A DNA stretch of 64,000 nucleotides, from positions 52,981 through 116,980 of the IMG/VR virus record IMGVR_UViG_3300018875_000003; one strand, 5' to 3'. The notes under the pieces were generated by a model. That model made no database searches. It was not told where the DNA came from and saw only the letters and a list, made by a program, of their open reading frames with translations. This DNA comes from a virus. Positions 1 to 64,000 of this stretch are shown piece after piece. A program made the translations under genes and the position numbers. The number at the start of each line of letters is the position of its first letter. Positions within the stretch are counted from its first letter, which is position 1.

Positions 1-120
1 GTGGGCCATGCTAACCCACGATGCAATCCAGGACGCGCATATACCAGTCAGCCAGTTTGAGGAGAGGCTGTCGTCATCTGCCCAGTCGTTCGAGTCTGTG
101 GTATCGTTCGACTTGAGTTC

Positions 121-149
121 ATTCTACACTAAAATGTAACGCGTTACAA
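121..149 (-). promoter_or_regulatory. sigA-type promoter overlapped by the 14-bp palindromic operator
   Basis: Minus strand TTGTAA-17 nt-TAGAAT; perfect TGTAACGCGTTACA at 135-148 covers the -35. Confidence 0.6.
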
Positions 150-304
150 TACCAAACTAGAATTTTCTTTTTCTCTTTTTACTTTTGTCTTCGTATCGCT
201 GATCCTGGACGTATTTATCGTCTACAATGACCGCCTTGGCTGTCTGGAATACGTGAGGCGCTGTCATGGATACAATGACCAGCAGCATCGCTGCCAGAGC
301 CCCT

Positions 305-1054
305 TTATTCCGGCGTGTAATCCGGCGTTTGGTAAGTAGCATACATTTCCCTCCTTCTCCTGTTAGATGCGTGCCTGCGGGCTTCTGAGAGGTCGCAGGT
401 GTACTCCATGTGGAACCGCTCTTCACTCATGCCGTAATTATCATCGCTGTATTCCTTTTTCGTTGGATGAGGAATAATGAAAGGCTGGACACATCCGTCT
501 CCGAATGCTGGCTTGAGCTTATTGTCCATGAATTTCTTAAACGCGTTATCCATCACGGTTGAATAGCTCGAAACCATGATGACTTGTGCATAGGTCATCA
601 GCTGCTCCAGCCATCCAGAATCAATAACAAAGCTGTCTGCGTCATCGAAGAGGACGAGATCGTTTTGGTATCCGTCTGGCCGGTGCGCCTGCGGATCTGT
701 TGCGAATATAACGGTGCGCTGTCTGTGCCGCGGCCCGATCGTAATCAGTGTTGCACGGCTTCGGTAATATTCCACACCACGTTCGCGCAGCATGCGCTCA
801 AACGCATTCTGGTGATAATGCAGCTGCTGGTTGAATCGGCAGAAGAACGTCACGTCCTTGCTGGATGCCAGCGCCTTCTCATACAGCGTATAGCTCTTCC
901 CTGCTCCCCTGTGTGCGACAGCGGCGATATGCTCTGCTGTGGACTCATGGAACTGCTGCCACGCCTGGTCTCGATCAGATGCGTCCACGACGATAGTTTG
1001 GACGGTTTCCTTTACTGGAACGATTCGATCCAAATATTCCTTTAACAGCTCCAT
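305..1054 (-). CDS. P-loop ATPase resembling the terminase large-subunit ATPase domain (no nuclease domain)
   Basis: AHRGAGKS Walker A, LVLFDDAD Walker B, ERFHMEYTC like the terminase F.qEY.c motif; RBS AAGGGAG. Confidence 0.55.
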   Translation of the reverse strand: MELLKEYLDRIVPVKETVQTIVVDASDRDQAWQQFHESTAEHIAAVAHRGAGKSYTLYEKALASSKDVTFFCRFNQQLHYHQNAFERMLRERGVEYYRSRATLITIGPRHRQRTVIFATDPQAHRPDGYQNDLVLFDDADSFVIDSGWLEQLMTYAQVIMVSSYSTVMDNAFKKFMDNKLKPAFGDGCVQPFIIPHPTKKEYSDDNYGMSEERFHMEYTCDLSEARRHASNRRRREMYATYQTPDYTPE

Positions 1055-1292
1055 GCGGCGTGACTCCCTTCGGCAGAATTTCCTCGAAGCGGGTGAAGGT
1101 CTCGCCTTCGTACTCTACTTCGTTGTGCCACTCCACCAGTGGTCGATGGTATTTCTGGTCTGGCTGATCCTCGTTGTAGTACCAGATCGACTTGCCGTCG
1201 TCGTGCCGGCTGGCATCGATTCCGATGTCTGCGATCACGTAGATGCCGCCTTTATAATGCTGCCAGCGGCTTCCGATTTTTGGGGTACGCAT
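975..1292 (-). CDS. DUF1653-like protein
   Basis: RWQHYKGGIY...YHRPL...RFE pattern; RBS AGGAGG. Confidence 0.6.
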   Translation of the reverse strand: MRTPKIGSRWQHYKGGIYVIADIGIDASRHDDGKSIWYYNEDQPDQKYHRPLVEWHNEVEYEGETFTRFEEILPKGVTPHGAVKGIFGSNRSSKGNRPNYRRGRI

Positions 1293-1332
1293 AACCCATT
1301 GCCTCCTATTTGAGCCGAAGGCTCAAAGTTTT

Positions 1333-1509
1333 TTATGCTCCTAACTCCAGCGAGATATTGATGCGATCGATCGGTTGGTGCTTGATAACGTGCAGCTCGA
1401 TGGCTTCTTCCCCGATATACATGACGATACGGTCGTTTTCTGACACGATCGATTCAATGTCGTCCATATGCGCGTCCAGCGCGTTGCGGATTCTGTCTGT
1501 GATATTCAT
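1333..1509 (-). CDS. small hypothetical protein (58 aa)
   Basis: ATG with AAGGAG RBS; fills the gap in the leftward operon. Confidence 0.6.
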   Translation of the reverse strand: MNITDRIRNALDAHMDDIESIVSENDRIVMYIGEEAIELHVIKHQPIDRINISLELGA

Positions 1510-1514
1510 TTTGT

Positions 1515-1898
1515 TTAATTCTCCTTAATGACATGCCATTCTTGCGAATGCAGGTCTCCGTCTGTGAGTCGGTATGGTCTCCACTCTTCATCGTCATGCG
1601 TTCTACCTACGACAGCGCCGAGCTCCATTTTGAGATAGACATCTGAACCATCTCTTCTGGTGACAACGTGTCCAGACTTCATCATCACGATTGCGATGCT
1701 CACGTCAAACTTATGGACATACTCGAAGTCCATGTATTCTGCTGGGACGAAGATGATGGGCTTTCCTGCCCCGTATCTGTCCCTCCATGCTTTCCCGATC
1801 TCTACGAGCAGTTCCACCTTGACGTCTTGTTCGACTTTGCAGATATGCACGCCGCCGATGTTTTGAACCTTATCCAGATACTGCTGTAACAGCTCCAT
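1515..1898 (-). CDS. protein with C-terminal DUF2829/Tad2-like domain
   Basis: AIVMMKSGHVVTR...PYRLTDGDLHSQEWHVI resembles the A..alk.G..V.R...w.p...D.la.DW..v pattern. Confidence 0.5.
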   Translation of the reverse strand: MELLQQYLDKVQNIGGVHICKVEQDVKVELLVEIGKAWRDRYGAGKPIIFVPAEYMDFEYVHKFDVSIAIVMMKSGHVVTRRDGSDVYLKMELGAVVGRTHDDEEWRPYRLTDGDLHSQEWHVIKEN

Positions 1899-1905
1899 TT
1901 TCTCT

Positions 1906-2211
1906 TTACCTCTCTATTCTGTATAACTGCTCGTATAATTCTAACGGACGCAGTAGAACGGACTGGAATCTCTGCATGATTCTCCCCTTGTATACTTCCA
2001 TACATTTTCCCGTGTGAAGCTCAAGGTCGTTGAAGCAGTAGACCAGCTTTTCTCCTGTAGTAGCTTTACTGCATCTGATCTCAAATCTGCCATTTTCACT
2101 CAACGCAACTTCGCCTGGCTGAATGTAGTGGATCGTATCCGCGAGGTGCATCGATCGCTTTTGCCTGTCGTATTCCCTATTTTTTTCTGAATAGGCCTTC
2201 ATCAATTCCAT
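1906..2211 (-). CDS. hypothetical protein
   Basis: Operon packing; starts MELMKAY. Confidence 0.65.
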   Translation of the reverse strand: MELMKAYSEKNREYDRQKRSMHLADTIHYIQPGEVALSENGRFEIRCSKATTGEKLVYCFNDLELHTGKCMEVYKGRIMQRFQSVLLRPLELYEQLYRIER

Positions 2212-2576
2212 TAGGCACCTGCCCTCTTGATGGTGCGCGGCTTACGCTTGGCACGGCAGCTGCTACATTGTTCGTAAGGCCCATCGTTCGGTGTGCCGCA
2301 GGCTACGCATTTCCCTGCTTCCAGGCGGCGTCTACGCTTGTCTGCCTGGTAGTGCTTCATACAGAAGCCTTTCGACTTATGCGGCAGCCCGCAGCCTTCT
2401 ACGGTGCATACGATGTATTCGTGTATCGGTCTTCCTGTGGAAGCCAGTGCAATGCTCGCATCGTTATGCCGCATGTATCGTCTGTAATGCTTCCAGCAGT
2501 ATCCTCTGGCCACGACTCTCGAATCGCAGTCGTCCATCTTGCAGATCGGGTTGATTGCCGGCTTTTCCTTTTTCAT
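2211..2576 (-). CDS. Cys/His-rich zinc-binding phage protein
   Basis: Two C..xxC...arG.C.kHY repeats plus a CxxC..CxxC ribbon. Confidence 0.65.
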   Translation of the reverse strand: MKKEKPAINPICKMDDCDSRVVARGYCWKHYRRYMRHNDASIALASTGRPIHEYIVCTVEGCGLPHKSKGFCMKHYQADKRRRRLEAGKCVACGTPNDGPYEQCSSCRAKRKPRTIKRAGA

Positions 2577-2740
2577 TTTTTTATTACATGAATCTTCTGA
2601 ACCTGGGCGTAGTCTCCTTCAGTGTCGATGATCGTCGCTTCGATCAGAGCTGCCGATGGATACGCTTGGCCTGCCGGTACGCTGTCGATTTTCTTCCCGC
2701 CTGTTTTATATACGTCAATGATGAATGCTTCTGCCAACAT
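2573..2740 (-). CDS. small hypothetical protein (55 aa)
   Basis: MLAEAFIIDV...; ATGA overlap with the next gene; first gene after the promoter. Confidence 0.5.
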   Translation of the reverse strand: MLAEAFIIDVYKTGGKKIDSVPAGQAYPSAALIEATIIDTEGDYAQVQKIHVIKK

Positions 2741-2783
2741 GATTGATCAATCCTTTATTTTTTATTTACTTCCGTATTCTCAG

Positions 2784-2812
2784 ATTGTAACGCGTTACAA
2801 AGTAGTTGACAA
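2784..2812 (-). promoter_or_regulatory. sigA promoter of the leftward operon with overlapping operator
   Basis: TTGTCA-17 nt-TACAAT on the minus strand; perfect palindrome at 2786-2799. Confidence 0.7.
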
Positions 2813-2981
2813 CAAGTAATTTTCCTATAGGGGGCATTTTCTACAAAAAAATTTTTCGGAGGGTACCTAGTTGTTTATTGTTGGTGAGTGGTAGCGTTCG
2901 GCGCCCCACCCCCTTCAATAGACAACACACATTTGGGTTGGCAGTGATCCCATCAAACTGCACAAACGAAAGGAGTCTATC

Positions 2982-3524
2982 ATGACTACACAAGCATTCA
3001 GCAAGAAAGGTCTTAACATTCTTCAAGGAGCAAGCATCCAAGGCGCACGCTTACTGGGTCAAACAGTACGTGGCATGGATAAGGTAGCTGCTGTGGTTGC
3101 CCCTGTATTGGGTACGGCATGGAGCGTTATTAAGAAGGTAGGCATCGCTGTATACGATATGGTACGTGATGACATCGTTCAGTTGGCAGGCTTTGTACGT
3201 GAGCACAAATGGCAGACAGGTGTAACAGTAGCCTCTGCTGTGGTAGGTGGCATGGCTACCTCCACTATGGTAGGGGCTTCTATACTGGCTGCTATCCTGG
3301 CTATGACTACCATTGTCACTGTACACTACCTGATTGCGAAGCGTAAGAAGCAAGCTATGGACTGGCGTACAACCATTGCAGCAGCGCTTCTTTCTGGAGC
3401 ATGGGCGTTTACTATTCCATTCGCTGTATTCACCCTGCTTGCAACGCTTATCTTTGGTGCATTCTTCGTATTCAAAGGTATGCTGCTTGTATTCGTACAA
3501 GTAGCTGCCCTGTTCGTGATCTAA
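2982..3524 (+). CDS. membrane protein
   Basis: RBS AAGGAG; several hydrophobic segments in the C-terminal half. Confidence 0.75.
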   Translation: MTTQAFSKKGLNILQGASIQGARLLGQTVRGMDKVAAVVAPVLGTAWSVIKKVGIAVYDMVRDDIVQLAGFVREHKWQTGVTVASAVVGGMATSTMVGASILAAILAMTTIVTVHYLIAKRKKQAMDWRTTIAAALLSGAWAFTIPFAVFTLLATLIFGAFFVFKGMLLVFVQVAALFVI

Positions 3525-3532
3525 TAGGTCAT

Positions 3533-3853
3533 GGACATGGCATGGCATAGGTATATAGGGAGTACACGATAACGGTGGATGATCCCCTCTATAGGCTATG
3601 CCCTCTATCTATGTCCTGCATGGTGACATAGGTAGCAGTACTGTATCATGCTATGCCTTGTATGTGGGCATATGGGCGTGTAGGTGCGCTTACTCATATA
3701 CACCCCCTGCATAGTACGTATTGGTTAAGGGTCAGCCGCCCCCATACGTAGTGTGCAGGGGTTTTCTTTTATTTACTTATAGCTCCCTGTATAGGTGGCC
3801 TATATAGACCCCCTCTATATGGCACCCCCTATATAGGGAGCTGTATGTAAGTA
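3533..3853. other. block of consecutive long imperfect inverted repeats
   Basis: Hairpins at ~3533-3616, ~3704-3761 (followed by a T-run) and ~3774-3853 (AGCTCCCTGTATAGG / CCTATATAGGGAGCT). Confidence 0.6.
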
Positions 3854-3882
3854 CAGCAAATACACTACTGGAGGTTTTCTGT

Positions 3883-4056
3883 ATGACAAAGCAACTCTTA
3901 TTAAGCAAAGGTGAACACCTGGGCTTCTGCCCAATGAAAGGCGATCTGTATTCGGTAGAATCGGGCCTTTCTATTTTCGGTAAGCCGCAATACCGCATTT
4001 ATTCCCTGAAAGGAGATTCCATCAGTGAACTCATCTCATTCCAAGTCATCCGCTAA
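3883..4056 (+). CDS. small hypothetical protein (57 aa)
   Basis: GGAGG RBS, ATG at 3883, open to TAA at 4056. Confidence 0.6.
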   Translation: MTKQLLLSKGEHLGFCPMKGDLYSVESGLSIFGKPQYRIYSLKGDSISELISFQVIR

Positions 4057-4126
4057 TCTGTCGTCCCGTCTGTCGTCCGCCGCTCTGTCCAACCAAACTA
4101 AAACTAACCAAAAGGGGTTTTCCACA

Positions 4127-7100
4127 ATGACAACTACTAACAACAACAAACAAGCTCAAATCAACAAGCAACTGGCTCAAGTTAATCGTCTGTTCAACCA
4201 AGCTGTAAAAGGCAACAAAGTGAAAGCTGAAATGTCCGAACTCAAGTCTGCTTCTGTAATCCTCGATGCGATCGCTACATTCCCAGGACTGGGCGTGAAA
4301 ACGAAGAACTATGAAGCGATCACAGCAGCTATGGCAGAAGGACACAGCCTGCGCAGCATCATGCTTAATCCGGAGCTGACCGGCGTAGCGAAGAACCAAT
4401 ACCGTTACTTCCGTGCATTCATGGATGCTAAAGGTGACGACATCCCTGAGATGGTTATGGCTCCGACTCGTAAACGTGTACGTACTGTATCGGTCGATCT
4501 GCTGAAGCACTCCCGCAACGAAGCTGGTGAAGTGGTGCTCAACGCGGAGGTTAACTTCCAATCTCAGTCTCAGCTGGCTGATGCGTTTGGCTCCCTTGCT
4601 GCCGACGACAAGAGCGATCTGTACTTGGATATGGCTCACGTTGTTTACATCGACCTCAACATCGCTGATCAAGAGAATCAGGAATTGAAAGACTTGCAGG
4701 TCGAGGTTGTACGCAACGGATTCTACTACAGTGTGGATGGCGTTACACACAAAGCCAACTTCTTCATTCAGACAGCATCCCAGGCTCGTCAGCTGCAAGG
4801 TATCTACATTGCCGAAGACTTCATGACGATCCCGCAAGCATTCAAGAAGCTGGGTCATGACTTCCTCGCTTACTGCAAACTGAGCAAAGATGGCATCTAT
4901 ACACTTGACATCACGAAGTATCTGAAACGTCCAGGTCTGTCTGGTACAAGCTCGGTATCTTCGAAAGCAATCACATTCCCGAATGCTCGTATCAGCAAGC
5001 TGGCTAATATGACTACTGGTGAATACCTGGTTGAATCCGATCGTCACACGATGGCGGTTATCGAGGATCGCTTTGCAAAGATCACCAATGGCACATTCAA
5101 AGCATTCTACAACAACCGTGTGGTAACTGTGTCTGCTGTTGATGGTGTATTCACCGCTCAATGGAAAGATGGCCGTCTGACTAAACAAGAAGTGCTGCCT
5201 ATGAACTACCTGAAGCTGGGTGTAGGCGATGGCTTGGTTCTGGCATCCGAGTCGATCTACTGGGCACTCAAAGCCGAGCATGGCAATGACTCTGACGCAT
5301 GGCAAGTACGTATCACCCCATTCGTTAAAGGTCTGATGGTATTCGTCCCTGGCCTGCGCAAGTATTATGATGCAGACATCGTTGCATTCAAATCCGCTGT
5401 GAAAGGTGACTTCCGCCTGATCGCTGACGAAGAAGGACGCTTGGACTTTAACATCGAGCTGCGTATTGCTCGCTTTGCTAAACGTCCAGGTAAGAAAGCG
5501 GAGTATGTAGAGCTGCCGTATCAGTTCGCTCACGTATCCAGCATCACTGCAGAGCAAATGATCAATGTAGCTGCTCCACGTCTGGAGGAAGCAAGAAACG
5601 TACTGTCCAACCCTGCACTGATCCAGAAGTATACTGGCGTGGCTCACCTCGAAGACCTGAGCAAGCTGACGACTGCGGAAGCTGAGTTTATGCGTGATCG
5701 TTCCCTTGTATCCGTATTTGCTAACTTCATGCACTATGCCCCATTCACGTATGAGGATGCTTACATGCAAACACGCGCTCTGCAACTGATGGGACAGCAA
5801 GTAGACAAATGGGTTGCTGGTACAATCCCTGTAGAAGGCGAGTATCGCTTCATGGTTCAGGATCCGTATGCTCTGCTGCAAGCTGTGGCTGACGAAGATG
5901 GTGATATGATTGTTCCCGCTTCCGTTGGTCTGCGTCCGCATCAAACATTCATGACTGCACGCGATAACAAACACTTTGTGACTGGACCGGTTGCTTCCTT
6001 CCGTAACCCAGCGATCGCTAAAGGTGAAGGCCGCGTACTGAAAGGTGCTGCTCCGGAGAACTATGTAACCGCATCTGCGAAAGGCGCATTCAACTCGGTC
6101 TGCATCATGAGCTGCCACGATCTGGACACGTTCGCTGAAGGCGGCGCGGATAACGATGGTGACGAAACATTCGTAACGCAAGTGCCTGAGATCGTAAACA
6201 GCATCATGGGCAAAGATGGCGAATCCAAGTTCCTGGCTATGCTTGACCTGCATGTAGGCAAAGATGGTGAGTGGGCTTCCGGTTGCCCGTTCCCTATGGA
6301 ATCCGATGAGAAGCTGACATTCGGTGCAGCATGCGTGGATCACGATGGACAATTCAAAGTGAAGTTCACTGCTGATCAATACGATGATGCTTTCATCCAA
6401 GCTGTGCATGAGCTGAGTAAAGAGTATGTCATCCGCACGCTGAACCCGAACAAGATCGGACAGCAAACAAACATCGCTACACGTCTGGCGGATGCTGTGC
6501 GTAAGGTTGGCTATATGTATGCTGAGGGTGTAGACGAGTTCGGTCAAGCTGTCGATCGTACCGAAGCAGAGAAACAAGATCTGCTGCATGAGATTGTACG
6601 CATGGAAGAAATGATCGATCTGGTTCGTCTGACACAAGGATGGGAGATTGACCGTGCGAAGCATGGCGGTGCATACGAAGAAGCACTGGCTGCCGAGCTT
6701 AACTTCATCAACAACCCACCGAAGTATGCTGGCTTCCAGGAGAATCCGAAAGCGAAACGCGTATGGATCAAGCAAGCATGGTTGTCTCACCACAAAGGCA
6801 CTGAAGGTGGAATCGATACAGGTTCTGTAATGAGCCGCGTACACAACCACATGAAAGCATTCGTACAGGAGAATGTAATCGACAAGTCTGAGGAAATCAA
6901 GAACGATGTCGAGAACAACAACATCATCCATGTACTGAGAAGCGAATATGCTATCGATGCTAACAAGTATGAGGCTTTGGCTGCTGTGATCCGCTCGATC
7001 CGTGCATCCTACACTGCCGACCTGATGAATGCCCGCAATAAGAATGCAGAGTTCAACAAGCTGGCTGAAATCAAATACAACGGCAACGACCACGCTATTC

Positions 7101-7687
7101 GTATGGCGAAAGCTAAGATCGAACGTATCTATAGCGAAGATTGCGATGCGATCACATTCAAGCACCAGGCTGCACTCGCTGCACTGGAATTGTCTTACTC
7201 TGCTACAGATATCGGCTATGTATCCTATATGGTGACATATACGGAGCGTGGTAAAGATGGCAACCGCTCGATCAGCTTCCCTTGGGTTGTGGCTAAGAAA
7301 CAATTCCTGGAGCTGTGCGCGAAGATTGCTAATCGCGAGATCGTGAAGAATCCTTATCTGGTTCCCGCTTCTGAAATCAAAGCAAACTTCCGTATTGCAG
7401 AAGATCCACGCAGCACAGAAGGCAAACACTATGATGGTATGAAGATGGCTGAGGTTATCAAGCAAGCTGGTTCAATCGAGGTTATGTATACGCTGAACGA
7501 GGTAACTGGTGTGTATGGTTACGTGGCATTCGTGCCTGTAGGCAGCAGACTGGTATATGTCGGAGATTTCTATCAGGATCAGGTTGCATTCATGACCGGA
7601 GCTACCCACTTCGAACTGAATGTATCCAATGCAGAAGCAAAAGGACAAGCCATGACCCTGACAGTCTCCAGCGTAGGTCGTAAATAA
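4127..7687 (+). CDS. single-subunit two-barrel RNA polymerase (YonO / eukaryotic RdRP-like family)
   Basis: Ordered motifs GDGLVLAS, WQVRITPFVKG, FRNPAIAKGE and catalytic GGADNDGD (6140-6163); RBS AAAGGGG before ATG 4127. Confidence 0.85.
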   Translation: MTTTNNNKQAQINKQLAQVNRLFNQAVKGNKVKAEMSELKSASVILDAIATFPGLGVKTKNYEAITAAMAEGHSLRSIMLNPELTGVAKNQYRYFRAFMDAKGDDIPEMVMAPTRKRVRTVSVDLLKHSRNEAGEVVLNAEVNFQSQSQLADAFGSLAADDKSDLYLDMAHVVYIDLNIADQENQELKDLQVEVVRNGFYYSVDGVTHKANFFIQTASQARQLQGIYIAEDFMTIPQAFKKLGHDFLAYCKLSKDGIYTLDITKYLKRPGLSGTSSVSSKAITFPNARISKLANMTTGEYLVESDRHTMAVIEDRFAKITNGTFKAFYNNRVVTVSAVDGVFTAQWKDGRLTKQEVLPMNYLKLGVGDGLVLASESIYWALKAEHGNDSDAWQVRITPFVKGLMVFVPGLRKYYDADIVAFKSAVKGDFRLIADEEGRLDFNIELRIARFAKRPGKKAEYVELPYQFAHVSSITAEQMINVAAPRLEEARNVLSNPALIQKYTGVAHLEDLSKLTTAEAEFMRDRSLVSVFANFMHYAPFTYEDAYMQTRALQLMGQQVDKWVAGTIPVEGEYRFMVQDPYALLQAVADEDGDMIVPASVGLRPHQTFMTARDNKHFVTGPVASFRNPAIAKGEGRVLKGAAPENYVTASAKGAFNSVCIMSCHDLDTFAEGGADNDGDETFVTQVPEIVNSIMGKDGESKFLAMLDLHVGKDGEWASGCPFPMESDEKLTFGAACVDHDGQFKVKFTADQYDDAFIQAVHELSKEYVIRTLNPNKIGQQTNIATRLADAVRKVGYMYAEGVDEFGQAVDRTEAEKQDLLHEIVRMEEMIDLVRLTQGWEIDRAKHGGAYEEALAAELNFINNPPKYAGFQENPKAKRVWIKQAWLSHHKGTEGGIDTGSVMSRVHNHMKAFVQENVIDKSEEIKNDVENNNIIHVLRSEYAIDANKYEALAAVIRSIRASYTADLMNARNKNAEFNKLAEIKYNGNDHAIRMAKAKIERIYSEDCDAITFKHQAALAALELSYSATDIGYVSYMVTYTERGKDGNRSISFPWVVAKKQFLELCAKIANREIVKNPYLVPASEIKANFRIAEDPRSTEGKHYDGMKMAEVIKQAGSIEVMYTLNEVTGVYGYVAFVPVGSRLVYVGDFYQDQVAFMTGATHFELNVSNAEAKGQAMTLTVSSVGRK

Positions 7688-7710
7688 CACGAAGCACTCA
7701 TGAGATTTAC

Positions 7711-7743
7711 TGCAGTCGGTGTGTTCTCAGCACATCGACTGCA
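7711..7743 (+). terminator. strong hairpin after the RNAP gene (weak U-tract)
   Basis: TGCAGTCGGTGTGT / GCACATCGACTGCA. Confidence 0.4.
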
Positions 7744-7752
7744 CCCTTATTA

Positions 7753-8085
7753 TAGCACACCCTTCGGGTAGGTGCTAATGCTATCGACAGACGCCTGCAT
7801 GCTGCCCTGTGACGCCCTGCTCCTCTCGCATGACGAATCCTTCGACCGACAAGAAGGAAGCGGCAGACGAGACGACAGGCGGCTTATAGGACGCGTTCTT
7901 ATGCAGCGGCTTATATATAGGCAAACTTACGGCAACTCAGCTCGACGGCTGAATCATACGATTATTGCGACCGGTGTGTGAGGGAGCTGCTTCGCACCAC
8001 GATCGTTGCTGTTATTCGTAAGCTGAAATATAGCCTGTTTTCCTATATAGTCGATGGCATCATCACCTACCCGAAGGGTGTGCTA
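7753..8085 (+). ncRNA. candidate ~330-nt structured RNA or ssDNA element closed by a 36-bp inverted repeat
   Basis: 7753-7774 is the exact reverse complement of 8064-8085 and pairing extends imperfectly to 36 bp; further internal stems. Confidence 0.45.
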
Positions 8086-8133
8086 TTCCTGGGCGTATGC
8101 GTATTTTGCGTATGTTGCTATATGTGTGTGATC

Positions 8134-8195
8134 GATATCATATATCGTATTTCATACGTTGTATGCTCATTTCATATTTCGTATATCATATGCTA
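8134..8195. repeat. heptad array 1 (TATWTCR and inverse), parS-like
   Basis: GATATCA TATATCG TATTTCA TACGTTG ... TATTTCG TATATCA. Confidence 0.6.
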
Positions 8196-8297
8196 TCGAA
8201 AGAGGTGAACCCACATCCGAAAATTTCTTGCTACTTGAGTATGATTTCATATAGCCTATATAGGTATCTTATGATGAAATAGGATGCTGTAGACGAA

Positions 8298-8326
8298 GGT
8301 CGCTAACGCTCCTGTGGCTTTGTGAA
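8298..8326 (+). promoter_or_regulatory. CTRACG-N7/8-GGCTWNNYGAW motif copy 1
   Basis: GGTCG CTAACG CTCCTGT GGCTT TG TGAA. Confidence 0.6.
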
Positions 8327-8412
8327 TGTGTGTCTTATGAGTATGGCTATATGCTAATCGGACATACGCGAATGACGATAGATATACTATGACTATATAG
8401 GGAGATGTATAT

Positions 8413-8709
8413 ATGAGTTATCCTGATTGGCAACCTAAGTTTGATTTCAATGACGATCTTGTTTGTATAGAGAGATACTTCGATAATGAGAATGTCGATG
8501 ATCTGGCTCCATCTATAGAGATGGTTGTTGGTAAAGGTATTACTCTAACGTTGATTCCTTCAGCTTTATTCCCTGCATATAGGGTGAACAATGCACAAGG
8601 TGAATGTATTGGTCATATTAGTCGTGAGACATCTCTTTATCTTGTTACTCTATATCCTCGTGCTATGAGTGATGGACAGATTAAGTATCTTCGTTCATTG
8701 CGTAAATAG
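8413..8709 (+). CDS. hypothetical protein
   Basis: RBS GGGAGA; 98-aa ORF. Confidence 0.65.
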   Translation: MSYPDWQPKFDFNDDLVCIERYFDNENVDDLAPSIEMVVGKGITLTLIPSALFPAYRVNNAQGECIGHISRETSLYLVTLYPRAMSDGQIKYLRSLRK

Positions 8710-8857
8710 CATATATGATGATGGCTATATAGGTTGTTTATGCTATATAGACTTTATATCGTTAGATATATGATTAATAGGATGGCGCTTTGCCTTTTTT
8801 TCTTTTGCCAATCCTTTGGATCGGCGCTAAAACACTATGCAATGGGGGTTCCATCAC

Positions 8858-9085
8858 ATGGAAGCATTCATCAGGTTCTACGCTAAAGTCAATCCAGGAC
8901 ACTGGGCTTTGGATATTCGTCATTCGAGTATAGTCGATTGGTCTATCACCGTTGGCTATAAGGCATCGCATCCGAAGTATGGCGAAAGCATTATTCATGT
9001 ACAGGGTTGGGATGTCGATCTGGCCTTTGCGAAAGCACAGGTTCAGCTGAAAGAATGGTTGACCGAACATAACGGCGGCTATTGA
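8858..9085 (+). CDS. hypothetical protein
   Basis: RBS GGGGGT before ATG 8858. Confidence 0.6.
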   Translation: MEAFIRFYAKVNPGHWALDIRHSSIVDWSITVGYKASHPKYGESIIHVQGWDVDLAFAKAQVQLKEWLTEHNGGY

Positions 9086-9110
9086 TTAACTATATAGGAG
9101 GATTCATCAT

Positions 9111-9395
9111 ATGAAGAAAACGATCGCCATGCGCCAGTCATCCGTATATGGTGCTATATCCAAGATGATTAATGCCATGTCTGGAGATTCTATTCAGTTT
9201 CAAACGGCAGTGAAGATGTATAAGCGATTTGCTACAGGCTTTGTTCTAAGAGAGAACGAGGTGGCTTTCTTTCTCCGCGAGCTGGTTGATGCTGGTCACT
9301 TGCACCTGGAGGTAAACGATCAAGGCAAAGAGATGTTGTCGCTCACTCCAGCGGGAGACGAATACCATACCATAAGCTTTGGTGATGACGAATGA
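9111..9395 (+). CDS. hypothetical protein, possible winged-helix
   Basis: RBS AGGAGG; LRELVDAGHL...LSLTPAG. Confidence 0.6.
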   Translation: MKKTIAMRQSSVYGAISKMINAMSGDSIQFQTAVKMYKRFATGFVLRENEVAFFLRELVDAGHLHLEVNDQGKEMLSLTPAGDEYHTISFGDDE

Positions 9396-9640
9396 ACGTT
9401 TACGATATTGGCATGCACTATGATGATATACTGCTGCGTATGAAGGATGTGCGCAGCTATATTCCTGTGCTTATGTCTGGATATAAGGCTCCGTATGATA
9501 TCGAGGACATTATCCGGGAGTATGCTGCTAATCCGATGTATGATATGTCTTTGGATGAGTTCCGCAGCCGGTTGAATCTATTATCGTCTATAGTGCGATT
9601 AGATTACGATAAGCTTGCGGCTTCATATGGGATGTCGTAA
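9392..9640 (+). CDS. hypothetical protein
   Basis: ATGA overlap with the upstream gene. Confidence 0.6.
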   Translation: MNVYDIGMHYDDILLRMKDVRSYIPVLMSGYKAPYDIEDIIREYAANPMYDMSLDEFRSRLNLLSSIVRLDYDKLAASYGMS

Positions 9641-9781
9641 TCGTAACGCGTTTCATTTTTTCTTTTGTCTATGTTGATCCAGCTGAATTGCCTCCTACTT
9701 TTTTCCGCACTGGTTGGCAGGCAGGATGGATGGCAGCAAAAGTGATTGATGTTGATTGATTCCAGAAAGGAGGTTCCCGCA

Positions 9782-9952
9782 ATGAGCACAAACTTTAAAG
9801 CTATATCGTTTGCTGAGTTTATGACGGATGTAATGGGTATAAGCGATAAGCAATACTATGAGATGGATGCCGATCAGCAGCGTAAGATTTTTGACCAGTG
9901 GCATTCGCTCACTCAGCTACAGTTTGATTTGTGGTCTTCTAAAGTTAATTGA
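9782..9952 (+). CDS. small hypothetical protein
   Basis: RBS AAAGGAGG. Confidence 0.6.
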   Translation: MSTNFKAISFAEFMTDVMGISDKQYYEMDADQQRKIFDQWHSLTQLQFDLWSSKVN

Positions 9953-9985
9953 TTGGCGTTACATTACGTATAGTGAGGTGGTATC

Positions 9986-10120
9986 ATGATTAAATCACTG
10001 GTTTCAATCATTCGAGGTGACAATGAGGACATAAGCACTGTCCACCTGTTCGCTTGGCATATTATTGGCGCCATGCTTGCTTCTGCTGTTGCACTTGCTG
10101 TCGGTCATACGTTTATATAG
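9986..10120 (+). CDS. small membrane peptide (44 aa)
   Basis: RBS GAGGTG; one hydrophobic segment. Confidence 0.5.
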   Translation: MIKSLVSIIRGDNEDISTVHLFAWHIIGAMLASAVALAVGHTFI

Positions 10121-10188
10121 CCGCCTGATGAGTCCCTGGCGTGGGACGAAACCAGAATGTCGTGAGATATGCTGGTCGCGGATTGCCG
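10121..10188 (+). ncRNA. hammerhead ribozyme, type I
   Basis: CCGC-CTGATGA-GTCCC/GGGAC-GAAA-CCAG...CTGG-TC|GCGG; all core nucleotides and three stems present. Confidence 0.92.
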
Positions 10189-10212
10189 CAGCTTATACAA
10201 GGAGGAATGTTT

Positions 10213-10548
10213 ATGCCATTAAAGCTATATACAGCTCAGTATGCTTATCGTGGTCCGGATCGTGTGGATACCACAGTGAAAAGCAGTGATGGTATCTTTG
10301 CGCCGACCTGGGATATTGTCATGGGTGTGAAGAAAGGTCGGATCACCGAGCAGCAGTATACGGATGAGTATTATCGTATGATGCGCGATTCATATACCCA
10401 GAACTATGACAAATGGATGGAGCTTCTATCCAGAGATGAGGCGACGATCGTATGCTTCTGTGCGTATGGCCAGTTCTGTCATCGTCATCTACTGAAAGAC
10501 ATGCTTGTTAAATGTGGCGCCACTTATATGGGCGAACGTGGAAGGTGA
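10213..10548 (+). CDS. DUF488-like protein
   Basis: FAPTWD...Y..EY...IVCFC...FCHRHLL. Confidence 0.65.
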   Translation: MPLKLYTAQYAYRGPDRVDTTVKSSDGIFAPTWDIVMGVKKGRITEQQYTDEYYRMMRDSYTQNYDKWMELLSRDEATIVCFCAYGQFCHRHLLKDMLVKCGATYMGERGR

Positions 10549-10552
10549 TATC

Positions 10553-10744
10553 ATGGAAATTACACACGAATATGTATCTGGAGAGATCAATAAGCTACTG
10601 TCGAAGTATGACTTCCCTATTTATGCGCTGCAGGATGTATCCAAGCGGCTGGGTGATTCTGATGACCCAAACTATGCAGCGCAGCAGCTTCGATATTTGC
10701 AGAACCTTGTTGGAGCTGGCTATGCTAAAATGAAGTCTAAATAA
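10553..10744 (+). CDS. hypothetical protein
   Basis: RBS AAGGTGA; starts MEITHEY. Confidence 0.6.
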   Translation: MEITHEYVSGEINKLLSKYDFPIYALQDVSKRLGDSDDPNYAAQQLRYLQNLVGAGYAKMKSK

Positions 10745-10761
10745 TCTTATCGGAGGTATAT

Positions 10762-11067
10762 ATGACTAAACAATCTAAAGCATTGAATGCACTCTGCGTT
10801 TTGTATCCTCATGCGCGCCCTGCTGCAGGTGAAGGATACAATATGATCCGTGCTGAGCGTTATGACAACCCTGTTGACTTTCAGAATCTTGTTACCTGTC
10901 TTCTTGCTGCGTTCCCCTCTTCCCTATTCGATCATGCAGATTATGTGGAGGTTAGATTCTCCGCCGACACGATCACAGTGTACACTGGCCACTTCCTGGT
11001 TGAGTCTGACGTATATAACGTTCGATTCCTCTATGAAGCTTCGTACCAGACAGACACTGACTCATGA
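10762..11067 (+). CDS. hypothetical protein
   Basis: RBS GGAGGT. Confidence 0.65.
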   Translation: MTKQSKALNALCVLYPHARPAAGEGYNMIRAERYDNPVDFQNLVTCLLAAFPSSLFDHADYVEVRFSADTITVYTGHFLVESDVYNVRFLYEASYQTDTDS

Positions 11068-11077
11068 GGTGTGCTTT

Positions 11078-11347
11078 ATGGAGCTGATGACTTACTATAT
11101 CGATAATGCTTATGTGACGCTGCCTGATATGATCCCTGGTGTCCGATATCAGTTCTTGTATCACCACGACGATCCAGATGCTCGCTATATTGCCGAATAT
11201 ATCGGTCGTGATGATGATAAATGGTATCATCGAATGTTGTTCCGTATTATATGGCGAGATGCTGATATACATCGTGAGCAGATGTCTCTGTTCACGAATA
11301 AAATCACTCATATCAAGCTACATGGTGGTGATGCCGCATGGAACTGA
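11078..11347 (+). CDS. hypothetical protein
   Basis: RBS GAGGTG; starts MELMTYY. Confidence 0.65.
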   Translation: MELMTYYIDNAYVTLPDMIPGVRYQFLYHHDDPDARYIAEYIGRDDDKWYHRMLFRIIWRDADIHREQMSLFTNKITHIKLHGGDAAWN

Positions 11348-11586
11348 TCAGTCGCTATTGTTTAACCAGAGGTATCGGCGGCGTAACTATCAAAGATCGA
11401 AGCTTTGGTTACGGAGATTATTTGCGCATCAGGCATGCGGATCTGACAGGCAGCTATGAAACGACAGGTACTCTTGCTCCCTCTATCGATGATCAATATA
11501 TCATTCTTATAGATGATGATGACGATGATATTCATATATGGCGTGGTGATATTAATTATGTTGAGGATCTGTGCAGCCTTTGCTGA
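11338..11586 (+). CDS. hypothetical protein
   Basis: RBS GGTGGTGA; starts MELISRY. Confidence 0.65.
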   Translation: MELISRYCLTRGIGGVTIKDRSFGYGDYLRIRHADLTGSYETTGTLAPSIDDQYIILIDDDDDDIHIWRGDINYVEDLCSLC

Positions 11587-11671
11587 ACAGGTTCTCTTTT
11601 TCTTTTGTCTACCCTTCGGGCAGACGCGATCGGCGGATGATGCTTCATGTATTCGAATGCAGCATACGAAT

Positions 11672-11700
11672 GGTCGCTAACGCTCCATCGGCTTGACGAT
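11672..11700 (+). promoter_or_regulatory. motif copy 2
   Basis: GGTCG CTAACG CTCCATC GGCTT GA CGAT. Confidence 0.6.
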
Positions 11701-11728
11701 GACTATTATCCTATTGGAGGTTTTATAT

Positions 11729-12121
11729 ATGACAACTCAACAAACGCAGGTAACTGAAGAACTCGTTGCAATGATGCTGGATGTCGCTCTGACTCATTAT
11801 CCGAATGCTCGTAAGGTATCCAGAAGCTATCTGCTGGATCAGCTGGAAGAGCGTGACGATTCCGGTCCGGATGAAACGAAAGAACAAGCGGTGCAGCGCA
11901 TCTTCGATTTCCTCGATAGCGAGTATCGTTATGACTTCAATGCTGCTGGCGATCTGATCTCTCCTCCACTCGTTAAACGCTCTCCAGCCGGCTATTATAT
12001 TGGACGCGACTATTATGATTTCGAATTAGGAAGCGAGATGCACTATGAACGTGAATCTGGCTACATGACAGAAGAAGCAGCCAATCGTGCATTTGCATCA
12101 GGTGTATGGTGGAGGAGTTAA
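11729..12121 (+). CDS. hypothetical phage protein
   Basis: RBS GGAGG; SPAGYYIG...RESGY. Confidence 0.65.
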   Translation: MTTQQTQVTEELVAMMLDVALTHYPNARKVSRSYLLDQLEERDDSGPDETKEQAVQRIFDFLDSEYRYDFNAAGDLISPPLVKRSPAGYYIGRDYYDFELGSEMHYERESGYMTEEAANRAFASGVWWRS

Positions 12122-12184
12122 TCCTCCTCCTTCACTTCCTTTAACACTTATCTCACTACATAAACTATTTAGGAGCTGATATTA

Positions 12185-12718
12185 ATGATTAAGTCTATTA
12201 AGAAGTATGTTTCTCAGGTGAAGATGGTTGCTCAGGGTATGATCGATATGCAGAATCCTTTCCGCACCAGCAAGATTGTGGAGATGAACCATTTTGGTGT
12301 ACAATGCAAAATGCTACATGACCCTGCCCTACTTCATAGCAAAGGATATATGGTTGCCGGCGCTATGCGTGTGATTATGGGCGACGTCGTTGAAGATATG
12401 ATTGTCGTTGATGATCACTTCTTTGAAATGGATGCTGCCCACCAGCTGGCTATATATTTTCATGAGTTTGGCCACATTCACCTGGAGCATTTGGAACGTC
12501 TCGCTTCAGGAGGAAAATACGCCAACATGAAGAATCTGTTTAAGCGTTCGGCTGCTGCTATTCATGGTGTGCAAGACATCGAACTTGAAGCGGACCAGTA
12601 TGCCGCAAGCAAGGTTGGCCCTGTCATCCTCTCTTCTGCCCTCGAAGCTGTTTCTGCCGTTGTCGGCCCTAAAAATAAGGAGCTGCAAAGACGTATTCGC
12701 ATTCTCCGCAACCAGTGA
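12185..12718 (+). CDS. zinc metallopeptidase (M48-like)
   Basis: HEFGH and ELEADQYA motifs. Confidence 0.7.
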   Translation: MIKSIKKYVSQVKMVAQGMIDMQNPFRTSKIVEMNHFGVQCKMLHDPALLHSKGYMVAGAMRVIMGDVVEDMIVVDDHFFEMDAAHQLAIYFHEFGHIHLEHLERLASGGKYANMKNLFKRSAAAIHGVQDIELEADQYAASKVGPVILSSALEAVSAVVGPKNKELQRRIRILRNQ

Positions 12719-12727
12719 GGTGTCCGT

Positions 12728-12970
12728 ATGGATAAGATCATTCAATCCCTGCACAATGATGCTCCCCTCCATTGCCATAAAACGATTGACTACAGCCAGG
12801 ATGAGCATGCTGATCAGGTTGATGATGCTGTCTATTGTGCCGGCGCCTTGGGATATATGGTAAAAGCGAAAGATATCAATCTCCCTATTCGTCTTGGCAT
12901 AATGTTTGATTTATTCCGTCCGGACGAGCTTCAGGATCTGGATGATCTCATCGATCCGAAAGAGGAGTGA
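12728..12970 (+). CDS. hypothetical protein
   Basis: RBS GAGGTG. Confidence 0.6.
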   Translation: MDKIIQSLHNDAPLHCHKTIDYSQDEHADQVDDAVYCAGALGYMVKAKDINLPIRLGIMFDLFRPDELQDLDDLIDPKEE

Positions 12971-12976
12971 TTTTAA

Positions 12977-13396
12977 TTGGAGATTCGCAATGGTTCCCCT
13001 GTTATTGGCCACCGTGTTGAGGTATACGTCAATCTGAATAAGAATGGGTTGTTCAGTATCCTTGACCGGCAGCCAAAGAGCCCCACGTATAACAAAGTTT
13101 TAGCGTATGCCGAGCGCGTTACATTACGAGAAGCCCGCTCCCGTATCAGTCAAAGCAAGTATGATTCTATTCAGAACAAGAAGCAGCGTGCTGTGTGTGC
13201 CATGTTTACTGGAACCCTGGTTGCTATCGATGAAGCAAAGCCTGCCGGACTTGATGTTGAGGTCCACTATAATCCTTACCGCGCCCGTGAATTTCACACG
13301 AATGACGGTCATGTCATTGAAGAAGCAGATTTGATTCATTTCGAGGATAAGCTGGGCTGGGTTTCCGATCCGGAAGCACCCATGCTGCTATTTTAA
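12977..13396 (+). CDS. hypothetical phage protein
   Basis: RBS GAGGAG; VYVNLNK...FS...YNPY. Confidence 0.65.
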   Translation: MEIRNGSPVIGHRVEVYVNLNKNGLFSILDRQPKSPTYNKVLAYAERVTLREARSRISQSKYDSIQNKKQRAVCAMFTGTLVAIDEAKPAGLDVEVHYNPYRAREFHTNDGHVIEEADLIHFEDKLGWVSDPEAPMLLF

Positions 13397-13414
13397 TTTC
13401 GGAGGTTATTTATT

Positions 13415-13648
13415 ATGCAAACAGCACTACACGAACAGGTTCGCCATGAAGAGATGGTTCCTGGTCATATGTATGAAATCGAAGATGATCGCGGCGGCAT
13501 CATCCAGGGTAATTATGATCAGCGTTCAGATTCTATGATTACGCTCAAAAATACGATGTATATTATGCCAAGCGGCTATCACATGCCTTATCCTTCTTGG
13601 TGTGTATCTATCCATCGCATTGTCAGTTGTAAGAAATTTCATTTTTAG
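13415..13648 (+). CDS. hypothetical protein
   Basis: RBS GGAGG. Confidence 0.6.
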   Translation: MQTALHEQVRHEEMVPGHMYEIEDDRGGIIQGNYDQRSDSMITLKNTMYIMPSGYHMPYPSWCVSIHRIVSCKKFHF

Positions 13649-13659
13649 GAGGATGCCAT

Positions 13660-13977
13660 ATGACTCAGCGTAAAGGCTTCAATGATTTCTTCACGTTCAC
13701 CCGAGATGATAAGTTTATTCAGAATAAGACCTATCTCATTCATCTGATGCAGCTGGTCGAGTCCATGGATGAAAACTGCGATATGTCCGTTACTTCCACC
13801 GGTAGGATCCTGATGCTCTTTTTCGAAGAAGATGGCATGTCTGCACACATCGATGTTAATTTGGACCACATCCTCACCTATATTGATCGGTTACTCAAGC
13901 TGCAAGCTCACACTGATTTCTTCACTACACAAGTTGACCGCGATAAGATATACGAATGCTTCACCATTAACGAATGA
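13660..13977 (+). CDS. hypothetical protein
   Basis: RBS AGGAGG. Confidence 0.6.
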   Translation: MTQRKGFNDFFTFTRDDKFIQNKTYLIHLMQLVESMDENCDMSVTSTGRILMLFFEEDGMSAHIDVNLDHILTYIDRLLKLQAHTDFFTTQVDRDKIYECFTINE

Positions 13978-14005
13978 AGGCTACCAATCGGTGGCCTTCT
14001 TTTTT
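13976..14005 (+). terminator. intrinsic terminator
   Basis: GAAGGCTACC / GGTGGCCTTC followed by a T-run. Confidence 0.75.
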
Positions 14006-14032
14006 ATTACACACACTATTGGAGGGTTTCCC

Positions 14033-14284
14033 ATGAAAATTAGATACGCCGTATTATTCTTTGTTGTCCTGTTCGCGATTGTTGCATTCAAGAACTATGA
14101 GCCAGAGCCGCGCTTTGTTGAATATGTAGTTGGATCCGGCGACACCCTGTGGTCTATCGCAAATCAAAGCGACATCGATACCGACAAACGTGCAATCATC
14201 GCATATATGATGGACAAGTCTCATATCAAGCAAGCTGCTGATCTGCAGCCGGGCATGGTTATTCAGGTGCCGATGCTCAAATGA
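14033..14284 (+). CDS. membrane-anchored LysM protein, YneA-like
   Basis: N-terminal TM helix plus YVVGSGDTLWSIA...LQPGMVIQVP. Confidence 0.75.
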   Translation: MKIRYAVLFFVVLFAIVAFKNYEPEPRFVEYVVGSGDTLWSIANQSDIDTDKRAIIAYMMDKSHIKQAADLQPGMVIQVPMLK

Positions 14285-14418
14285 ATACAGCTCATGTGAT
14301 TTTCATCCTTTGCCTGGTTGCAGCCACATTTCTTGAGCATTACATAGATAGCAGCACTGATTAATATCTCGCTTTGTATGGCGTTACGTTTATGTTAAAA
14401 TCGGGGAGCCACGCTCCC

Positions 14419-14476
14419 TATTCTGTCTGCGGTTATCCAACCGTACTGATGAGCTGTCGTGCAGCGAAACAGAATA
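14419..14476 (+). ncRNA. hammerhead ribozyme, type III
   Basis: TATTCTGTC|TGCGGTT/AACCGTA-CTGATGA-GCTG/CAGC-GAA-ACAGAATA. Confidence 0.95.
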
Positions 14477-14494
14477 AAACTGGAGGTGTTTCTT

Positions 14495-14983
14495 ATGACA
14501 CAACTCGAACAAACTAATCGTGTATTTGATGCTGCTGATTTCCGTGAAGGCATGCAGGAAGAATATGAATTTCAATATACTAATTCCAAGATGTCCGTTT
14601 CTACTGCGTTTCAATTGTTGAATGAACAAGGATGGGAAGTCCATGACGGAGACGTGATCGATGGACTCAAGCGTGCTTTGGCGGATGCCCTTCACTCTGT
14701 CATCATGGAGCATATGCTGGATGCCTACCAAGTTGTCGATTTCGACCTTTTGTATAGTGACAGCTTTCTTGGCAATCCAGGCGGATACACCGATGAGTAT
14801 GGTGTCTTCTGGGTCGAAGCCGAATCGATGTGCCATTACAAAATCGATCATAAGGCTCGCAAATTCACATCCGGTCGCATCAAGCTCAGTGCATCTATCT
14901 ATAACGATGACGCGAAGCTGAATGAAATGCTCGGTGCAATCCGGAAGCATGTTGATGATCAAGTCAAAGCACTGAATCTTTAA
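14495..14983 (+). CDS. hypothetical protein
   Basis: RBS GGAGGTG. Confidence 0.7.
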   Translation: MTQLEQTNRVFDAADFREGMQEEYEFQYTNSKMSVSTAFQLLNEQGWEVHDGDVIDGLKRALADALHSVIMEHMLDAYQVVDFDLLYSDSFLGNPGGYTDEYGVFWVEAESMCHYKIDHKARKFTSGRIKLSASIYNDDAKLNEMLGAIRKHVDDQVKALNL

Positions 14984-15032
14984 TCCTCGGCGCTCATTAC
15001 GGGCGCCCATTCCCCTATGGAGGTTGATTATC

Positions 15033-15320
15033 ATGAAGAAAATCGCATCGTTTATTTATACTCCATTCGAGACTGTGCCTGTGTTCGAAGCGACAGGCAC
15101 TCTTCTCGATACACATATGTCTGATGGCGTGCTGCTGGCACTGTTCGATATCCCAGGTGTTTCGAATTGTTATCCGGTGTTCTTTGAGCAGCCGGAAATG
15201 ATCCACTACATATCCACGTCCTGCCCTGCGGGTACAACCCTTCTTCTTTCCGGCAGGAACTACACCGACAATGAGTGCCCTCACTTGATTGCGAGCAGAT
15301 GCTTTACTCTATCGATGTAG
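15033..15320 (+). CDS. hypothetical protein
   Basis: RBS GGAGG. Confidence 0.6.
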   Translation: MKKIASFIYTPFETVPVFEATGTLLDTHMSDGVLLALFDIPGVSNCYPVFFEQPEMIHYISTSCPAGTTLLLSGRNYTDNECPHLIASRCFTLSM

Positions 15321-15321
15321 C

Positions 15322-15350
15322 GCAGCCTACGGCTGCAGTGGCTTTATGAT
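15322..15350 (+). promoter_or_regulatory. motif copy 3 (hairpin subtype)
   Basis: GCAGC CTACG GCTGCAGT GGCTT TA TGAT. Confidence 0.55.
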
Positions 15351-15369
15351 ATTATATGGGAGGCGCATT

Positions 15370-15468
15370 ATGCTTAAAGAACGTTTGGCATTTGTCGGAT
15401 TGGCCCTTGGTTCAATCGCCTTGTTTATCGCCGTTGTCTTCGGCGTTATGCTTATATTGGCATCGTAG
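15370..15468 (+). CDS. small hydrophobic peptide (32 aa)
   Basis: RBS GGGAGG; single TM segment. Confidence 0.55.
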   Translation: MLKERLAFVGLALGSIALFIAVVFGVMLILAS

Positions 15469-15476
15469 GAGGTTCT

Positions 15477-15668
15477 ATGGATTTTTTGTTTTCAACCTTG
15501 GCATTCATCTTGTTTGAATCCATCGGCGTGTGGGGGCTTATCATTTGCCTGCACGATCTGCGCAATCCTTCGATTGGATTCTGGTATAGATTCAAATATA
15601 CAGGTGTCGTTATTCTTCTGATGCTTGTTATCTTCGCTTTTTACTTGTTAGATATTCATACATCATAG
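15477..15668 (+). CDS. small membrane protein
   Basis: RBS AGGAGG; two hydrophobic segments. Confidence 0.6.
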   Translation: MDFLFSTLAFILFESIGVWGLIICLHDLRNPSIGFWYRFKYTGVVILLMLVIFAFYLLDIHTS

Positions 15669-15735
15669 GAAGTATTTCATATTTCATACGTTATACGATA
15701 TATTTCCTACGATGTATGATGTATTTCGTATTTCA
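15666..15735. repeat. heptad array 2, parS-like
   Basis: In-phase TAGGAAG TATTTCA TATTTCA TACGTTA TACGATA TATTTCC TACGATG TATGATG TATTTCG TATTTCA. Confidence 0.75.
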
Positions 15736-15756
15736 TAGGATTGGAGGACATATCAT

Positions 15757-15993
15757 ATGAATTTAATCGTAGCTTACCAGAAGTCCATCACTCCCCTCAA
15801 ACCTGATGTATGGGAAGTCGGCAAGCGATATGAGATCACTGACAACCATGGCAATCTAGTCTATGGTGATTTTTACGCTGCTCATGGTCGCCAGCTGTGC
15901 TTCACTAATTGCTTTTGCGGAGATGACTACGAACCTGGAGAGTACTTTTATTTCCCGGATGAAATCAAGGAGGCTGTTGTCGTTGACGATTAA
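15757..15993 (+). CDS. hypothetical protein
   Basis: RBS GGAGG; starts MNLIVAY. Confidence 0.6.
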   Translation: MNLIVAYQKSITPLKPDVWEVGKRYEITDNHGNLVYGDFYAAHGRQLCFTNCFCGDDYEPGEYFYFPDEIKEAVVVDD

Positions 15994-16432
15994 GATGAAT
16001 TATAACTTTCAGTTTTACAAGGAGATTAAGCTCCAGCTGATCCGCCGTGACTATACCGGCTACGATGCCAAGCGTTTTACGCTGAACGGCACCAATCAGA
16101 ATGTATGGATTCCAAATAAGCATCTGCTGGAAGACGGCACGATCAAGCAGGATGAGAACATTGATTATGTTTTCAGACGTGCCATCCGTCAGCTGGAGCT
16201 TGCTGGATACACCGGCCCGATTATCGGCATCAAGCGCACTACCAAGGTCGATCCGATCATCTATGTCCGGCAGCTTACTTGGGATGAGCAGCAGGCGCTC
16301 CTCTCCCCTCTCGAAGCCAAGCTTAAAGAAGAAGGCTTATCGAAACGCAAAATCTATAGGGCGCTTGCTGATGCCAGAGACAGCAAGATTAGTGATATCC
16401 AAGACCAATTCCCAAAGGAGAATGAATTATGA
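15983..16432 (+). CDS. hypothetical protein
   Basis: RBS AAGGAGG before TTG 15983 (ATG 15995 is an alternative start). Confidence 0.6.
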   Translation: MTIKMNYNFQFYKEIKLQLIRRDYTGYDAKRFTLNGTNQNVWIPNKHLLEDGTIKQDENIDYVFRRAIRQLELAGYTGPIIGIKRTTKVDPIIYVRQLTWDEQQALLSPLEAKLKEEGLSKRKIYRALADARDSKISDIQDQFPKENEL

Positions 16433-16872
16433 CTGGACACAATGACTATTTCCGGTTGCGAAAAGTATTCTTAAAGAACTGCACCACCGATCTGCTGGGC
16501 GCCAGCAAGGAAACGATCGATGACATGATTGCTTATCTTCAGGCAACGCGTGAAATGACGCCGGATGATACTTCCCTTGAAGAGATCATCAAACGATTCT
16601 ATTGGCGGCACCAGGAGGAATACGGCAGCGGCCATATCAATTCGCGGTCGATCACTCTCATTCCCGGGCATCATCTCTATGATGATTTCGTTCTGGCTGC
16701 CGGCGATCTGCTGCCAGACGGGTTTAACTCTCCGGCGCAGCGCGAAGAACGTATCATTCAATTCATCGTTAAATATACACCTGCCTATAGCGAGTTCAAT
16801 CTGATCGGAACCGAGAACGACATCATCATGAAGCAAAGAGTCGATCACGTTCTCTGCCGGTTCAAAGTTTAA
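16429..16872 (+). CDS. hypothetical protein
   Basis: RBS AAGGAG; ATGA overlap. Confidence 0.65.
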   Translation: MTGHNDYFRLRKVFLKNCTTDLLGASKETIDDMIAYLQATREMTPDDTSLEEIIKRFYWRHQEEYGSGHINSRSITLIPGHHLYDDFVLAAGDLLPDGFNSPAQREERIIQFIVKYTPAYSEFNLIGTENDIIMKQRVDHVLCRFKV

Positions 16873-16888
16873 TCCAATACGAAATCTC

Positions 16889-16920
16889 AGGTCTGCTCTT
16901 TCGAGGGCAGGCCTTTTTTT
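16889..16920 (+). terminator. intrinsic terminator
   Basis: AGGTCTGCTCT / AGGGCAGGCCT followed by a T-run. Confidence 0.75.
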
Positions 16921-16942
16921 GTATGCAAAGGAGGAAATGAGT

Positions 16943-17089
16943 ATGTCCCAACCTACTGTTCTTGATGATCCGGAGTTCCAAACCATGCAATGGGGGTTCG
17001 ATCCCACCGGTTACGAGCAGGATGTCGATTCTTACAAATTATGCGGCTGCGAACATGACGAATTTTGTCTTGAATGTGTGCCATTTTAG
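16943..17089 (+). CDS. small acidic Cys-containing protein (48 aa)
   Basis: RBS AAAGGAGG; CGC...CLEC. Confidence 0.55.
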   Translation: MSQPTVLDDPEFQTMQWGFDPTGYEQDVDSYKLCGCEHDEFCLECVPF

Positions 17090-17100
17090 GAGGATATGTC

Positions 17101-17340
17101 ATGGAGAAATTTATCATCATCGATCGCAATGATCGACAGATTTTGCACGGTCCGCAGCACTTGCTGGTGGACACTTTAAAGGAGCTGGGTACGCATCCAG
17201 ACTTCTTTTACGACTACTTCAGCGGCTTGGATGATCAAGACTACCAGGAGCTGTACGACAGCACGGTGTCGGAGTTGTCCGATGAATTTAAAATTGTGGA
17301 GGTTAACGATGAACATTTATACGTCTGTGAGCGGTATTGA
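17101..17340 (+). CDS. hypothetical protein
   Basis: RBS AGGAGG. Confidence 0.6.
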   Translation: MEKFIIIDRNDRQILHGPQHLLVDTLKELGTHPDFFYDYFSGLDDQDYQELYDSTVSELSDEFKIVEVNDEHLYVCERY

Positions 17341-17596
17341 TCTACAGGATCGAATCTACTTTCTCCAGAAGACATTTCTACCGATTCAACTCAATGTGGA
17401 TTTGATTCGGGCGGACACCCTGCATCTGCAGGATAAGGATGACGAGGCTGCCGAGCTGGTCGGCAAGATCGAGGAAGAATGCGCAAAGCTGGGCATTAAG
17501 ATCTATCAGCCGATGCCGATCAGCATGAAGTCCGGCGAAGCTTATCGGCAGAACGCTGTCCAGTGTTACGAGGCGCAAACGAAAATTGACGCATAA
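17309..17596 (+). CDS. hypothetical protein
   Basis: RBS GGAGG. Confidence 0.6.
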   Translation: MNIYTSVSGIDLQDRIYFLQKTFLPIQLNVDLIRADTLHLQDKDDEAAELVGKIEEECAKLGIKIYQPMPISMKSGEAYRQNAVQCYEAQTKIDA

Positions 17597-17663
17597 AGTC
17601 GGCTTGGCGACTATAAATAGGCCTTTGGCCAAGCGCGGGCTCCCGGGTCGTCGGGAGTATGGC
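17597..17663 (+). ncRNA. pistol ribozyme candidate
   Basis: P1 AGTCG/CGACT; loop GCTTGG pairs with CCAAGC; ATAAATAG linker; P2 GCC/GGC; GCG; P3 GCTCCCG/CGGGAGT. Confidence 0.75.
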
Positions 17664-17694
17664 AACACATACTATTCCAAACGAGGTGCTTACT

Positions 17695-17907
17695 ATGAAT
17701 AACAACGAAATTGTACGCTATTTTATGAAACCTATTCAGAATAACTTCGCTCTTGTCGTGGCAACCCGCAGCAAGGGCGATATCACGATCGAAGAAGGCG
17801 CGAAGCCTTTTGTGAAAGGTCGTTACACGATGTATGCCAAGAATCGTCAGGCCCTCGAATCGAGAGTCCATGAGGTGCTGTCTCAGCAAGATCCTTTCGC
17901 TTCTTGA
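17695..17907 (+). CDS. hypothetical protein
   Basis: RBS GAGGTG. Confidence 0.65.
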   Translation: MNNNEIVRYFMKPIQNNFALVVATRSKGDITIEEGAKPFVKGRYTMYAKNRQALESRVHEVLSQQDPFAS

Positions 17908-18272
17908 TTCGTTTCCCTATGCCTGTAACCACCCCATGTATAGGGTTTTAAATGGGTTTTAATCTTTTCCAAAATTGGACAGACTCTGCCCCAAGGCTGC
18001 TGTATATGTATCTTACTTCGTAAGCTCATTCTAAAGAAGGATCAGACGATTCTGTGCGACAGTTTCCTTCTTGTTTCGGAAGCTGCCGTTTTTGCTCCTC
18101 CTTTTTATTTTATCATTCTACTTCCAAAGAAAGCTGACGATAAATACCAGCGTTACTTCTTTCGATTCCTTCGTTAGCTTTCTCTATATATAAAGATTAC
18201 CGGAAAACATGGGGTAAATACACACAGTCACAGAATGTTCACAATTTGTTCACAATTAGCTTATAATTAACT

Positions 18273-18301
18273 TTGTAATGCGTTACATTCTACATTAGAA
18301 T
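18273..18301 (+). promoter_or_regulatory. sigA promoter with operator
   Basis: TTGTAA-17 nt-TAGAAT; TGTAATGCGTTACA at 18274-18287. Confidence 0.6.
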
Positions 18302-18337
18302 CTAAATACAATCACCATTCGACAGGAGAAGATCATC

Positions 18338-18721
18338 ATGACTAATATTCCAGTAACACCAGCAGCATCCACAGGCGAAGCGCATACTTACGAAAGAAGA
18401 TGCGATGTATGCAGCCAGGTTAAAGAGCTTCACGTCCGAGCATCCAGCTGCGGCCCAATCTCGTTCGCATACTGCGTAGAATGCCTTCAGAAGGGCGCAG
18501 AGCCTTACGGGGCACTAGCAGCCTACCTATCGCAAGTCGTGGACAAGGGAAGCGATCTGGAGCCGGATAAGAACATGATTCATCCCGGATACCAGCAGCT
18601 TATCGATGTGACCCTGGAAGTTGTCGGCAAGACTCGTGAAGAGTTCTATGCAGCTGTCGATAAAGATATCCAAGACTATATCGACTTCATGAATAACCTT
18701 GATGAGGAGTCTGTGGAATAA
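18338..18721 (+). CDS. zinc-ribbon hypothetical protein
   Basis: CDVC...CVEC; RBS AGGAG. Confidence 0.65.
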   Translation: MTNIPVTPAASTGEAHTYERRCDVCSQVKELHVRASSCGPISFAYCVECLQKGAEPYGALAAYLSQVVDKGSDLEPDKNMIHPGYQQLIDVTLEVVGKTREEFYAAVDKDIQDYIDFMNNLDEESVE

Positions 18722-19242
18722 TGTATCTGGTGCAATATAAAGACCAGACCAGCTATGGCGAACTCAAAGTTTCTATCTGCAAAGATCAGTACGAAGTAGA
18801 ACAGATGTGGAATCTTGATGATTCCGCCCTGGACATGATCGACGTCAGAGAAGTGGATGAATACTTCCGCGTTGTTGTTGCCGGCTCTCGTCATTTCAAA
18901 GACTACGATCGCCTTTCCCGTGAACTCGATTACCTACTGCAGTTCAAAAAGAACGCGATCATCGTATCCGGAAACGCAGAAGGAGCAGACAAGCTTGGTG
19001 AGCAATATGCCAGGGATCGAGATCTGCTGATCGATACGTATATTCCAGATTGGCGCCCTCAAGGTCCAAAAGGCCCGTATGATAATGCTGCTGGTCATAA
19101 ACGCAATCGTGAGATGGCAGACAATGCCGATGCTGCCGTAATCTTCTGGGATGGTGTTAGCCGTGGATCGGAAGGCATGATCAATTATTGCAAGCGTATT
19201 GGCCTTGATCACAGAGTTATTAAATATAATCTTGCAATGTAA
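18721..19242 (+). CDS. SLOG-superfamily (DUF2493-like) protein
   Basis: VAGSRHF, VSGNAEGAD, AGHKRNREM, FWDGVSRG. Confidence 0.8.
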   Translation: MYLVQYKDQTSYGELKVSICKDQYEVEQMWNLDDSALDMIDVREVDEYFRVVVAGSRHFKDYDRLSRELDYLLQFKKNAIIVSGNAEGADKLGEQYARDRDLLIDTYIPDWRPQGPKGPYDNAAGHKRNREMADNADAAVIFWDGVSRGSEGMINYCKRIGLDHRVIKYNLAM

Positions 19243-19490
19243 CGTATAACATTGTCGAATAAAGGGGATTTAACATGAAACGCGAGGAATTATTAAGTCA
19301 TGTGGCGCAGGCCAATGGTCACATCTGGTTTAACAATGGCAAGACACGTAGCCGTTGTGTCACTGGGTTGGTTACATGATCTGCTATTACACCGCCAGTA
19401 AGCCTAATTATACCCAGTGCATACCTGTCGATGTTTTCGCCAAGTGGGCGCAGGGTGTCGGTAAAGTTGGAGAGAAGGAGGCTACTTCGA

Positions 19491-19973
19491 ATGGATGAGC
19501 AGTTAAAGAACTGGGCTAAACATCGCCCTCCGGGCTTCCCTAATCTTGATGCGGTAACAGTGAAGCAATATCGCGCGGGGCTGGGCTTACTTGCATTGGA
19601 GGTATGCGAAGGCTTTCTGGATATTCCGCCGCTTCCTGATAGCATAGAAGAGGCGTGCCAGACTGACGGGCTTTATTATGACATTCCATTCTTCCGCAGC
19701 GATCCGATTTGGTCTATATCTGGCGAACGCACTCTGCTGGTTGTCCATAAGGTCGAAGACAGGTCGATAACTGGCGTGTATCGATTCGACTTCAAAGCGA
19801 CACAGATCGATGGGAATCGCGTCGATTACTGGATAAAAGCGTATGACCAGCGCGGAGAAAGATCGACATCGCGCGAACTTGTTTTATACGAGAATAAAGA
19901 GTGTTGGACGATGATTCCCGATCATTCGACAATGAAGCTGTCCGATTACCTGAGAGAGGAGGTGAGAGCGTGA
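19491..19973 (+). CDS. hypothetical protein
   Basis: RBS AAGGAGG. Confidence 0.6.
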   Translation: MDEQLKNWAKHRPPGFPNLDAVTVKQYRAGLGLLALEVCEGFLDIPPLPDSIEEACQTDGLYYDIPFFRSDPIWSISGERTLLVVHKVEDRSITGVYRFDFKATQIDGNRVDYWIKAYDQRGERSTSRELVLYENKECWTMIPDHSTMKLSDYLREEVRA

Positions 19974-20149
19974 ACGAACACTTTATCTACTTGGATACGG
20001 TCGAAAGCATCCGAAGCTATTTTAGGTCTGAAGAAGAATCGAAGCGTGAACGTCAGATGGAGGCCCGCGATCCACGTACCAATAGAGCAAACTTCCGCAA
20101 CGGTGTCCGCAGTATGCTTGAGAATCGCAAGTCTCGACGGTATTGTTAA
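19970..20149 (+). CDS. small hypothetical protein
   Basis: RBS GGAGGTGA; GTGA overlap. Confidence 0.55.
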   Translation: MNEHFIYLDTVESIRSYFRSEEESKRERQMEARDPRTNRANFRNGVRSMLENRKSRRYC

Positions 20150-20160
20150 TGTCCCGCTTA

Positions 20161-20190
20161 GCAGTCTAACGACTGCACAGGCTTCTTGAT
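20161..20190 (+). promoter_or_regulatory. motif copy 4 (hairpin subtype)
   Basis: GCAGT CTAACG ACTGCACA GGCTT CT TGAT. Confidence 0.6.
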
Positions 20191-20224
20191 AAAAATAAAA
20201 CATACACTTGGAGGAATACACACT

Positions 20225-20554
20225 ATGAACGCGAATATCACTATTAAAGGTCTGTCTATCCACAACATAAAGCCGGTTGAAGGTTCCGATCGTGAAGAGC
20301 AAACACATATCAAGCTGGATGAGATCACATTCAGTCTGACTCCGGATTCTCCGAAGCCACAGATTCACCCGATGGTGGATTCGCTCATGGATGATCTGAT
20401 GGATCATCTCCCTGGATTCCTCGGTAAGAAACACGGCATGGGCGATCTGCCAAGCCACATCATTGTTGGCGGTCCGTTCGGTCCGAATGACATTCCAGAC
20501 GAAATCAAGGACGCGATGTCAGAAGAACTCAAGAAAATGCTCGGCATCCACTAA
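20225..20554 (+). CDS. hypothetical protein
   Basis: RBS GGAGG. Confidence 0.65.
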   Translation: MNANITIKGLSIHNIKPVEGSDREEQTHIKLDEITFSLTPDSPKPQIHPMVDSLMDDLMDHLPGFLGKKHGMGDLPSHIIVGGPFGPNDIPDEIKDAMSEELKKMLGIH

Positions 20555-20694
20555 TTCATATATCATATGAAATATTAAATACGAAATACGATCTTGGTCT
20601 ATATCATACGATATAGGCCTTTTTCGTATGTAATTCTTCATATCATATGATATATGAAATATGTTATACGATATAGATCATATATCATACGATT
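20552..20694. repeat. heptad array 3, parS-like
   Basis: About 18 TA-initiated heptads (TATATCA, TATGAAA, TACGAAA, TACGATA, TATGATA). Confidence 0.75.
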
Positions 20695-20778
20695 TGTTGA
20701 TAGATGTGGGTTGATCGAACCTTCGGTCATCCACCTGTTTCAGCAAATACATTCACTTAATATAAGGAGGCATTGGCA

Positions 20779-21294
20779 ATGAGTAATGCTAATGGGAAAA
20801 GAGAGTTCGATAAGATGCGTATTGAGATGTGGGTGTCTGGCACAGCCAATGCAGACCGAGATGGCGGATACTGCGTTAAGCTGCATTCCGTCCTGGGTGG
20901 CCAACACTACACCAAGTTGATGGCCGGATATGGCAAGGACACTACCGTTACCCGAATGACACTGAAGGCGGTTCTGGAAGGTCTTCGCGAGATCAAGAAG
21001 AAGGCATTTGTTCATATTTATACGGGCATCCCGCAGGTTAGCGCTGGTCTCAACAGAGACATCCATAAATGGGCGCAAAACGATTTTAAGAAAGCCAACG
21101 GCCAGCAGCTGCAGCATGAAGATCTGTATCGCCAAATATATGCTCTGCTTCAAGAGAAAGCGATCAGCTGGAAAGTTCACTACATGTCAGATAGTCCTTC
21201 GCCGGACAGTAACATCGAAGTCATCCATACGTCCAGCGAATATGCAATGAAGGCACAGCAAAATATTTACGAAACTGCTATGGCAGTATCTTGA
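20779..21294 (+). CDS. RNase HI-fold protein, catalytic acidic residues apparently lost
   Basis: RMTLKAVLEGL, IYTG, W.QNDFKK, HEDLY align by eye with RNase HI. Confidence 0.7.
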   Translation: MSNANGKREFDKMRIEMWVSGTANADRDGGYCVKLHSVLGGQHYTKLMAGYGKDTTVTRMTLKAVLEGLREIKKKAFVHIYTGIPQVSAGLNRDIHKWAQNDFKKANGQQLQHEDLYRQIYALLQEKAISWKVHYMSDSPSPDSNIEVIHTSSEYAMKAQQNIYETAMAVS

Positions 21295-21312
21295 GGGAGG
21301 CAGATCATAATC

Positions 21313-21543
21313 ATGGTTTTACCTTACATGGCAAACAGGCCCGGATGGGTTCGCGAGGGGGCGGTCATTGAATTTATGTACCAAGGTCGCATCTATCAAG
21401 CAACGATCGAATCTCACTCGTATAGTTTTTGCATTTTTAAATCGATAATCGATGTGGAGAAGAATAGACCAGCTTTTACTATTCCAAGTGCAATACCCTA
21501 TCCTGCGGTACAAAATCCAATTGTGAAGGAGTTGCCAGAATGA
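21313..21543 (+). CDS. hypothetical protein
   Basis: RBS GGGAGG. Confidence 0.55.
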   Translation: MVLPYMANRPGWVREGAVIEFMYQGRIYQATIESHSYSFCIFKSIIDVEKNRPAFTIPSAIPYPAVQNPIVKELPE

Positions 21544-21794
21544 AACGTTTTATGGATGTTGTCGGTCCTGCTATGGACTTCATTGCAGATCGGATGTGGC
21601 TCTGCTTGTTGACCGCGGCTACCCTGGCTGTCGCCGCTTGTCTTCTGCAGATGTTTGGATTGATCCTTATACTTATCGTCGCCATGATGTTTGGTCTTTA
21701 TGTTCGATGGAGTCTTCAACGTGATTACTTAATAAGCGCAGCAATGCAGAAGGGTGAAGTGCAATGGGAAAACAAATCAAAACGACGTGCTTAA
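21540..21794 (+). CDS. membrane protein
   Basis: RBS AAGGAG; hydrophobic core. Confidence 0.6.
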   Translation: MKRFMDVVGPAMDFIADRMWLCLLTAATLAVAACLLQMFGLILILIVAMMFGLYVRWSLQRDYLISAAMQKGEVQWENKSKRRA

Positions 21795-22225
21795 AATGTA
21801 AATCGGAGGTTACGCTCGATTTCGGGGATGCAAACTACTCTGAAGCGCTGAAGCTTGCTGATCAGATCGATAAGCGCCCGATGGAATGCCCTGGCTTCCA
21901 TGTTGAGGTTGGCGGCTGGAAAAAGTACTGGCAGATCGTCAACGCGATTGATTCTGCCTACAGCGAAGAAGATAAAGATGCTTGTCGGGATATTGTAAGG
22001 CGTATCATTGTCAAACTACCCGATAGTTCTACTCCTGAAAAAGAACATGAGTTCAAAACGGAACAGGAGACGCATCAATTCGTAACTGGTCTTATCGATG
22101 GCGGAATGAGCGATCTTACTTCTCTGATTGTAACGCATTTCAATGCACTGAAAGAATATATTGGCGAGTACAAAGGCTCTGCCAAGAAAATACTGACTTA
22201 TCTGGACGACAGCTATCTGTATTAG
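21764..22225 (+). CDS. hypothetical protein (CxxC...C..H)
   Basis: RBS AAGGGTGA. Confidence 0.6.
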   Translation: MGKQIKTTCLKCKSEVTLDFGDANYSEALKLADQIDKRPMECPGFHVEVGGWKKYWQIVNAIDSAYSEEDKDACRDIVRRIIVKLPDSSTPEKEHEFKTEQETHQFVTGLIDGGMSDLTSLIVTHFNALKEYIGEYKGSAKKILTYLDDSYLY

Positions 22226-22252
22226 TCGCTGACGCTCCCCGGGCTATATGAA
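22224..22252 (+). promoter_or_regulatory. motif copy 5
   Basis: AGTCG CTGACG CTCCCCG GGCTA TA TGAA. Confidence 0.6.
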
Positions 22253-22276
22253 TAAACATTGCGGAGGTAATTGATT

Positions 22277-22534
22277 ATGTTAATGACAGTAGTAAACGGA
22301 ATTGTAACGTGTGGCACACTGGAAGGAATCCATGGCTTGCTTACACCGCTGGCTCCTATGCAGCGTCATGAAGTACTGCGTGCAGCTGCCGAAGTTCAGA
22401 TTGCGGAGAAAAACACGCATCATGCGCTCTGGATTATGTCCAAGCTGGCATTGATCGATGATCTGGCGCTGCAAGAAGAACGCAAAGCGCACGGCATTAT
22501 CCAGCTTGATCGATTGGAGAGAGTTGGCGTATGA
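22277..22534 (+). CDS. hypothetical protein
   Basis: RBS GGAGGT. Confidence 0.6.
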   Translation: MLMTVVNGIVTCGTLEGIHGLLTPLAPMQRHEVLRAAAEVQIAEKNTHHALWIMSKLALIDDLALQEERKAHGIIQLDRLERVGV

Positions 22535-22701
22535 TTTGGTATTTCGTATTCGCGATCGCCGTTGTCTCTGGCCAGTTCTGGCTGCTGCCGGCGATCGTTG
22601 CTTTTGCTATGATCCAGCACTTTTGGAAGAAAGAAGTTAAGCTCCCTAAACGTAAGCCGCATAGACGGTAAAATAAAAACTAATCATTGGAGGAATTTAC
22701 G

Positions 22702-23745
22702 ATGTTGGAAAACATTAAAAATCAGATTCAAGGTGCAATTGCAGTAGAAGTTGGGCAAACAAACGCGAACGGAAGTTTCCCGGTTATCGTGCAAGACAAC
22801 TTGGAGGGCTCTATTACTCGCGGCTGGTCGCTGACATACAATCCGAAGCTAATTACAACCAATGGCCCAGAACGACTGTATGATGGCAGAGAAGCGTTCT
22901 CTACACTTCGTATTGCCAACTTCAGCGCCTTATATGACGTCCTGATGGGTGTAGATCAGCGCTTCCTGAAAGGTGAACTCGTTGAGCTGGGCAATAACAA
23001 TACAAAACGTGCAACCTATGAAATGAACGGCGCTCGCTTTACAGCCGTCGAGTATGAATCCAGCGTTTCCATCTCGCTCACGATTACACAGGAGAAATCC
23101 CCGTTCCGCATGCTGAATATCAATTTCCGTATCGTAAACAGCGACAAGAACCCAGGCAGCCGTCACCTGATCGGCTCGGAAAACTACTGGGATCGCAACA
23201 CGAATATATTCACAGAGCAGAATGCTTCCCTGACACCGAAGAAGAGACGCATGCTTCAGGTGTACCAGGATCGTTCTAACAGCCAAGTAACGCCTTACAT
23301 TAAGACATTAACCCAACCCGGCAATACGCCGAATACGTCTTTCGTACACCCAGATCAATCGCCATTCGAATATGTTCAGGACGTGCGCAGCAAGTATAAA
23401 GCGCTGGCTTATATCCAGGAGCAGACGATCATTGAGATTGCAATGGAGCGCGCTTTGGCAATGCTGAAGCAGCATTCTTCTGCACAGCCGCAGGAGTACG
23501 GTTTCCAGCCACAACAATCGTTTGATCTCCATGCTCCATTTGGCCAGCAGCCAACATTCGCTCCACAGCAGCCTGTATTCGGCACTCAGCAGGGCTTTGC
23601 TGGTCAGCAGCCGTTTGGTCAGCCGCAGCAGCAAAGCGCGCCACAACAGCAGCAGGGTCAGCCACAAGCCTATGCGCAGCAGCAATCCTTCCAAGGTCAA
23701 CCGCAGTGGACGGCATACGGAGAGAATGGCAAGCCACTTTTTTAA
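22702..23745 (+). CDS. hypothetical protein with Q/P/F-rich low-complexity tail
   Basis: RBS GGAGG; PFGQQ-like repeats. Confidence 0.75.
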   Translation: MLENIKNQIQGAIAVEVGQTNANGSFPVIVQDNLEGSITRGWSLTYNPKLITTNGPERLYDGREAFSTLRIANFSALYDVLMGVDQRFLKGELVELGNNNTKRATYEMNGARFTAVEYESSVSISLTITQEKSPFRMLNINFRIVNSDKNPGSRHLIGSENYWDRNTNIFTEQNASLTPKKRRMLQVYQDRSNSQVTPYIKTLTQPGNTPNTSFVHPDQSPFEYVQDVRSKYKALAYIQEQTIIEIAMERALAMLKQHSSAQPQEYGFQPQQSFDLHAPFGQQPTFAPQQPVFGTQQGFAGQQPFGQPQQQSAPQQQQGQPQAYAQQQSFQGQPQWTAYGENGKPLF

Positions 23746-23870
23746 ATAGACACTGCTACAGCACCTGACGCTTTCATAGATCAGGTGTTGAATGAATTGC
23801 CTATTTAACACAAATAAGTATTGAACAATGAGTTAACGTGTTATAATGTATGGAGAAAGGAGGAGTCATC

Positions 23871-25745
23871 TTGATTCAAGTTCGCAGTCAATATGAAAAT
23901 GTATACATCAAAGTCCTTGATAACCCCGATACGATCGACTACACACTTTCCAAGGTTAGAAGTCTGCCCGGGCGCGCATTTAATATGCAGACTGGCGAAT
24001 GGATGATCTCCCGTGATCAAGTCGGACCGCTTTTATTCAATTTCAGTAACCAAATTATTTGGATGACGCCGCTCAAAGAAATTGTTGCAGGTCTTGAGAT
24101 ACACGATGAGGTCGTTCAAAAGCATCTGCAATGGGAAGCGGAATCCGAATTTAAAAACTTTAAACTGTCGCTCTATCCTTATCAGAAGGTGGGAGCAAAT
24201 TTCCTGATCGATCGCGGATGCGGAGCTATATTCGATGGATGTGGTCTCGGCAAGACACCGCAGCTGATTGGCGCCTGCGAAAAGATATTCGAGCGTGTTC
24301 GCGGTGGACGTGCGCTGATCGTCACCTTGAACTCACTGAAACGTCAGTGGGCAAGAGAGATTGAGAAGTTTACCGGTAAGCCAGCAATTCCTGTAACCGG
24401 CACCGCTTCTCAAAGAGCGAAACTAATCAAAGGATTCGCCAGTCATAAGAAGACACAGTACCTGGTGATCAACTATGAGATGTTGCGCGATGATAAACTT
24501 CGTAAGATGATTACGGATATTCCATTCAGCGCTGTTGGACTCGACGAGGCTCAGAAGATTAAGAATGGTGTTACAGACACTCATCTAAAAATGTTCCCGA
24601 GCCAGATTGCCGCAGCAACCCATGAGCTGAAGTATATCCCGCATCGCTTTATTGCAACGGCTACGCCAATGCAGGGCAAGGCAGAGGAAGTGTGGAGCCT
24701 ATTTTACTTTATCGATGAAAACATCCTCGGTAATTGGTATGTCTTTCGTGATAAGTATTGCGAATACGGAACCAAGTTTGGCATCACCGGCTACAAAGAC
24801 CTGGGCGAGCTTTACTACCGAATCGCTCCGTATTTTATACGACGGACAAAAGAGAACCCAGAGGTTCAGCAGCAGCTGCCTACGGTGACGAGTGATCCGA
24901 TTTTCCTTGACATGACCGATAAGCAGCGCCAGCTCCATGACTATCTTCTGGATAAGTACATGGAGGTGAAGGAGACTGCGAAGAAGGTTACATCCAGCCC
25001 GAACCAGTATCAATTTATCGCTGGGAGGAGCATGTCCAAAGACGAAGCCAAGGAGTATTATGATTCCCTTGCGCAAGGCTATCAGATATTCATGCTCAGT
25101 GTTTGTGATTCTCCTGAGCTGCTGGTCATGTCCGATTCATCCATGGCACAGAATGTCCTTAAAGATATTCCGCTGTCAGAGAAAGACCTCAAGTCACCGA
25201 AGGTTGACCACATCGTTCAGTTCTACGAGCAGATGACGTTTGACGAACCCAATTCTAAAGTCGTTATCTTCACGCAGTTCTCGCGGATGGCAATGCTCAT
25301 CCAGAAGAAGCTGAAAAACTCGGTCATCTACCACGGCGGACTCAGTGATAATGCCAAAGAGTTTGCGAAGGATCAATTCGTAAGCAATCCCAATATTAAA
25401 GCGATCGTCTGCACAGATGCCGGAAGCACCGGTCTGAATCTGCAGGTGGCCAACTACATGATCCATGCCGACTTGCCTTGGGATCCAACCCTGGTTGAAC
25501 AGCGAAATGGCCGGATCGATCGCACCGGTAATAAGTTTAGCAACGTAAACATCTATTACACCATCATGAATGGTGGGTATGATGAACATCTGCTGGACAT
25601 CCTGGAGCGAAAATCTACCATGTCCAATATGGTTATTGATGGCGGCAGGGCAACGGCTTCATCGTCCAATATCAGCAAACTGGCCATGGATAAGATGGTC
25701 AAGGATCGTAAGAAGCAAATGAAGCCTGCAGCCGTCCTAAATTAA
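23871..25745 (+). CDS. SNF2-family helicase/translocase
   Basis: LYPYQ, GLGKT, DEAQ, TATP, GLNLQ, QRNGRIDR; extended -10 promoter with operator at 23832-23847. Confidence 0.9.
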   Translation: MIQVRSQYENVYIKVLDNPDTIDYTLSKVRSLPGRAFNMQTGEWMISRDQVGPLLFNFSNQIIWMTPLKEIVAGLEIHDEVVQKHLQWEAESEFKNFKLSLYPYQKVGANFLIDRGCGAIFDGCGLGKTPQLIGACEKIFERVRGGRALIVTLNSLKRQWAREIEKFTGKPAIPVTGTASQRAKLIKGFASHKKTQYLVINYEMLRDDKLRKMITDIPFSAVGLDEAQKIKNGVTDTHLKMFPSQIAAATHELKYIPHRFIATATPMQGKAEEVWSLFYFIDENILGNWYVFRDKYCEYGTKFGITGYKDLGELYYRIAPYFIRRTKENPEVQQQLPTVTSDPIFLDMTDKQRQLHDYLLDKYMEVKETAKKVTSSPNQYQFIAGRSMSKDEAKEYYDSLAQGYQIFMLSVCDSPELLVMSDSSMAQNVLKDIPLSEKDLKSPKVDHIVQFYEQMTFDEPNSKVVIFTQFSRMAMLIQKKLKNSVIYHGGLSDNAKEFAKDQFVSNPNIKAIVCTDAGSTGLNLQVANYMIHADLPWDPTLVEQRNGRIDRTGNKFSNVNIYYTIMNGGYDEHLLDILERKSTMSNMVIDGGRATASSSNISKLAMDKMVKDRKKQMKPAAVLN

Positions 25746-25756
25746 AGGAGGCTACC

Positions 25757-26611
25757 ATGAGTAACATGCCGGTTATTATCAGGCAGACCGAAAGCTGGCG
25801 AGGGGCGGTTAAAGAAGAAGTTTGCTATGCTCATGAGCTGGTGGATTTCAAAGCCGTACATCGATCAGATTACTGGGGAGAAGAATACTTCTTTACCGGT
25901 GATTACAACATCGAGATCAAGCCCGGAGCTTTCGGAAACCTGCACACCTATGCCGGCCGGCTGGAGCACAAGCGGGTTCATCGTTACGACAAGCGCCAGA
26001 AGAAACGTGTCTGGCGCTCTCTTTTTGACTTATACCTGCAGTTTTACCAGTACGGCCATAAAAAGAACATATGTGAAGTTAAAGGCGTAACCAAGCAGCA
26101 AGCTGCCAAAATATGCGTGCGCCGAGTCCTACAGTTTGAAAAGACCAACTACTTCCGTGAAGAGGTCTGGCCAAAGGTGCTTCATAAAAATAAGGTAACA
26201 CATATCTTCAAGGATTTTGGCGAGGACGGTCTTCTATGGGTCGCATCCACTTATTGTGGCGCAAACCCAATCACCGATCGCATAAGTAATTCCTGGGGTA
26301 TCGGAACCCCGATGCTTGGCACAGGGAGGTTCTACGACTACCGACTTAACTTTCATATCCCATTCCATTTCTTCATGGATACGAAAGACCCTGATAAAGA
26401 GATCGACGATGAAAAACATGGCGTATATGAGAATCCGCATGTGCATTTTACCCATATACACGGGGATGGATATTCAGGCGGAGGCAAGGTCGATCCGGCG
26501 ATCATCGAGGAAATCGAAGCGCAACTTAACGTGAATAATTTGGTCTACCAATACCACCTGCGCGATCGGGCGCAGGCCATCTTAGATAAACATTACACTC
26601 GGAGGTACTGA
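25757..26611 (+). CDS. hypothetical protein
   Basis: RBS AAGGAGG; 284 aa. Confidence 0.7.
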   Translation: MSNMPVIIRQTESWRGAVKEEVCYAHELVDFKAVHRSDYWGEEYFFTGDYNIEIKPGAFGNLHTYAGRLEHKRVHRYDKRQKKRVWRSLFDLYLQFYQYGHKKNICEVKGVTKQQAAKICVRRVLQFEKTNYFREEVWPKVLHKNKVTHIFKDFGEDGLLWVASTYCGANPITDRISNSWGIGTPMLGTGRFYDYRLNFHIPFHFFMDTKDPDKEIDDEKHGVYENPHVHFTHIHGDGYSGGGKVDPAIIEEIEAQLNVNNLVYQYHLRDRAQAILDKHYTRRY

Positions 26612-26612
26612 T

Positions 26613-26801
26613 ATGGTCCCGATTATACAAACACCTAAGAATGTACTTCAGCAATACAAGCTGACACCTGCTTCGATTAATAAAAAAGCAGCACTCTTAG
26701 GATGCACCATTAACCACCTGTACTATTCACCTGATAACAGCGATCGACCATTCTATCGCAAAATCGATGGTGACATGGTTCCGGTCGATATGAATATGTA
26801 A
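26613..26801 (+). CDS. small hypothetical protein
   Basis: RBS GGAGGT. Confidence 0.55.
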   Translation: MVPIIQTPKNVLQQYKLTPASINKKAALLGCTINHLYYSPDNSDRPFYRKIDGDMVPVDMNM

Positions 26802-26816
26802 CGAGGTGAACGTCAC

Positions 26817-27176
26817 ATGGAATTAATGAGTGGTTATCATTATCGTCCACCTGGCGAGTTCCAGGCACAAATCAACCGAACAAAAGCAAAAAACGGCGGC
26901 TTTCCAGGATGCTGGACAACGCAAGAAGGACTGGTTCTTCTTCCACAGAATATGCGTGATGGACATCTTTTAAACTCCATTGCCATGACAGAGCGACGCT
27001 ATATCGATAAGATGGGTATTCCTAATATCCGATCGATTGCCACGAAAGTTATCAATGGCACGTATAACAACAGTTATCAAGATCACCACATCCGAGAAGT
27101 CGTTCGCTCACTACGAAAAAGCCGAACCTATATTAATATGCTGAAAGAAGCCAGGGATCGGGGGATATTGGAATGA
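26817..27176 (+). CDS. hypothetical protein
   Basis: RBS GAGGTGA; starts MELMSGY. Confidence 0.65.
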   Translation: MELMSGYHYRPPGEFQAQINRTKAKNGGFPGCWTTQEGLVLLPQNMRDGHLLNSIAMTERRYIDKMGIPNIRSIATKVINGTYNNSYQDHHIREVVRSLRKSRTYINMLKEARDRGILE

Positions 27177-27511
27177 AGCAGAAGTTTAACTTTGATCATA
27201 TTCATCGGATGGCCGCCGATATTCCACCGATCGGACAGACGGACGTAGAATATGCAAATCAGACGATGAAGGTTTTTAACGTCATTTTAAACCATGACGA
27301 AGCAAACGATGAGATGATCGACAACGTGGACATTGAAGGCATTCGCCGCGCTTTCGACATCGTTAACTACTCGACGACATGCGAAGATGATATCGAGGAG
27401 GGAACTTCTGATAGTCTCCGTGAAAGTCTATACCAACATGTTTACGTCCGCGGATACTTAGAGGAGCTTCTGTCTATGGCTCCCGTCCAGCCTGTCGTCA
27501 AGTTTTTCTGA
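27173..27511 (+). CDS. hypothetical protein
   Basis: ATGA overlap. Confidence 0.6.
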   Translation: MKQKFNFDHIHRMAADIPPIGQTDVEYANQTMKVFNVILNHDEANDEMIDNVDIEGIRRAFDIVNYSTTCEDDIEEGTSDSLRESLYQHVYVRGYLEELLSMAPVQPVVKFF

Positions 27512-27524
27512 AGGAGGTTTTACC

Positions 27525-28064
27525 ATGCACGAAGTCGGTTATTTGTCCGGTTATGAGGAGAAGGAGTACTGGCTGAATCAAATAGACGCCTTGGCGATCA
27601 TGAAACTATGCCGTCTTTATAACGTGGAAATCGAGGAAAACGAGTATGCTCTTTGCTCTCGCGCAGATGATGGCCATGTCATTACGTTTTTCCGGAAGAC
27701 GATGGCTAAAATCCTTGACCCTTACGCATACGTTCATCCATATGAGGACGATACACATCCCAACAGCATTCTGGATATTACATTTCATTTCAGGGATGAT
27801 CTTACGGAAGAGGAGAAGAAGATCGCTGAAGAAATGAAGAAGGGTATTCACCATGCCTTCGATGATCTATCCTACGAATATTGGGATGAATGGGAAGGCG
27901 ATCGTTTATCGATACGCGCTGATTTTTACGTAGGATACGGCGTTGCTGCTATTAAATTTATGGAAGATTTCAACAAGTTAAAGAAATACTTAAAGGAGGT
28001 GCCTTCCGATGTCTACGATAATGATCGAATTACATCCGGAGAAGCTGCCGCTTCTGATCATTGA
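27525..28064 (+). CDS. acidic hypothetical protein at the head of the E2-Ubl-E1 cassette
   Basis: RBS AAGGAGG. Confidence 0.65.
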   Translation: MHEVGYLSGYEEKEYWLNQIDALAIMKLCRLYNVEIEENEYALCSRADDGHVITFFRKTMAKILDPYAYVHPYEDDTHPNSILDITFHFRDDLTEEEKKIAEEMKKGIHHAFDDLSYEYWDEWEGDRLSIRADFYVGYGVAAIKFMEDFNKLKKYLKEVPSDVYDNDRITSGEAAASDH

Positions 28065-28686
28065 GGAGGACGGCAATAAAACCAGCAAATACGTGTACGC
28101 AGATCAAATCATTCACATGCTTACGTCTTCGGTGGATGAGAATATCGCGGCTCTCAATGATGAGGTGACGCTTTCGTCTCCGGCGCTGCCGCCTGGGACA
28201 GTAAAGTATTCGAAGTCTGCGCGAGGGAAAGATTACTTCTTCATGACTGTCGATGAAGTAACGCATGACATTCAGTATAACGAGTTTTCGTTTGAAGGCG
28301 TATCATACCCCAAAATGGTGTTTGCTTTTGCTGTTGCCGGCAAGCAGCTTGTGGGAGCTTCCTGTGCAACGTATAAGGACACCTTTCTCCGAGATAAAAC
28401 GGAGTTATTCCGCTTTCCTTATTCCAATGTCCACTCTGATGGCAAGCTCTGCTATTTCACGAATGAGCCGGTTCACGATCTCGTTCAGCTGCAGACGTTT
28501 CCTTATCAGTGGAGAGACGTAAAGAATAATGATCACATTTACTTTGCCGGACAGACCAATCAGCTCAAAGACACGCTGTTCAATGTCTACAAGCGGTTTG
28601 AAGGGCAGCCTTTCGATTACAACATCTTAACCCCGATGCAGAAGTCATTTGATACATGGGCGCAGGAATTTATTAGAGCCAACTAG
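28009..28686 (+). CDS. prokaryotic E2 family D-like protein (PRTRC protein B-like)
   Basis: ALPPG, YPKMVF, LFRFPYSNVHSDGKLC. Confidence 0.7.
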   Translation: MSTIMIELHPEKLPLLIIEEDGNKTSKYVYADQIIHMLTSSVDENIAALNDEVTLSSPALPPGTVKYSKSARGKDYFFMTVDEVTHDIQYNEFSFEGVSYPKMVFAFAVAGKQLVGASCATYKDTFLRDKTELFRFPYSNVHSDGKLCYFTNEPVHDLVQLQTFPYQWRDVKNNDHIYFAGQTNQLKDTLFNVYKRFEGQPFDYNILTPMQKSFDTWAQEFIRAN

Positions 28687-28697
28687 GAGGAGATCAC

Positions 28698-29132
28698 ATG
28701 GAATTTTCACAAGAGCAAGAAAACAAAGACCTGGAGCAGCAGAAGCAAATCGATTATTTGAAGCAGGCGGTTGAGCCGGATCCCGAGGATGAAGAAGGCG
28801 GCGATGATGCTGCCGGCAATACTGCCGAGGAAGAAGATGTGGAGCTCGACTTGTTCGGGCAGCCGATTCAATCTACTCGGAAGTCTAAGCCGAAGCCAAA
28901 GGTCAACGCGGAGAAGCCAGCAAGTAAAGATGAGAAGTATGGCACCGATTGGATATGCCTGGTGTACGACCAGCGGATTCCTGTTCCGGAAGATGATATG
29001 ACTCTGGATAAGATTCGTCACTTCTTGGAAATGGACTATCCTCAGTTTTCCAAGGATCGCACCGAAATGATGGTGGACAAGGCTCAGAAGTATATCATTC
29101 CGAACGTGGCCAAAGCACCGAAGAAGGGGTGA
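28698..29132 (+). CDS. ubiquitin-like protein with acidic N-terminal extension (PRTRC protein C-like)
   Basis: MTLDKIRHFLEMDYPQF; C-terminus KKG; lies between the E2- and E1-like genes. Confidence 0.6.
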   Translation: MEFSQEQENKDLEQQKQIDYLKQAVEPDPEDEEGGDDAAGNTAEEEDVELDLFGQPIQSTRKSKPKPKVNAEKPASKDEKYGTDWICLVYDQRIPVPEDDMTLDKIRHFLEMDYPQFSKDRTEMMVDKAQKYIIPNVAKAPKKG

Positions 29133-29136
29133 TCTT

Positions 29137-29937
29137 ATGCTCAGCATTGCGCTTGCGGACAAAAACACCAGCTTTAATATCGTGCAGATCGGTGTCGGCG
29201 GCAATGGGGGATACCTGACTCAGCGGCTCTCCAAGATGCTGTATTCATTCAAGCAAGGGGACGGCCTATTCCGGTTCAAATACACGTTGGTAGATGGCGA
29301 TCGCTTCGAGCGCAAGAATCTGCTTCGACAGCCTTGCATCGAGGATGACATGGGTATGGTGAAATCCCGTGTCCTGGCCGAGCGATACGGCATCACCTAC
29401 AACATCCCGATGTATTTCAGGGATACGTATATTGAGTCGGTCGATCATATCAAAGAAGCCTTCGGCAGCAGTTCTTCTTCCGATGAGCTGGATATCCTGA
29501 TCGGCTGCGTGGATAACCATGCGTCCAGACGAATCATGCACGAATACTTCCATCAGCACACCGGCAATATTCTTTACATCGATAGCGGCATATCAGCCTA
29601 CGATGAGAGTGATCCGATGTCTGGCTATTCCGGACAGGTCGTGTGCGGTTTGAAACTCAAAGGGAAGCTCATTTTGGAATCGGTAGGCGATCTGTTCGAG
29701 GATGTGCTGACCGAGACCGAATCGAAGCTGCCGACCGAATCCTGCGGCGATGTGGTCTTCTATGAGCCGCAGCGGATGATTACGAACGAGATGGCTGCAC
29801 TGACCATGGCAGGCCATTTAAACAGCGTAATGGGCTCCTATTCGTTGTTCGGACACGTCACGTATTTCAATGCGCTTACGATGCTGTCCAGAACGGAGTA
29901 CATCACACAAGAAGATGTCCTTTTGGCAACAAATTGA
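29137..29937 (+). CDS. ThiF/E1-family adenylyltransferase
   Basis: IGVGGNGG, DGDRFERKNLLRQ, IGCVDN, IDSG, SC. Confidence 0.9.
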   Translation: MLSIALADKNTSFNIVQIGVGGNGGYLTQRLSKMLYSFKQGDGLFRFKYTLVDGDRFERKNLLRQPCIEDDMGMVKSRVLAERYGITYNIPMYFRDTYIESVDHIKEAFGSSSSSDELDILIGCVDNHASRRIMHEYFHQHTGNILYIDSGISAYDESDPMSGYSGQVVCGLKLKGKLILESVGDLFEDVLTETESKLPTESCGDVVFYEPQRMITNEMAALTMAGHLNSVMGSYSLFGHVTYFNALTMLSRTEYITQEDVLLATN

Positions 29938-29940
29938 ATG

Positions 29941-29977
29941 ATAACCTGCGGAATCTTTCGTATTCTGCAGGTTATTT
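29941..29977 (+). terminator. intrinsic terminator
   Basis: ATAACCTGCGGAAT / ATTCTGCAGGTTAT. Confidence 0.65.
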
Positions 29978-30006
29978 CTGTTTATTCGGGCCTATTCGCT
30001 CTATAA

Positions 30007-30078
30007 TGTAACGTGTTACAATATTTATAGTTTTTTATTTTGTAACGCGTTGCAAAACATAGGGTAAAATGCTATGAT
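30007..30078 (+). promoter_or_regulatory. sigA promoter with two operators
   Basis: TTGCAA-17 nt-TATGAT with extended TG; palindromes at 30007-30020 and 30041-30054. Confidence 0.7.
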
Positions 30079-30115
30079 AAGCTACGACAACCGAACAAAG
30101 CGAGGTGGAAACAGA

Positions 30116-30820
30116 ATGAAAGATCGCAGATTTTATGCGACCGGCGTCATTAATGTCCTTCTTGCTGCCGCACTTGTTACTAACGCCCAAGAGGCACATA
30201 GTAGCTTGCAACAAAAGCACAACACGATACATGACTTAAACCAGACTGTCGATAAGCAGCAGCAAACGATCGACAACCAGCAGAAGGAGCTGGCCGATCA
30301 GAAAAAGCTGGCGCAGGAAAACAACGATCTGGTCTACAAACTCAATCTTCTCAAGGAGAAGAGGGAAGAGGATCAGAGCAAGTTTGATCGACAACTGGAA
30401 GCGCAAAATCGTTTGTTCACTCAGAAGATTGAGAAGCTTTCGGGCGAAAAAGAACAAGCAAAGCAAAGTACGATTGCTATGCCTACAAAGCTAGGTGAAA
30501 GCAGTCGTGCCGGTTCGTCTTATTTGGCTACGTACTATGATTTAGGCGTTGCATCAACAGGTAAGAGACCTGGAGATAACGGTTATGGAATTACCCGCAG
30601 CGGACGCTATGTAGAATCAGGCGTTACGATTGCAGTAGATCCATCCGTCATTCCTCTGGGTTCATGGGTCGAAGTCGTGTATCCAGACGGCAGAAAAGAG
30701 AGACGACGTGCTGACGATACGGGTCGTTTGATCAAAGGTCATCACATCGATATCTATGTTCCTGATGCGTCAGGGTACGGAAGAGACACTGTTAAAGTCC
30801 GGGTGCTTTCGCTCCCGTAG
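30116..30820 (+). CDS. secreted coiled-coil protein with C-terminal 3D (MltA-like) domain
   Basis: Signal/TM segment; GITRSG, IAVDPSVIPLGS, ADDTG..IKG..IDIY. Confidence 0.85.
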   Translation: MKDRRFYATGVINVLLAAALVTNAQEAHSSLQQKHNTIHDLNQTVDKQQQTIDNQQKELADQKKLAQENNDLVYKLNLLKEKREEDQSKFDRQLEAQNRLFTQKIEKLSGEKEQAKQSTIAMPTKLGESSRAGSSYLATYYDLGVASTGKRPGDNGYGITRSGRYVESGVTIAVDPSVIPLGSWVEVVYPDGRKERRRADDTGRLIKGHHIDIYVPDASGYGRDTVKVRVLSLP

Positions 30821-30864
30821 TCATAAGTTTGAGGAGAAGTTATCTGTTTGAAGGAGGAAGCAAC

Positions 30865-31104
30865 ATGATGGAAGGGCAAGGAGATTTATTCAACGATCTT
30901 GTTCCACCGGCGAGAAATGAAGAGCCAGCAGCACATGCTCCGCTGGAAAGAGAAGACTTACTGCGTACTGCATTTGTACTCAGCAATGTGCTGCTTAATG
31001 TTTTGATCGAGAAAGGCATCATTACTGAGGCCGAATCGAACGATCTTTTGGGCGCAGCGCTGAAGGAATACCAAAAGAAGGTGAAGCTGAATGAAAACTC
31101 TTAA
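30865..31104 (+). CDS. hypothetical protein
   Basis: RBS AAGGAGG. Confidence 0.6.
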   Translation: MMEGQGDLFNDLVPPARNEEPAAHAPLEREDLLRTAFVLSNVLLNVLIEKGIITEAESNDLLGAALKEYQKKVKLNENS

Positions 31105-31429
31105 TGATTTGCGCGAAATTGTAACGCATTTCTCTTTGCAGCTAGAAAAAAACGAGCATGCAAGTGATGTTACGATCGCCGGCAAAATCACTTCAGTTCA
31201 TCCGGCTCCGCTCCCGATTAACGAGGGCGAGTCTGCAATGTATTCGTTTATGCTTGATGATTACATAGGGGAGACCCGTGTATACATCAGCCAGGAAGGA
31301 TATGAGGAGTTCAGTTCGCTGATTCATCCCGGGCAATTCGTTCGGATCGATGGCGTGCTGAATGTCATCGATAGACTGCCGCAAAAGGAGTGCTCTGTCG
31401 TTGCTTACGATATGAGCCTATTGCAATGA
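31091..31429 (+). CDS. stand-alone OB-fold protein resembling the DnaE C-terminal OB domain
   Basis: VTIAGKI...FMLDDYIGE..V...G..VRIDG. Confidence 0.55.
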   Translation: MKTLNDLREIVTHFSLQLEKNEHASDVTIAGKITSVHPAPLPINEGESAMYSFMLDDYIGETRVYISQEGYEEFSSLIHPGQFVRIDGVLNVIDRLPQKECSVVAYDMSLLQ

Positions 31430-31605
31430 GGAATGTACTGGTTTTTCCAGACGGCACCGAGCAGGATTTTATGTATCCTCCGGACCGCGATGTCACTGTC
31501 GGAGAGAAGTTGGTTTTGCAAATGACAGACAATTCGGAACACCACTTTGTTGTGGCTGAAATCGTGCATGAAGCAAAACGGATTCTCTACAAGCTGTCGT
31601 ATTAG
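31426..31605 (+). CDS. small hypothetical protein
   Basis: ATGA overlap. Confidence 0.5.
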   Translation: MRNVLVFPDGTEQDFMYPPDRDVTVGEKLVLQMTDNSEHHFVVAEIVHEAKRILYKLSY

Positions 31606-31633
31606 GTCGCTGACGCTCCGTTGGCTTCTTGAA
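31605..31633 (+). promoter_or_regulatory. motif copy 6
   Basis: GGTCG CTGACG CTCCGTT GGCTT CT TGAA. Confidence 0.6.
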
Positions 31634-31666
31634 AATTTATATTAAACACTATGAGGAGGACTTCAC

Positions 31667-32464
31667 ATGTCTAACTATCAAAATAACGGTCAAGGTAATG
31701 GTCAAAGTAATAACAGCGCTCCGTCCCACGTCGAAATCGAAATCATCGCCAACCTGGCAACAGTCAAAGATCCACAGAATCCTAACGGCGAACGTGTCCA
31801 TGCTTACGCGAAACAAGTCGGCCAAAGCAAGGTAGCTAACGCCAGCATCGCGGTCAACTTGCAAGGTCAAGACGAGCCGGATTACTGGAACCTGGAAATC
31901 TGGGCAAACGGCGAGCGCGATGGTAACTTCAACTTCCTGATGGATCACTGCTTCAAGGGTCGCCAGGTGTTCATCAAAGGTATTCCGATGCTCAAGAAGA
32001 ACGCAGAGGGGCGCATGTTCCCGACCATCAAAGTTAACTACATCAAAGGTCTGGGCTCCAACGCACAGGGTGGAAACGGCGGCAGCGGCGGTGGACAACA
32101 GCAAAGTGGGCAACAACAAGGCGGATACGGCCAGCAACAAGGCTATGGTCAGCAACAGCAGCAAGGCTATGGTCAGCAGCAGGGAGGATTCCAGCAGCAG
32201 CCGCCAGCTCAAGGTGGATTCCAACAACAAGCCGGATATCAGCAGTCCGCAGCTGGGCAGCAACAAGGTTTCCAACAGCAGCCGCCAGCTGGTCAACCAG
32301 CTGCAGGTCAATGGGGCAACCAACAAGGCTACCAGCAGCAGCAAAATGGCTTCGCAGGCGGTCAGGCTCCTGGCCAAGCTCCTGGACAAGGCTACGGCGC
32401 TCCACAAACCGCTGGTGCTCCGAATGGAAACTTCCAAGCTCCATTTGGCGGCCCACAACGTTAA
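31667..32464 (+). CDS. ssb: single-stranded DNA-binding protein with long Q/G-rich tail
   Basis: VANASIAVN...YWNLEIW...KGRQVFIKG OB-fold pattern. Confidence 0.75.
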   Translation: MSNYQNNGQGNGQSNNSAPSHVEIEIIANLATVKDPQNPNGERVHAYAKQVGQSKVANASIAVNLQGQDEPDYWNLEIWANGERDGNFNFLMDHCFKGRQVFIKGIPMLKKNAEGRMFPTIKVNYIKGLGSNAQGGNGGSGGGQQQSGQQQGGYGQQQGYGQQQQQGYGQQQGGFQQQPPAQGGFQQQAGYQQSAAGQQQGFQQQPPAGQPAAGQWGNQQGYQQQQNGFAGGQAPGQAPGQGYGAPQTAGAPNGNFQAPFGGPQR

Positions 32465-32485
32465 TCAGTAAGCAGGTGATGCACT

Positions 32486-32860
32486 ATGTCTCAGCATAAA
32501 CCTGCAGAAGCCTTTAAGCGCTTCCTGCACGGCATCTTCGCCTTTTATCGAGATAAGGGGATGAACGTGCAGGGAGCAAAAGGCCGAATGTATGAGGAAT
32601 CCCTCGACAGCATCTATGAAATGATGAAGTCCGAGGAAGACATCCCTGATCATTCGACCGTGATTTCTGCACAGTTCGCAGTCCGGACGCTTCAGGCTCG
32701 CGGCCAAGCGTTAACCAAACAATTAGAGTCCGCTATAGCGGCCGGAGATGAACAGTTGATCGCAACACTCCGAGTCGCTATAAGCGACTTGCATAAGACA
32801 AGAGTCGCCCTTAACGACTTCATTGTCAATTATAAAGGGGTGTTCGATCATGGCAGGTAA
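32486..32860 (+). CDS. hypothetical protein
   Basis: RBS AGGTGA. Confidence 0.65.
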   Translation: MSQHKPAEAFKRFLHGIFAFYRDKGMNVQGAKGRMYEESLDSIYEMMKSEEDIPDHSTVISAQFAVRTLQARGQALTKQLESAIAAGDEQLIATLRVAISDLHKTRVALNDFIVNYKGVFDHGR

Positions 32861-34040
32861 AGCAACAGCAGAGAAAAAAGCAGCCACAGAGAAAAAATCG
32901 CCAACGATGATGGATAACAAAGCCATCCAAGCGGACTTCAACAAGCGCTTTGGCGAAGGCACATTCTTCACTCTTGGCGGCAGCGATCGGGCAAAGGTTA
33001 CACCGATCCCTACCGGTATTCCGACCCTGGATTATTGCAGTGGCATCGGTGGTATTCCCTCCGGTCGAATCATTGAGATTTACGGCGCAGAGTCTTCGGG
33101 TAAAACCAGCCTGTGCCTCATGGTTGCCGCAGAGTTTCAGAAGCTTGCGAGACTTCCAGGTCCGTTCTTCGGAAAGAAAGTCGGCTTCATCGATGCAGAG
33201 CACGCACTTGATCCGCTTCACGTTCAGAATCTGGGCGTTGACGTTTCTCCGGAGACAGGTATGCTGATCAATCAGCCGGAGACCGGAGAAGGCGCATTTG
33301 ATTTGATGGAAGCCATGTGCCAATCTGGACAGTTTGGCTTGGTCATTGTCGATTCAGCTGCAGCACTCGTGCCGCTGGCGGAAGTCGAGAATGATATGGA
33401 GTATAACCCGATTGGTTTGCAAGCTCGCATGTTGGGTAAAGGTTTGCGTAAGCTAAAAGGGCCTGCGCATACAACAAATACGGCATTTATCTTTATCAAC
33501 CAGCTGCGTGAGAAGCCAGGCATGAAGGGTATGGTAGTTAATACAACACCAGGCGGTAAAGCACTGCGGTTCTACGCATCTATGCGTATGGAAGTGAAAG
33601 CAACCAAGATCGTCAAGAGCAATACCGAGTTGGGTCTTGCAACAACAGTGAAGATCGTCAAAAACAAAGTTGCCGTTCCGTTTACGACAGCCGAGTATGA
33701 TTACTACTGGATCGGAGGTGTCGATCGAGTCAAAAACATCATGGATGTTGCCGTAGACCTGGGCGTCATCCATCAGCGCGGTGCGTACTACTTCTATGGT
33801 CCGGATCCATCCGACAGCAAGAACGTCTACAAAGACGGTGCAGGCAACGAATTGAAATGGCAAGGCAAAGATGCTTTGCTGGAAGCTCTCCGTGTCAGTC
33901 CGGCATTGTATGAGTACACGAACGACCTTGTTCTGGGTAAGATTCCAAGCGACACAGTTTTTGTGGACGAGTCTGCGGATTCGGAAGAAGAACTGAAAGA
34001 CGAGGAAGGCGCAACCGAAGAAGAAATGACTTTAATCTAA
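32850..34040 (+). CDS. recA: RecA recombinase
   Basis: GRIIEIYGAESSGKT, FIDAEHALDP, VDSAAAL, FINQLR, GGKALRFYAS. Confidence 0.95.
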   Translation: MAGKATAEKKAATEKKSPTMMDNKAIQADFNKRFGEGTFFTLGGSDRAKVTPIPTGIPTLDYCSGIGGIPSGRIIEIYGAESSGKTSLCLMVAAEFQKLARLPGPFFGKKVGFIDAEHALDPLHVQNLGVDVSPETGMLINQPETGEGAFDLMEAMCQSGQFGLVIVDSAAALVPLAEVENDMEYNPIGLQARMLGKGLRKLKGPAHTTNTAFIFINQLREKPGMKGMVVNTTPGGKALRFYASMRMEVKATKIVKSNTELGLATTVKIVKNKVAVPFTTAEYDYYWIGGVDRVKNIMDVAVDLGVIHQRGAYYFYGPDPSDSKNVYKDGAGNELKWQGKDALLEALRVSPALYEYTNDLVLGKIPSDTVFVDESADSEEELKDEEGATEEEMTLI

Positions 34041-34057
34041 AATAGGGAGTGGTTGAA

Positions 34058-34636
34058 ATGGCAGCGGCCGAAAGACCTGTCTACTTTGATGAATTACTTC
34101 ATGAAATGCCGCAGGAGTGTATGTTGCAGCAATCGCACGATATTCTGCGTCAAAGCATTCAAAACTGCAGAATGTGTCCGCTTGCTAAACTTACCAAGCC
34201 GCTGCCTCTCAGCAACTTTGATGCGTCCATCATGATCGTCGGGGAAACTCCCGGCGATGTGCTTTTTGATGGGGATCAGGGCAAAAAGCTTGGTAAGCTT
34301 TTAGTGGAGACGGGCATTGATCTGAAAGACGTTTATTTGACTTCGCTTACGAAGTGCGCAGAGTCCTCCGATACGGAGCGTTGCACACATCATCTGACGA
34401 GCGAAATCTTGACTGTCCGGCCATCGATTGTGGTCTGCTTGGGTTACAAAGCATCAACCGCTGTAATGCAGCAGCCGCAGTTTGGCCAGTATGTTCAGAT
34501 TACGCCCCACACTTACGCTCTTGCGACCTATTCATTTGCGGATGCGAAAGACGGCCAGGAATCTATGGTTTTCGACACGATTCAGGGGCAATTGAGTTAT
34601 ATATTAAATGTTTTGCGGGGGACGAAGACAGCATGA
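34058..34636 (+). CDS. uracil-DNA glycosylase family 4-like protein (degenerate)
   Basis: CRMCPL, MIVGETPG, VYLTSLTKC, IVVCLG; C-terminal HP motif absent. Confidence 0.65.
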   Translation: MAAAERPVYFDELLHEMPQECMLQQSHDILRQSIQNCRMCPLAKLTKPLPLSNFDASIMIVGETPGDVLFDGDQGKKLGKLLVETGIDLKDVYLTSLTKCAESSDTERCTHHLTSEILTVRPSIVVCLGYKASTAVMQQPQFGQYVQITPHTYALATYSFADAKDGQESMVFDTIQGQLSYILNVLRGTKTA

Positions 34637-34881
34637 TAAGGGATTTTACAATACACCAGGCAGCCCGGATACTTGGCGTCCATAAGGATACCATCAAGTA
34701 CTGGGAAGAAAAAAACCTCATCCCACCGGCCCGACGATCGATAAAAAAGAGTCTGCGTCACAGTTATCGCGTCTATAGCGTAGACGAGATCAAAGCCATT
34801 GCTAAGGTAAGAGGCATATACGACGTTGAAGTGGATGCGGCAGTGCAGAATCTATTGAATGACAAGGCGAAGCTTTCGTAA
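34633..34881 (+). CDS. MerR-type HTH protein
   Basis: TIHQAARILGVHKDTIKYWE...YRVY. Confidence 0.8.
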   Translation: MIRDFTIHQAARILGVHKDTIKYWEEKNLIPPARRSIKKSLRHSYRVYSVDEIKAIAKVRGIYDVEVDAAVQNLLNDKAKLS

Positions 34882-34933
34882 GTTAATGACAGTAAGTATT
34901 TCAAATTTTTTTCAATTTCGTTCCATAATTTCG

Positions 34934-34962
34934 TTGACATGTTTTGATAGATTCTTTATAAT
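34934..34962 (+). promoter_or_regulatory. consensus sigA promoter
   Basis: TTGACA-17 nt-TATAAT. Confidence 0.85.
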
Positions 34963-35032
34963 CGAAAAAGTAAATCGGTAATCGATGGAAACGTGAGGAT
35001 TCCAAAGAGATCGAGCAGGAGTGTGAGCTTTT

Positions 35033-35446
35033 ATGGAAATAAGACAGCTAGAGAGAAGACTTGCTGCGGATTACGCCAAGGTCATTAAAGCATCGACCGG
35101 TAGAGGTCCGTTAGATTGCAAGGTACGCATCGTGGATTCCGTAATCATCTTCCGTAGTAGGCTTGATTTCACAATGTTGGAGCAAACCATGTTTAGTCAG
35201 TTGAAGATATCTGGTGTTGTAGACGCTATGCTTGATCAATGGGCAGAGCAGTTGATGCCGATCCTCACCAAAATGGTGGAGCCTTTGCGACACGGAGTTC
35301 AAATCCAGCAAATCCAGTTGTCATCCGGCATTCCTAATTCTTATTGCGTCTGCGTATGTCACTTAAACATGGACCTTGAAAAAATGATACTTACCGAACC
35401 TTCTCTTGCTGGCGGTGTTCCCGCTCAAAGAGAAGCCTTTCATTAA
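35033..35446 (+). CDS. DUF2294 (MpsC-like) protein
   Basis: TGRGPLDCKVRIVD...FTMLEQ. Confidence 0.65.
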   Translation: MEIRQLERRLAADYAKVIKASTGRGPLDCKVRIVDSVIIFRSRLDFTMLEQTMFSQLKISGVVDAMLDQWAEQLMPILTKMVEPLRHGVQIQQIQLSSGIPNSYCVCVCHLNMDLEKMILTEPSLAGGVPAQREAFH

Positions 35447-35731
35447 ACGATAAGCAATTAGCTGAAATAGTGATGTTCAGCTAGGGCTGGTCAGAAACCT
35501 ATTACATTTTGGGTATACTGTCCGGCCTTTTTTATGCCTTAATCCTTCAAAAATTCGCGCAATCGTCAGCTTTTCGGAGTAATATGCCTCTTCCGCTATT
35601 GCCGCATACTTAAAATGCGGCGCATTCTATCTTTTCGCTTTGTAACGTGTTATAATATCGTTAACAAGTGGAGTAGTGTGCGTTGCTTTGTGCCAAAAGG
35701 CAATGCAAAATTGCGAGGGGGATGAACAATC

Positions 35732-36364
35732 GTGTCCGAAAATTATTTAGAAAGCCGCCTAACCAAGAATGAACTATTGGTCTACGAGTATATTAAGCAG
35801 AAATCGAGTATTACGGGTTCTGTTCATGAATCGATGGTGCAAATGGCTGAAAACATTAGTGCAATGTTTAAAGACCGCATCGCCGTTCGTAATGTGCGCT
35901 CAGTAGGCGGAGGTAAGGGAAAATCGGATCCCGCCATCAGTACAGCAACCGTTTCACGCGCAGTGAATCGTTTGAAGTCTGAAGGCATAATCGATATCAA
36001 ACAATCACCAGATAGCTCACAGCCAAACGAGTATGTCTTCCTGGGACTTCCCGATGAAGAGAAGCAAGTGTCTGACATCATGGACTTGGCCGACAAATTG
36101 AACAGCCACCTGCGCAGATTCGAAACCATGCTGAAGAATCGTGACAAAGAGATTCATCAGCTGAAAACAGAGAAAAAGCAGTTGTACTTTCAACTTGACG
36201 GCAAGAATGAAGAGATTCGAAGATTGAATCAGACACTGGAATCACTGCAGAATGATCTTAAACAGATCAACACGGGTGATTTCAATCCATTCACCGAGGG
36301 ACAATTCCTTGGAATTACCGAAGTTGGCGAAGGAGTTCGAGCTTATCTTGTGAAAACTCATTAA
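35732..36364 (+). CDS. winged-helix DNA-binding protein with coiled coil
   Basis: ISTATVSRAVNRLKSEGII; upstream TG-TATAAT overlapped by operator at 35641-35654. Confidence 0.7.
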   Translation: MSENYLESRLTKNELLVYEYIKQKSSITGSVHESMVQMAENISAMFKDRIAVRNVRSVGGGKGKSDPAISTATVSRAVNRLKSEGIIDIKQSPDSSQPNEYVFLGLPDEEKQVSDIMDLADKLNSHLRRFETMLKNRDKEIHQLKTEKKQLYFQLDGKNEEIRRLNQTLESLQNDLKQINTGDFNPFTEGQFLGITEVGEGVRAYLVKTH

Positions 36365-36389
36365 GACCGCCAAGGGGGAACATGTCCAC

Positions 36390-36995
36390 ATGCTTAATAC
36401 TTTGACCAAACAATCACGCACATCTGATACTGTTGCGCGCTGGGTAGCCAGCTCCGTCATGAATGGCGGAGCTTTAGGTGGGGATGACTACCGCCAAAGC
36501 CTAGCGCTTTCTTTTGCCAATAATCCCGCATTCAGCGGCATGGTAAAAAACCTGATGGGTGACGTGCTCTGCGATAAAATGTCGAATATGTTGGATGAGT
36601 TTGACCGCCCTTCGCTGGACGAGTCGTATTACCGTATAGCAATGGTCAAAGGGAAGCTTGTACATGTTGAGGCAGACTATGAATTTTGCTGCAGAATTGG
36701 AGTAACTTCCTATCAATTTCTGGGCAAAGAGCTTTCAGAGGAATTTATGCCTGAAAAGTACGTGGACAATGCGCGGGAGTGCTATTCTCGCGCATGGAAT
36801 GGTGAGACTGTGGATTTCATCAGCAGTGGACTTACGGGAGAGTCTTACCGAGCCAAATTAAAGCCCGTCTACGACGATGACGGCATTCTACGATTTGTGG
36901 AAGTCATTTGTCGCTTTACGAACTCGATCGAGATCGATCAGAGTGTTCGGGATGAAATTGGGGAGTTTCAACCCACTCAATATGTATTAATGTAA
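36390..36995 (+). CDS. PAS-domain protein
   Basis: FLGKELSE, YSRAWNGE, LKPVYDDDG. Confidence 0.6.
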   Translation: MLNTLTKQSRTSDTVARWVASSVMNGGALGGDDYRQSLALSFANNPAFSGMVKNLMGDVLCDKMSNMLDEFDRPSLDESYYRIAMVKGKLVHVEADYEFCCRIGVTSYQFLGKELSEEFMPEKYVDNARECYSRAWNGETVDFISSGLTGESYRAKLKPVYDDDGILRFVEVICRFTNSIEIDQSVRDEIGEFQPTQYVLM

Positions 36996-37016
36996 TTCCG
37001 CGAGGAGTGACTGTAT

Positions 37017-37484
37017 GTGGCTGTAATCGACATTCTGCTTATGGAAGATTTGATGTACTGGAATGAATTAACCTCAAATTACGAACATGAAACAAAGAAT
37101 TTAAAAGTTCCAAAAGAAAATTCAACAGTCACATTATTGGACTTCAATATGCGACTGGATGAGCTCTATACTCGCGCTGCGTATGATTATGGCCGAATAC
37201 GCAGAATGAAAGATATCATGGACGGCCTGCTTGAGAGTGTTCTGAAGGATCTATACTCGGGTGCTAATGATGCAGCGAGACGCGCTGGCGGCATCCAACA
37301 TGCCCGGAGGTTTCCTGTTGAGGGATATCCTTTTGAGGCTGTCAATCTGTATGAACTGCAAGCCAATATCTTAAACCTGTATTACTCAATGCAAGCAACA
37401 ATCAAAGCCATCGAAGGAAAGCTTGGTGCGAAAATCACCAGCAATGCCTTACTCAAGATTGAATACGAGTCGTTGTCAAAGTAG
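37017..37484 (+). CDS. helical hypothetical protein
   Basis: RBS GAGGAG. Confidence 0.65.
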   Translation: MAVIDILLMEDLMYWNELTSNYEHETKNLKVPKENSTVTLLDFNMRLDELYTRAAYDYGRIRRMKDIMDGLLESVLKDLYSGANDAARRAGGIQHARRFPVEGYPFEAVNLYELQANILNLYYSMQATIKAIEGKLGAKITSNALLKIEYESLSK

Positions 37485-37543
37485 ACAGAGAAAGCGGTCT
37501 GGTTCTCCAGGCCGCTATTTCATATATATTGGAGGGATCAATC

Positions 37544-38092
37544 ATGTCCGAATGCGAGCATGCTGACAACTGCGCCAACCTGGGGAAGTCCTGCCGAAAG
37601 TGTTTCGGATACAATATGTTCCGCCCCAAGAAAGAACAGCGCCGCCTGGGTCAACAATCCGGGGCCAAAAAGAGCAAGAAGGAAGGCATGGCGTTTGAGG
37701 AGCGTGGAACCAAGAAATACAACCAGGCGGTTTCTCAGGCAAAGGATGTAGCCAAGCGGCAGATCGCATCAGGAGCCTTATATTACGCGCTGGGCGATAT
37801 GATTACAGAAGAAGCCCTCACTGCAGCCCTTGCGGAATATAAGGAGCGCGGCACGTTAAGCTCGACCGGTGCCAAGCAAATTACGATTAAGAAGGAATGG
37901 CTGGATAAGCTGGAGGAGGAGGCAAAACTCATGAATCGTGAGTTTTACTTTCTCCCCTTCACCTTCAAAGATCAGGATCAAGATTATGTCGTGATGAATT
38001 ACGATCGGATGCTTGCCTATGTGCAGATCATCCAGGTACTTCAAGAACAGGTTCAGTATTACCGCAGCAAACTCGAAGACCAAGCCGACTGA
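37544..38092 (+). CDS. PD-(D/E)XK nuclease, Holliday-junction-resolvase-like
   Basis: G.AFEE, ASGA, GD, AEYK, IKKEWLDKL. Confidence 0.65.
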   Translation: MSECEHADNCANLGKSCRKCFGYNMFRPKKEQRRLGQQSGAKKSKKEGMAFEERGTKKYNQAVSQAKDVAKRQIASGALYYALGDMITEEALTAALAEYKERGTLSSTGAKQITIKKEWLDKLEEEAKLMNREFYFLPFTFKDQDQDYVVMNYDRMLAYVQIIQVLQEQVQYYRSKLEDQAD

Positions 38093-38113
38093 CGCCGGCA
38101 AGGGCTTTACGAA
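38084..38113 (+). promoter_or_regulatory. motif copy 7 (hairpin subtype)
   Basis: GCCGA CTGACG CCGGCAAG GGCTT TA CGAA. Confidence 0.6.
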
Positions 38114-38131
38114 AACGAAAGGGTGATTGGT

Positions 38132-38857
38132 ATGACAAACTTGCTTAATATGGCTCATATGGTTGAGCATGAAGATATGATGCTTGAGCTGGACGCCATG
38201 CTGGAAGAGTACAAGGAGAATGGCGGTGTTGTCCGAGAGTTTAACGATCTGGACATTCGTCGTATGGTTATTCGCCGTAAGTATCTGACGCAAGAAAGAG
38301 ACAGCCTCAAGGAAATGAAAGATGCCGTTGTCGATCAGTGGAATCAACGCATCAAAAGCAAAGATAATCAGATTGAGCAGATCAATGAGATCATTTACAA
38401 CTATGCTCTTCAGCGCGGCGGCAGCGTCGTTTTGGATGTTGCTACAGTCAGCACGCGGACCAATAAACATAAAGTGGAGATCACCGACCTGGATGCACTG
38501 ACTACTCTGATTGAGACTCGGGAAGACAAGGATAAATTCCTCAAGAAACCCGAGTACGACCAAACAGCAATCAAAGCGTACTTTACTGGTTTATTGGATA
38601 CTTCGATTGAAGGTATCGAGCTTAAACGCAAGGCTGAGCTGGACGCACTGGACGCGAAGTATAACGAAGAAGTAAAGGAAATCAAAAAGCCGGCTGATAA
38701 GAAGATCATCCAGGTGAAGTATGCGGAGCTCAAGAAAGAGGTCCATAAGGAAAAGGATGCGCTTATCGAGAAAACAATCGAAGAGTTCAAACAATGGATT
38801 CCAGACTGCGTATCGTATGTTCCTTCCAGCAAATCCTTGTCTATTCGCATGAACTGA
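38132..38857 (+). CDS. Gam-like / Gp157-like host-nuclease inhibitor
   Basis: Coiled coil then SVVLDVATVSTR...FLKKPEYDQTAIK. Confidence 0.5.
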   Translation: MTNLLNMAHMVEHEDMMLELDAMLEEYKENGGVVREFNDLDIRRMVIRRKYLTQERDSLKEMKDAVVDQWNQRIKSKDNQIEQINEIIYNYALQRGGSVVLDVATVSTRTNKHKVEITDLDALTTLIETREDKDKFLKKPEYDQTAIKAYFTGLLDTSIEGIELKRKAELDALDAKYNEEVKEIKKPADKKIIQVKYAELKKEVHKEKDALIEKTIEEFKQWIPDCVSYVPSSKSLSIRMN

Positions 38858-38861
38858 ATAT

Positions 38862-38893
38862 AAAGGCGCTACGATCGATGTAGCGCCTTTTTT
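38862..38893 (+). terminator. intrinsic terminator
   Basis: AAAGGCGCTAC / GTAGCGCCTTT followed by a T-run. Confidence 0.8.
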
Positions 38894-39050
38894 GTTCGAA
38901 TTAAGATATAGGAAACTGTATGAATGCAACGCCGTACAGTTTCCAATGTAATAATTCTTATTGCTCAAAAATACTTTGGATTCTGCTTGTTTTTCCCTAT
39001 GTTATAGTTTATATTAAATGTAACGCATTACAATGTGAGAAGGTGTCCTT

Positions 39051-39875
39051 ATGAAAATGAACGACGAGCTGCATCCAGATCGCGATCAAATGCGTTTTAT
39101 TGGCGTGACCAAAGATGCGACAACAGCAGGGCCAGGAAAGCGCCTGGAACTGTTTTTGAAAGGTTGTATTCGTGGCATAGTAAATCCATGCGAAGGCTGC
39201 TTCAATCCCTCTACGTGGGAATTTGGAGGTCTACGCCGGGATATGCACATCCAAGAGACAGCCGATATGATTATCCGAGATGCGTGGAATCTTCAAGTTA
39301 CATTTTGCGGCGGTGAGCCGTTGCTTCAAACGCGCAATCTTATTCGATTATGTAAAGAGTTGAAACGCCATAACAAGCGATTCCATATCGTGGTTTATAC
39401 AGCCTATACGCTTGAGAATCTGCTGAATAACGGGATTACTTATCGCATTCGTAAAGGCGATGACGAAGCCGTAAGGGAGACGCTGCTCGCCTATAGCGAA
39501 AGCTGGGACGAGAACAAAGAGCGCTTTACTATTGCCACTCCGGCACAAATCCGACAGCTGCTGGAAGTCATCGATATTCTGGTCGATGGCGACTATCAGT
39601 CGAAATACCGGATTCCGACCGAGAAATATATGAATGACGGTATGTTTATTGGTTCGAGCAACCAACGTGTATTCGATACGCAAAAGACACTTTCTAAAGA
39701 ACCGGCATTTGTTTACCTGCATGCTGACGAGTGGATGGATGAACATTCACGCCTGAAGCATTGTAAGTGCTGCGGTCATGCTTTGCAGATTCAAACGAAC
39801 ACCTATTGCGACGACCTCTGTAAAAAACTGTATCGCAAGCGAGATAAAGAGATGGCTCTGTTAGGTGGTGTCTGA
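39051..39875 (+). CDS. radical SAM protein, NrdG-like activase
   Basis: GPGKR, C...CEGCFNP, GGEPLLQ, DILVDG, GSSNQR. Confidence 0.8.
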   Translation: MKMNDELHPDRDQMRFIGVTKDATTAGPGKRLELFLKGCIRGIVNPCEGCFNPSTWEFGGLRRDMHIQETADMIIRDAWNLQVTFCGGEPLLQTRNLIRLCKELKRHNKRFHIVVYTAYTLENLLNNGITYRIRKGDDEAVRETLLAYSESWDENKERFTIATPAQIRQLLEVIDILVDGDYQSKYRIPTEKYMNDGMFIGSSNQRVFDTQKTLSKEPAFVYLHADEWMDEHSRLKHCKCCGHALQIQTNTYCDDLCKKLYRKRDKEMALLGGV

Positions 39876-41110
39876 TGGACGACTTTGATTTCGATGACTT
39901 GGCAGATGTCGTGCCATATGAAGATGATGCACCTGTGATTGATCTGACGCCTGCTCTTGAAGCGGCCGCTGCTGCCGAGATGTCCAGACGCGATCCAAAC
40001 AATACCTTTCTGGCGCTGCGGTCTATTGCGCTGAATCCGCCTGAACTGGGAGCTGAGCTGCCTGATCTTTTCCGTCAGCCCATGCCAGACCTTATACAAA
40101 GCTTTTCTGCTGCTCTTGATGATTTCAACGACATTTATCTGCAGCAGCGCATTACGCCTTATGAGCATACGCAAAACGTACTTGCTCACCGACATTACAA
40201 AGAATTATTGGAGGTTCTTCACATGCCAATCCCTAACCCGAACAAACCTGGTGAAATGGATTACGTGGATTATTCTATCGTCCACAAGACGGTCATGAAT
40301 CCAGATCACATTTATTCTTTTGAGAATATGTCCACACAAAAGGTCGATTTTTCCCTGGCTATTCTGCCGGATGACGATCGCCACATTTACTTCGTGTCGA
40401 AGTTGCCGGAGGAAATCAAAACACCGGTTGAGCGAGATGTGTTCGAGAAGTTAATGTCGGACATCGTTCATGCCGACGCAAACAAGAATTTGCGCATCGA
40501 GCAGACACCCCTATTCAGAGAAATGACCGGACGATCCATTTCCGAATACATTCTTCAGCAGAAACAACAAGGTCGCTTGTTCCTGAAAACCGGAATCCAT
40601 GATTACGACAAAGGGCTGGGCCTGATCCGAGATACTTTATCCGGAGAAGAAGTTGGCGTATTCGAATCCATGCAGATCATTGTCGAGAAGAATCGTGATT
40701 CTAATTATTACTATATCCACGATGTCACGATGTCGATCGGCAATGAAAGCACCATTCTGGATAATATCGATCGGTATGTGTTCGTCTTTTACAACACCGA
40801 TGATAACATCGCCTATTCTCTGACCAATGTTAAGGCTGCCGCACCTGAATCTTCCGTTCTGGCTTCCTTCTCCTTGCGTCTGGAGCCGACCAAGGTATCC
40901 ATTCAGAAGGATATGGATATGACGCAATCGGATATGATCAAGGAGGCATCCAGCTCCCGTGAGAAGCTGAAGAACCTGACTGCCGATGATGTGTTCTATC
41001 CGGAGTACAAAGAGAAGTTCGTTTCCGACCGAAGTGCTATTCTTCGTTCCAGTCAGAAGCGCGCGGAGCAAAACAAACTGGAAGACCTATTTACTGATAT
41101 CGAATTTTAA
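39875..41110 (+). CDS. hypothetical protein
   Basis: 411-aa ORF coupled to the upstream gene. Confidence 0.75.
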   Translation: MDDFDFDDLADVVPYEDDAPVIDLTPALEAAAAAEMSRRDPNNTFLALRSIALNPPELGAELPDLFRQPMPDLIQSFSAALDDFNDIYLQQRITPYEHTQNVLAHRHYKELLEVLHMPIPNPNKPGEMDYVDYSIVHKTVMNPDHIYSFENMSTQKVDFSLAILPDDDRHIYFVSKLPEEIKTPVERDVFEKLMSDIVHADANKNLRIEQTPLFREMTGRSISEYILQQKQQGRLFLKTGIHDYDKGLGLIRDTLSGEEVGVFESMQIIVEKNRDSNYYYIHDVTMSIGNESTILDNIDRYVFVFYNTDDNIAYSLTNVKAAAPESSVLASFSLRLEPTKVSIQKDMDMTQSDMIKEASSSREKLKNLTADDVFYPEYKEKFVSDRSAILRSSQKRAEQNKLEDLFTDIEF

Positions 41111-41136
41111 TTTAACCGTCTTGAGGAGGACTATAC

Positions 41137-42780
41137 ATGTCAACTGCTATTCAACAATCATCTGTGGACGAACTTTCTGTGCTGCTTAATTCGCGGCACA
41201 GAGCCATTCTGGTTAAAACTTACGAGGAATCCCGCTTTATCGAAAACTTGAAACACATCGCCCAGGAGAAGGGCTACCAAAACGTATACTTCTGGTCTGT
41301 CACTTCGGGGCTGGTGGATGCCATCACCGGCAAAACAAGAGAGAAAGCGGACAATCCGATTCAGCTTTTCGATGCAATCGCCAAAGACGACAAGCAGAAC
41401 ATGTATGTCATCCGCGACTTCCACGATGTCTGGCCAAATGCGCAGGCGAAGCGTAAAATGCGTGACTGGCTGGAAACGCCAAGCAATGTATACAAACCTA
41501 TCATCCTGACTGCACCGGAAGCATCCATTCCACTGGAGCTGGAAAAACTGATCTCCGTGATCAACTTTGACCTGCCGGATCGTGACCGTGTAACATCACT
41601 GCTCGAAGCCAGCTTGAAGATGCTTCAGAAACAAGAACTGCCTGTTCCCAAAGGGCGCGAATATGATGCGATCGTGCATGCACTGGTGGGAATGACGCAA
41701 AACGAAATCACCAACATCCTGCGCAAATCGATTTCCAAACACAAAGCTATCGTGTTGTCGGAGATCGTGGCTGAGAAAGAACAAGTTATCCGTAAAACCG
41801 GTCTGCTGGAGTATATCACCAAGCTCGGCAACATGGATAATGTCGGCGCAATGGATCGATTTAAAGAATGGGCGGACGATGCGTATTATGCGTTTCATCC
41901 CGAAGCCCGTAACTATAATGTCGATCCGGTTCGTGGCGTGGTTATGGCGGGTGTACCGGGTACCGGTAAATCTCTGACAGCGAAATCCATCGCTCATCAG
42001 TGGAACCTTCCGCTTCTGAAGATGAATATGTCCGACATCATGGACTCCAAAGTCGGCCAATCCGAGAAGAATATCTCTCGTGCATTGAAGCTTGCTGAAC
42101 AGGTGTCTCCGTGTGTTCTCTGGATGGACGAGTTCGAGAAGGGTCTTTCTGGTATGTCCAGCTCTGATAAGTCGGACTCTGGTACCCTCTCCCGCGTGGT
42201 TCAGGAAATCCTGACGTGGCTGTCTGAGAAAGAGAAGCCCGTATTCGTTATTGCCACAGCGAACGATATCACCAAGCTGCCGCCCGAACTGACTCGCGCC
42301 GGTCGTTTCGATGAAATCATGTTCGTCAGTTTGCCGCACACGCAGGAACGCGCGGAGATCCTGGGCATTCACCTAAAGAAGCGCGGATACAAAATCATTG
42401 AAGGCGAGTCGGAGGAACTGGATACATTTAATCAGATCGACCTTCAAGACCTGGCTTCCAAGATGGAAGAGTTCACCGGTGCTGAAATTGAGCAAGCAGT
42501 GTCCGAAGCCGGCCGACGTGCTTATGCTGCTTTCCGCAAGGCACAGCGCAAGTCTCACTATATTGCGCTGGCAGACCTTGAGGAGCAGGCTGAGAAGATC
42601 GTTCCGATCGCTAAGCGAAATCCATCGCTGGTCAATGACCTGCGCGAGTGGGCCAAGCATTCTGCGGTCTGCGTATCCAGTGCAGAGCACAATTATCTGC
42701 ACAATGGACAGGCGTCTACGCCGGAATCGTCTAAAGCAAGCCCGCTTCGCATCCTTGGTGATGAGATCGAATTTAGCTGA
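41137..42780 (+). CDS. Ycf46-like AAA+ ATPase
   Basis: [40 protein letters not shown]. Confidence 0.88.
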
Positions 42781-42795
42781 TAAGGAAGTGAATAT

Positions 42796-43158
42796 ATGGC
42801 TTACTGTCGTGAAGAAGCCCGCCGTAAAGCGCTGGAGATGATCCAGCCGCTGCGGCCAGACACACAATCTCAGCTCAGCCGAGCGATTAATTTCGCCTTG
42901 GAAGAGCTTCGTGATCTGGAAAGACAGATGAAAGAGATTAACGAAAAGCTTCAAGATAACGTCATCTATTCTGAATTGAAGCCGCCGTTCATGGAATCCT
43001 TCAATGTGTTCGCAGCAAATGCTTCTTACCTTATTCAAAGGACGTATACGGAGGAAGAGCTGACTCAGCTGCCAACAGACGTTTATAACGAAGTCGTCGA
43101 GTCACAAAAAAAGCGCGCAGGTCTGCTGCGTGCTATAGCCGGAAAATATAATCTGTAA
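42796..43158 (+). CDS. hypothetical protein
   Basis: RBS AAGGAAG. Confidence 0.65.
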   Translation: MAYCREEARRKALEMIQPLRPDTQSQLSRAINFALEELRDLERQMKEINEKLQDNVIYSELKPPFMESFNVFAANASYLIQRTYTEEELTQLPTDVYNEVVESQKKRAGLLRAIAGKYNL

Positions 43159-43256
43159 CAACCTGGGGAACCACACGGCACGTTTTGGGTGCCGCCGCGG
43201 CAGGCGCATGACGGTGGGGTTAGGGCGCAACCACTATATTTCGGGAGGAATTATCC

Positions 43257-43655
43257 ATGTCTCACTTTCAAGCTTACAAATGTGAAGTCAACAACGTCGA
43301 ATTTTTGAAGAAGGCTCTGCAAGAAATGGGCCTCGGCTTCAAAGAAAATACAACTGTTACGGACTACTACAAACAAACGCGCAACGTTCGTCTGGCTGTC
43401 CTCAACAAAGAAGGTAAACTGGTTCCAATCGGTTTCCAAGAGAACGTCGTGGACGGCAAAGCCAAACTGGAATGTGTAGCGGACTGGTTCATGACTGGCT
43501 TTTCCGAAAAGCAATTCACTAATCAAGTAGCGCAGCTGCACGATAAGTACATGGTTATCGACATGTGTGAAAGCAATGGTTTCTCGATCGACTATGACAC
43601 GATCGCCCGCAACGATAAAGGCGAGCTGGAACTGGTCGCTTCGACCTGGATGTAA
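43257..43655 (+). CDS. DUF1257 (Ycf35-like) protein
   Basis: MSHF...LKKALQEMG...IGF...ADW. Confidence 0.8.
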   Translation: MSHFQAYKCEVNNVEFLKKALQEMGLGFKENTTVTDYYKQTRNVRLAVLNKEGKLVPIGFQENVVDGKAKLECVADWFMTGFSEKQFTNQVAQLHDKYMVIDMCESNGFSIDYDTIARNDKGELELVASTWM

Positions 43656-43730
43656 TCTGCCCGGCTCCGGTAACGGGGCCAACCCTTTTCATCTAAATCA
43701 TCATACTTAAATTTACGGAGGTAGCTTAAC

Positions 43731-43937
43731 ATGGAAGAGAAAAAAGTGAAATTTACAATCGGTAAAAGCGGCGGCGTCGCTTTCGAAGTACTCAACGGAC
43801 AAGGTGAAGATTGCACCAAGGTTACAGAGAACATCGAACTGCACCTGAATAACGTCGGTACGCAAATCGATGAAGGCAAGAAGCCTGAGTATTATGATGG
43901 CGGCGGATTTACCGACGTCTTCAACGACATGAATTAA
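43731..43937 (+). CDS. DUF2997 protein
   Basis: FTIGKSG.V..EV..G.G..C...T..IE...KPEYY. Confidence 0.75.
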   Translation: MEEKKVKFTIGKSGGVAFEVLNGQGEDCTKVTENIELHLNNVGTQIDEGKKPEYYDGGGFTDVFNDMN

Positions 43938-43938
43938 C

Positions 43939-44214
43939 ATGCAGGATCTCGAAACTCAGCTGCAGATTGTTAAGCATGCTGCTCAAATCCAGGATGACCG
44001 CAGAAAAGATGAGATTGATATTCAATCGAGTATCATCGAAGACCAGAAAGCGGAAATCGAGCGACTTCGTGGCGCATTGAGCGAATGTATTGAGGATTTC
44101 TATATCGTTGCTTCTGCTGGCTATCATGAAGCGATGATCGAAGAAGCCAACAGTGCAGCGGTTAGAGTCCGAGAAGTCTTGCAAAAAGGAAGTGTGACAG
44201 ATGCAAGTAAATGA
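43939..44214 (+). CDS. hypothetical coiled-coil protein
   Basis: Operon packing. Confidence 0.55.
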   Translation: MQDLETQLQIVKHAAQIQDDRRKDEIDIQSSIIEDQKAEIERLRGALSECIEDFYIVASAGYHEAMIEEANSAAVRVREVLQKGSVTDASK

Positions 44215-44530
44215 TTTTGTTACCTATGCTTCGCTGTCTCTTCTTTTTAGCATACTCATTGCGGTCGCGAAGATACTTCCTCGCGATCCGCAGTATGATA
44301 AAAAGCATAAACGCGGAACATTCATCACTGTAATTATGTTCATTTCAAATATCGTGTATACCGCAGCATTCGGTTGGAACGAGGTAGCTCAATCTGCTAC
44401 GGAATGGACACTGGATATTATCAATGCCATTGGCATAATGATCGGTCTACGTTTGATGTTCGCCGGCGTTATGCTTAAAGGCAAAACGAAGGAGAACAAT
44501 CGTGACCGAACAACAGAAGAAAACGACTAG
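44201..44530 (+). CDS. membrane protein
   Basis: Three hydrophobic segments. Confidence 0.6.
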   Translation: MQVNDFVTYASLSLLFSILIAVAKILPRDPQYDKKHKRGTFITVIMFISNIVYTAAFGWNEVAQSATEWTLDIINAIGIMIGLRLMFAGVMLKGKTKENNRDRTTEEND

Positions 44531-46085
44531 ACGTACTACAAAGAAAGTTGCCGAGCAGCCGGAGTTTCAGCTGACCGCGCCTGATCTGTCTCCATTCGTA
44601 ACGAATCCGGACGGAAATGTATATGCAATCACCAATCTGCCGGAAGAGTTTATCGCCGTGCTGTTTGCCTGGGTGAGTCGTTCACCGAAGTCATTCAAGG
44701 AGCATCTGCAGCAAGCGATTCAAGATGGGTTAATCGATGCGGCGGACGTGAATGCCGCTGGTTTTGAAAAGCTGTCAGAGAAAGCCAAAGCATTCCATGA
44801 GAAATGGACGGTTGCCTATGGCCATTCCTCTGTCGCTGAGCATGCTGTATCGCATGTCGGTATCGAGAAGGTGTCCAGATTGGCCTCTGCGGAGCTGGAG
44901 CTGTCCAACACCTTCTACTCCATTACCGAGTACTCGCAGCGCTACCAGAAGCCGCAGCGCGGTGACTGGCACAATCCATTGCCACAGTCGATCCCGAATC
45001 CGAATGGTATCACTCGTGATATGGTTCCGAATCCGCTTTGGCAGGAGTACGAAGACTTTATGAACGAATGCTATGATGTATTCGAGCAGCTGATCGACGG
45101 CGTATACAAACACCTGAAGGAAAAGGATAAAGACTTATTCCATCCTTCATCTGGTTTGTCGGAAGCGAAGCGCGAGAGCGATCTGATGAAGCTTGCCTTC
45201 GAAGATGCTCGCTACGTGCTGCCGATGGCTATGTATACGCAGCTTGGCATGACTGCAAACGGTCGCAGTTGGCGCGATGGCATTGCCGAGATGGGCGCAA
45301 GCCGTTATCCGGAAGTGAAGCAGCTGGCTGATGACCTGAAAACGGAGATCACCAAGATTCTGCCGACTCTGCTCAAGCATGCGACACCTTCTCAATATAA
45401 GGTGAACAGCAAGCAGCGCACGGAATGGTTGATGGCGGATCAGCCCGTTGCAGACTACGCGGTGAATAGCCAGGTTGTCCTGCTGGATGGGCCAGACCCA
45501 ACGCATGCGATCAATTCGGTTATTGCCGGCGCAATCTCTGAAGTAACAGGTATTCCTTATACGGAAGCTTACAGTCGCGCCCGTGTCATGGAAGACAAAA
45601 CGGGTTTCCTGCAGGAGATCCTGTTCGAAATAGGCAACCATGACGCGCCGCCCGAATATTTCCGTCAGGTAGATTTCAAATTCGACCTGCTGGTTTCCGA
45701 AGCCAACTGGCATCAGTTGCTGCGTCATAATCGGAAGACCGACTTTGTATTCAGTCAGCCTTCTCCTGATCATGGCGTGACCGTGCCGCCGCGCATTATC
45801 GAAGCTGGGCTGCAGGGGCTGCTGTTCGATCTGGCTGAGAAAGCAGAGCAGCTGTTCAAGAAGCTGGCTTCTGAGAAGGAGACCGAAGCTGCGGCGCCGT
45901 ACATCATTCTGAATGCGTTCAGGCGCCGCGTTATTGCTCACTTCGATCTGTGGGAGGCTTACCATCTGATTAACCTCAGAACGAGCGAGGAAGCCCAGTG
46001 GGATATTCGCCAAACGTTCGAGGAAGTATATCGCCAGCTGTTCCAGCTGTATCCGTTTTTAATCGGTTCAGCAAAAAGACGATAG
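44502..46085 (+). CDS. thyX: FAD-dependent thymidylate synthase, two-domain type
   Basis: YGHSSVAEHA, SQRY, EDARYVLP, HQLLRH, LRTSEEAQWDIR. Confidence 0.85.
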   Translation: MTEQQKKTTRRTTKKVAEQPEFQLTAPDLSPFVTNPDGNVYAITNLPEEFIAVLFAWVSRSPKSFKEHLQQAIQDGLIDAADVNAAGFEKLSEKAKAFHEKWTVAYGHSSVAEHAVSHVGIEKVSRLASAELELSNTFYSITEYSQRYQKPQRGDWHNPLPQSIPNPNGITRDMVPNPLWQEYEDFMNECYDVFEQLIDGVYKHLKEKDKDLFHPSSGLSEAKRESDLMKLAFEDARYVLPMAMYTQLGMTANGRSWRDGIAEMGASRYPEVKQLADDLKTEITKILPTLLKHATPSQYKVNSKQRTEWLMADQPVADYAVNSQVVLLDGPDPTHAINSVIAGAISEVTGIPYTEAYSRARVMEDKTGFLQEILFEIGNHDAPPEYFRQVDFKFDLLVSEANWHQLLRHNRKTDFVFSQPSPDHGVTVPPRIIEAGLQGLLFDLAEKAEQLFKKLASEKETEAAAPYIILNAFRRRVIAHFDLWEAYHLINLRTSEEAQWDIRQTFEEVYRQLFQLYPFLIGSAKRR

Positions 46086-46152
46086 CATGTAAACATCCTT
46101 TATGCTAAAATAGTAATGCGTTACATTTTCGTAAAAAGGATGTGAAACAACA

Positions 46153-46362
46153 ATGGCAAATACGAAAAAGATGGCTGAAGTTTTCGAGGAAGTTCTGAAA
46201 AAGTATGTCGGTGCAGAGAAGAGCTATGTAGGCACTATCGCTGGTGGCGGTAATGATTATAAACGCAATCTTCAAATCACGGATGAACATGCAAACACGT
46301 TCCGCAGACGCTTCAACGAAGCGATGGCAGAAGGCGAACCAGCAGTGGAGCCGACTCCATAA
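46153..46362 (+). CDS. small hypothetical protein
   Basis: Upstream TG-TAAAAT promoter with operator at 46112-46125. Confidence 0.6.
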   Translation: MANTKKMAEVFEEVLKKYVGAEKSYVGTIAGGGNDYKRNLQITDEHANTFRRRFNEAMAEGEPAVEPTP

Positions 46363-46382
46363 TTCAGCATACGATCGATCTG

Positions 46383-46408
46383 GAAAGCCGCATAATTGCG
46401 GCTTTCTT
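46383..46408 (+). terminator. intrinsic terminator
   Basis: GAAAGCCGC / GCGGCTTTC. Confidence 0.6.
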
Positions 46409-46457
46409 ACATAAAGGGAATCTTTATGATTTTATATTCACAACAGGAGGGTCATAG

Positions 46458-48446
46458 ATGGCTATTGAGGAGAGAGAAATTAAAAACGTGGTATCGATGG
46501 AAAAGGTAAGGGAGCTGCTTGACGAGTTGAATCCGGAGCAGCGTGTTGCAGCAGAGGCTATCTATGGCCCCGTCCTGGTTCTCGCAGGTGCCGGCAGCGG
46601 TAAAACTAAAACGCTGACGTATCGAATCGCTAACATGTTGGCGCAGGGTGCGAAGCCATCCGAAATCTTTGTGGCCACGTTTACGAACAAAGCCGCCAAG
46701 GAAATGAAAGAGCGTATCGCGAAGGCAGTCGGTGAAGAGACCGTTCGTGATCTCTGGATGGGGACGTTTCACTCCCTGTGCGTTCGCATTCTGCGCAAGC
46801 ATGGGCATCTGCTCGGTTATGAGAGCAACTTTACGATCATGGATGCCGGCGACTCGCTGGACCTGATCAAGCGTATTTATAAAATGCACAATGTCGAGGA
46901 AGGAACAAAGCCAGGTTTAGCTATGCACTATATGGACAATGCTAAGAATAACCTGTTTACGCCGGACTACTGCATGCACGAAGAAGCAGAGACAGCTAGT
47001 GACCGGATGTGTTCTCTGGTTTACCGCGACTTTCAGATGATGGCGAAGGAAATGAATGCCATGGACTTCGGTGATCTCATTATGAATGTCGTTACATTGT
47101 TGGAAGAACATCCAGATGCTCGTGAGTACTGGCAGACCCGGTTTAAATTCGTTTTGTCGGACGAATATCAGGATGCCAACCATGCTCAGTATCACCTGCT
47201 TCGGCTGCTGGCATTCCCACATAATAATATCTTTGTCGTGGGTGATCCCCAGCAATCCATTTATAAATTCCGGGGTGCTGTAGTAAACCTGATTCTCAGC
47301 TTCGAATCACAGTATTTCCCTTGCACAACGGTCCGGCTGTTTAAAAATTATCGATCGAACCATGTTATCGTTCGGGCTGGCAATGAGCTGATGAAGCAGA
47401 ACAGTCATGTTCGACTGGAACTGCAGGCGCACAACCCAGAGATGAACGTGCATCCGATCTTGATTATGAAAACGCAGAATGAGCAAACGGAAGCTGCATT
47501 TATCTCGTATCAGATTCAGAAAATGGTCAAAGCCGGTACGCATTCTTACGGCGACTTTGCGATCTTGTATCGCACCAATGATCAGTCTGCCCCGTTCGAG
47601 CAAATGTTTATGCACAACATGATTCCGTACAAGGTAGTGGGCGGCACCGGCTTTTTCCAGCGGGAAGAAATCAAGGATGTTGTCGCTTATCTGAAGTCGA
47701 TCGTCAATCGTAAAGACGATGGAGCCATCACTCGAATTATCAATAAGCCATCTCGCGGCATCGGTGACACAACCGTAAACCATATCGTAGAATACGCCAA
47801 CAACAATAAAGTTAGCGTAGCCCGCGCGATGAAGAACGTCGATGATATCCCAACGATCAAGAAGGGTCCACGCGGCAGAGTACGCGATTTCCTTGGTATG
47901 CTGGATCACTTCGATTCCATGACTCATCTGGATATCCGCAGGTATGTCCATTATGTGCTGGAGCAAAGCGGCTACATGGCGATGTGGGCCGGAAAGAAAG
48001 ATAAAGAAGCCGAGGAGAGAGTAGACAATATCAACGAGTTTCTTCGTCTTGTCGAGCGATATAAAGAAGAAAATCCAGATAAAACGTTGACGGATTTTAT
48101 GCAAGAAATCTCCCTGCTTATGGACTTTGATAACAACGAAAAGGATAACGCTGTCCGGATGATGTCCATCCACGGCAGTAAAGGATTGGAGTTCCCGGTA
48201 GTCTTCGGTGTTGGGATGAACGAAGGGTTGTTTCCTTCCTGGAGAAGCTTTAATCCAGAGGACGTTGAAGAAGAAAGACGTCTGGCTTACGTTCTTGTTA
48301 CACGAGCGGAAAATCAGATTATTTTAACGACAACCCGCGAACGAACCAACTTCAAAGGAGGCAAGACGGCACAGGATCCGTCCCGCTTCCTGGATGAGCT
48401 GCCAGAAGAATTAATTTTCCATTCCGAAATTAAACCAAAAAGTTAG
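46458..48446 (+). CDS. pcrA: UvrD/PcrA SF1 helicase
   Basis: AGAGSGKT, TFTNKAA, DEYQD, VGDPQQSIY, NYRS, KGLEF, EERRLAYV. Confidence 0.93.
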   Translation: MAIEEREIKNVVSMEKVRELLDELNPEQRVAAEAIYGPVLVLAGAGSGKTKTLTYRIANMLAQGAKPSEIFVATFTNKAAKEMKERIAKAVGEETVRDLWMGTFHSLCVRILRKHGHLLGYESNFTIMDAGDSLDLIKRIYKMHNVEEGTKPGLAMHYMDNAKNNLFTPDYCMHEEAETASDRMCSLVYRDFQMMAKEMNAMDFGDLIMNVVTLLEEHPDAREYWQTRFKFVLSDEYQDANHAQYHLLRLLAFPHNNIFVVGDPQQSIYKFRGAVVNLILSFESQYFPCTTVRLFKNYRSNHVIVRAGNELMKQNSHVRLELQAHNPEMNVHPILIMKTQNEQTEAAFISYQIQKMVKAGTHSYGDFAILYRTNDQSAPFEQMFMHNMIPYKVVGGTGFFQREEIKDVVAYLKSIVNRKDDGAITRIINKPSRGIGDTTVNHIVEYANNNKVSVARAMKNVDDIPTIKKGPRGRVRDFLGMLDHFDSMTHLDIRRYVHYVLEQSGYMAMWAGKKDKEAEERVDNINEFLRLVERYKEENPDKTLTDFMQEISLLMDFDNNEKDNAVRMMSIHGSKGLEFPVVFGVGMNEGLFPSWRSFNPEDVEEERRLAYVLVTRAENQIILTTTRERTNFKGGKTAQDPSRFLDELPEELIFHSEIKPKS

Positions 48447-48533
48447 CATCCGTTGATACTTTTCGTTTATAATGCAAGTGGGGGAAAGCCCTCTACGGGG
48501 CTCACAATAAACGAAACGGGAAGGAAGAACAAT

Positions 48534-49532
48534 ATGAGCGCTGCTCCACAACGAAAGGTCGATCGCGACGAACTGTTCGAATATATTAAAACCCATATGG
48601 ATGAAGTCGGAAATATTGCGATTTCACCATCTGCATTAGCAAAGGAGTTCAATGTCGCCACGGCAACTATGACTCATCATTTGGGGGTATTAACCAACCA
48701 AGGAAAATTGGTGCTTACCGATATGGTTGGTCCTCAAAAGAAGAAGGTTTACCGGCTTGGCGCAGCGGGTCTTCCTAAGCAGGCGAAGTTGATTAATCCA
48801 GAAGAAAACCAAGATTTGATTGCTCAACTCAGACAGAATCTTCGCAATTATCTGCCATCTGGAACAGGGCAATCTGCTCAAAATAACGAGATAAAGAAAG
48901 AGCCTGATGTTGTTGAAGAGCCGCCTGCACCGCAGCCAGAGCAAGAAAAGGATCATACGGCAGATACTCAGCAGCAGGAAGCTCCGCAGCAAGAAGAGGT
49001 TCAGGAGCAATCGTCATCTTCTCCGCTGGATGATAAAGAGTTTCAACAGGCGATCATCGAAAGAGAAAAGTCGCTTGACGACGAAATACGTGATTATGAA
49101 GCCAGAAGAAAGTCATCTTCAGCTGAGACGATCTTGACGAAAGATGACCGGGAGATTCTATCAATTGCCTCTGAAAGCTTGCTTCAGTTTCAAATCTTCT
49201 TCAAGGATTTGACGGATCAGCTTTCTACTGTGGAGGATAAGAGGTTTATCCAGTCCCTCTTGGATGAAAGAAATAGGAATCTTGAGGAAATCCAAAACTT
49301 ACAGAGCCAGGTGACAACGCTGAGTCAAGCGGTCAATCAAATTACCGATCAAAAAGGTAAAGATAAAGAATCCGAACAGCGTGCGAAAGATATTTACCAG
49401 GCTCTGCTCTATACCATTGATACATTTGTCGAACAGCCTGCTCATGCGATGTACCTGAATCGAACAGAGTTCCGCAAGGACATAGGCGATAAAATAAAAG
49501 AGCTTTTTCTTTTATCCATGCGACAGAATTAG
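48534..49532 (+). CDS. HTH plus coiled-coil protein
   Basis: SALAKEFNVATATMTHHL. Confidence 0.7.
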   Translation: MSAAPQRKVDRDELFEYIKTHMDEVGNIAISPSALAKEFNVATATMTHHLGVLTNQGKLVLTDMVGPQKKKVYRLGAAGLPKQAKLINPEENQDLIAQLRQNLRNYLPSGTGQSAQNNEIKKEPDVVEEPPAPQPEQEKDHTADTQQQEAPQQEEVQEQSSSSPLDDKEFQQAIIEREKSLDDEIRDYEARRKSSSAETILTKDDREILSIASESLLQFQIFFKDLTDQLSTVEDKRFIQSLLDERNRNLEEIQNLQSQVTTLSQAVNQITDQKGKDKESEQRAKDIYQALLYTIDTFVEQPAHAMYLNRTEFRKDIGDKIKELFLLSMRQN

Positions 49533-49562
49533 GCCGTCTGACGACGGCAAAGGCTTTTTGAA
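49533..49562 (+). promoter_or_regulatory. motif copy 8 (hairpin subtype)
   Basis: GCCGT CTGACG ACGGCAAA GGCTT TT TGAA. Confidence 0.6.
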
Positions 49563-49584
49563 ATAAACGAAGGAGGTGCGCTCT

Positions 49585-50952
49585 GTGGCCGCATTCTATC
49601 CAGACGATTATAAAGCAGACTTGAAAGCCAAGGCTGATATCGTCCAAGTCATCAGTCAATTTACTCAACTTAATACAATGGGGAACAATGTGTTTGGAGT
49701 CTGTCCGTTTCATAATGATCATTCGCCTTCAATGCAGATCCGCTCCGATACACAAACGTTTTACTGTCACGCCTGCGGCGCTGGTTCCAGGAATCACAGC
49801 AGCGTCCAGGCTTCCGATGTGTATGGCTTTCTCAAAGGCATCTTAAATGCAAACATGGCGGGGGCTATTGAATGGCTCTCCGCTTTTCTTAATATCCCTC
49901 TTCCACCGATGAATCCGCAAGAAGCCCAGCGAGATAGGCTTCGCACAAGCTGGGTGCAGCACTGTGAACAGTCCGGCAGACGTTTTCATGAGCGTCTGCT
50001 GGCTCATCCAGACGCGATCAATTATCTGTACCAGCGTGGATTTAACATGAACGATATTAAACTTTGGAATTTAGGTATTGGTGACGATGAAGTTCTGGAT
50101 TTCCGGAACACCAAAGACCGCCTTGTATTCTCTCTTTACGACTTCTGGGGCAATCTGATCAGCTTTACCGGTCGGGTGCTGCTGCCGGATGGCGTGTTGA
50201 AAGAAAAGAACGAGCAGCTTAAAGCAGACAATAAGCCGCCGATCGTTAAGTATCTGGACCGCATCGGTCTGAAGAAAGACGACCCGAACTATGCGAATCA
50301 TCCGTATCCAGAGTTCGTCAAAGGCGATAATCTGTATGGCATCCATATCGCTAAGGATTATATTCGTCGCTTAGGTTCTGCGATCATTGTAGAAGGCTGG
50401 ACGGACGTTATGAAGCTCCACAAATACGGCGCACAGCATTCCGTGGCTACCATGGGTACCGCGCTGACTGCCAACCAAGTGAAACTTCTGAAGCGGGCTG
50501 GTGCAAAGACAGCCATTATTATGAGAGATGGGGATGAAGCCGGTGAATCCGCAACGATGCGTGATGCCAAAATCCTCAAGGAACATGACATTGAGCCGTT
50601 TGTTTTAGCACTGATGCCTGGTCTTGATCCATGCACAGCCTGTGACCAGTTTAATATGGTAGATGATTCGTTTGCCCGCTTTGTCGAGCATTATACGATG
50701 CCGGTTAATCAGTATCGCCTGAAGAAGATTTATCAGGATACACATGAAGGCATCGTATACCATCAGTCCAAGATCAGCCAGCTGCAGAACGAGCGGATGA
50801 AGAAAGTCATCCAGGTTCTCAGCAGTATTGAGGACCCGATTGAGAAGGATATCTATATCCGCCAAGCATCCGAGCTATTTGGAATCAACTACGAGTCTAT
50901 ACGCGGACATGTAACGCATTACCAAGAGAAAGGTATCTACATGGTGAAGTGA
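49585..50952 (+). CDS. dnaG: DNA primase
   Basis: CPFH.D..PS...C..C zinc finger; VEGWTD, MGTALT, DGDEAG TOPRIM motifs. Confidence 0.92.
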   Translation: MAAFYPDDYKADLKAKADIVQVISQFTQLNTMGNNVFGVCPFHNDHSPSMQIRSDTQTFYCHACGAGSRNHSSVQASDVYGFLKGILNANMAGAIEWLSAFLNIPLPPMNPQEAQRDRLRTSWVQHCEQSGRRFHERLLAHPDAINYLYQRGFNMNDIKLWNLGIGDDEVLDFRNTKDRLVFSLYDFWGNLISFTGRVLLPDGVLKEKNEQLKADNKPPIVKYLDRIGLKKDDPNYANHPYPEFVKGDNLYGIHIAKDYIRRLGSAIIVEGWTDVMKLHKYGAQHSVATMGTALTANQVKLLKRAGAKTAIIMRDGDEAGESATMRDAKILKEHDIEPFVLALMPGLDPCTACDQFNMVDDSFARFVEHYTMPVNQYRLKKIYQDTHEGIVYHQSKISQLQNERMKKVIQVLSSIEDPIEKDIYIRQASELFGINYESIRGHVTHYQEKGIYMVK

Positions 50953-51112
50953 TATGACAAGGCACTTTTTAAAAGGCATCCTGGATGAAATTTGGGATAA
51001 AGCGCTGGAAGAAGTAACATGCAGCTGCGGAAGCGATGACCATTGGGAGCAGACCATCAGAGGCGCTATTCGCTGCGCCGGCTGCAACCAAACGATTGTA
51101 TCTTAGGAAGAG

Positions 51113-51460
51113 GTGAATGGAATGAAAGTCCCAGTAAAGATTACCAGCAAAGTAACCGGCAGGGTTATAGAATCTTTAGTCTCGGCCCGCGAGCTGCTGG
51201 ATACGTATGAAGAAGTTATCGTACAGGATCTGACGAATTGCGAATGCCAGCCCGTTGGTGAAACCAATGTTGTCGATTGCAGTTGTGGCGACGAATGGGA
51301 TGATTATGAGCTGTTGATCGGAGATGAGGCCAACGTAGGCAGCGATTTGTTATCTGCTTCCGCTTTGTCTGTTCTACAGTCTGGACTGGTTACAACTTTG
51401 AATCATGGCCGCGAAAGGTACCGTGTCACACGAGCGCTTATTGACGTCGAAAAAATATAA
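51113..51460 (+). CDS. hypothetical protein
   Basis: CEC...CSC; start may be slightly downstream. Confidence 0.55.
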   Translation: MNGMKVPVKITSKVTGRVIESLVSARELLDTYEEVIVQDLTNCECQPVGETNVVDCSCGDEWDDYELLIGDEANVGSDLLSASALSVLQSGLVTTLNHGRERYRVTRALIDVEKI

Positions 51461-51473
51461 AGGAGGAAGCCTT

Positions 51474-51869
51474 ATGGGAGATCCATGGATGAAATCTGCT
51501 GATGAAAACTGGAAGCCTGGCGATATTCTGATTGCCAACACAAGTGACTTTGATTTGACCGAGGGAAAGGAATACCCTGTAGTTAATACAAACTTCTCAG
51601 GCATGGGGCTTGTTGGTATTATGGATGACAGAGGCATTATAGAGGACTACACCTCTGAATACTTCGATCGCAAAACCGAAGCCAAAGGGCGCATCGAAAT
51701 GACCGATGATGAGCTGCGCATTTATGATCAGAATGACCAAGAAATTGTCATTTGGACTCAGGATCAGTGGATAGATGACCCTTCCTTAGTTCTATCGATG
51801 GTCAATGCTGTTCACATCCTGCACACCCAGGGGCCAGAGTTTTTGAAAACAATTCTAAACGAAGTATAG
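51474..51869 (+). CDS. hypothetical protein
   Basis: RBS AAGGAGG. Confidence 0.6.
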   Translation: MGDPWMKSADENWKPGDILIANTSDFDLTEGKEYPVVNTNFSGMGLVGIMDDRGIIEDYTSEYFDRKTEAKGRIEMTDDELRIYDQNDQEIVIWTQDQWIDDPSLVLSMVNAVHILHTQGPEFLKTILNEV

Positions 51870-51879
51870 GAGGATTCAC

Positions 51880-52290
51880 ATGCAAGCAAAATTGACTTTT
51901 AGAAGCGAGCAGCCGCTTAGCGTTAAACCCGAGGTGTTTACCTGCGGCGGTTATTCTGTAGTAGACAAAAACGGCAATACAATCCCTTTTGATTGGGATC
52001 AGTTGACTGGCAATTCAGACATTGACGGAGAAGGATACTGGGTTGTTGAAGTTGACCATCAATTTTTTGCATCCGCTCATGATGATGAGTATCTTGAAAT
52101 TGGCCTTGATCCAAAAGATGTTACAGCTGAGCTTTTAACCAAGCTGCAACTTACCGAGGTTAACTACCAATGTTATCTGGATCCTGAAGAGACAACATTC
52201 GTCCCCGTAATCCTCACTTCGTTTGAAATCGATGGATGCGCATTCAGTCCCGAGCAGATTGCGGAGTATTACGAACATCTTGAGCAATAA
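51880..52290 (+). CDS. hypothetical protein
   Basis: RBS GGGAGG. Confidence 0.65.
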   Translation: MQAKLTFRSEQPLSVKPEVFTCGGYSVVDKNGNTIPFDWDQLTGNSDIDGEGYWVVEVDHQFFASAHDDEYLEIGLDPKDVTAELLTKLQLTEVNYQCYLDPEETTFVPVILTSFEIDGCAFSPEQIAEYYEHLEQ

Positions 52291-52316
52291 ATAAATAATA
52301 GGAAGGAAGAAGTATC

Positions 52317-52997
52317 ATGGCAGCAGGCAACTATAACAACAATGGCGGAGGTAAGCGCGGCAGCTTTGACCCATCCAAATACGAAACGGTAAAACGGAGA
52401 AAGGAGCGTCTTCGCAACGACTACCCCGATTCGGTTATTTATCCGATGCAGGTCTCCGGCGTATCCTACGCAAACCACTTTGTCGTGTTTATGACACTTA
52501 TCTGGAAAGATAAGAAGGATCGTGTGTCGAGTCCGGAAGTGATTGCTGCGGTTGCAGAGATGGCCAGAACAGTAACGGCTGACAATGCGGCAGTCGTTGC
52601 TGCTTCGATCGGTCTTCTGATGAATGCTGACTCTATCGGTTATTCACTGTCGATCGCAGGCGGTCGCCAGGCGGATCAATACGCTTGGGTCGAGAACTGC
52701 GAAGAGTCCGCCACCGGTCGCGCCCTGGATAACCTGGGTTATCATAGTGGCAGTGCAAGCCAGGAGGAAATGCAGAAAGTCATCGACACTGAAACGATTA
52801 CGAAACAGCGTATCCAGGTGGAAGGACAGATCAACACCTATCTGCAGCAGCTTGGCCAGATGGGAATCAACCTCCAGACCGTTCATGCGCAATGCGTAAA
52901 TAACGTTGGTAAGCAGTTCACGTATTTGACTGAACTCAATATTGACGAGCTTCAATCCGTGTTAACCGTTGTCCAAGCCGCAATGCCTGCCGCCTAA
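52317..52997 (+). CDS. putative Rad52-like single-strand annealing protein
   Basis: ENCEESATGRALDNLG motif. Confidence 0.5.
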   Translation: MAAGNYNNNGGGKRGSFDPSKYETVKRRKERLRNDYPDSVIYPMQVSGVSYANHFVVFMTLIWKDKKDRVSSPEVIAAVAEMARTVTADNAAVVAASIGLLMNADSIGYSLSIAGGRQADQYAWVENCEESATGRALDNLGYHSGSASQEEMQKVIDTETITKQRIQVEGQINTYLQQLGQMGINLQTVHAQCVNNVGKQFTYLTELNIDELQSVLTVVQAAMPAA

Positions 52998-53061
52998 TTC
53001 ATACTTCCTATTTCCTATTTCATATGATATATTGACCTCGGCTATGGTTATTGCGTATAAT
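52995..53061 (+). promoter_or_regulatory. heptad array 4 abutting a sigA promoter
   Basis: TAATTCA TACTTCC TATTTCC TATTTCA TATGATA, then TTGACC-18 nt-TATAAT. Confidence 0.65.
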
Positions 53062-53083
53062 CAAAGCCGAGGGAGGTGTACAT

Positions 53084-53611
53084 ATGGGTATTGATGATCT
53101 GTTTAGAAACGCAGCCGCTGGCGGGCAGAACCGGGTTTCCACTATGAAGCCGAAAATGCAACCCGTAAGCCAAGGAAGCGCGCCTGATCCAGTCAAGGAA
53201 GTTATGCAGGAGACAGCAGCAACGCGAGAGGAACAACCTGCACCTGCAGCAAGCGTGCCAATCCAACAACAACCGGCTCCGCGCCAAGAACGCACCGTGC
53301 CGCGTGTAAGATTGCCACAAGTTGTAACAGGGGCAGCAAAGTATCGCTTCATTAAACGACCTGATTTACCGGACGAGCTGTATCGGGAAGTTCCGGCAAC
53401 CAGCACGTATCAGATTTACAATGATCAGATCGAGGACTTTGTTAAGAAATTCTCTTCTAATAACGCACGATTCCGTGGCGGTGCGAAAATCACCCCATCG
53501 ATGCTAATTGAAGCCCTTTTGGATGTCGCTTATTACGACATGGAACTTCGACCTGAAGGTTTTGTTGATGTAGAAGACCTTCGTGACCATATCCGCAGTA
53601 AACTAAAGTAA
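53084..53611 (+). CDS. putative centromere-binding/RHH-like protein with disordered N-terminus
   Basis: RBS GGAGGTG; P/Q/A-rich N-half; C-terminal strand-helix-helix (STYQIY...ITPSMLIEALLD). Confidence 0.5.
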   Translation: MGIDDLFRNAAAGGQNRVSTMKPKMQPVSQGSAPDPVKEVMQETAATREEQPAPAASVPIQQQPAPRQERTVPRVRLPQVVTGAAKYRFIKRPDLPDELYREVPATSTYQIYNDQIEDFVKKFSSNNARFRGGAKITPSMLIEALLDVAYYDMELRPEGFVDVEDLRDHIRSKLK

Positions 53612-53714
53612 ATAGCAGCATAATGTAAGACGTTACAATTTTCTGCCTGTAACGTCTTTTATTATGCCTAAAACATGATATAATAGCTTATGCTACAGAA
53701 TGGAGGCCCATATT

Positions 53715-54167
53715 GTGGAGCTTATTAGTGCTTATATGTATAATCAAATCCCTTTTCAAACCATCGGTATTGCGCCTATAACGATCAACAATCTGATCTC
53801 TATGGGTTGGGTTGAAGACGAACGAAAGTCGGCAGCATATGCCATTATACACCGCCGCCTGAAAATTCAGGAGCAGTATTATAAGATGACCCTGCGCTTC
53901 AAGCGGATGCCGGACAACACCCTCGAACTGGATACTCCAGCGCCATTTATGATCGTACTCAGCGATCTGAAGGAGATTGAGCCACGTCCGCGTTTTGTTG
54001 ACACCGCCGTTTATCACAGCAAGAACGTCAAAACGGTGTCTGGCTATTTTGAGCAAGGCATCCCAACCGAATTGATCGAATCGCTGCACCTTGAACTGAA
54101 ATCGTGCCTGTCATATAAAAAAGAAGAGCCGTGGGTTATCGGCGTTGACTGGGGGAATAAGAAATGA
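53715..54167 (+). CDS. hypothetical protein
   Basis: GGAGG RBS 8 nt before GTG 53715, giving MELISAY. Confidence 0.6.
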   Translation: MELISAYMYNQIPFQTIGIAPITINNLISMGWVEDERKSAAYAIIHRRLKIQEQYYKMTLRFKRMPDNTLELDTPAPFMIVLSDLKEIEPRPRFVDTAVYHSKNVKTVSGYFEQGIPTELIESLHLELKSCLSYKKEEPWVIGVDWGNKK

Positions 54168-55426
54168 GTTTTGCACCAACACAAATGAACGCGGCACTTT
54201 CAAAGCGAACCGCACGGATCCTACGCACCTATCTTGATTTTCCATATAACAAACCTATTACTGCTCTCGATTTTAAAGCATTCGATGGACAACCGCTCAA
54301 CGAGCTGACTTTATGCGCCAGTGAGCGGTTTTTGTATGGCGCCGAGCCCGCACAGTTTATGGCCAAGCAGGCTAGTGAGTTTTTCGAACGTGTTGCAATT
54401 GCGACCTATAAGAGCGAATCCAAGATCAGTAACGATGTGTTCTCTCTGGCTCTCGTCAATCCGGTAGTTAGCCCTTACTTTATCAATGACATCTTTTCTT
54501 CTTACGATCCATTTCAGATTCCTGACTTTGAGGAAGAAGAGCGCCAGCGTCAGAAAAGCCTGGAGTCTACAAAGGATCATCTCGATCTCAACCAACTGGA
54601 GATGACTGCTGAAGAAATCGAACAGCGCAAAGCCGACATGGAAGAGCGTATTCAGAAAGCCATCGAAGAACGTAACATTGCGTATCGCCGCGCGCTGCGT
54701 GAGCAAGAGAAACGCACAGCTGCGTATCGTGATGATAAGCTGATGCTAGTGAATGCTACCCGCTATTTGAAGCCGGGCGGCATCCTGGTCATGATTACGC
54801 CGAAGGAGTTTATCGACGGACAGATCGCATTCAAACTGGCTAACAGTTATGAGGATATTCAAATCCTGCGACTGGAAGACGAAGAATATGAAGATCAGCG
54901 CAAGTGTGTGATTCTGGCCAAGAGACGGGCGAGGAACGTTCGTCAAGATACACTGCCTTATGAAATCATGCAGACGAAATACAAGTCGTATAAAGATATT
55001 CCAGTCATCTCATTTCAAGAGACACCAGCATACAAAGTGCCGGAGTCGCACAAGGATCAGGTCGTCAACTTCCGTATTGGACCGGTTACGCCTGATGAGG
55101 TCATGCACATGTTTAAGAAATCGGCTGTCGTTGAAAATTTTGCGATTCAGCACGGCATCACACTCGACAATCAAATACCAAAGCCGCCGACGCAGCTGCA
55201 TAAGGGTCACGTTTCCCTGACGCTGGCGAGCGGGCTGCTGAATGGATATATCGGAACAGGTCACGATCGACACCTGGTAAAAGGTTCTGTCGTGAAGAAG
55301 TCTACGGAAGTCACAGAGGAAGAAGACACAGAAGCTGGCACCGAAGTTAAAACAGTGGAGCGTGAGTATTTCCACATTGGAATTAAATATCTCGATCGTA
55401 ACGGGAATTTTCATAAATTGCTATAA
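54164..55426 (+). CDS. DUF6094-like methyltransferase-fold protein (degenerate motifs)
   Basis: LKPGGILVMITP, GHVSLTLASGLLNG, HLVKG; paired with the downstream helicase. Confidence 0.6.
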   Translation: MSFAPTQMNAALSKRTARILRTYLDFPYNKPITALDFKAFDGQPLNELTLCASERFLYGAEPAQFMAKQASEFFERVAIATYKSESKISNDVFSLALVNPVVSPYFINDIFSSYDPFQIPDFEEEERQRQKSLESTKDHLDLNQLEMTAEEIEQRKADMEERIQKAIEERNIAYRRALREQEKRTAAYRDDKLMLVNATRYLKPGGILVMITPKEFIDGQIAFKLANSYEDIQILRLEDEEYEDQRKCVILAKRRARNVRQDTLPYEIMQTKYKSYKDIPVISFQETPAYKVPESHKDQVVNFRIGPVTPDEVMHMFKKSAVVENFAIQHGITLDNQIPKPPTQLHKGHVSLTLASGLLNGYIGTGHDRHLVKGSVVKKSTEVTEEEDTEAGTEVKTVEREYFHIGIKYLDRNGNFHKLL

Positions 55427-55438
55427 GGAGGAAATAGC

Positions 55439-58400
55439 GTGGCTATACGAGTATCTGATGAGCTTTTTAGGCTCCATTTTCATGCGCGCGGTCCTGGGGC
55501 GCTGACTCAGACCTATGTTGACTTGCTTGTTATGGAAGAAATCCGGGCGAACTCATTCAATCTATATCTGGCGAATACAATGAATATCGATTCGAAGCAA
55601 AAGATATTTGCTTATGACATGGCTGAAGTCAAAACCGGTGTGATTCAACCTGCAGGTGATGAACAAGTCCAAAGATCGGAGTCCGTTAACATCTTCATTG
55701 AGGAGAAGGATTCCTTTGATAAATACGAGCAGCGCATTGATGATATGACGAACATCTTGTTTGTCTCGAAGAGAGCCAAGAATGATGTAAAAAAGAAAGA
55801 GATGCGCCGCATCGAAAACATTGCTCGCATCGAAAATGGCATGCGTTCGCTGCCGCCAGAACCTGAATTAATCTTGGCCTGGAATGGTGACACGCATTCG
55901 GAAATCTACCGCGTTCTGAACGACCGGTATAATACACCGATGCTGCCGGAATGGAAAGACGATATCGTTCAGACATGTATCGATCTCGGCTATTACAGAC
56001 CGCTTGTGGTAAAAAGCTACGGCCGTGATTATGATCTGGAGGCTGGACTGCTGCGCATCACAGAAGAAGATCTCGAAGAGATTATTTCCGAAGGCATTCG
56101 CTCCTATTCGATGCCGTTTGCGATTCTCGATGACGGCCCAACGGAAGAAGAATCCGTGCTAAAAGACTGCACAACACTGGATGTGTATCTGGAGAACTTC
56201 GCCGGCGAACTTGGCCAGCGTGTACAGGAGAACTCACAGCTCCGCTTTGATCCTATGACGCAGGAGCATCACCGTTCACTCTGGCATGCGAATATGCACG
56301 CCAATACCAAAGGCGTAACCGGCCTGTTCCCGCCGCAAGCAGACGTTGTAATGGGCTGTGCGAATACGTTGGCCGAGGACAAATATGTCTTCCTGATCGG
56401 GGAGATGGGTAGCGGGAAGACACCAATGGGTCTGACGATTCCATATGTGACCCATGCCGTTCGTTCCGGTACCGATAAACCGAAGCCGTTCCGGACGCTG
56501 GTTTTTGTTCCGGCGATCATGGTAGACAAATGGCAGCGTGAGATCGAAGAACGCGTTCCTGATGCAAAGGTATACCGCATCAACACCTGGAAGGATGTTC
56601 ATGCTCTTCGTAACAAACCGTATCGTCCGACCGAGATCGAGTATTACGTAATGAGTTCCGATGCTGCGAAGCAGACGTATCCGCTTGAGCCAGTTATGGA
56701 TTTCCGTCATGGCTGCGACGACAACAATGACTATGATGAGGTCATCGCCAAGAAGCGCGCCGGAAATCAAGTCCGCATTCGCCCAACAGTATCGACAACT
56801 TTCTTCAACGGCAATCCGGTCGATACGGTAATCCCTGGTCCGGAAGCGATGTATTGCCCGCAGTGCGGATCGCCAATCAAGAAGACCAAGACGAAGTATT
56901 CCGACGAGCATTACTTCCAGCTGCGCCGCGGCAAGGACAAGTGGTCGTGGAATATGAACCGTGAGAATTATCGCTGCCGCAGCATGGTCAGTGTGGAGAA
57001 TCTGCCGAAGAACCAGCGTCAGCCAGGAGCTACCGAGAAACAAGAATGCGGATACGTGTTCTGGAGCGCCAAGAAGCTGCCTCAGCGTTCGCTGGAGCGT
57101 AAGGTGTCTCCGGCATGGTATCTGAATAAACACCTTCGTCGTGGGTTCTTCGAGTACCTGATTGCCGATGAAGTACATGAGTACAAGTCCGGTGACTCCG
57201 ATCGTGCGAATGCGTTCGGACAACTGATCAATCACACGAATAAACAAATCCTGCTGACCGGTACGCTGCTGGGCGGTATGGCGCGCGATATCTTCTATCT
57301 GATCGCACGTCTGGACTCCAAGAAGCTCAAGATCGAAGGCATCAGCTATGACGATGAAAGCCTATTTGTGGAGCGCTACGGCGTTTATGAGCGTTCTCAA
57401 ACCGAGTTCTCCGATGACCGTAAAGGCAAGAAGCGGAAGAAGCAGCTTCCAGGCGTTTCACCGCAGGTATTCCCGCGTTTCCTGATGAGCAACTGCGCAT
57501 TCATCGAGCTGGGTGATCTGGGCTACGCGCTGCCGCCGTATCGAGAGATTCCGATGTTCGTCGATATGGAAGAGGAGCATCGTCAGAAATATGATGAGCT
57601 GGAAGGCAACATCCAGCGAGCCATGGGGCAAGGCGGAATGAAACATCTGTCTACCTACATCACCAAGCTGTATCAGTATGCCGACATGCCATTCCGTCAG
57701 GATCCGGTAACGTATCTGGATGAGCGGGATGTCGAAAAAGTGTTGTGCCAGCCGTACAGTTTCCCGGAAGAGTATACGCCGAACAAGTACTACAACTTGC
57801 AGGGGCTGCTTGAGGAGCAGGTGGAGCAGCGTGGCCGCAAGGTTCTGATCTATGCGCGATTCACTGGCGGCGACAACGGGGTGGATACCTGGTTGTATGA
57901 GCGCCTTAAACAAGACGGCTATAACGTAGGCATCCTGCGTTCGTCCGGCACGTATGACGGCATGAAGATGCCGAAGCAAGAGGACCGTGAATCTTGGCTG
58001 CGCAAGAAGATGGAGCAGCATGATTGGGATGTCCTCGTGACAAACTCCCGTCTCGTAGCTGTCGGTCTCGACTTGTTGATGTTCCCGCACATTCACTTCT
58101 ACCAAATGGATTACAGTGCCTACAACTACATGCAGGCTTCCCGCCGATCCTGGCGGATTAAGCAAACGCAGGAAGTTGAGGTTAGTACGTCCGTGTATCG
58201 CAATACAATCCAAGCAGACGTTCTGGAAAGCATTGCGAAGAAGATTGATGCAGCAATGGCGCTCCAAGGTAAATTCTCTGAAGAAGGTCTGCGAGCAATG
58301 GCCGATACTGGCGATGGCATCAACGCAATAGCCAAGAAGCTGATGAATGAAGGTCGTCTGGACAATATCAACTCTATCGAAGATCGCTGGAAGCGGATCA

Positions 58401-58681
58401 ACGCATCCTACGAGCAGCTGCAGAACAGTCAGTACGAAGGATACGACTCTTACGAGATGAACCCACTGGGTATCGAGAAAGTCCGCGAGATTCAGAAGGG
58501 GCTCGTCTCCAAGATGCGAATCGATGTGGCTGCCGGCAGAATCACGCAAGAGACGCTGGAAGACTACATGGATCATATCGAGAGTGTCTTCCGCGTGGTC
58601 GAAGATGTGCGTGAATATAACAAAGGCCTGCGCAAAGCTGACCGGATCGTTGAGGGTCAGGGCGAGCTGGCGTTGTTCTAA
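55439..58681 (+). CDS. large SF2/SNF2-related helicase
   Basis: GEMGSGKT, IADEVHE, LTGT, GLDL, QASRRSWRI. Confidence 0.88.
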   Translation: MAIRVSDELFRLHFHARGPGALTQTYVDLLVMEEIRANSFNLYLANTMNIDSKQKIFAYDMAEVKTGVIQPAGDEQVQRSESVNIFIEEKDSFDKYEQRIDDMTNILFVSKRAKNDVKKKEMRRIENIARIENGMRSLPPEPELILAWNGDTHSEIYRVLNDRYNTPMLPEWKDDIVQTCIDLGYYRPLVVKSYGRDYDLEAGLLRITEEDLEEIISEGIRSYSMPFAILDDGPTEEESVLKDCTTLDVYLENFAGELGQRVQENSQLRFDPMTQEHHRSLWHANMHANTKGVTGLFPPQADVVMGCANTLAEDKYVFLIGEMGSGKTPMGLTIPYVTHAVRSGTDKPKPFRTLVFVPAIMVDKWQREIEERVPDAKVYRINTWKDVHALRNKPYRPTEIEYYVMSSDAAKQTYPLEPVMDFRHGCDDNNDYDEVIAKKRAGNQVRIRPTVSTTFFNGNPVDTVIPGPEAMYCPQCGSPIKKTKTKYSDEHYFQLRRGKDKWSWNMNRENYRCRSMVSVENLPKNQRQPGATEKQECGYVFWSAKKLPQRSLERKVSPAWYLNKHLRRGFFEYLIADEVHEYKSGDSDRANAFGQLINHTNKQILLTGTLLGGMARDIFYLIARLDSKKLKIEGISYDDESLFVERYGVYERSQTEFSDDRKGKKRKKQLPGVSPQVFPRFLMSNCAFIELGDLGYALPPYREIPMFVDMEEEHRQKYDELEGNIQRAMGQGGMKHLSTYITKLYQYADMPFRQDPVTYLDERDVEKVLCQPYSFPEEYTPNKYYNLQGLLEEQVEQRGRKVLIYARFTGGDNGVDTWLYERLKQDGYNVGILRSSGTYDGMKMPKQEDRESWLRKKMEQHDWDVLVTNSRLVAVGLDLLMFPHIHFYQMDYSAYNYMQASRRSWRIKQTQEVEVSTSVYRNTIQADVLESIAKKIDAAMALQGKFSEEGLRAMADTGDGINAIAKKLMNEGRLDNINSIEDRWKRINASYEQLQNSQYEGYDSYEMNPLGIEKVREIQKGLVSKMRIDVAAGRITQETLEDYMDHIESVFRVVEDVREYNKGLRKADRIVEGQGELALF

Positions 58682-58684
58682 GCT

Positions 58685-58870
58685 ATGGAATTAATGCACC
58701 ACTATCAAATCAACCGGGCGTCACTTATTGGCCGAGGACATAATGGGGCGGATAATCTTTATTCGCTCCTCTACCCTCAATGCGGCCATCGCCATTATAT
58801 GACCGATTTTCTTCCAAACGAACTCTGTTTCTTTTGTCATCATTATCAAAAACAAAATCAGAAAGGCTGA
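58685..58870 (+). CDS. small zinc-ribbon-like protein
   Basis: CGH...CFFC; starts MELMHHY. Confidence 0.5.
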   Translation: MELMHHYQINRASLIGRGHNGADNLYSLLYPQCGHRHYMTDFLPNELCFFCHHYQKQNQKG

Positions 58871-58875
58871 TACAC

Positions 58876-59334
58876 ATGGCATCAATCACAATTCCAGAAA
58901 ACGCAGTCCCCTGCACCGCGCAGCAGGCTTTTAAATACCTCTGGGGCGAGGATCGCAAAATTATGGCCACACTTGCTGGCGAAGACGGTAAGCTGTTTGC
59001 AGCCCATGTTCTTATGTCGAGCATGATTAACACAGGTTATGAGCTCGACCTATCCGAATTTGGAGAGTATCTGGCATATGGCCAGTGGTATCTGCTTGAT
59101 CCGGACGAAGAATCGATCGGCAAGGTTACAGACTTCATCAATATCTATATTTCCGAAGGACTTGTCCGGCACGTTATCCCCTTCAGCACTCAGAAGGAAG
59201 CGGAGGCGCATATGGAAGAATACTATACGAATCCGCCTTTCGATCCGGAAGATGAGCATGCGTATATTTGGAAACGTCAGCCGGACGGCTCATATGAAAG
59301 TCACTTTATTAAAGACTTTGAGGAGGAAGGCTGA
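58876..59334 (+). CDS. hypothetical protein
   Basis: RBS AAAGG. Confidence 0.6.
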   Translation: MASITIPENAVPCTAQQAFKYLWGEDRKIMATLAGEDGKLFAAHVLMSSMINTGYELDLSEFGEYLAYGQWYLLDPDEESIGKVTDFINIYISEGLVRHVIPFSTQKEAEAHMEEYYTNPPFDPEDEHAYIWKRQPDGSYESHFIKDFEEEG

Positions 59335-59549
59335 TGCTGGACTCCTTTCAGATTACTTTGACTGGCGGCGTTGCCGTATTCTATTCACTGATCACACTGC
59401 TCGTGCTGTGGTACGCTACCCGTATGATTTACCACTGCATTTTTGGCGGCAAAATGGACATCAGCTTTGAAGCTGAAGGTCTGATTCCAAAAATGAAGCG
59501 CTGGAGAAAGAAAGGCTATGATCGACGTAATGATAAGCATTTCCCTTAA
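59334..59549 (+). CDS. small membrane protein
   Basis: RBS GAGGAGG; one TM segment. Confidence 0.55.
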   Translation: MLDSFQITLTGGVAVFYSLITLLVLWYATRMIYHCIFGGKMDISFEAEGLIPKMKRWRKKGYDRRNDKHFP

Positions 59550-59825
59550 AATCTGCCCTCATTGTGAGGATGAAACAACCGATACGAAGTATGGCTATTT
59601 TTGCTCTGCTTCGTGCCGGTATTTATATGTTGGAGAATCATTAGAGGAGGGCGGGCATGGACAATCCAAACGAGTATACTAATTGGATGTACGATCTGGG
59701 TGTAAACGAAAATGGCAATGTTGTTGGAATCATCGGCAACCAGAAAATCGAAATCACTGAGAAAGATGTTCGCCGTATTTCTCATTTGTTTGAAATGGAA
59801 AGATTGAAAAAGGGAGCGACACACA

Positions 59826-60563
59826 ATGACTGAACAACAGCCTTTCTGGGAAAAGAATCTAATCCTAAAAGTCGTCACCGGCAGCCAGGCCTATGGCACG
59901 AATAACGAGGATAGCGATCTGGATACAAGAGGTATCTGTATCCCGCCAATCGATCATCTTGTTGGGCTTCATACCTTCGAGCAGCATGATTACAAGGATG
60001 AAGACCCAAACCGGGATGAGGTCGTATATGGTTTGGCTAAGTTCGTAAAGCTGGCCCTGGATAACAATCCAAACATTATGGAAATTCTGTACTCCCATGA
60101 CTCCGATGTGCTTTTCTGCAATCAGTACGGCGCGCTTCTTCGCAGTATTCGTCATCGGTTTTTGAGTCAACGCATCGCCAAAACATATGGCGGGTATGCG
60201 CGGTCGAGACTTCAGAAGCTTCAAAATCCTGATCGCCAGGCGCCGACCGGCAAGCGCAAGGAGCTATACGACAAGTTCGGCTTCGATACCAAGGATGCCT
60301 CCCATCTGATTCGACTGGTTAACGGCGCAACCGTGGCGCTGCAGACCGGCGAGATTCAAGTCCGCAGTGGTATCGCTTCCTATCTGAAAGATATCCGCAA
60401 CGGCGTATATACACTGGATGAGGTCATCGATCGTTATCATTATGAGGACCGTCAGATGCGGCTCGCACTGGAAAACACGTCCCTTCCGAAAAAGCCGGAT
60501 TTTAAAGCTGTCAACGAGTGGCTGACTGGCATTCATTTGAAATTCATAGTTGATGAAGGGTGA
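59826..60563 (+). CDS. Pol-beta-superfamily nucleotidyltransferase (YcgL/Nuc-transf-like)
   Basis: GSQAYGTNNEDSDLDTRG, NPNIMEIL, KDASHLIRL. Confidence 0.85.
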   Translation: MTEQQPFWEKNLILKVVTGSQAYGTNNEDSDLDTRGICIPPIDHLVGLHTFEQHDYKDEDPNRDEVVYGLAKFVKLALDNNPNIMEILYSHDSDVLFCNQYGALLRSIRHRFLSQRIAKTYGGYARSRLQKLQNPDRQAPTGKRKELYDKFGFDTKDASHLIRLVNGATVALQTGEIQVRSGIASYLKDIRNGVYTLDEVIDRYHYEDRQMRLALENTSLPKKPDFKAVNEWLTGIHLKFIVDEG

Positions 60564-60570
60564 GTCTGTT

Positions 60571-60744
60571 ATGAAAAAGGAACATCGCTGGAGAAAGACG
60601 CATAACGCATCTACGATCGGCAGCGGAAAACATCTACACCAGATCGTAAAGTGTCTGGACTGCGGCGCGACCGGCGCGCGAAAAGATGACGATGCACCGG
60701 TGCAGCATCATGAAAGATATAGCAGTTGCAAAAAGGAGCTTTGA
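60571..60744 (+). CDS. small zinc-ribbon protein
   Basis: H.W...KCLDCG. Confidence 0.5.
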   Translation: MKKEHRWRKTHNASTIGSGKHLHQIVKCLDCGATGARKDDDAPVQHHERYSSCKKEL

Positions 60745-60749
60745 TTATA

Positions 60750-61058
60750 ATGAACCTAAATAAAACGATTATCGCTTGGTTGTATATGGTTCCTGCTGAT
60801 GAAGGATTGTCTGCGGAAAAGATTAGAAAATTGCTGGATCAGTTACCCGTCGATGTCGATGTCATCCCCTTCTCCAACGACGTCGGTGGACAGCTGGAGG
60901 CCAACTCTGTCGCTTATGGATTCTATGACGGGGAATACGACCACTTGCTTCCGCACATTCATAGCGTAACAGCAGAAGTCTGCAACGACTGGGATAAGGA
61001 AACCGAAGATCATTTATATGAAGTCTATCCTGAGCATTTCATCGCAATGTATTCATAG
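60750..61058 (+). CDS. hypothetical protein
   Basis: RBS AAGGAG. Confidence 0.6.
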   Translation: MNLNKTIIAWLYMVPADEGLSAEKIRKLLDQLPVDVDVIPFSNDVGGQLEANSVAYGFYDGEYDHLLPHIHSVTAEVCNDWDKETEDHLYEVYPEHFIAMYS

Positions 61059-61066
61059 AATCGAGG

Positions 61067-61327
61067 GTGAATATGGAACAAATATTACAGAGTAATGACA
61101 CCTTTCGTTATATGATGCTCGGCAGATTTAAAGCGGACTGCGATGGCTACATCGACCCTTTGGATTGTCGCTACCAGTGGACTGAACGCCTTTGGGCGCG
61201 AGACGAAAAGAATCATATCCAAAACATGAAAGATCTCTACAACACCTTTTCGGAAGATAAAAAGCCACAGTGGCTTACATGGGATCAGATATTGGAATAT
61301 GAACGACAAATGTTGACGATTAAATAA
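61067..61327 (+). CDS. LPD11-like domain protein
   Basis: FRYMMLGRFKADCD.Y...LWA...KPQWLT..QI..YE. Confidence 0.7.
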   Translation: MNMEQILQSNDTFRYMMLGRFKADCDGYIDPLDCRYQWTERLWARDEKNHIQNMKDLYNTFSEDKKPQWLTWDQILEYERQMLTIK

Positions 61328-61350
61328 AACCGAAAGTAGGAAACTATATC

Positions 61351-61734
61351 ATGAAGAAAATTTCACTTGTATCCATTTTGCTAGGCCTGGTAATTACCCT
61401 GACCGCTTGCTCGGATGCTGACGTTGCTTCACAAAATCTGTCGAAAGCAGCAGATAACTTTGAAGTCAATCGTAGGGTCGTGTTCTACAACGGAATCACG
61501 GACACCTACCTATTGTCTATCGAAGGACGCTGCTCACTCAAGGATGAAGGCACACAGGTAGAAGTCACCTGCAAAGTAGGAGATGATCAGTACAAGAAGC
61601 ATTTCTTGGGACTGTCTGATAATGTGACGTACTTCGCGGAGCAATTGGAAGCAGTCAAAGCAGACGCATACCACTATCGCGTTACGTTCAAGCCGCAAGC
61701 TATCCTGCCTGATATCGACCTGCGTACTAAATAA
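61351..61734 (+). CDS. phage-type lipoprotein
   Basis: Lipobox LTAC; ASQNLSKAADNFEVNRRVVFYNGIT. Confidence 0.8.
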   Translation: MKKISLVSILLGLVITLTACSDADVASQNLSKAADNFEVNRRVVFYNGITDTYLLSIEGRCSLKDEGTQVEVTCKVGDDQYKKHFLGLSDNVTYFAEQLEAVKADAYHYRVTFKPQAILPDIDLRTK

Positions 61735-61768
61735 AACAATTAAGTTGCTTTAAGGAGATGAGAATACA

Positions 61769-62830
61769 ATGGCAGATCCTCAACAGGGAGAGCTTTTCAA
61801 AATGCAGGACTATCAACAACATAAAAAGTATCTTGACGGTGTATTTAAGACAAAGGCCGAGCTGGTCGAGGATCTGCACAAAGAAGGACGGACCAAGGTG
61901 TACCATGTCTTGTCCTTCGGAGGCGGAACGCAGTCTTCACATCTCCTTGAAATGCACTTTCGCGGTGAGATTCACTATGATTACATTATCTTTGCCGACA
62001 CCGGGGCGGAGCCCGACTTTATCCACGATCAGGTATGGTGGTGGCAGCATCGGCAGCTCCAGGTAGGGAATACGACGCCTTTCCTTATTGCGCGCCATAA
62101 CTCGATGGAGCGCGGCCTTGAAGAAATGCTGATGCGATACATCTACACCGACTACCAGCGGTTTCAGATGCCAGTCTACTGCAACTCGGTCAATGAAGAC
62201 GGAGAGATCAAAGCGGGTGGCATGCTGCCAAGACAATGCACCGTGGATTTTAAAATCGTGCCGGTTAAGCAGATGGCTCGCCAGATGATACTTAAAGAAC
62301 ACCGGCTTGGCCCAAATCAAATGATACCTTCCAACGTTGGAATCATTATGGATCTTGGATTCAGCTACGATGAAATACGACGAATCAACACGTATCAGTC
62401 CCCTCAGTATGATTACATCAAGCTGGCTTACCCGCTCGTGGAAGCCAATGAGGGCACCGAAGACAGCATCAAGTTCCTGAATTACAATGGATTCCCTACA
62501 CGGCGCAGTCGCTGTTATCTTTGCCCCTTTAACTGCGCGGCAGATCGGGACATCGGTATGGACTGGGAAGAGATTATCGACTCAGAACCATTCAGTTTTA
62601 TAAAAGCCTGCTGGTTTGACGCTAAGCTTCGCGAAGTGCAAGCCACCGGAACCAAGATGATGCGAAGCATCCCGTATCTCCATTACAGCCGAAAACCATT
62701 AGCAGAGGTGTTTGATCAGCAATACCAGCTCCTGAGCGAATTGTTTGAAGCAGACCTTGCATCCTGGCTGGAGGAATGGCATGAGTATATCTATTCTAAG
62801 TATAAGGTTCAATCCGAAATAAGCGCGTAA
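61769..62830 (+). CDS. PAPS-reductase-like adenine nucleotide alpha-hydrolase
   Basis: LSFGGGTQS, FADTGAE, RQCT.DFKI, CYLCPF. Confidence 0.75.
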   Translation: MADPQQGELFKMQDYQQHKKYLDGVFKTKAELVEDLHKEGRTKVYHVLSFGGGTQSSHLLEMHFRGEIHYDYIIFADTGAEPDFIHDQVWWWQHRQLQVGNTTPFLIARHNSMERGLEEMLMRYIYTDYQRFQMPVYCNSVNEDGEIKAGGMLPRQCTVDFKIVPVKQMARQMILKEHRLGPNQMIPSNVGIIMDLGFSYDEIRRINTYQSPQYDYIKLAYPLVEANEGTEDSIKFLNYNGFPTRRSRCYLCPFNCAADRDIGMDWEEIIDSEPFSFIKACWFDAKLREVQATGTKMMRSIPYLHYSRKPLAEVFDQQYQLLSELFEADLASWLEEWHEYIYSKYKVQSEISA

Positions 62831-62858
62831 GTCAAAACTAAATAAGGGGGAATCCTCG

Positions 62859-63743
62859 ATGGCAAAAGTAAAGAAGAAAAAAGACCTATACCGGATCGAT
62901 CGTTTTTCTCCGCAGCAGCTCATGAAGATGCAGGATAGCGTTCAAGACTATGCTGCCGCGGTAAATGGTCTTCCAAGAAACCATTCGGAGGTGTTTGAAA
63001 AGAGAGGGTGGCTTTTGCCATTCCTTTTTTCGTATGACGACCTTCTCTGGGGGCGCTGGGACTACTGGCATGAGATTCTGCAGAAGAAAACGATCGCCGG
63101 AAGCGGCCCGATTCCCCAGATTGAGTGGGCGGAGCGCGGCAAGACCGGCGTCGAAGAAACGCAGAAGATGCTGCGATCTTGCCTGAGCCACCATGATTCC
63201 AATATGGATCACTTTGCCGATTGGCTGCTGTGGGGTCTGGGCGCTTCTCCAGAAGGGGAACAGCTGAAGATATCTCCTGAGCTGAACGAACACTACTACC
63301 GGGAGTTTGATATCTTCCTGATTCAAAGCTATCCTACCGACTACATGTCTACGGCGCTTTCAGAGGAAACCGGTAAAGGTTATAAGTCAGGGCTTGGTTA
63401 TTTCCCGACACCGATGAGTATCTGTAATTTAATGACGGAGATTACTTTCGGTGGCGTGGATCCTGAAGTCGCAAAGAAACAAACGTTGAGTGACAGCTGT
63501 GTGGGCTGTGGCGCTCTGCCTTTACCGGCATCCAACTATACGCTTCGCTTGTATGCCCAGGATATCAGCATGATCGCCGTCAAACTCTGCAGGATACAAA
63601 TGTATTGGTATGCACCCTGGTTTGCTTTCTGTCCAGACTGGCTGGAAGGATTCGACGAAGCAGCGCCTATCGAGCTGGTACCGGCACAAATGGGCAGAGG
63701 TATCGTTGATGGACAGATGGCACTCAATATCAATTGGGAGTAG
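62859..63743 (+). CDS. N6 DNA methylase-like protein (SAM-binding part)
   Basis: YFPTP, DSCVGCG, YAQDIS; no NPPY motif. Confidence 0.6.
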   Translation: MAKVKKKKDLYRIDRFSPQQLMKMQDSVQDYAAAVNGLPRNHSEVFEKRGWLLPFLFSYDDLLWGRWDYWHEILQKKTIAGSGPIPQIEWAERGKTGVEETQKMLRSCLSHHDSNMDHFADWLLWGLGASPEGEQLKISPELNEHYYREFDIFLIQSYPTDYMSTALSEETGKGYKSGLGYFPTPMSICNLMTEITFGGVDPEVAKKQTLSDSCVGCGALPLPASNYTLRLYAQDISMIAVKLCRIQMYWYAPWFAFCPDWLEGFDEAAPIELVPAQMGRGIVDGQMALNINWE

Positions 63744-63773
63744 TCAGTAAAGAAATAAAGAAAAATCATTTAA

Positions 63774-63817
63774 TATAATGTAACGCGTTGCAAAATCGTG
63801 AAATAATAGCGTATACT
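63774..63817 (+). promoter_or_regulatory. sigA promoter with operator
   Basis: TGTAACGCGTTGCA at 63779-63792 overlapping TTGCAA-18 nt-TATACT. Confidence 0.6.
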
Positions 63818-63889
63818 GATTATATCGCCCTATTTACGGGCTACATCATCGTTAAACAAAATTAACTTATTATTTGGAGGTAGACACAC

Positions 63890-64000
63890 ATGTCGAATAA
63901 ACCTGAACTCGTAGTACAAAAACTCAATGGTACACCAGCCATCACACAAGAGCAGCTGCAGACTCTGATTGACAGCTTCCCATATGGCGAGACAACCGCA
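63890..64000 (+). CDS. partial CDS running off the window
   Basis: RBS GGAGGT; ATG at 63890. Confidence 0.6.
   Translation, partial: MSNKPELVVQKLNGTPAITQEQLQTLIDSFPYGETTA

Follow-up and report, generated by a model that had tools for sequence, protein, structure and literature searches.

Why do eight predicted proteins of one viral element, with unrelated bodies, all begin M-E-L-[LMI]-x-x-Y? The proteins are encoded in a 64-kb stretch of DNA (the window), which is the non-structural half of a 117-kb record. This record (G000; 116,980 b) is incomplete and belongs to a jumbo myovirus-like element. The shared starts were noticed in a sequence-only reading of the window, which proposed a targeting tag. 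Probably each of the eight starts is a copy of one portable address tag at the protein N-terminus. The tag is predicted to be a helix, and this helix would dock all tagged proteins onto one common reader, encoded either by the element or by its host; through docking, accessory proteins that come and go would meet one common fate. If it is indeed an address label, the accessory 'arsenal' in a whole group of large Bacillales phage-plasmids can be searched for by a sequence marker of only seven residues. Most tagged proteins are ORFans, and at least one is a relative of an anti-Thoeris sponge.

The eight tagged ORFs

When every ATG, GTG and TTG of the complete 116,980-b sequence is scanned in all six frames, eight M-E-L-[LMI]-x-x-Y starts are found and no more. 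All are in the window half, at the positions first noted, and each opens an ORF of at least 61 aa. This is far above chance: second-order Markov simulations (n = 100) give a mean of 0.19 starts and a maximum of 2, and the expectation from amino-acid composition is 0.005 among ~140 genes. As a post-hoc control, position-specific N-terminal residue triples were counted. The commonest is E2-L3-Y7, found in 8, 17 and 9 genes in G000 and the related records G001 and G003; in two tagless control phages the best triple is found in four genes, and no other tag is present there. A chance origin of the shared starts is rejected by the scan, the simulations and the triple control. Internal enrichment is absent: EL[LMI]xxY occurs six times in a 133-gene set (1.3 expected), and five of these occurrences are N-terminal. 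All tag start sites are predictions; independent NCBI-annotated starts coincide with the tag in 6/6 cases in one stretch and in eight in another. A Shine-Dalgarno-like run is found upstream of seven of the eight window ORFs.

The ORF at 305..1054 (minus strand), identified by its start and translation, encodes a P-loop, terminase-ATPase-like protein of 249 aa (MELLKEYLDR). Walker A (GAGKS) and Walker B (LFDDAD) motifs can be read from its sequence, and tagged orthologues are found in G001, G002 and G009:C7. In the ESM Atlas, every one of the nearest clusters is Terminase_6N (184 shared features at a score of 0.96), which is a lead only; Pfam P-loop matches are sub-threshold, and there is no Pfam or PHROG terminase match. 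Overall, the protein looks like the ATPase domain at the N-terminus of large terminases. It has a single match among 5.8 bn proteins. The called start of this match aligns to residue 8, so that the tag is either absent there or the start is miscalled.

The ORF at 1515..1898 (minus strand; 127 aa, MELLQQYLDK) is predicted to consist of a ~55-aa N-domain, which includes the tag, and a Tad2-like domain. The Tad2 likeness had been suggested before, and it holds by way of the orthologues and the modelled fold. The gathering cut-off of the Tad2 family (PF11195) is 25 bits. The window protein scores 13.8 bits (E 0.085); its orthologues score 18.2 bits in G001 (E 0.0036) and 31 bits, above the cut-off, in G002 (E 3.7e-7). 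When the AF2 model (pLDDT 75.9) is compared with the PDB using Foldseek, about the top 20 matches are Tad2 structures with a probability of 1.00 (best E 3e-3; TM by target up to 0.74). The tag is kept in 11 of 13 homologues of this family, several of which are named Tad2 family by NCBI.

The neighbouring ORF at 1906..2211 (minus strand; 101 aa, MELMKAYSEK) begins within the stop codon of an HNH/zinc-finger-like ORF (2211-2576), the two codons overlapping as TAATG, and has a tagged orthologue in G001 (67172, plus strand). Two small ORFs on the plus strand overlap by 10 nt. One, at 11078..11347 (89 aa, MELMTYYIDN), is an ORFan in an early-type small-gene region; its tagged orthologue in G001 (57979, minus strand; 45% identity) lies within a six-gene tagged run. 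The other, at 11338..11586 (82 aa, MELISRYCLT), encodes a protein for which BLASTP found no relative. Downstream of a 624-aa helicase, the ORF at 26817..27176 (plus strand; 119 aa, MELMSGYHYR) represents a conserved core tagged family, with tagged orthologues in G001, G002 (MELVGEY) and G003. Its Atlas structural neighbours are weak, align to residues ~22-119 only and include no named family.

The ORF at 53715..54167 (plus strand; 150 aa, MELISAYMYN) starts with GTG and has an in-frame ATG five codons upstream. It opens a conserved trio, followed by a DUF6094 methyltransferase-like gene (54164-55426) and an SNF2-type helicase (55439-58681). The tag is present in 14/14 homologues; among 43 family representatives, 25 have the strict tag and about nine more have near-variants. 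The NCBI-annotated start is the tag in two plasmids. The predicted fold has no PDB match at E <= 1e-3. The last ORF, at 58685..58870 (plus strand; 61 aa, MELMHHYQIN), starts 4 nt beyond the stop codon of the helicase without a Shine-Dalgarno run and is the weakest of the eight as a gene. A P. rhizovicinus plasmid has a tagged start (MELVQTY) at the equivalent position, where it overlaps the stop codon of the helicase gene.

The sequence-only reading had also listed two variants, neither of which can be kept. MEITHEY (10553) is a DUF6877 member whose G001 orthologue starts MSQEITHEY; the look-alike is thus offset from the N-terminus, and it is rejected as a member. For MNLIVAY (15757), no relative is present in the four related records, and its membership is not convincing.

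Distribution of the tag and its carriers

The full consensus of the tag is M-E-L-[M/I/L/V/A]-x-x-Y-[L/I]-x-[R/N/K]. ORFs of at least 50 aa which start with MEL[LMIVAT]xxY number 8 in G000, 17 in G001, 4 in G002, 10 in G003 and 15 in G009:C7; there are none in the controls W02 and W03. Five named plasmids of 200-260 kb have about 6 to 24 pattern matches each (24, 15, 8, 9 and 20), against 3, 4, 3, 5 and 2 for reversed-pattern controls in the same plasmids. Tagless kin have 0-2 matches. The proposed comparison of element and host also shows enrichment: in a host genome, 17 matches lie in one 198-kb contig and 31 in the remaining ~3.4 Mb, where the reversed-pattern control also gives 31.

The tag is a hallmark of one clade, the ~200-260-kb jumbo phage-plasmids of Bacillales, which are distantly related to Bacillus phage 0305phi8-36 and to Moorella phage MTATph1. 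Carriers include phage-plasmids of Bacillus, Paenibacillus and Alicyclobacillus, in which dozens of small proteins start with the tag; B. licheniformis and B. halotolerans are among the species with such a ~200-kb plasmid. A megablast search against phages gave no close DNA relative of the record, and related-locus searches with the 150-aa (53715) and 249-aa (305-1054) proteins found none. The 53715 family is absent from cultured phage records, and no cultured phage has the tag system. No description of the tag was found in the literature covered on 0305phi8-36, the capsid targeting sequence (CTS), Bacillus jumbo phage-plasmids and conserved phage N-terminal motifs.

Tag carriers are small, mostly fast-evolving accessory proteins, and the tag is found at the very N-terminus only. 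With the first 12 residues removed, the 54 tagged proteins of five records fall into 37 groups that are unrelated by BLASTP; these include one within-genome paralogue trio. The unrelatedness of the bodies, noted at the outset, is thereby confirmed at the BLASTP level, at which paralogy is rejected as the source of the shared start; where genes occupy corresponding places in the genomes, they may be homologous but diverged past detection. Pfam finds only two domains among the 53 of 54 tagged proteins scanned. Known types of body include Tad2-like, MazG-like and terminase-ATPase-like proteins; in the MazG-like protein, the MazG-like domain begins at residue 21, as fits a tag added in front of the body. 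Most tagged genes are found in early-type and replication clusters.

Selection on the peptide and its predicted shape

Codon usage indicates that selection keeps the tag as a peptide, and not as DNA or RNA. Among the 54 tags, starts are ATG (42), GTG (6) and TTG (6), Glu is GAA (35) or GAG (19), all six Leu codons are used, and Tyr is TAT (39) or TAC (15). Information is high at codon positions 1-2 only; third positions carry almost none. The E2, L3 and Y7 codons of orthologue pairs show 47 synonymous and no nonsynonymous differences in 90 comparisons, which bears out the peptide-level selection first read from synonymous Glu and Leu codons. Identity between orthologues is 0.70 over residues 1-7 and 0.29 past residue 12. 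In the 53715 family, residues beyond the tag are conserved too, so conservation there is partly family-internal. The observation that Tyr is always TAT stands for the window (8/8; TAT is 52% genome-wide) but does not extend to the clade; with TAC in 15 of 54 tags, the uniform use of TAT is peculiar to this genome.

It is quite improbable that the start has no reader and is a by-product, whether a DNA or RNA signal (such as a translational operator or enhancer), a remnant of ancestry, or a generic capping helix which aids folding or translation. Such an origin would fit the uniform TAT codons and the use of the rare Leu codon TTA (5% genome-wide) for 4 of the 10 tag Leu codons in the window, although the TTA excess may merely reflect A+T-rich gene starts. 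It would also fit the Tad2-like family, in which the modelled tag helix may belong to the fold of the N-domain. However, third codon positions are almost uninformative, all synonymous codons and three start codons occur, and nothing is conserved upstream of tag starts besides the Shine-Dalgarno run. A DNA or RNA signal is rejected as the main cause. A k-mer search of intergenic DNA for a shared promoter gave a 16-nt motif without a tie to tagged genes. A by-product is also at odds with bodies that are unrelated and have different known folds, and with tagless kin that share the gene order.

Models suggest that residues 2-10 form a short amphipathic helix before the body, with M1, L3, residue 4, Y7 and residue 8 on the hydrophobic face. 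In the 53715 family, AF2 places a helix at residues 2-10 (pLDDT 57) and coil at 11-18, ahead of a body with pLDDT 86-95; in the Tad2-like ORF, a helix at residues 2-9 (pLDDT 82) lies beside the small N-domain. The mean helical hydrophobic moment is 1.17 for the tags and 0.87 for 678 untagged N-termini. Among 36 tags, position 10 is R, N or K in 29, position 9 is Glu in 8 and position 6 is Pro in 4; no conserved protease site follows the tag in this set.

Candidate readers and known parallels

A close precedent for such a tag is found in phage T4. The internal proteins IPI-III and Alt of T4 are diverse, fast-changing small proteins, some of which counter host defence, and their only common part is the CTS, roughly ten residues with which each protein begins (PMC3012670). 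In the same manner, the eight window ORFs, and the 54 in five records, share an extreme N-terminal peptide ahead of bodies in 37 groups. Loading of the T4 type is a somewhat doubtful candidate here: the helix would bind the procapsid scaffold or core, anti-defence and DNA-handling proteins would be injected with the DNA, and a prohead protease may remove the tag. The Tad2-like and MazG-like cargo would suit this role. The gene for the terminase-ATPase-like protein and two more tagged genes immediately precede the packaging and head module, with which they share the strand, and the methyltransferase-like and SNF2-helicase pair is flanked by tagged genes. The other large helicase matches a 'DarB-like antirestriction' PHROG; DarB of phage P1 is packaged into capsids. 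The T4 CTS has a prohead-protease site (L/I-x-Glu) at its end and is cut off inside the head. No cleavage motif of this Glu type is conserved behind the tag of the element, where only 8 of 36 tags have Glu at position 9. In the head module of the related phage 0305phi8-36, a scaffold gene is nested within a protease gene (PMC2147016); among the core proteins of the tag-bearing records, the product of a 496-aa gene behind the portal is a likely protease/scaffold. Against capsid loading, no gene of the structural module is tagged, most tagged genes are in early-type or replication clusters, and the tag-bearing clade has no cultured member. The element is a 0305phi8-36-like Firmicutes phage-plasmid and no relative of T4. 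If the tag is an address label, a single tag on interchangeable cargo would have arisen independently in an unrelated lineage with Gram-positive hosts.

A reading without any part for the capsid, less likely than not, is that a dedicated machine of the element, either an S8 protease or an AAA+ ATPase, reads the free N-terminal M-E-L-hydrophobic-x-x-Y in an undescribed addressing system. Such a machine would process or activate rapidly changing anti-defence and takeover proteins, or time their destruction, and new genes would join by gaining seven codons. That the tag is the substrate or pro-peptide of an intracellular-subtilisin-like S8 protease is unlikely. Residue 4 (M/I/L/V) would occupy S4 as P4 and Tyr7 would occupy S1 as P1; cutting after Tyr7, or occupancy of the enzyme by the tag, would activate, time or destabilise tagged proteins. 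The S8 protease (297 aa; Peptidase_S8, E 1e-58) has no pro-domain but a ~25-residue N-extension which reads ...TDYKV.... Its gene comes right after a tagged gene cluster in all three complete records and also in a P. urinalis plasmid, and the tag, conserved at positions 4 and 7 but free at 5 and 6 (Pro6 in 4/36), has the pattern of P4 and P1. There is also a precedent in the intracellular subtilisins (ISPs) of Bacillus clausii and Planococcus, in which an N-terminal LIPY/F motif lies across an active site with a hydrophobic preference at S1 and S4 (PMC6220982). Both motifs have a hydrophobic-x-x-Tyr/Phe arrangement within the first ten residues, and the element encodes its S8 protease next to tagged clusters. 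However, the ISP motif is part of the protease itself and its Pro is nearly invariant, whereas the tags of the element are on other proteins, seldom have Pro, and have an invariant M-E-L. A protease site need not fall exactly at residue 1, and the invariant M1-E2-L3 is left unexplained; the tag is modelled as a helix and not a strand; and the same protease is found, in the same gene order, in the tagless MTATph1 (51% identity), KLEB27-3 and G006.

The classical AAA+ ATPase of the element (41137..42780, plus strand; 547 aa, PF00004 and AAA_lid_3) is a candidate reader from context only. It has a ~260-residue N-domain of no known kind. The tag would be a degron or docking signal for this ATPase, or for a host protease, which would remodel early accessory proteins or set their lifetime; this is improbable. 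Unfoldases usually grip their substrates by a terminal tag. Few genes are as well conserved across the five tag-bearing records as that of the ATPase (58-79% identity), and it is absent from three tagless cultured kin. On the other hand, homologues are found in the tagless G006 and G007 and, at 29% identity, in mycobacteriophages, and there is no link between the tag and the AAA N-domain.

Co-occurrence does not discriminate between these readers. The S8 subtilase, the AAA+ ATPase and an actin-like protein are all found in tagless relatives as well, so presence or absence singles out none of them, and 44 of 100 core genes are clade-specific, which are too many for one reader to be named. It is possible, albeit doubtful, that the shared fate is conferred by some other reader, beyond capsid, S8 protease or AAA+ ATPase; what likelihood is left falls to roles without docking.

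The predicted shape of the address tag has a further parallel. Encapsulation peptides of microcompartments and the cargo-loading peptides of encapsulins are short, tethered, amphipathic terminal helices which mark unrelated enzymes for one shell. The tag is likewise modelled as an amphipathic terminal helix with a coil linker. In contrast to those systems, the one shell evident so far for the tagged proteins is that of the phage capsid. The tag could serve as a handle to load or control foreign proteins in these elements. Their hosts are culturable Bacillus and Paenibacillus strains, in which the elements are present as plasmids.

Occurrence of the tag

Eight proteins in the window had been noticed, from the sequence alone, to share the N-terminus M-E-L-[LMI]-x-x-Y (the tag). 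This observation is confirmed, and what began as eight proteins of a single window is now a system found across a clade. A start and translation check places all eight starts where that reading put them. When every ATG, GTG and TTG in six frames of the whole record is scanned, the motif occurs exactly eight times; the ORFs they open are all 61 aa or longer, and the structural half of the record is free of the motif. Second-order Markov simulations (n=100) give a mean of 0.19 tag starts and a maximum of 2, and 0.005 are expected from amino-acid composition across some 140 genes. Protein interiors show no enrichment of the motif.

A helicase query identified three close records: G001 (206 kb, complete; helicase 86% identical), G002 (93 kb, 47% complete) and G003 (206 kb, complete). 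The 53715 family (150-aa ORF, 53715-54167 +), searched as a profile, added G009:C7, a 198-kb contig of Alicyclobacillus shizuokensis. Starts of the form MEL[LMIVAT]xxY on ORFs of 50 aa or longer number 8 in the source record (G000), 17 in G001, 4 in G002, 10 in G003 and 15 in G009:C7; there are none in Moorella phage MTATph1 or Bacillus phage KLEB27-3. Since the motif was picked post hoc, each genome was searched as a control for the residue triple that recurs most often at fixed N-terminal positions. The top triple is E2-L3-Y7, found in 8 genes of G000, 17 of G001 and 9 of G003; in the two tagless control phages no triple whatever exceeds four occurrences.

With a looser DNA pattern, five named plasmids give 24, 15, 8, 9 and 20 matches (reversed-pattern controls 3, 4, 3, 5 and 2), three cultured relatives 0, 0 and 1, and five more distant uncultured relatives (108-224 kb) 2, 0, 1, 2 and 1. 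The proposed comparison with host background bears out the tag as a property of the element: 17 of the 48 matches in the 3.6-Mb Alicyclobacillus genome are inside the 198-kb contig, and the 31 outside it equal the reversed-pattern control (31). NCBI gene calls begin at the tag in six of six cases along one stretch of the P. urinalis plasmid, and for 8 genes in an 11-tag cluster of the P. rhizovicinus plasmid. The latter cluster also includes a GNAT-family N-acetyltransferase gene (109156-109554 of plasmid locus L098); any link between it and tagged N-termini is purely speculative. Searches of a paper library gave no description of this tag; the motif, the lineage and its host range are new.

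A shared peptide on unrelated proteins

The core of the sequence-only reading, that unrelated proteins share a tag kept at the peptide level, has good support from codon variation, orthologue pairs and BLASTP groups. The 54 tags start with ATG (42), GTG (6) or TTG (6); Glu is encoded by GAA (35) or GAG (19), Tyr7 by TAT (39) or TAC (15), and Leu3 by all six codons. Information content is high at codon positions 1 and 2 and near zero at position 3, and the sole common element upstream is a Shine-Dalgarno signal. When the E2, L3 and Y7 codons of 30 orthologue pairs are compared, 47 of the 90 comparisons show a difference, always a synonymous one; pooled identity is 0.70 over residues 1-7 against 0.29 beyond residue 12. 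The exclusive use of TAT for Tyr does not carry over to the relatives, being a trait of this genome alone (8 of 8, against a 52% background). Residue 4 shifts by genome: mostly M in G001, I in G003, I or V in G009:C7, and A, V or I in Bacillus-type elements.

With the first 12 residues cut off, the 54 proteins fall into 37 BLASTP groups. Seven of these contain two or more proteins: six are sets of orthologues from different genomes, and the seventh is a tandem trio within G009:C7. Apart from this trio, no tagged proteins of the same genome match at E < 1e-3. A Pfam scan of 53 proteins (the other crosses a locus boundary) finds only two domains, PRA-PH (MazG-like), from residue 21 of G001_188034, and Tad2-like. 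The latter is in the 1898 family (1515-1898 -), where the window protein is below cut-off and its G002 orthologue above it; the best PDB matches of the family's AlphaFold model are all Tad2 structures. The 249-aa protein at 305-1054(-) has Walker A and Walker B motifs, and its resemblance to terminase ATPase domains in the ESM Atlas is a lead.

Four tagged families (53715, 26817, 1898 and 1054) are common to most records. The remaining tagged genes are lineage-specific ORFans. They often occupy corresponding places in the genomes: following the DNA polymerase, ahead of an S8 protease, and in the small-gene region that comes after a 1200-aa protein. Some may be homologues too diverged for BLASTP to detect. 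A 1220-aa protein (4025-7687 +) has no PHROG or Pfam family; it is conserved across the five tag-bearing records and missing from two tagless relatives.

The element and its other features

The source record (116,980 b), of which the window covers bases 52,981-116,980, has an estimated completeness of 59%. Its first half, outside the window and all on the minus strand, encodes terminase, portal, major head protein, tail sheath and three proteins of about 2000 aa; the window contains small ORFans and replication genes (helicases, primase, UvsX-like recombinase, RNase H, AAA ATPase). By a virion protein, the closest cultured relatives are distant: MTATph1 (33% identity) and Bacillus phage 0305phi8-36 (27%). 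Two tagged proteins have homologues on 186-216 kb contigs in Paenibacillus, several Bacillus species and Alicyclobacillus assemblies, and in eight plasmid-annotated records of 200-260 kb. Because of these homologues and an actin-like segregation protein encoded by the element, the best description of the family is jumbo phage-plasmids of Bacillales. The actin-like gene and the plasmid annotation of relatives point to plasmid-like maintenance.

The actin-like protein (ALP_N and MreB-like_C, Alp7A-like) is encoded at 51259-52506 of G000, just left of the window, and at 69766-70959 of G001. It is followed by a conserved gene of about 55 aa, and the pair adjoins three tagged genes at the window's left end. 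There, a 121-aa ORF (2211-2576 -) matches HNH-endonuclease PHROGs and a WRKY19-type zinc finger. Its end overlaps the start of the tagged ORF at 2211 (TAATG), so the ORF is possibly a homing endonuclease that has been split or has decayed. The block at 53715-58870, kept in all relatives examined, comprises the tagged 150-aa gene, a DUF6094 methyltransferase-like gene and a 1080-aa SNF2-type helicase, and resembles DarB-type anti-restriction proteins in split form; a second tagged mini-gene is found in it here and in one plasmid.

A near-palindromic 16-nt motif, AATGTAACGCATTACA, is mostly intergenic, with 16 copies in G001 and copies in the window at 18287(-), 19238(+), 22129(+), 31120(+), 39019(+), 46125(-) and 50910(+). 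It is at times about 30 nt 5' of a start codon, as before the radical-SAM/RNR-activase-like gene at 39051, and is probably an operator or promoter element. It shows no association with tagged genes. G003 starts with a CRISPR-type array (locus L042, 1 to about 4000) in which a 32-nt repeat occurs about 60 times at a spacing of 65-68 nt.

Shape and candidate readers of the tag

The extended consensus is M-E-L-hydrophobic-x-x-Y-(L/I)-x-(R/N/K), with L or I at position 8 in 19 of 36 tags and R, N or K at position 10 in 29 of 36. AlphaFold models the 53715 family with a helix over residues 2-10 (pLDDT 57 for the first ten residues), coil over 11-18 and then a confident body; in the Tad2-like family a helix at 2-9 (pLDDT 82) precedes a small N-domain. 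Over their first 11 residues, tagged proteins have a mean helical hydrophobic moment of 1.17, against 0.87 in 678 untagged N-termini.

Recruitment of diverse cargo by the tag, as first proposed, is a hypothesis with several candidate readers. Capsid loading would fit the analogy with T4 and the kind of cargo; however, no structural gene has the tag and no cleavage motif follows it. An intracellular-subtilisin-like S8 protease is encoded directly after a tagged-gene cluster in every complete record, and tag positions 4 and 7 fit a P4/P1 pattern, judged by the preferences of intracellular subtilisins (ISPs), but tagless MTATph1 has the same protease and gene order. Presence in tagless relatives weighs likewise on the classical AAA+ ATPase (41137-42780 +), which is highly conserved across all tag-bearing records but is also found in G006 and G007, and on the actin-like protein, another candidate, which has weak homologues in such relatives.

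Orthologues of the AAA+ ATPase end in a conserved acidic-hydrophobic C-terminal tail (...D/E-I/L-E/D-F-S/N...), which might be a docking tail.

Follow-up and report, generated by a model that had tools for sequence, protein, structure and literature searches.

Judged by its conserved residues and profile matches, the product of a 1186-aa open reading frame in the window analysed here (one stretch of viral DNA of 64,000 nt) is a phage RNA polymerase of the two-barrel RdRP/YonO superfamily, from which the eukaryotic RNA-silencing polymerases have descended as well. Within this family its sequence places it with gp99 (ORF099, ABS83659.1) of the Bacillus thuringiensis jumbo phage 0305phi8-36. We lean towards the view that this gp99-type two-barrel enzyme is a DNA-dependent, non-virion transcriptase which would be made early and would serve the middle and probably also the late operons. 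The source is a jumbo phage or phage-plasmid of ~213 kb infecting Bacillales, probably Paenibacillus; in assemblies of Bacillales its relatives appear as contigs of their own (~195-230 kb) or as 'plasmids', and related elements are present in assemblies of cultured Paenibacillus, Oceanobacillus and Alicyclobacillus.

With respect to the gene itself, the open frame at 4025..7687(+) in the ORF listing of the window comes to 1220 aa when counted from GTG 4025, which is also where public gene callers start the protein (P0002, 1220 aa); this alternative start is overlapped by the small ORF at 3883-4056(+), and residue numbers given here refer to the product from ATG 4127 (P0001, Table 1). A sequence-only reading of this DNA had claimed four motifs in a fixed order, and ORF listing and translation bear this out: G-V-G-D368-G-L-V-L-A-S is followed by Q393-V-R395-I-T-P-F-V-K401-G, R626-N-P628-A-I-A-K-G-E634 and G-G-A-D675-N-D677-G-D679. 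The superfamily signature consists of eight residues (listed as invariant in PMC2919709), to which the beta-like barrel contributes an aspartate and two basic residues, and the beta'-like barrel R-x-P and D-x-D-x-D. Since in a family alignment of 50 sequences D368, R395, K401 and R626 are conserved in 49, and P628, D675, D677 and D679 in all 50, the four-motif series is not a product of chance.

Table 1. Features of the polymerase locus and palindrome sites (window positions)
Feature	Position	Strand	Remarks
Short ORFs upstream of the polymerase gene	2622-2819, 2806-2985, 2982-3524, 3883-4056	+	
Palindrome, perfect, head of rightward arm	2786..2799		TTGACA 6 nt later
Terminator-like hairpin followed by T-run	3704..3775	+	-35.7 kcal/mol, z -5.7, 0/200 shuffles as stable
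Four C-rich/TATA/G-rich boxes within an inverted repeat	3787..3843		no sigma-70-type site
57-codon ORF with its own Shine-Dalgarno, just 5' of the polymerase ATG	3883..4056	+	no Pfam family
Possible 34-codon N-terminal extension, low-complexity	4025..4126	+	alternative start GTG 4025
Polymerase CDS (P0001), putative single-chain two-barrel RNA polymerase	4127..7687	+	1186 aa + stop, from ATG 4127
Beta-like barrel signature, codons 366-402	5222..5332	+	D368, R395, K401; residues per PMC2919709
Beta'-like barrel signature, codons 626-679	6002..6163	+	R626-N-P628 ... D675-N-D677-G-D679, metal-binding triad
Family-invariant I-D-R-A-K-H-G-G block, codons 841-848	6647..6670	+	D842, K845, G847, G848
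End of helical head region, codons 1044-1056	7256..7294	+	S-I-S-F-P-W-V common to gp99 and Arabidopsis RDR2
Hairpin, 15-bp stem, 24 nt past the polymerase stop, without T-run	7711..7743	+	-23.5 kcal/mol, z -4.5
Palindrome, 1 mismatch, 64 nt before + ORF	18274..18287		just past 11/12 sigma-70-type site
Two palindromes, 0 and 1 mismatch, 67 and 33 nt before + ORF	30007..30054		
Palindrome, 1 mismatch, intergenic	35641..35654		
Palindrome, 1 mismatch, 32 nt before + ORF	39019..39032		
Palindrome, 1 mismatch, intergenic	53624..53637		
Palindrome, 1 mismatch, intergenic	63779..63792		

Family membership is further indicated by Pfam family PF05183 (RdRP), which matches residues 525-790 with 25.6 bits against a gathering cut-off of 23.8 and is carried by 25 of the 30 named Atlas matches. 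A phmmer search covering 1.84 billion representative sequences yielded 101 relatives at E<=1e-3, of which 36 reach E<=1e-30. The family profile matches gp99 (E 1.4e-26), RDR2 of Arabidopsis over the catalytic and head regions (7roz, E 1.6e-7) and, weakly, QDE-1 of Neurospora (E 0.03-0.04). The AlphaFold2 model is confident (pLDDT 90.3, pTM 0.83); it is rich in strands at residues 362-421 and 567-684, around the two motif sets, and the pair of double-psi beta-barrels, the beta-like one ahead of the beta'-like one, is putative. Searches of single sequences were less productive: among 50,697 phage records no match to the polymerase was found by megablast or tblastn, tblastn of an 840-aa family member likewise had no match in phage records, PHROGs returned 0 families, a cluster look-up yielded no names, and the PDB searched with the single sequence gave no relevant match.

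It had also been claimed that the enzyme is YonO-type, and a profile check against YonO of the Bacillus prophage SPbeta had been proposed, which with hhalign gave 97% probability (E 1.1e-10, 205 aligned columns). Together with PF05183 and the signature residues this sustains a place in the two-barrel RdRP/YonO superfamily, but not close kinship to YonO, the best BLASTP E being 0.85: there is no pairwise similarity, and the relationship is visible at the profile level only. YonO is a single-chain two-barrel protein, and the two have R-x-P, D-N-D-G-D and R...K-G in common; however, YonO has 839 aa as compared to 1186 aa here, lacks the head and C-terminal regions, and falls outside the gp99-type clade in a tree of 52 sequences.

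T7 RNA polymerase is an early product that reads later gene classes from promoters specific to its phage, and has an unrelated fold (PF00940); its likeness to the role proposed here is a functional analogy only. This T7-like palm/fingers domain has no match in P0001, nor in the 117-kb contig that includes the window or in 10 related genomes, where a control for PF00940 was likewise silent. TATAGGGAG, found at 3552, 3830 and 8394, was judged a coincidental mimic of a T7 promoter start, the T7-like reading being rejected because no PF00940 enzyme was found, albeit with that control silent.

For gp99, in turn, Hardies et al. (2007, PMC2147016) gave the annotation putative DNA-directed RNA polymerase and proposed its early expression as well as phage-specific 'middle' promoters; the idea of an early polymerase with promoters of its own has accordingly been in print for gp99 since 2007. 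gp99 (1218 aa against 1186 aa) carries in the same order the series R-x-P, DxDGD, Q-G-W-x-I-D-x-A-K-x-G and S-I-S-F-P-W-V, and its gene, too, heads a run of small ORFs toward the replication genes. The traits of the gp99 type, a length of ~1100-1450 aa and a C-terminal helical head terminating in S-F-P-W, are present in P0001, whose gene is, as in that type, the head of the small-ORF/replication arm of a ~200-kb Bacillales phage. However, the two proteins are only 24% identical over 450 aa, and in the 52-sequence tree P0001 lies within a clade of 1050-1460-aa proteins in which gp99 occupies a long basal branch.

That the gene stands almost first in its arm has likewise held up, three to four short plus-strand ORFs preceding it after the strand switch. 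Correspondingly, in 15/15 related loci the polymerase gene lies 1-6 short ORFs past a block of minus-strand ORFs, and a run of mostly small plus-strand ORFs follows it in the 11 related loci with enough downstream DNA. The first of the two hairpins that bracket the polymerase transcription unit (3704..3775; 7711..7743) closes the upstream plus-strand ORFs and so isolates this unit, and the only space for a promoter of its own is the box array at 3787..3843. No sigma-70-type promoter was found before the gene, and sigma-70-type sites around it (3000-22900) are not enriched (31 found against 37.7 +/- 5.0 expected), which, together with the phage-specific upstream motifs described below, agrees with the earlier claim of a non-sigA upstream motif. 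Sigma-70 region 2, beta and beta' domains were not found in the 117-kb contig either, an absence that carries little weight because the contig represents ~55-59% of the genome; of 10 related genomes, only one has a match to sigma-70 region 2. Both observations count in favour of DNA-dependent transcription by the phage enzyme.

The strong codon bias ascribed to the gene was confirmed by an effective number of codons of 41.1, the third lowest among the 27 ORFs of at least 300 codons. TTA and CTA do not occur and TCA occurs once, and choice is concentrated on CTG (60/82 Leu), CGT/CGC (52/55 Arg) and ATC (54/63 Ile), a bias like that of the structural genes.

Taken as a mechanism, the preferred reading would have this DNA-dependent, non-virion transcriptase produced early and abundantly from a non-sigma-70-looking promoter in the TATA-box array 3787-3843; it would then transcribe the replication (middle) operons and probably also the structural (late) operons, by which the phage would be freed from the host RNA polymerase. 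As its recognition element the best candidate in the sequence is a conserved 14-bp palindrome (TGTAAYGCRTTACA) at operon starts, and this is the weakest step of the explanation. Sites with <=2 mismatches number 26, as compared to 1-4 in five shuffles, and of the 12 with <=1 mismatch 10 are intergenic and 9 lie in the rightward arm. The palindrome is also present in all of five related genomes scanned, whose polymerases are 29-81% identical (19, 7, 2, 2 and 1 sites; reversed control 0-1). A phage-specific motif repeated upstream of genes is likewise a feature of 0305phi8-36, but there it is a directional hairpin with a conserved CGTTCGCACG and covarying flanks, all 17 of 17 copies being in gene sense, whereas here it is a fixed palindrome.

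However, besides being symmetric, the palindrome lacks flanks that pair, and a TATAAT-like hexamer often lies directly next to it; with the sigma-70-type contexts of the sites at 18274 and 2786, it resembles the operator of a dimeric regulator of host-polymerase promoters. This leads to the alternative of a late-only transcriptase like YonO, which would switch on the divergent structural arm while the host polymerase reads the early and replication genes, the palindrome serving a phage-encoded repressor or activator as its operator at sigma-A promoters. As described in the cited parts of PMC5467207, YonO is the demonstrated DNA-dependent RNA polymerase of its phage and transcribes the late operon only. 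Position fits either role, because the gene also adjoins the divergent structural arm at its head, with the terminase and portal genes on the opposite strand 9-14 kb further left; palindromes occur in the structural arm, too (contig positions 20316 and 44823), and the phage-plasmid character suggested by the relatives makes a global repressor plausible. Against this, yonO precedes its late structural operon on the same strand, whereas the polymerase gene here faces away from the structural arm; moreover, the better palindromes are concentrated in the rightward arm, sigma-70-type sites lack enrichment, and the capsid-like codon bias fits an enzyme needed in bulk. We regard a late-only role as unlikely.

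Apart from the gp99-type enzyme, the structural arm encodes, outside the window (contig 6207-12977, minus strand), a giant protein of 2256 aa which may, by its sequence, be a second, virion-type polymerase. In 36/36 homologues it keeps K1354, K1361, R1788, P1790, D1826, D1828 and D1830, that is, seven of the eight two-barrel signature residues, the fourth aspartate being kept in 19/36; its centre is beta'-like (R-Y-P-T-F-H...A-D-S-D-G-D) and its C-terminal tail hydrophobic and Gly-rich. [quoted passage not shown] According to the portions of PMC10770324 cited here, the non-virion polymerase of P23-45 is among the first-expressed genes and each of its polymerases has its own DNA motif.

This precedent would allow for a two-polymerase cascade in which a giant virion-type polymerase transcribes a pre-early set including the gene studied here, whose product then takes over, a scenario that we consider possible, though short of probable. 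In line with it are the conserved residues and structural-arm setting of the giant protein, its full-length presence in 9/9 polymerase-bearing relatives, matches of PF00623 to its homologue in 3/10 related genomes (24.5, 19.3 and 13.7 bits), the lack of a sigma-70-type promoter before the polymerase gene, and the confinement of CTATATAG to this region, 8/8 contig copies being located within window 3800-9090, around and just after the polymerase gene. However, hhalign of the giant protein against the P0001 family, E. coli beta' and E. coli beta was negative throughout, a sub-profile scored only 0.5 bits against beta', hmmscan gave PF00623 at E<=0.01 in only 1/9 homologues, the variable fourth aspartate is at odds with the signature, and the Atlas search had no usable match. 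In addition, CTATATAGG was rejected as a lineage-wide early promoter, being without enrichment in relatives when compared to the reversed control. The PDB profile search gave only weak PolB-exonuclease-like matches at the N-terminus, public names are confined to 'hypothetical', 'RNase H-like' and 'Pol III epsilon-like', and no homologue was found in 0305phi8-36.

In its full form, such a cascade would be independent of the host and would use two unrelated single-chain two-barrel polymerases: the giant protein, with its exonuclease-like N-terminal domain and beta'-like centre, would arrive with the virion and initiate transcription from the TATA-box array before the polymerase gene, and the gp99-type enzyme would read the rest from palindromic or hairpin-forming elements, TGTAAYGCRTTACA here and the covarying hairpin in 0305phi8-36. 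This extended version is put forward tentatively and is, in our view, rather doubtful. Ribozymes had been invoked for this system and were indeed found downstream of the polymerase gene, a Pistol above threshold and one hammerhead just below it; but the 'self-contained transcription system' that polymerase, own promoters and ribozyme-processed mRNAs were thought to form may be incomplete, because of the candidate second polymerase in the structural arm.

A third alternative assumes an enzyme for RNA or single-stranded templates which would make antisense RNA, dsRNA or replication primers instead of mRNA. Arabidopsis RDR2 (7roz/7eu0) and Neurospora QDE-1 (2j7n) belong to the same Pfam family and copy RNA or ssDNA in silencing pathways, and the polymerase family profile aligns with RDR2 over its catalytic region and through its C-terminal head as far as S-F-P-W. 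By profile the solved relatives are eukaryotic RNA-dependent enzymes with a head region in common; QDE-1 activity, as given in the cited part of PMC9508822, is both RNA- and DNA-dependent. The gene also heads the replication arm, and ribozyme-cut RNAs are encoded close by. On the other hand, the phage encodes a DnaG-type primase of its own, and YonO, the sole characterised bacterial relative, is DNA-dependent and, as far as the cited parts of PMC5467207 go, the sole superfamily member with proven DNA-dependent phage-specific transcription. Hardies et al., in the passages drawn on, further state that an RNA-dependent role would lack precedent in a DNA phage (PMC2147016), and we consider this alternative very improbable.

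Among the enzymes of prokaryotic viruses, those of the gp99 type stand closest to the polymerases amplifying eukaryotic RNA silencing, and the present one bears on the question of whether the RNAi polymerases descend from a promoter-specific DNA transcriptase. In the literature searched no purified gp99-type enzyme was found, only the much shorter YonO having been purified; with 36 strong relatives, cultured hosts, a bracketed gene and conserved candidate recognition elements the lineage offers tractable material. The giant protein, if a true polymerase, would constitute a new virion-type polymerase family.

Among 20 neighbouring ORFs Pfam revealed no transcription factor, its matches there being DUF488-N3a, L5 gp82-like, LysM and a borderline zinc finger in 2211-2576(-). 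Finally, an antisense frame of 1139 aa opposite the polymerase gene (4046..7465) is attributable to the codon bias of that gene.

With respect to its family, P0001, the 1186-residue single-chain polymerase encoded on the plus strand, is almost certainly a two-barrel RNA polymerase. It scores 25.6 bits against the Pfam RdRP family PF05183 (cut-off 23.8), 25 of its 30 named protein atlas hits are PF05183-bearing clusters, and the eight residues described by Ruprich-Robert and Thuriaux (PMC2919709) as invariant across all two-barrel RNA polymerases are kept as D368, R395, K401, R626, P628, D675, D677 and D679, each conserved in 49-50 of the sequences in a 50-sequence alignment. The family assignment made by the sequence-only reading is thereby borne out, and the four motifs it had listed were all found in the claimed order. 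A full phmmer scan of 1.84 billion representatives yielded 101 relatives with E ≤ 1e-3, of which 36 reach E ≤ 1e-30; lengths are mostly 1050-1460 aa. Arabidopsis RDR2 (7roz) is hit by the P0001 family profile at E 1.6e-7, with coverage of the catalytic region as well as of the C-terminal head as far as the S-F-P-W motif; QDE-1 is hit weakly (E 0.03-0.04). The AlphaFold2 model, built with the 50-sequence family alignment, reached a pLDDT of 90.3 and a pTM of 0.83; the double-psi barrels are predicted from sequence signatures and secondary structure only.

P0001 had also been called YonO-type, which is right as to the two-barrel family but not as to the type, since P0001 groups with gp99 (ORF099 of the Bacillus jumbo phage 0305phi8-36) and YonO falls outside the clade. 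In a quick, midpoint-rooted FastTree of 52 sequences and 1038 columns, whose topology is given without support values, P0001 lies within a clade of long proteins to which gp99 is basal. The P0001 family profile scores gp99 at 1.4e-26, and the two proteins share 24% identity over 450 residues from the R-x-P motif through S-I-S-F-P-W-V. YonO, taken from the SPbeta record, showed no pairwise similarity to P0001 (best BLASTP E 0.85), scores 2e-12 with the family profile and aligns by hhalign over 205 columns (97% probability, E 1.1e-10); as judged from these comparisons, the two are related at the profile level only. The terminase groupmates of the phage are Moorella phage MTATph1 and Bacillus phages WH1, Edson, KLEB27-3 and 0305phi8-36; with the P0001 family profile, no polymerase homologue was found in MTATph1, WH1 or KLEB27-3.

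The role proposed for P0001 is already in print for gp99 and is plausible, if unproven. The database record of gp99 reads 'hypothetical DNA-directed RNA polymerase ... Pfam05183', and according to Hardies et al. 2007 (PMC2147016) gp99 is a phage RNA polymerase with a monocistronic, rapidly expressed transcript and adjoins a host-takeover-like block of small ORFs; that report also describes 'middle' promoters marked by a 21-bp phage-specific motif and states that 0305phi8-36 encodes no sigma factor. Iyer et al. 2021 (PMC7824862) placed gp99 among the YonO-like proteins. YonO itself was characterised by Forrest et al. 2017 (PMC5467207) as the DNA-dependent polymerase for SPbeta late genes, its promoter being left undefined. 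Searches for more recent papers on the family brought up none that studied a gp99-type enzyme biochemically. That P0001 is a DNA-dependent transcriptase is quite likely.

The source contig, an IMG/VR virus record of 116,980 bases whose positions 52981-116980 make up the window, is 59% complete according to CheckV, and the full genome probably measures about 213 kb, because an identical polymerase is found on a 213,157-base contig. Domains of sigma-70 region 2, beta and beta' were not found in the contig, which represents about half of the genome. The effective codon number of the polymerase gene (41.1) is the third lowest amongst 27 ORFs of at least 300 codons, the two lower ones both lying in the structural arm. 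With TTA and CTA absent and a single TCA codon, it is faced by a 1139-codon antisense frame, which is a by-product of this codon choice.

The structural genes to the left of the gene, portal and terminase among them, are on the minus strand; to the right lies a run of small ORFs followed by helicases, a UvsX-like recombinase, a clamp-loader-like ATPase and a primase. The polymerase gene follows a minus-strand block in 15/15 related loci, with 1-6 short same-strand ORFs in between, and mostly small plus-strand ORFs run on after it in all 11 loci with enough downstream DNA. Since hairpins flank the gene on either side (see table), its own promoter must lie in 3775-3882, a stretch just before it that holds four TATA-type boxes within an inverted repeat and lacks any sigma-70-type site. 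All eight copies of the 9-mer CTATATAG on the 117-kb contig cluster around this gene, two of them overlapping ribosome-binding sites; in relatives the 9-mer shows no genome-wide enrichment. Eight relatives have a CCTATATAGG site close to the strand switch.

The 14-bp palindrome TGTAAYGCRTTACA occurs in 26 copies at ≤2 mismatches, compared with 1-4 in five shuffles; of 12 copies at ≤1 mismatch, 10 fall between genes, most being 20-90 nt upstream of a gene. It is kept in all five related genomes tested (19, 7, 2, 2 and 1 sites vs 0-1 for the reversed control), whose polymerases are 29-81% identical, and is absent from 0305phi8-36, MTATph1, WH1, KLEB27-3 and SPbeta. For TGTAAYGCRTTACA, a role as promoter and one as operator site for a dimeric regulator are equally compatible with the symmetry of the element and with the TATAAT-like hexamers next to it. 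A joint model, in which P0001 would be made early, act on middle and late genes and read the palindrome, can be advanced only tentatively.

In 0305phi8-36 (record EF583821, 164709-212549), CGTTCGCACG occurs in 17 copies, all in gene sense and one about 100 nt upstream of gp99. Because its flanks pair beyond shifted controls (17/17, 17/17 and 15/17 sites with 3-4 pair types, vs 1-7/17), the element is a hairpin with covariation; its 6-bp stem closes a TCGC loop, and TTTGTA follows the hairpin. The 21-bp 'promoter' published by Hardies et al. 2007 probably has this element as its core.

Positions of the features discussed (window or contig numbering)
Feature	Numbering	Position	Strand	Remark
Polymerase frame, single and open	window	4025-7687	+	1186 residues counted from ATG 4127
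Hairpin, then T-run	window	3704-3761		upstream of polymerase gene; z -5.7
Hairpin	window	7711-7743		downstream of polymerase gene; z -4.5
CTATATAG cluster	window	3800-9090		ribosome-binding-site overlaps at 8393, 9090
TGTAAYGCRTTACA at operon starts	window	135, 2786, 18274, 30007, 30041, 35641, 39019, 53624, 63779		on both arms, with the contig copies below
TGTAAYGCRTTACA at operon starts, further copies	contig	20316, 26674, 44823		
GGTCGCTAACGCTCC	window	~8300, ~11670, ~22226		last a variant
Weak third hammerhead-like site	window	10099-10157	+	24.8 bits
135-aa ORF	window	10141-10548	+	PF22751, E 9e-10
Type III hammerhead	window	14420-14475	+	44.2 bits, just below threshold of 48.5; E 2e-6
Pistol ribozyme	window	17597-17664	+	49.1 bits, threshold 34.5
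P0147, 2256 aa	contig	6207-12977	-	structural arm, outside window

A candidate second enzyme emerged from PF00623, which is the beta' domain containing N-A-D-F-D-G-D and which matches ORFs of about 2260-2320 aa in three of ten related genomes (24.5, 19.3 and 13.7 bits). Their homologue here, the giant protein P0147, may, going by its motifs, be a two-barrel RNA polymerase of the virion type: the two lysines K1354 and K1361 as well as R1788, P1790, D1826, D1828 and D1830 are invariant in 36/36 homologues, the protein carries an invariant block R-Y-P-T-F-H...A-D-S-D-G-D, and R-x-P-T-x-H is separated from D-x-D-G-D by 38 residues, vs 35 in E. coli beta'. Against the polymerase reading count the negative profile comparisons with the P0001 family and with E. 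coli beta' and beta, an alignment to beta' scoring 0.5 bits, and a protein atlas search that returned nothing. The N-terminus is DEDD-exonuclease-like and the tail hydrophobic and Gly-rich; the public names are only 'hypothetical', 'RNase H-like' and 'Pol III epsilon-like'. P0147 is full-length in 9/9 polymerase-bearing relatives, and homologues are present in KLEB27-3 and WH1 too. P23-45 provides a precedent: its tape-measure-fused virion polymerase is reported as discovered via a DFDGD motif (PMC10770324).

The small-ORF region downstream of the polymerase gene carries a Pistol ribozyme and two hammerhead-type sites, all on the coding strand; directly after the weak hammerhead-like site comes the 135-aa ORF, a match to the 'active DUF488-N3' subclade. 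The repeated intergenic 15-mer GGTCGCTAACGCTCC of the same region has no Rfam match at E ≤ 1. In bacterial assemblies (Alicyclobacillus shizuokensis, Oceanobacillus profundus, Paenibacillus rhizovicinus and Paenibacillus urinalis), relatives of the phage occur either as contigs of their own, about 195-230 kb long, or as 'plasmids', which suggests a phage-plasmid or carrier state for them.

Follow-up and report, generated by a model that had tools for sequence, protein, structure and literature searches.

A repeated intergenic motif in the replication arm of a Paenibacillus jumbo phage-plasmid as a candidate promoter for its single-chain RNA polymerase

The element is a ~210-kb Paenibacillus jumbo phage-plasmid, whose record comprises 116,980 bp; the stretch analysed here (64,000 nucleotides, record bases 52981-116980) is referred to as the window. 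It contains an RNA polymerase gene followed by eight copies of a motif of the form CTRACG-N7/8-GGCTWNNYGAW, which we also scored with R1, a covariance model of it that was trained on G000 and G001 alone. The features are as follows.

4127-7687, plus strand: gene for a 1186-aa single-chain RNA polymerase of the RdRP family (QDE-1/RDR2 fold), a gp99 homologue (AF2, Foldseek and hhalign)
8298-8326, plus strand: site 1, subtype A, GGTCGC-TAAC-GCTCC, TGT, GGCTTTGTGAA; R1 E 7.5e-10; 86 nt before ATG 8413
11672-11700, plus strand: site 2, subtype A; R1 E 4.0e-8; 28 nt before ATG 11729
15322-15350, plus strand: site 3, subtype B, GCAGCC-TAC-GGCTGC with a 3-nt loop; R1 E 7.3e-7; 19 nt before ATG 15370
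20161-20190, plus strand: site 4, subtype B, GCAGTC-TAAC-GACTGC; R1 E 1.8e-10; 34 nt before ATG 20225
22224-22252, plus strand: site 5, subtype A; R1 E 2.3e-7; 24 nt before ATG 22277
31605-31633, plus strand: site 6, subtype A; R1 E 3.7e-10; 33 nt before ATG 31667 (weakly SSB-like protein)
38084-38113, plus strand: site 7, subtype B, GCCGAC-TGAC-GCCGGC with one A.C mismatch; R1 E 5.1e-10; 18 nt before ATG 38132
49533-49562, plus strand: site 8, subtype B, GCCGTC-TGAC-GACGGC; R1 E 1.2e-11; 22 nt before GTG 49585 (DnaG primase)

The initial annotation had assigned the motif to an encoded RNA polymerase, and the element does encode one, of the single-chain two-barrel kind. The AF2 model of the protein (pLDDT 69.8) had QDE-1 (2j7n, E 4.5e-18) and RDR2 as its top Foldseek matches, and hhalign matched the polymerase to gp99 of the B. 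thuringiensis phage 0305phi8-36 (98.9%, E 2.8e-17). The protein has a GADNDGDE motif, whose DNDGD, with D675, D677, G678 and D679, was invariant in the family alignment A1; a Pfam search with the protein itself gave no match. A longer version of the ORF starts at GTG 4025. The motif had been read as the promoter of a "YonO-like" polymerase; the phage-specific, strand-specific, intergenic motif starting just past the polymerase gene was confirmed, whereas the YonO label was not. The polymerase is much closer to gp99 and eukaryotic-type RdRPs than to any protein linked by sequence to YonO, and our sequence searches, as distinct from a direct pairwise comparison, detected no YonO similarity.

All eight cores lay on the plus strand where they had been placed. 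Across the whole 116,980-bp record, CTRACG-N7/8-GGCTWNNYGAW matched seven times on the forward and zero times on the reverse strand (8 and 0 when the CTACG loop of site 15327 was admitted), and the reversed control pattern matched on neither strand; first-order Markov simulation of the record (300 replicates) gave an average of 0.01 matches and a maximum of 1, both strands summed. The 3' box alone (GGCTWNNYGAW) was much less specific, with 12 forward and 6 reverse matches in the record. The R1 scan found no site among the minus-strand structural genes (53 kb). The subtype A core was matched by 32 IMG/VR stretches, and the full motif by only two of them, both from G001.

Site 1 is the first site past the polymerase gene, 616 nt beyond its stop codon. 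The proposed placement at gene boundaries held throughout, each of the eight sites lying between a stop codon and the following ribosome-binding site, and the distances to the start codon listed above agree with those first given. The hairpin region begins between -9 and +15 nt from the nearest upstream ORF end; at site 5 it begins 1 nt past the TAG stop of ORF 21764-22225, and the loop of site 7 contains the TGA stop of the upstream ORF. The 12 nt downstream of the motif are rich in A+T (71% versus 53% window-wide). Among the genes said to follow the sites, dnaG was confirmed, the ssb call drew a weak match (NCBIfam E 1.6e-4, 21.6 bits against a cut-off of 161), and the "Gam-like" call was unsupported in our searches. 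As had been noted, sigA boxes are absent from the sites, in that no sigma-70-like match coincided with any of them; such matches (32, 31 and 29) were not above those in shuffles (37.5, 29.5 and 26.6).

Subtype A, defined as GTCGCTRACGCTCC-N3-GGCT, was recovered at four of the eight sites (8303, 11677, 22229 and 31610), and the three subtype B stems that had been quoted were all correct; at the remaining site of subtype B (38089), the stem contains one A.C mismatch. The hairpin claimed for subtype B stood. Subtype A retains just 2+2 G-C pairs flanking an internal loop and did not form the hairpin when folded as DNA (minimum free energy -0.9 to -3.9 kcal/mol, z -0.95 to +1.2). The DNA hairpin of site 3 reached -6.4 to -6.6 kcal/mol, and those of site 4 (-5.9 kcal/mol, z -2.8) and site 8 (-7.0 kcal/mol, z -2.6) were the minimum free energy structures. 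In the site alignment A2, 76% of cells were paired versus 62% in shuffles (0 of 500 reached 76%), and pairing fell to 24-47% when the partners were slid. One orthologous site showed a compensatory change (GAAGCC/GGCTTC in G001 versus GGAGCC/GGCTCC in W01). The covariation supports the subtype B hairpin as a real structure, which would form at the DNA level.

Stem covariation suits RNA as much as DNA, and RNA folding of the sites with perfect stems is favourable (-10 to -10.9 kcal/mol). The motif might thus be an RNA-level signal in long polycistronic transcripts, bound by a phage or host protein and acting in antitermination (boxB/boxA style), processing or stabilisation, or translation; we regard this as unlikely. 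The arm does process RNA, to judge from a Pistol ribozyme at 17597-17664 (49.1 bits), the box GGCTTCTTGAAAAT presumably resembles the boxA of Bacillus rRNA leaders, and a read-through signal could serve the terminator-like hairpins that follow two motif-led genes:

20596-20619, plus strand: terminator-like hairpin, 10 bp then TTTTT, ending the one-gene unit opened by site 4
38862-38890, plus strand: terminator-like hairpin, 12 bp then TTTGTT, ending the one-gene unit opened by site 7

However, known nut and put sites occur once or twice per operon, whereas this motif occurs in 8-12 copies per arm, each right before a ribosome-binding site. The A.C or C.C stem mismatches at site 38089 and at the dnaG site of G001/W01 are no wobble pairs, the stems fall far short of the length that RNase III needs, and a spacing of 18-86 nt to the start codon argues against a role in translation. 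Moreover, genes past the strong terminators at 13976-13999 and 16889-16914 need promoters, and the sites have no sigma-A-type boxes.

The motif recurs in two close relatives. In the P. urinalis plasmid NZ_CP118109.1, which lies outside the model-building set, R1 found 10 sites (E <= 1.2e-5), every one of them past the polymerase gene and on its strand. A variant of the design, in which a covarying stem with fixed closing bases and a fixed loop precedes a T-rich box with TGAW or TGTA at its end, was found in each of the more distant polymerase-bearing relatives whose available sequence extended a few kb or more past the gene. The P. rhizovicinus plasmid has C-TRTC-G hairpins followed by ATTC-N4-YGAW, with 12 R2 matches, all on the polymerase strand and five of them outside the seed; in G005, 7 of 7 matches, five of them new, lay on the polymerase strand. 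The B. thuringiensis plasmid pd has C-TCC-G followed by WGT-N3-TGAW (eight matches forward and one reverse), with the box present in six of the eight forward matches. The W02 and B. thuringiensis site sets were partly selected by a pairing filter, although a repeat search by sequence alone had already found them. Throughout the genome of 0305phi8-36, the core CGTTCGCACG occurs 19 times in sense and never in antisense; the three positions flanking it are paired in 18, 18 and 16 of 18 sites, and each shows 3-6 base combinations, of which 3-4 are Watson-Crick pair types. The motif sequence itself differs there, and the best R1 match in 0305phi8-36 (E 0.096) lay off any core site.

A DNA signal apart from transcription initiation, that is, a single-stranded priming or replication signal, or a hairpin terminator or insulator of the upstream gene joined by chance to a conserved spacer, appears very improbable. 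A terminator would suit the start of the hairpin directly past the upstream stop codon and the T-rich tract after the hairpin in the 0305phi8-36 and G001/W01 versions; however, none of the eight window hairpins was called terminator-like on the plus strand, the window boxes often have no T run (GGCTTGACGAT, GGCTATATGAA), and fixed loops and a fixed TGAW or TGTA are not features of terminators. A replication signal, for its part, would have no reason to be placed exclusively in intergenic gaps just before ribosome-binding sites.

The initial annotation considered the encoded RNA polymerase alone as reader of the motif and left out a 2256-aa tail-module protein, a second candidate polymerase. 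It has homologues in all eight closer relatives with a result (W01-W04, G001, G003, G004 and G005), and its DSDGD motif is invariant in five of five homologues. By analogy with N4 and P23-45, this protein might be a virion RNA polymerase that reads the motif as a promoter, or host RNA polymerase might do so with a phage factor; such a reader seems quite improbable to us. The available text on the Thermus phage P23-45 describes a virion polymerase fused to the tape measure for pre-early genes (PMC10770324), and that of Hardies et al. (2007, PMC2147016) likewise leaves host polymerase possible for 0305phi8-36. The 2256-aa protein, however, gave only a weak RNase_T match in Pfam (E 7.7e-4, below cut-off), nothing in PDB sequence and profile searches, and an AF2 model with a pLDDT of 40. 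Against host polymerase, the Sigma70_r2 domain was absent from five of five complete relatives, and the sites do not have -35/-10 geometry, the box of site 15327 ending 19 nt from the ATG. Since 0305phi8-36 has gp99 and hairpin sites and no homologue of the 2256-aa protein (tblastn, E <= 10), the motif is better linked to the gp99-type polymerase; this separation of the two candidates rests on one genome, because all close relatives carry both.

Because the eight copies precede replication genes just past the polymerase gene, and the relatives have versions of their own, the motif is most likely the promoter, so far undefined, of this polymerase family. We therefore lean towards a promoter that is specific to the phage, serves the non-structural ("middle") arm and is read by the RdRP-fold (QDE-1/gp99-like) single-chain polymerase that the element itself encodes; the promoter role, the reader, the DNA-level hairpin and the transcription start are all inferred here from sequence. 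Counting against this reading are the four subtype A sites, which do not fold into the hairpin, and the A.C and C.C stem mismatches. As to the link to the polymerase, a phage-encoded factor of any kind would follow phylogeny in the same manner. In the proposed scheme, the arm's leading large gene, that for the polymerase, would be expressed ahead of the others by way of a different signal. Its product would then recognise a small intrastrand DNA hairpin, with the loop T-R-A-C, a closing C-G pair and a stem free in sequence if paired, together with the box GGCTT-NN-YGAW, in which the terminal YGAW starts 19-20 nt away from the centre of the loop. The polymerase would melt the A/T-rich DNA past the box and start RNA at YGAW or just after, and the resulting 5' UTRs of ~18-35 nt would contain the ribosome-binding site.

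The virion RNA polymerase of coliphage N4 uses hairpin promoters with 3-nt loops. The window hairpins are comparable: they too are small, their stems vary in sequence while the loop and closing bases do not, they stand at a set, short spacing from the presumed start, and their proposed reader is a phage polymerase needing no sigma factor. The N4 enzyme, however, is T7-like and single-subunit, unrelated to the two-barrel RdRP fold, and seven of the eight window sites have 4-nt loops; any extrusion of the window hairpin, on either strand, is hypothetical here.

YonO of SPbeta is also a single-chain two-barrel phage polymerase of Bacillus; according to the text available from Forrest et al. (2017, PMC5467207), it transcribes late genes from a single start upstream of yonK, the promoter sequence of which was left undefined. 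In the yonN-yonK gap (1681 bp), on which the published start site was not placed, we found no comparable repeated motif. YonO thus drives one late operon from one start whereas the window has many sites in a replication arm, which weakens the promoter reading. It is also weakened by crAss-like phage gp66, the nearest phage enzyme with this fold to have been studied by experiment, since the accessible part of the preprint on phi14:2 (bioRxiv 2020.03.07.982082) describes early transcripts without a common upstream motif. The same source states that QDE-1-type enzymes and gp66 favour single-stranded DNA templates. The P23-45 and phi14:2 enzymes are, like the window polymerase, non-canonical two-barrel phage polymerases with their own signals; unlike here, no hairpin is reported for either in the portions available, the word "hairpin" being absent from that of the gp66 preprint.

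For 0305phi8-36, Hardies et al. (2007, Virol J 4:97) proposed 14 "21 bp" phage-specific promoter candidates for the orf99 polymerase, to which the 18-19 sites found here presumably correspond; the available text does not describe them by the terms hairpin, stem, palindrome or dyad. Its motif differs from that of the window, with CGT-TCGC-ACG then N-TTWTGTA versus C-TRAC-G then N3-GGCTT-NN-YGAW, and a copy also precedes its polymerase gene, where the window has none. The two homologous polymerases, however, are of similar size (1218 versus 1186 aa in the window), and both genes lie close to the start of a long non-structural arm that includes RecA, a PcrA/UvrD helicase and DnaG. In both arms, numerous copies occupy short non-coding gaps in a common orientation, one of them directly before dnaG (position 144279 of the 0305phi8-36 record; 49538 in the window), and the design is shared, with a T-rich box preceded by a covarying stem whose loop and closing pairs are fixed.

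The gene at positions 4127-7687 of the window encodes a polymerase of 1186 aa. GADNDGDE, which represents the metal-binding DxDGD loop, was found at residues 709-716 of the 1220-aa ORF, and D675, D677, G678, and D679 were invariant in all 10 sequences of our polymerase alignment. When an AF2 model of the protein (pLDDT 69.8) was compared with the PDB using Foldseek, it matched QDE-1 (2j7n, E 4.5e-18; 5fsw, E 2.1e-17) and plant RDR2 (7w82, E 1.6e-15; 7rqs, E 8.2e-15), with TM scores of only 0.31-0.46; the next match was at E 0.14, and none other fell below E 0.1. The model thus assigns the polymerase to the two-barrel RdRP (QDE-1/RDR2) fold, and RNA synthesis from a DNA template is predicted. 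A hmmscan search detected neither PF05183 nor any other Pfam family in the protein at E <= 0.01, and PHROG and NCBIfam gave no match for the protein itself; precomputed PF05183 matches exist for four of its 10 listed homologues. BLASTP aligned it with gp99, the RNA polymerase of the Bacillus thuringiensis phage 0305phi8-36 (E 7e-11), across GGADNDGDE/GGADTDGDK and QGWEIDRAK/QGWSIDFAK, and hhalign extended the match over 679 columns (98.9%, E 2.8e-17), which at the sequence level indicates that the two are homologous. The family is small: a search of 1.84 billion proteins at E <= 1e-3 gave 101 cluster representatives. No relative was recovered by a genome-contig search, and the INPHARED phage collection, when searched with tblastn, yielded no match at database-scaled thresholds, although the pairwise comparison with gp99 was significant.

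The source record (G000; 116,980 bp), of which the window spans bases 52981-116980, is rated 59% complete. None of the sequencing runs listed for this DNA was an RNA run, and the only DNA run that contains all of it is probably the source sample. Its structural genes occupy the minus strand up to approximately window position 2576, and from 4025 to the window end nearly all genes lie on the plus strand, including those for SNF2/DEAD helicases, RecA, an AAA ATPase, ThyX, a UvrD-type helicase, and DnaG. Relatives of the large first gene of the window are carried by 200-260-kb "plasmids" of Paenibacillus and Bacillus and by IMG/VR contigs of approximately 200 kb. Since these plasmids have genes for capsid, terminase, and ParM in a shared order, they are jumbo phage-plasmids. 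Phage 0305phi8-36 is no orphan but a member of a group of plasmid-borne jumbo prophages in Bacillus and Paenibacillus.

All eight sites of the motif CTRACG-N7/8-GGCTWNNYGAW reported in the initial annotation (cores at 8303, 11677, 15327, 20166, 22229, 31610, 38089, and 49538; sites 1-8) were recovered as described. The strict pattern occurred seven times on the forward strand and never on the reverse strand of the whole record (8 and 0 when the CTACG loop variant was included), with a simulated expectation of 0.01 for the strict pattern. The proposed location at gene boundaries held for every site: all eight were intergenic, each filling the gap that separates an RBS from the preceding stop codon, which lies at -9 to +15 nt relative to the hairpin. 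The distance to the start codon was also short, as claimed, at 18-34 nt (86 nt for site 1), and the DNA 3' of the motif was A/T-rich (71% A+T in the window), with the RBS coming after it. We consider it very improbable that the motif is some other signal acting at the DNA level.

The sites carried no sigma-A boxes, in agreement with the initial annotation: no sigma-70-like match (-35 and -10 hexamers 16-18 nt apart) overlapped any of them, and the total number of such matches did not exceed that in shuffled sequences. A reading by eye of CTGACG as TTGACA, or of TG preceding A/T-rich hexamers as an extended -10 element, was rejected for its poor match to TATAAT and the unfit geometry of the site at 15327. 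Near-consensus sigma-A-type promoters were found elsewhere, preceding plus-strand genes and interspersed among the hairpin sites:

34934-34962, plus strand: near-consensus sigma-A-type promoter, 12/12 matches
18238-18267, plus strand: near-consensus sigma-A-type promoter, 11/12 matches
53032-53061, plus strand: near-consensus sigma-A-type promoter, 11/12 matches

This combination of hairpin sites and sigma-A-type promoters matches the promoter mix given for 0305phi8-36 in the available text of Hardies 2007 (PMC2147016).

The motif was also considered as an intrinsic terminator, a reading that was rejected: none of the eight hairpins was terminator-like on the plus strand, and 3 nt plus GGC separate the motif stem from the first T, so that a T run does not directly follow the hairpin. 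Strong plus-strand terminators were mapped to 13976-13999 and 16889-16914; because of them, new promoters are required for the genes that follow, and before 15370 the sole recognizable signal is site 3. Sites 4 and 7 form motif-gene-terminator units, which fit a read-through signal as well as a promoter, and the motif box presumably resembles the Bacillus boxA. In nut/rrn-type antitermination, a boxB hairpin is accompanied by a boxA to which NusB/S10 binds, and an operon has one or two such sites. In contrast, the motif described here is present in 8-12 copies per arm. We regard an RNA-level signal as unlikely.

A self-cleaving ribozyme was also found in the window. It was the only ribozyme to reach the Rfam gathering score, hammerhead ribozymes being absent at that score, and it begins at the base immediately after the stop codon of the ORF at 17231-17596:

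17597-17664, plus strand: Pistol self-cleaving ribozyme (Rfam RF02679), full length, 49.1 bits (gathering score 34.5)

The sites fall into the two proposed subtypes, four having the fixed sequence of subtype A and four belonging to subtype B. The claim that subtype B stems vary yet remain paired was borne out in part: covariation was seen and three of the four stems were perfect, but the fourth contained an A.C mismatch. The loop was 4 nt long in seven of the eight window sites and 3 nt in one. In an alignment of 18 sites from the source record and its relative G001, 76.2% of cells were paired, compared with 62.0 +/- 3.0% in shuffled alignments (none of 500 as high) and 24-47% when the partners were slid, and double changes occurred at four of the six pairs. 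A compensatory pair was also found at one orthologous site, which reads GAAGCC/GGCTTC in G001 and GGAGCC/GGCTCC in the P. urinalis plasmid. Sites with perfect stems folded at -5.9 to -7.0 kcal/mol as DNA (z -1.6 to -2.8) and at -10 to -10.9 kcal/mol as RNA. Folding of the four subtype A sites gave no stable hairpin (z about 0), which weakens the claim that a stable hairpin is required; they retain pairing only in GG..CC and GC..GC, which flank an internal loop, and subtype A may be a protein-stabilized or purely sequence-read variant.

A covariance model built from the G000 and G001 sites (R1) returned exactly the eight plus-strand sites of G000, all of which are among its seeds, and the 10 seeds of G001 plus three weak matches (E 0.018-0.78), at least one of which was box-only. 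On the P. urinalis plasmid (NZ_CP118109.1), which is outside the seed, R1 detected 10 sites (E <= 1.2e-5). Each lay 0.6-56 kb downstream of the polymerase gene, on its strand, and in an annotated intergenic gap; the gaps include those before DnaG-type and dnaN genes. Nothing convincing was detected in W02 (the P. rhizovicinus plasmid), W03, W04, G002-G006, or 0305phi8-36; these include relatives whose polymerase is 29-43% identical. A scan of IMG/VR for the subtype A core gave 32 stretches, approximately 23 of which represent one conserved coding region of phages with 60% G+C, and the full subtype A motif was present only in the two G001 stretches. Four of five other candidate IMG/VR records were searched with R1, and none had several copies.

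Repeat finding without a structural filter revealed lineage-specific motif families at the same place in the distant relatives. The P. rhizovicinus version consists of stem-C-TGTC/TATC-G-stem followed by ATTC-N4-YGAW, with seven forward and no reverse copies in 43.6 kb. A model built from 10 sites of this type (R2) gave 12 matches on the whole plasmid, each downstream of the polymerase gene and on its strand (five new), and seven on G005, all on the polymerase strand (five new). B. thuringiensis plasmid pd has C-TCC-G hairpins followed by WGT-N3-TGAW (eight forward, six of them with the box, and one reverse), and B. paralicheniformis pBP1 has two or three GCCCC-ATCC-GGGGC sites, which constitute weak evidence. 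The site lists of the P. rhizovicinus plasmid, plasmid pd, and G003-G005 were filtered on pairing, which inflates their figure of 90% paired. The P. rhizovicinus plasmid also contains four tandem repeats of approximately 42 nt (locus L025, 38044-38266; spacing 43-85 nt), flanked by a MerR gene on the minus strand and a GGDEF gene; the repeats look like iterons or operators.

In the 218,948-bp genome of 0305phi8-36, the 10-mer CGTTCGCACG occurs 19 times on the sense strand of the right arm and never on the other strand. The three positions flanking it are paired at 18/18, 18/18, and 16/18 sites through several types of pair, and N-TTWTGTA comes after them. One copy directly precedes dnaG, as in the window, and another lies approximately 105 nt before the polymerase gene itself. 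R1 gave a single match on this genome, off the core sites (E 0.096), and the cores differ. Judged from the sequences, the window and 0305phi8-36 motifs share a design but not its letters. The design common to the versions comprises a stem that pairs but is free in sequence, a loop and closing bases that are fixed, and, after 4-10 nt, a T-rich box with TGAW or TGTA at its end. Of 12 polymerase-bearing records, 10 had a variant of the hairpin plus box (G000, G001, W01 [the P. urinalis plasmid], W02-W04, G003-G005, and 0305phi8-36), being weak or sparse in G003 (one site), G004 (three short-stem sites), and W04 (two or three weak sites); none was found in G006 or in G002, the latter covered only to approximately 1 kb downstream of the gene. 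Sense and antisense copies numbered 8/0 in G000, 10/0 in W01, 12/0 in W02, 7/0 in G005, and 19/0 in 0305phi8-36.

Further conserved and repeated elements were noted. A leader of approximately 400 nt upstream of the gene (window 3520-4126 and its G001 and W01 orthologues) is nearly identical in the three genomes, which encode proteins with only 80% identity; the G000 leader carries an insertion of approximately 130 nt just before the RBS. All eight copies of the palindrome CTATATAG in the 117-kb record lie within a 5.3-kb stretch around the polymerase gene (3800-9097), two of them in this highly conserved non-coding leader and two overlapping an RBS (8393 and 9090). The palindrome may represent an operator or else a second class of promoter, of pre-early type. 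At 8753-8770 on the minus strand is a perfect TATATC-TAAC-GATATA hairpin that has the loop of the motif and comes immediately after the stop codon of the minus-strand ORF at 8774-9070; it is followed by CTATATAG copies without a GGCTT box and was not reported by R1. One motif copy (reverse-complement 152462-152540 of G001; 62123-62200 of W01) is adjoined directly 3' by a terminator-like hairpin, GGACTG...CAGTCC plus TTTTT, that contains CTATATAG, an arrangement that points to an attenuator or a very short transcript.

A second candidate polymerase is encoded in the tail module:

G000:C1:6207-12977 (locus L038), outside the window, minus strand: 2256-aa tail-module protein with an invariant DSDGD and a weak RNase_T match

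Homologues are present in eight relatives (W01-W04, G001, and G003-G005). A polymerase fold was not confirmed: Pfam gave only the weak RNase_T match, PDB sequence and profile searches gave nothing, and AF2 on a five-row alignment reached a pLDDT of 40. Because 0305phi8-36 has hairpin sites and no homologue of this protein (tblastn, E <= 10; its tape-measure protein gp146 matches at E 0.12), the hairpin design is tied to the gp99-type enzyme, a link resting on this one genome. A Sigma70_r2 domain was absent from all five complete relatives. A promoter read by an enzyme other than the RdRP-fold polymerase is, in our estimation, quite unlikely.

On balance, by a small measure, we favor the view that the RdRP-fold polymerase uses the motif as a hairpin-type promoter, with initiation itself presumed. 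More tentatively, and at somewhat less than even likelihood, the sites may constitute the first definable promoter class for QDE-1/RDR2-like polymerases in the approximately 200-260-kb jumbo phages and phage-plasmids of Bacillus and Paenibacillus. The enzyme would recognize an extruded DNA hairpin with a fixed loop and closing pair and a free stem, and would start approximately 14-20 nt downstream at a TGWW box, the letters of loop and box co-evolving with the polymerase. How single-chain two-barrel phage polymerases recognize their promoters remains to be settled, and the comparison yields explicit, testable sequences from at least five lineages, predicting a hairpin with compensatory changes and a narrow range for the start site. 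If true, the mechanism would be convergent with that of the N4 virion RNAP and would provide a prokaryotic model for eukaryotic RNAi polymerases engaging single-stranded DNA; it bears on the way in which templates are found by a polymerase family that, in eukaryotes, makes RNAi triggers. Self-contained polymerase-promoter pairs are also of interest as orthogonal expression parts.

For 0305phi8-36, the available text of Hardies 2007 (PMC2147016) describes 14 "phage-specific promoter candidates" similar over 21 bp, suggested as middle promoters for orf99 although host RNAP could not be excluded; it does not speak of a hairpin, stem, or palindrome in connection with the motif, which as far as that source goes was previously known only as a sequence logo. 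The CGTTCGCACG sites are presumably these 14 candidates. Like the window motif, the candidates co-occur with a gp99-type gene and are numerous, with their copies in one orientation within non-coding gaps of the non-structural arm. The portions available of the work on other phage polymerases left the YonO promoter of SPbeta undetermined (Forrest 2017, PMC5467207), gave no motif for early transcripts and a preference for single-stranded DNA for gp66 of the crAss-like phage phi14:2 (bioRxiv 2020.03.07.982082), and gave two motif classes without hairpins for P23-45 (PMC10770324). The yonN-yonK gap of SPbeta contained no repeated motif of the window type, and the published start site could not be placed there. 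In the literature accessible as text, we found no description of hairpin promoters for the RdRP-fold phage polymerase family.

N4-type hairpin promoters have a 5-7-bp stem of free sequence and a 3-nt loop; they are read by a T7-like single-subunit virion RNAP, with the hairpin extruded from supercoiled DNA and transcription starting at a fixed offset. In the window motif, four sites have a covarying six-position stem, the loop is mostly 4 nt long, and the four subtype A sites do not fold. The enzymes differ, being T7-like in N4 and of a predicted two-barrel RdRP fold in the window.
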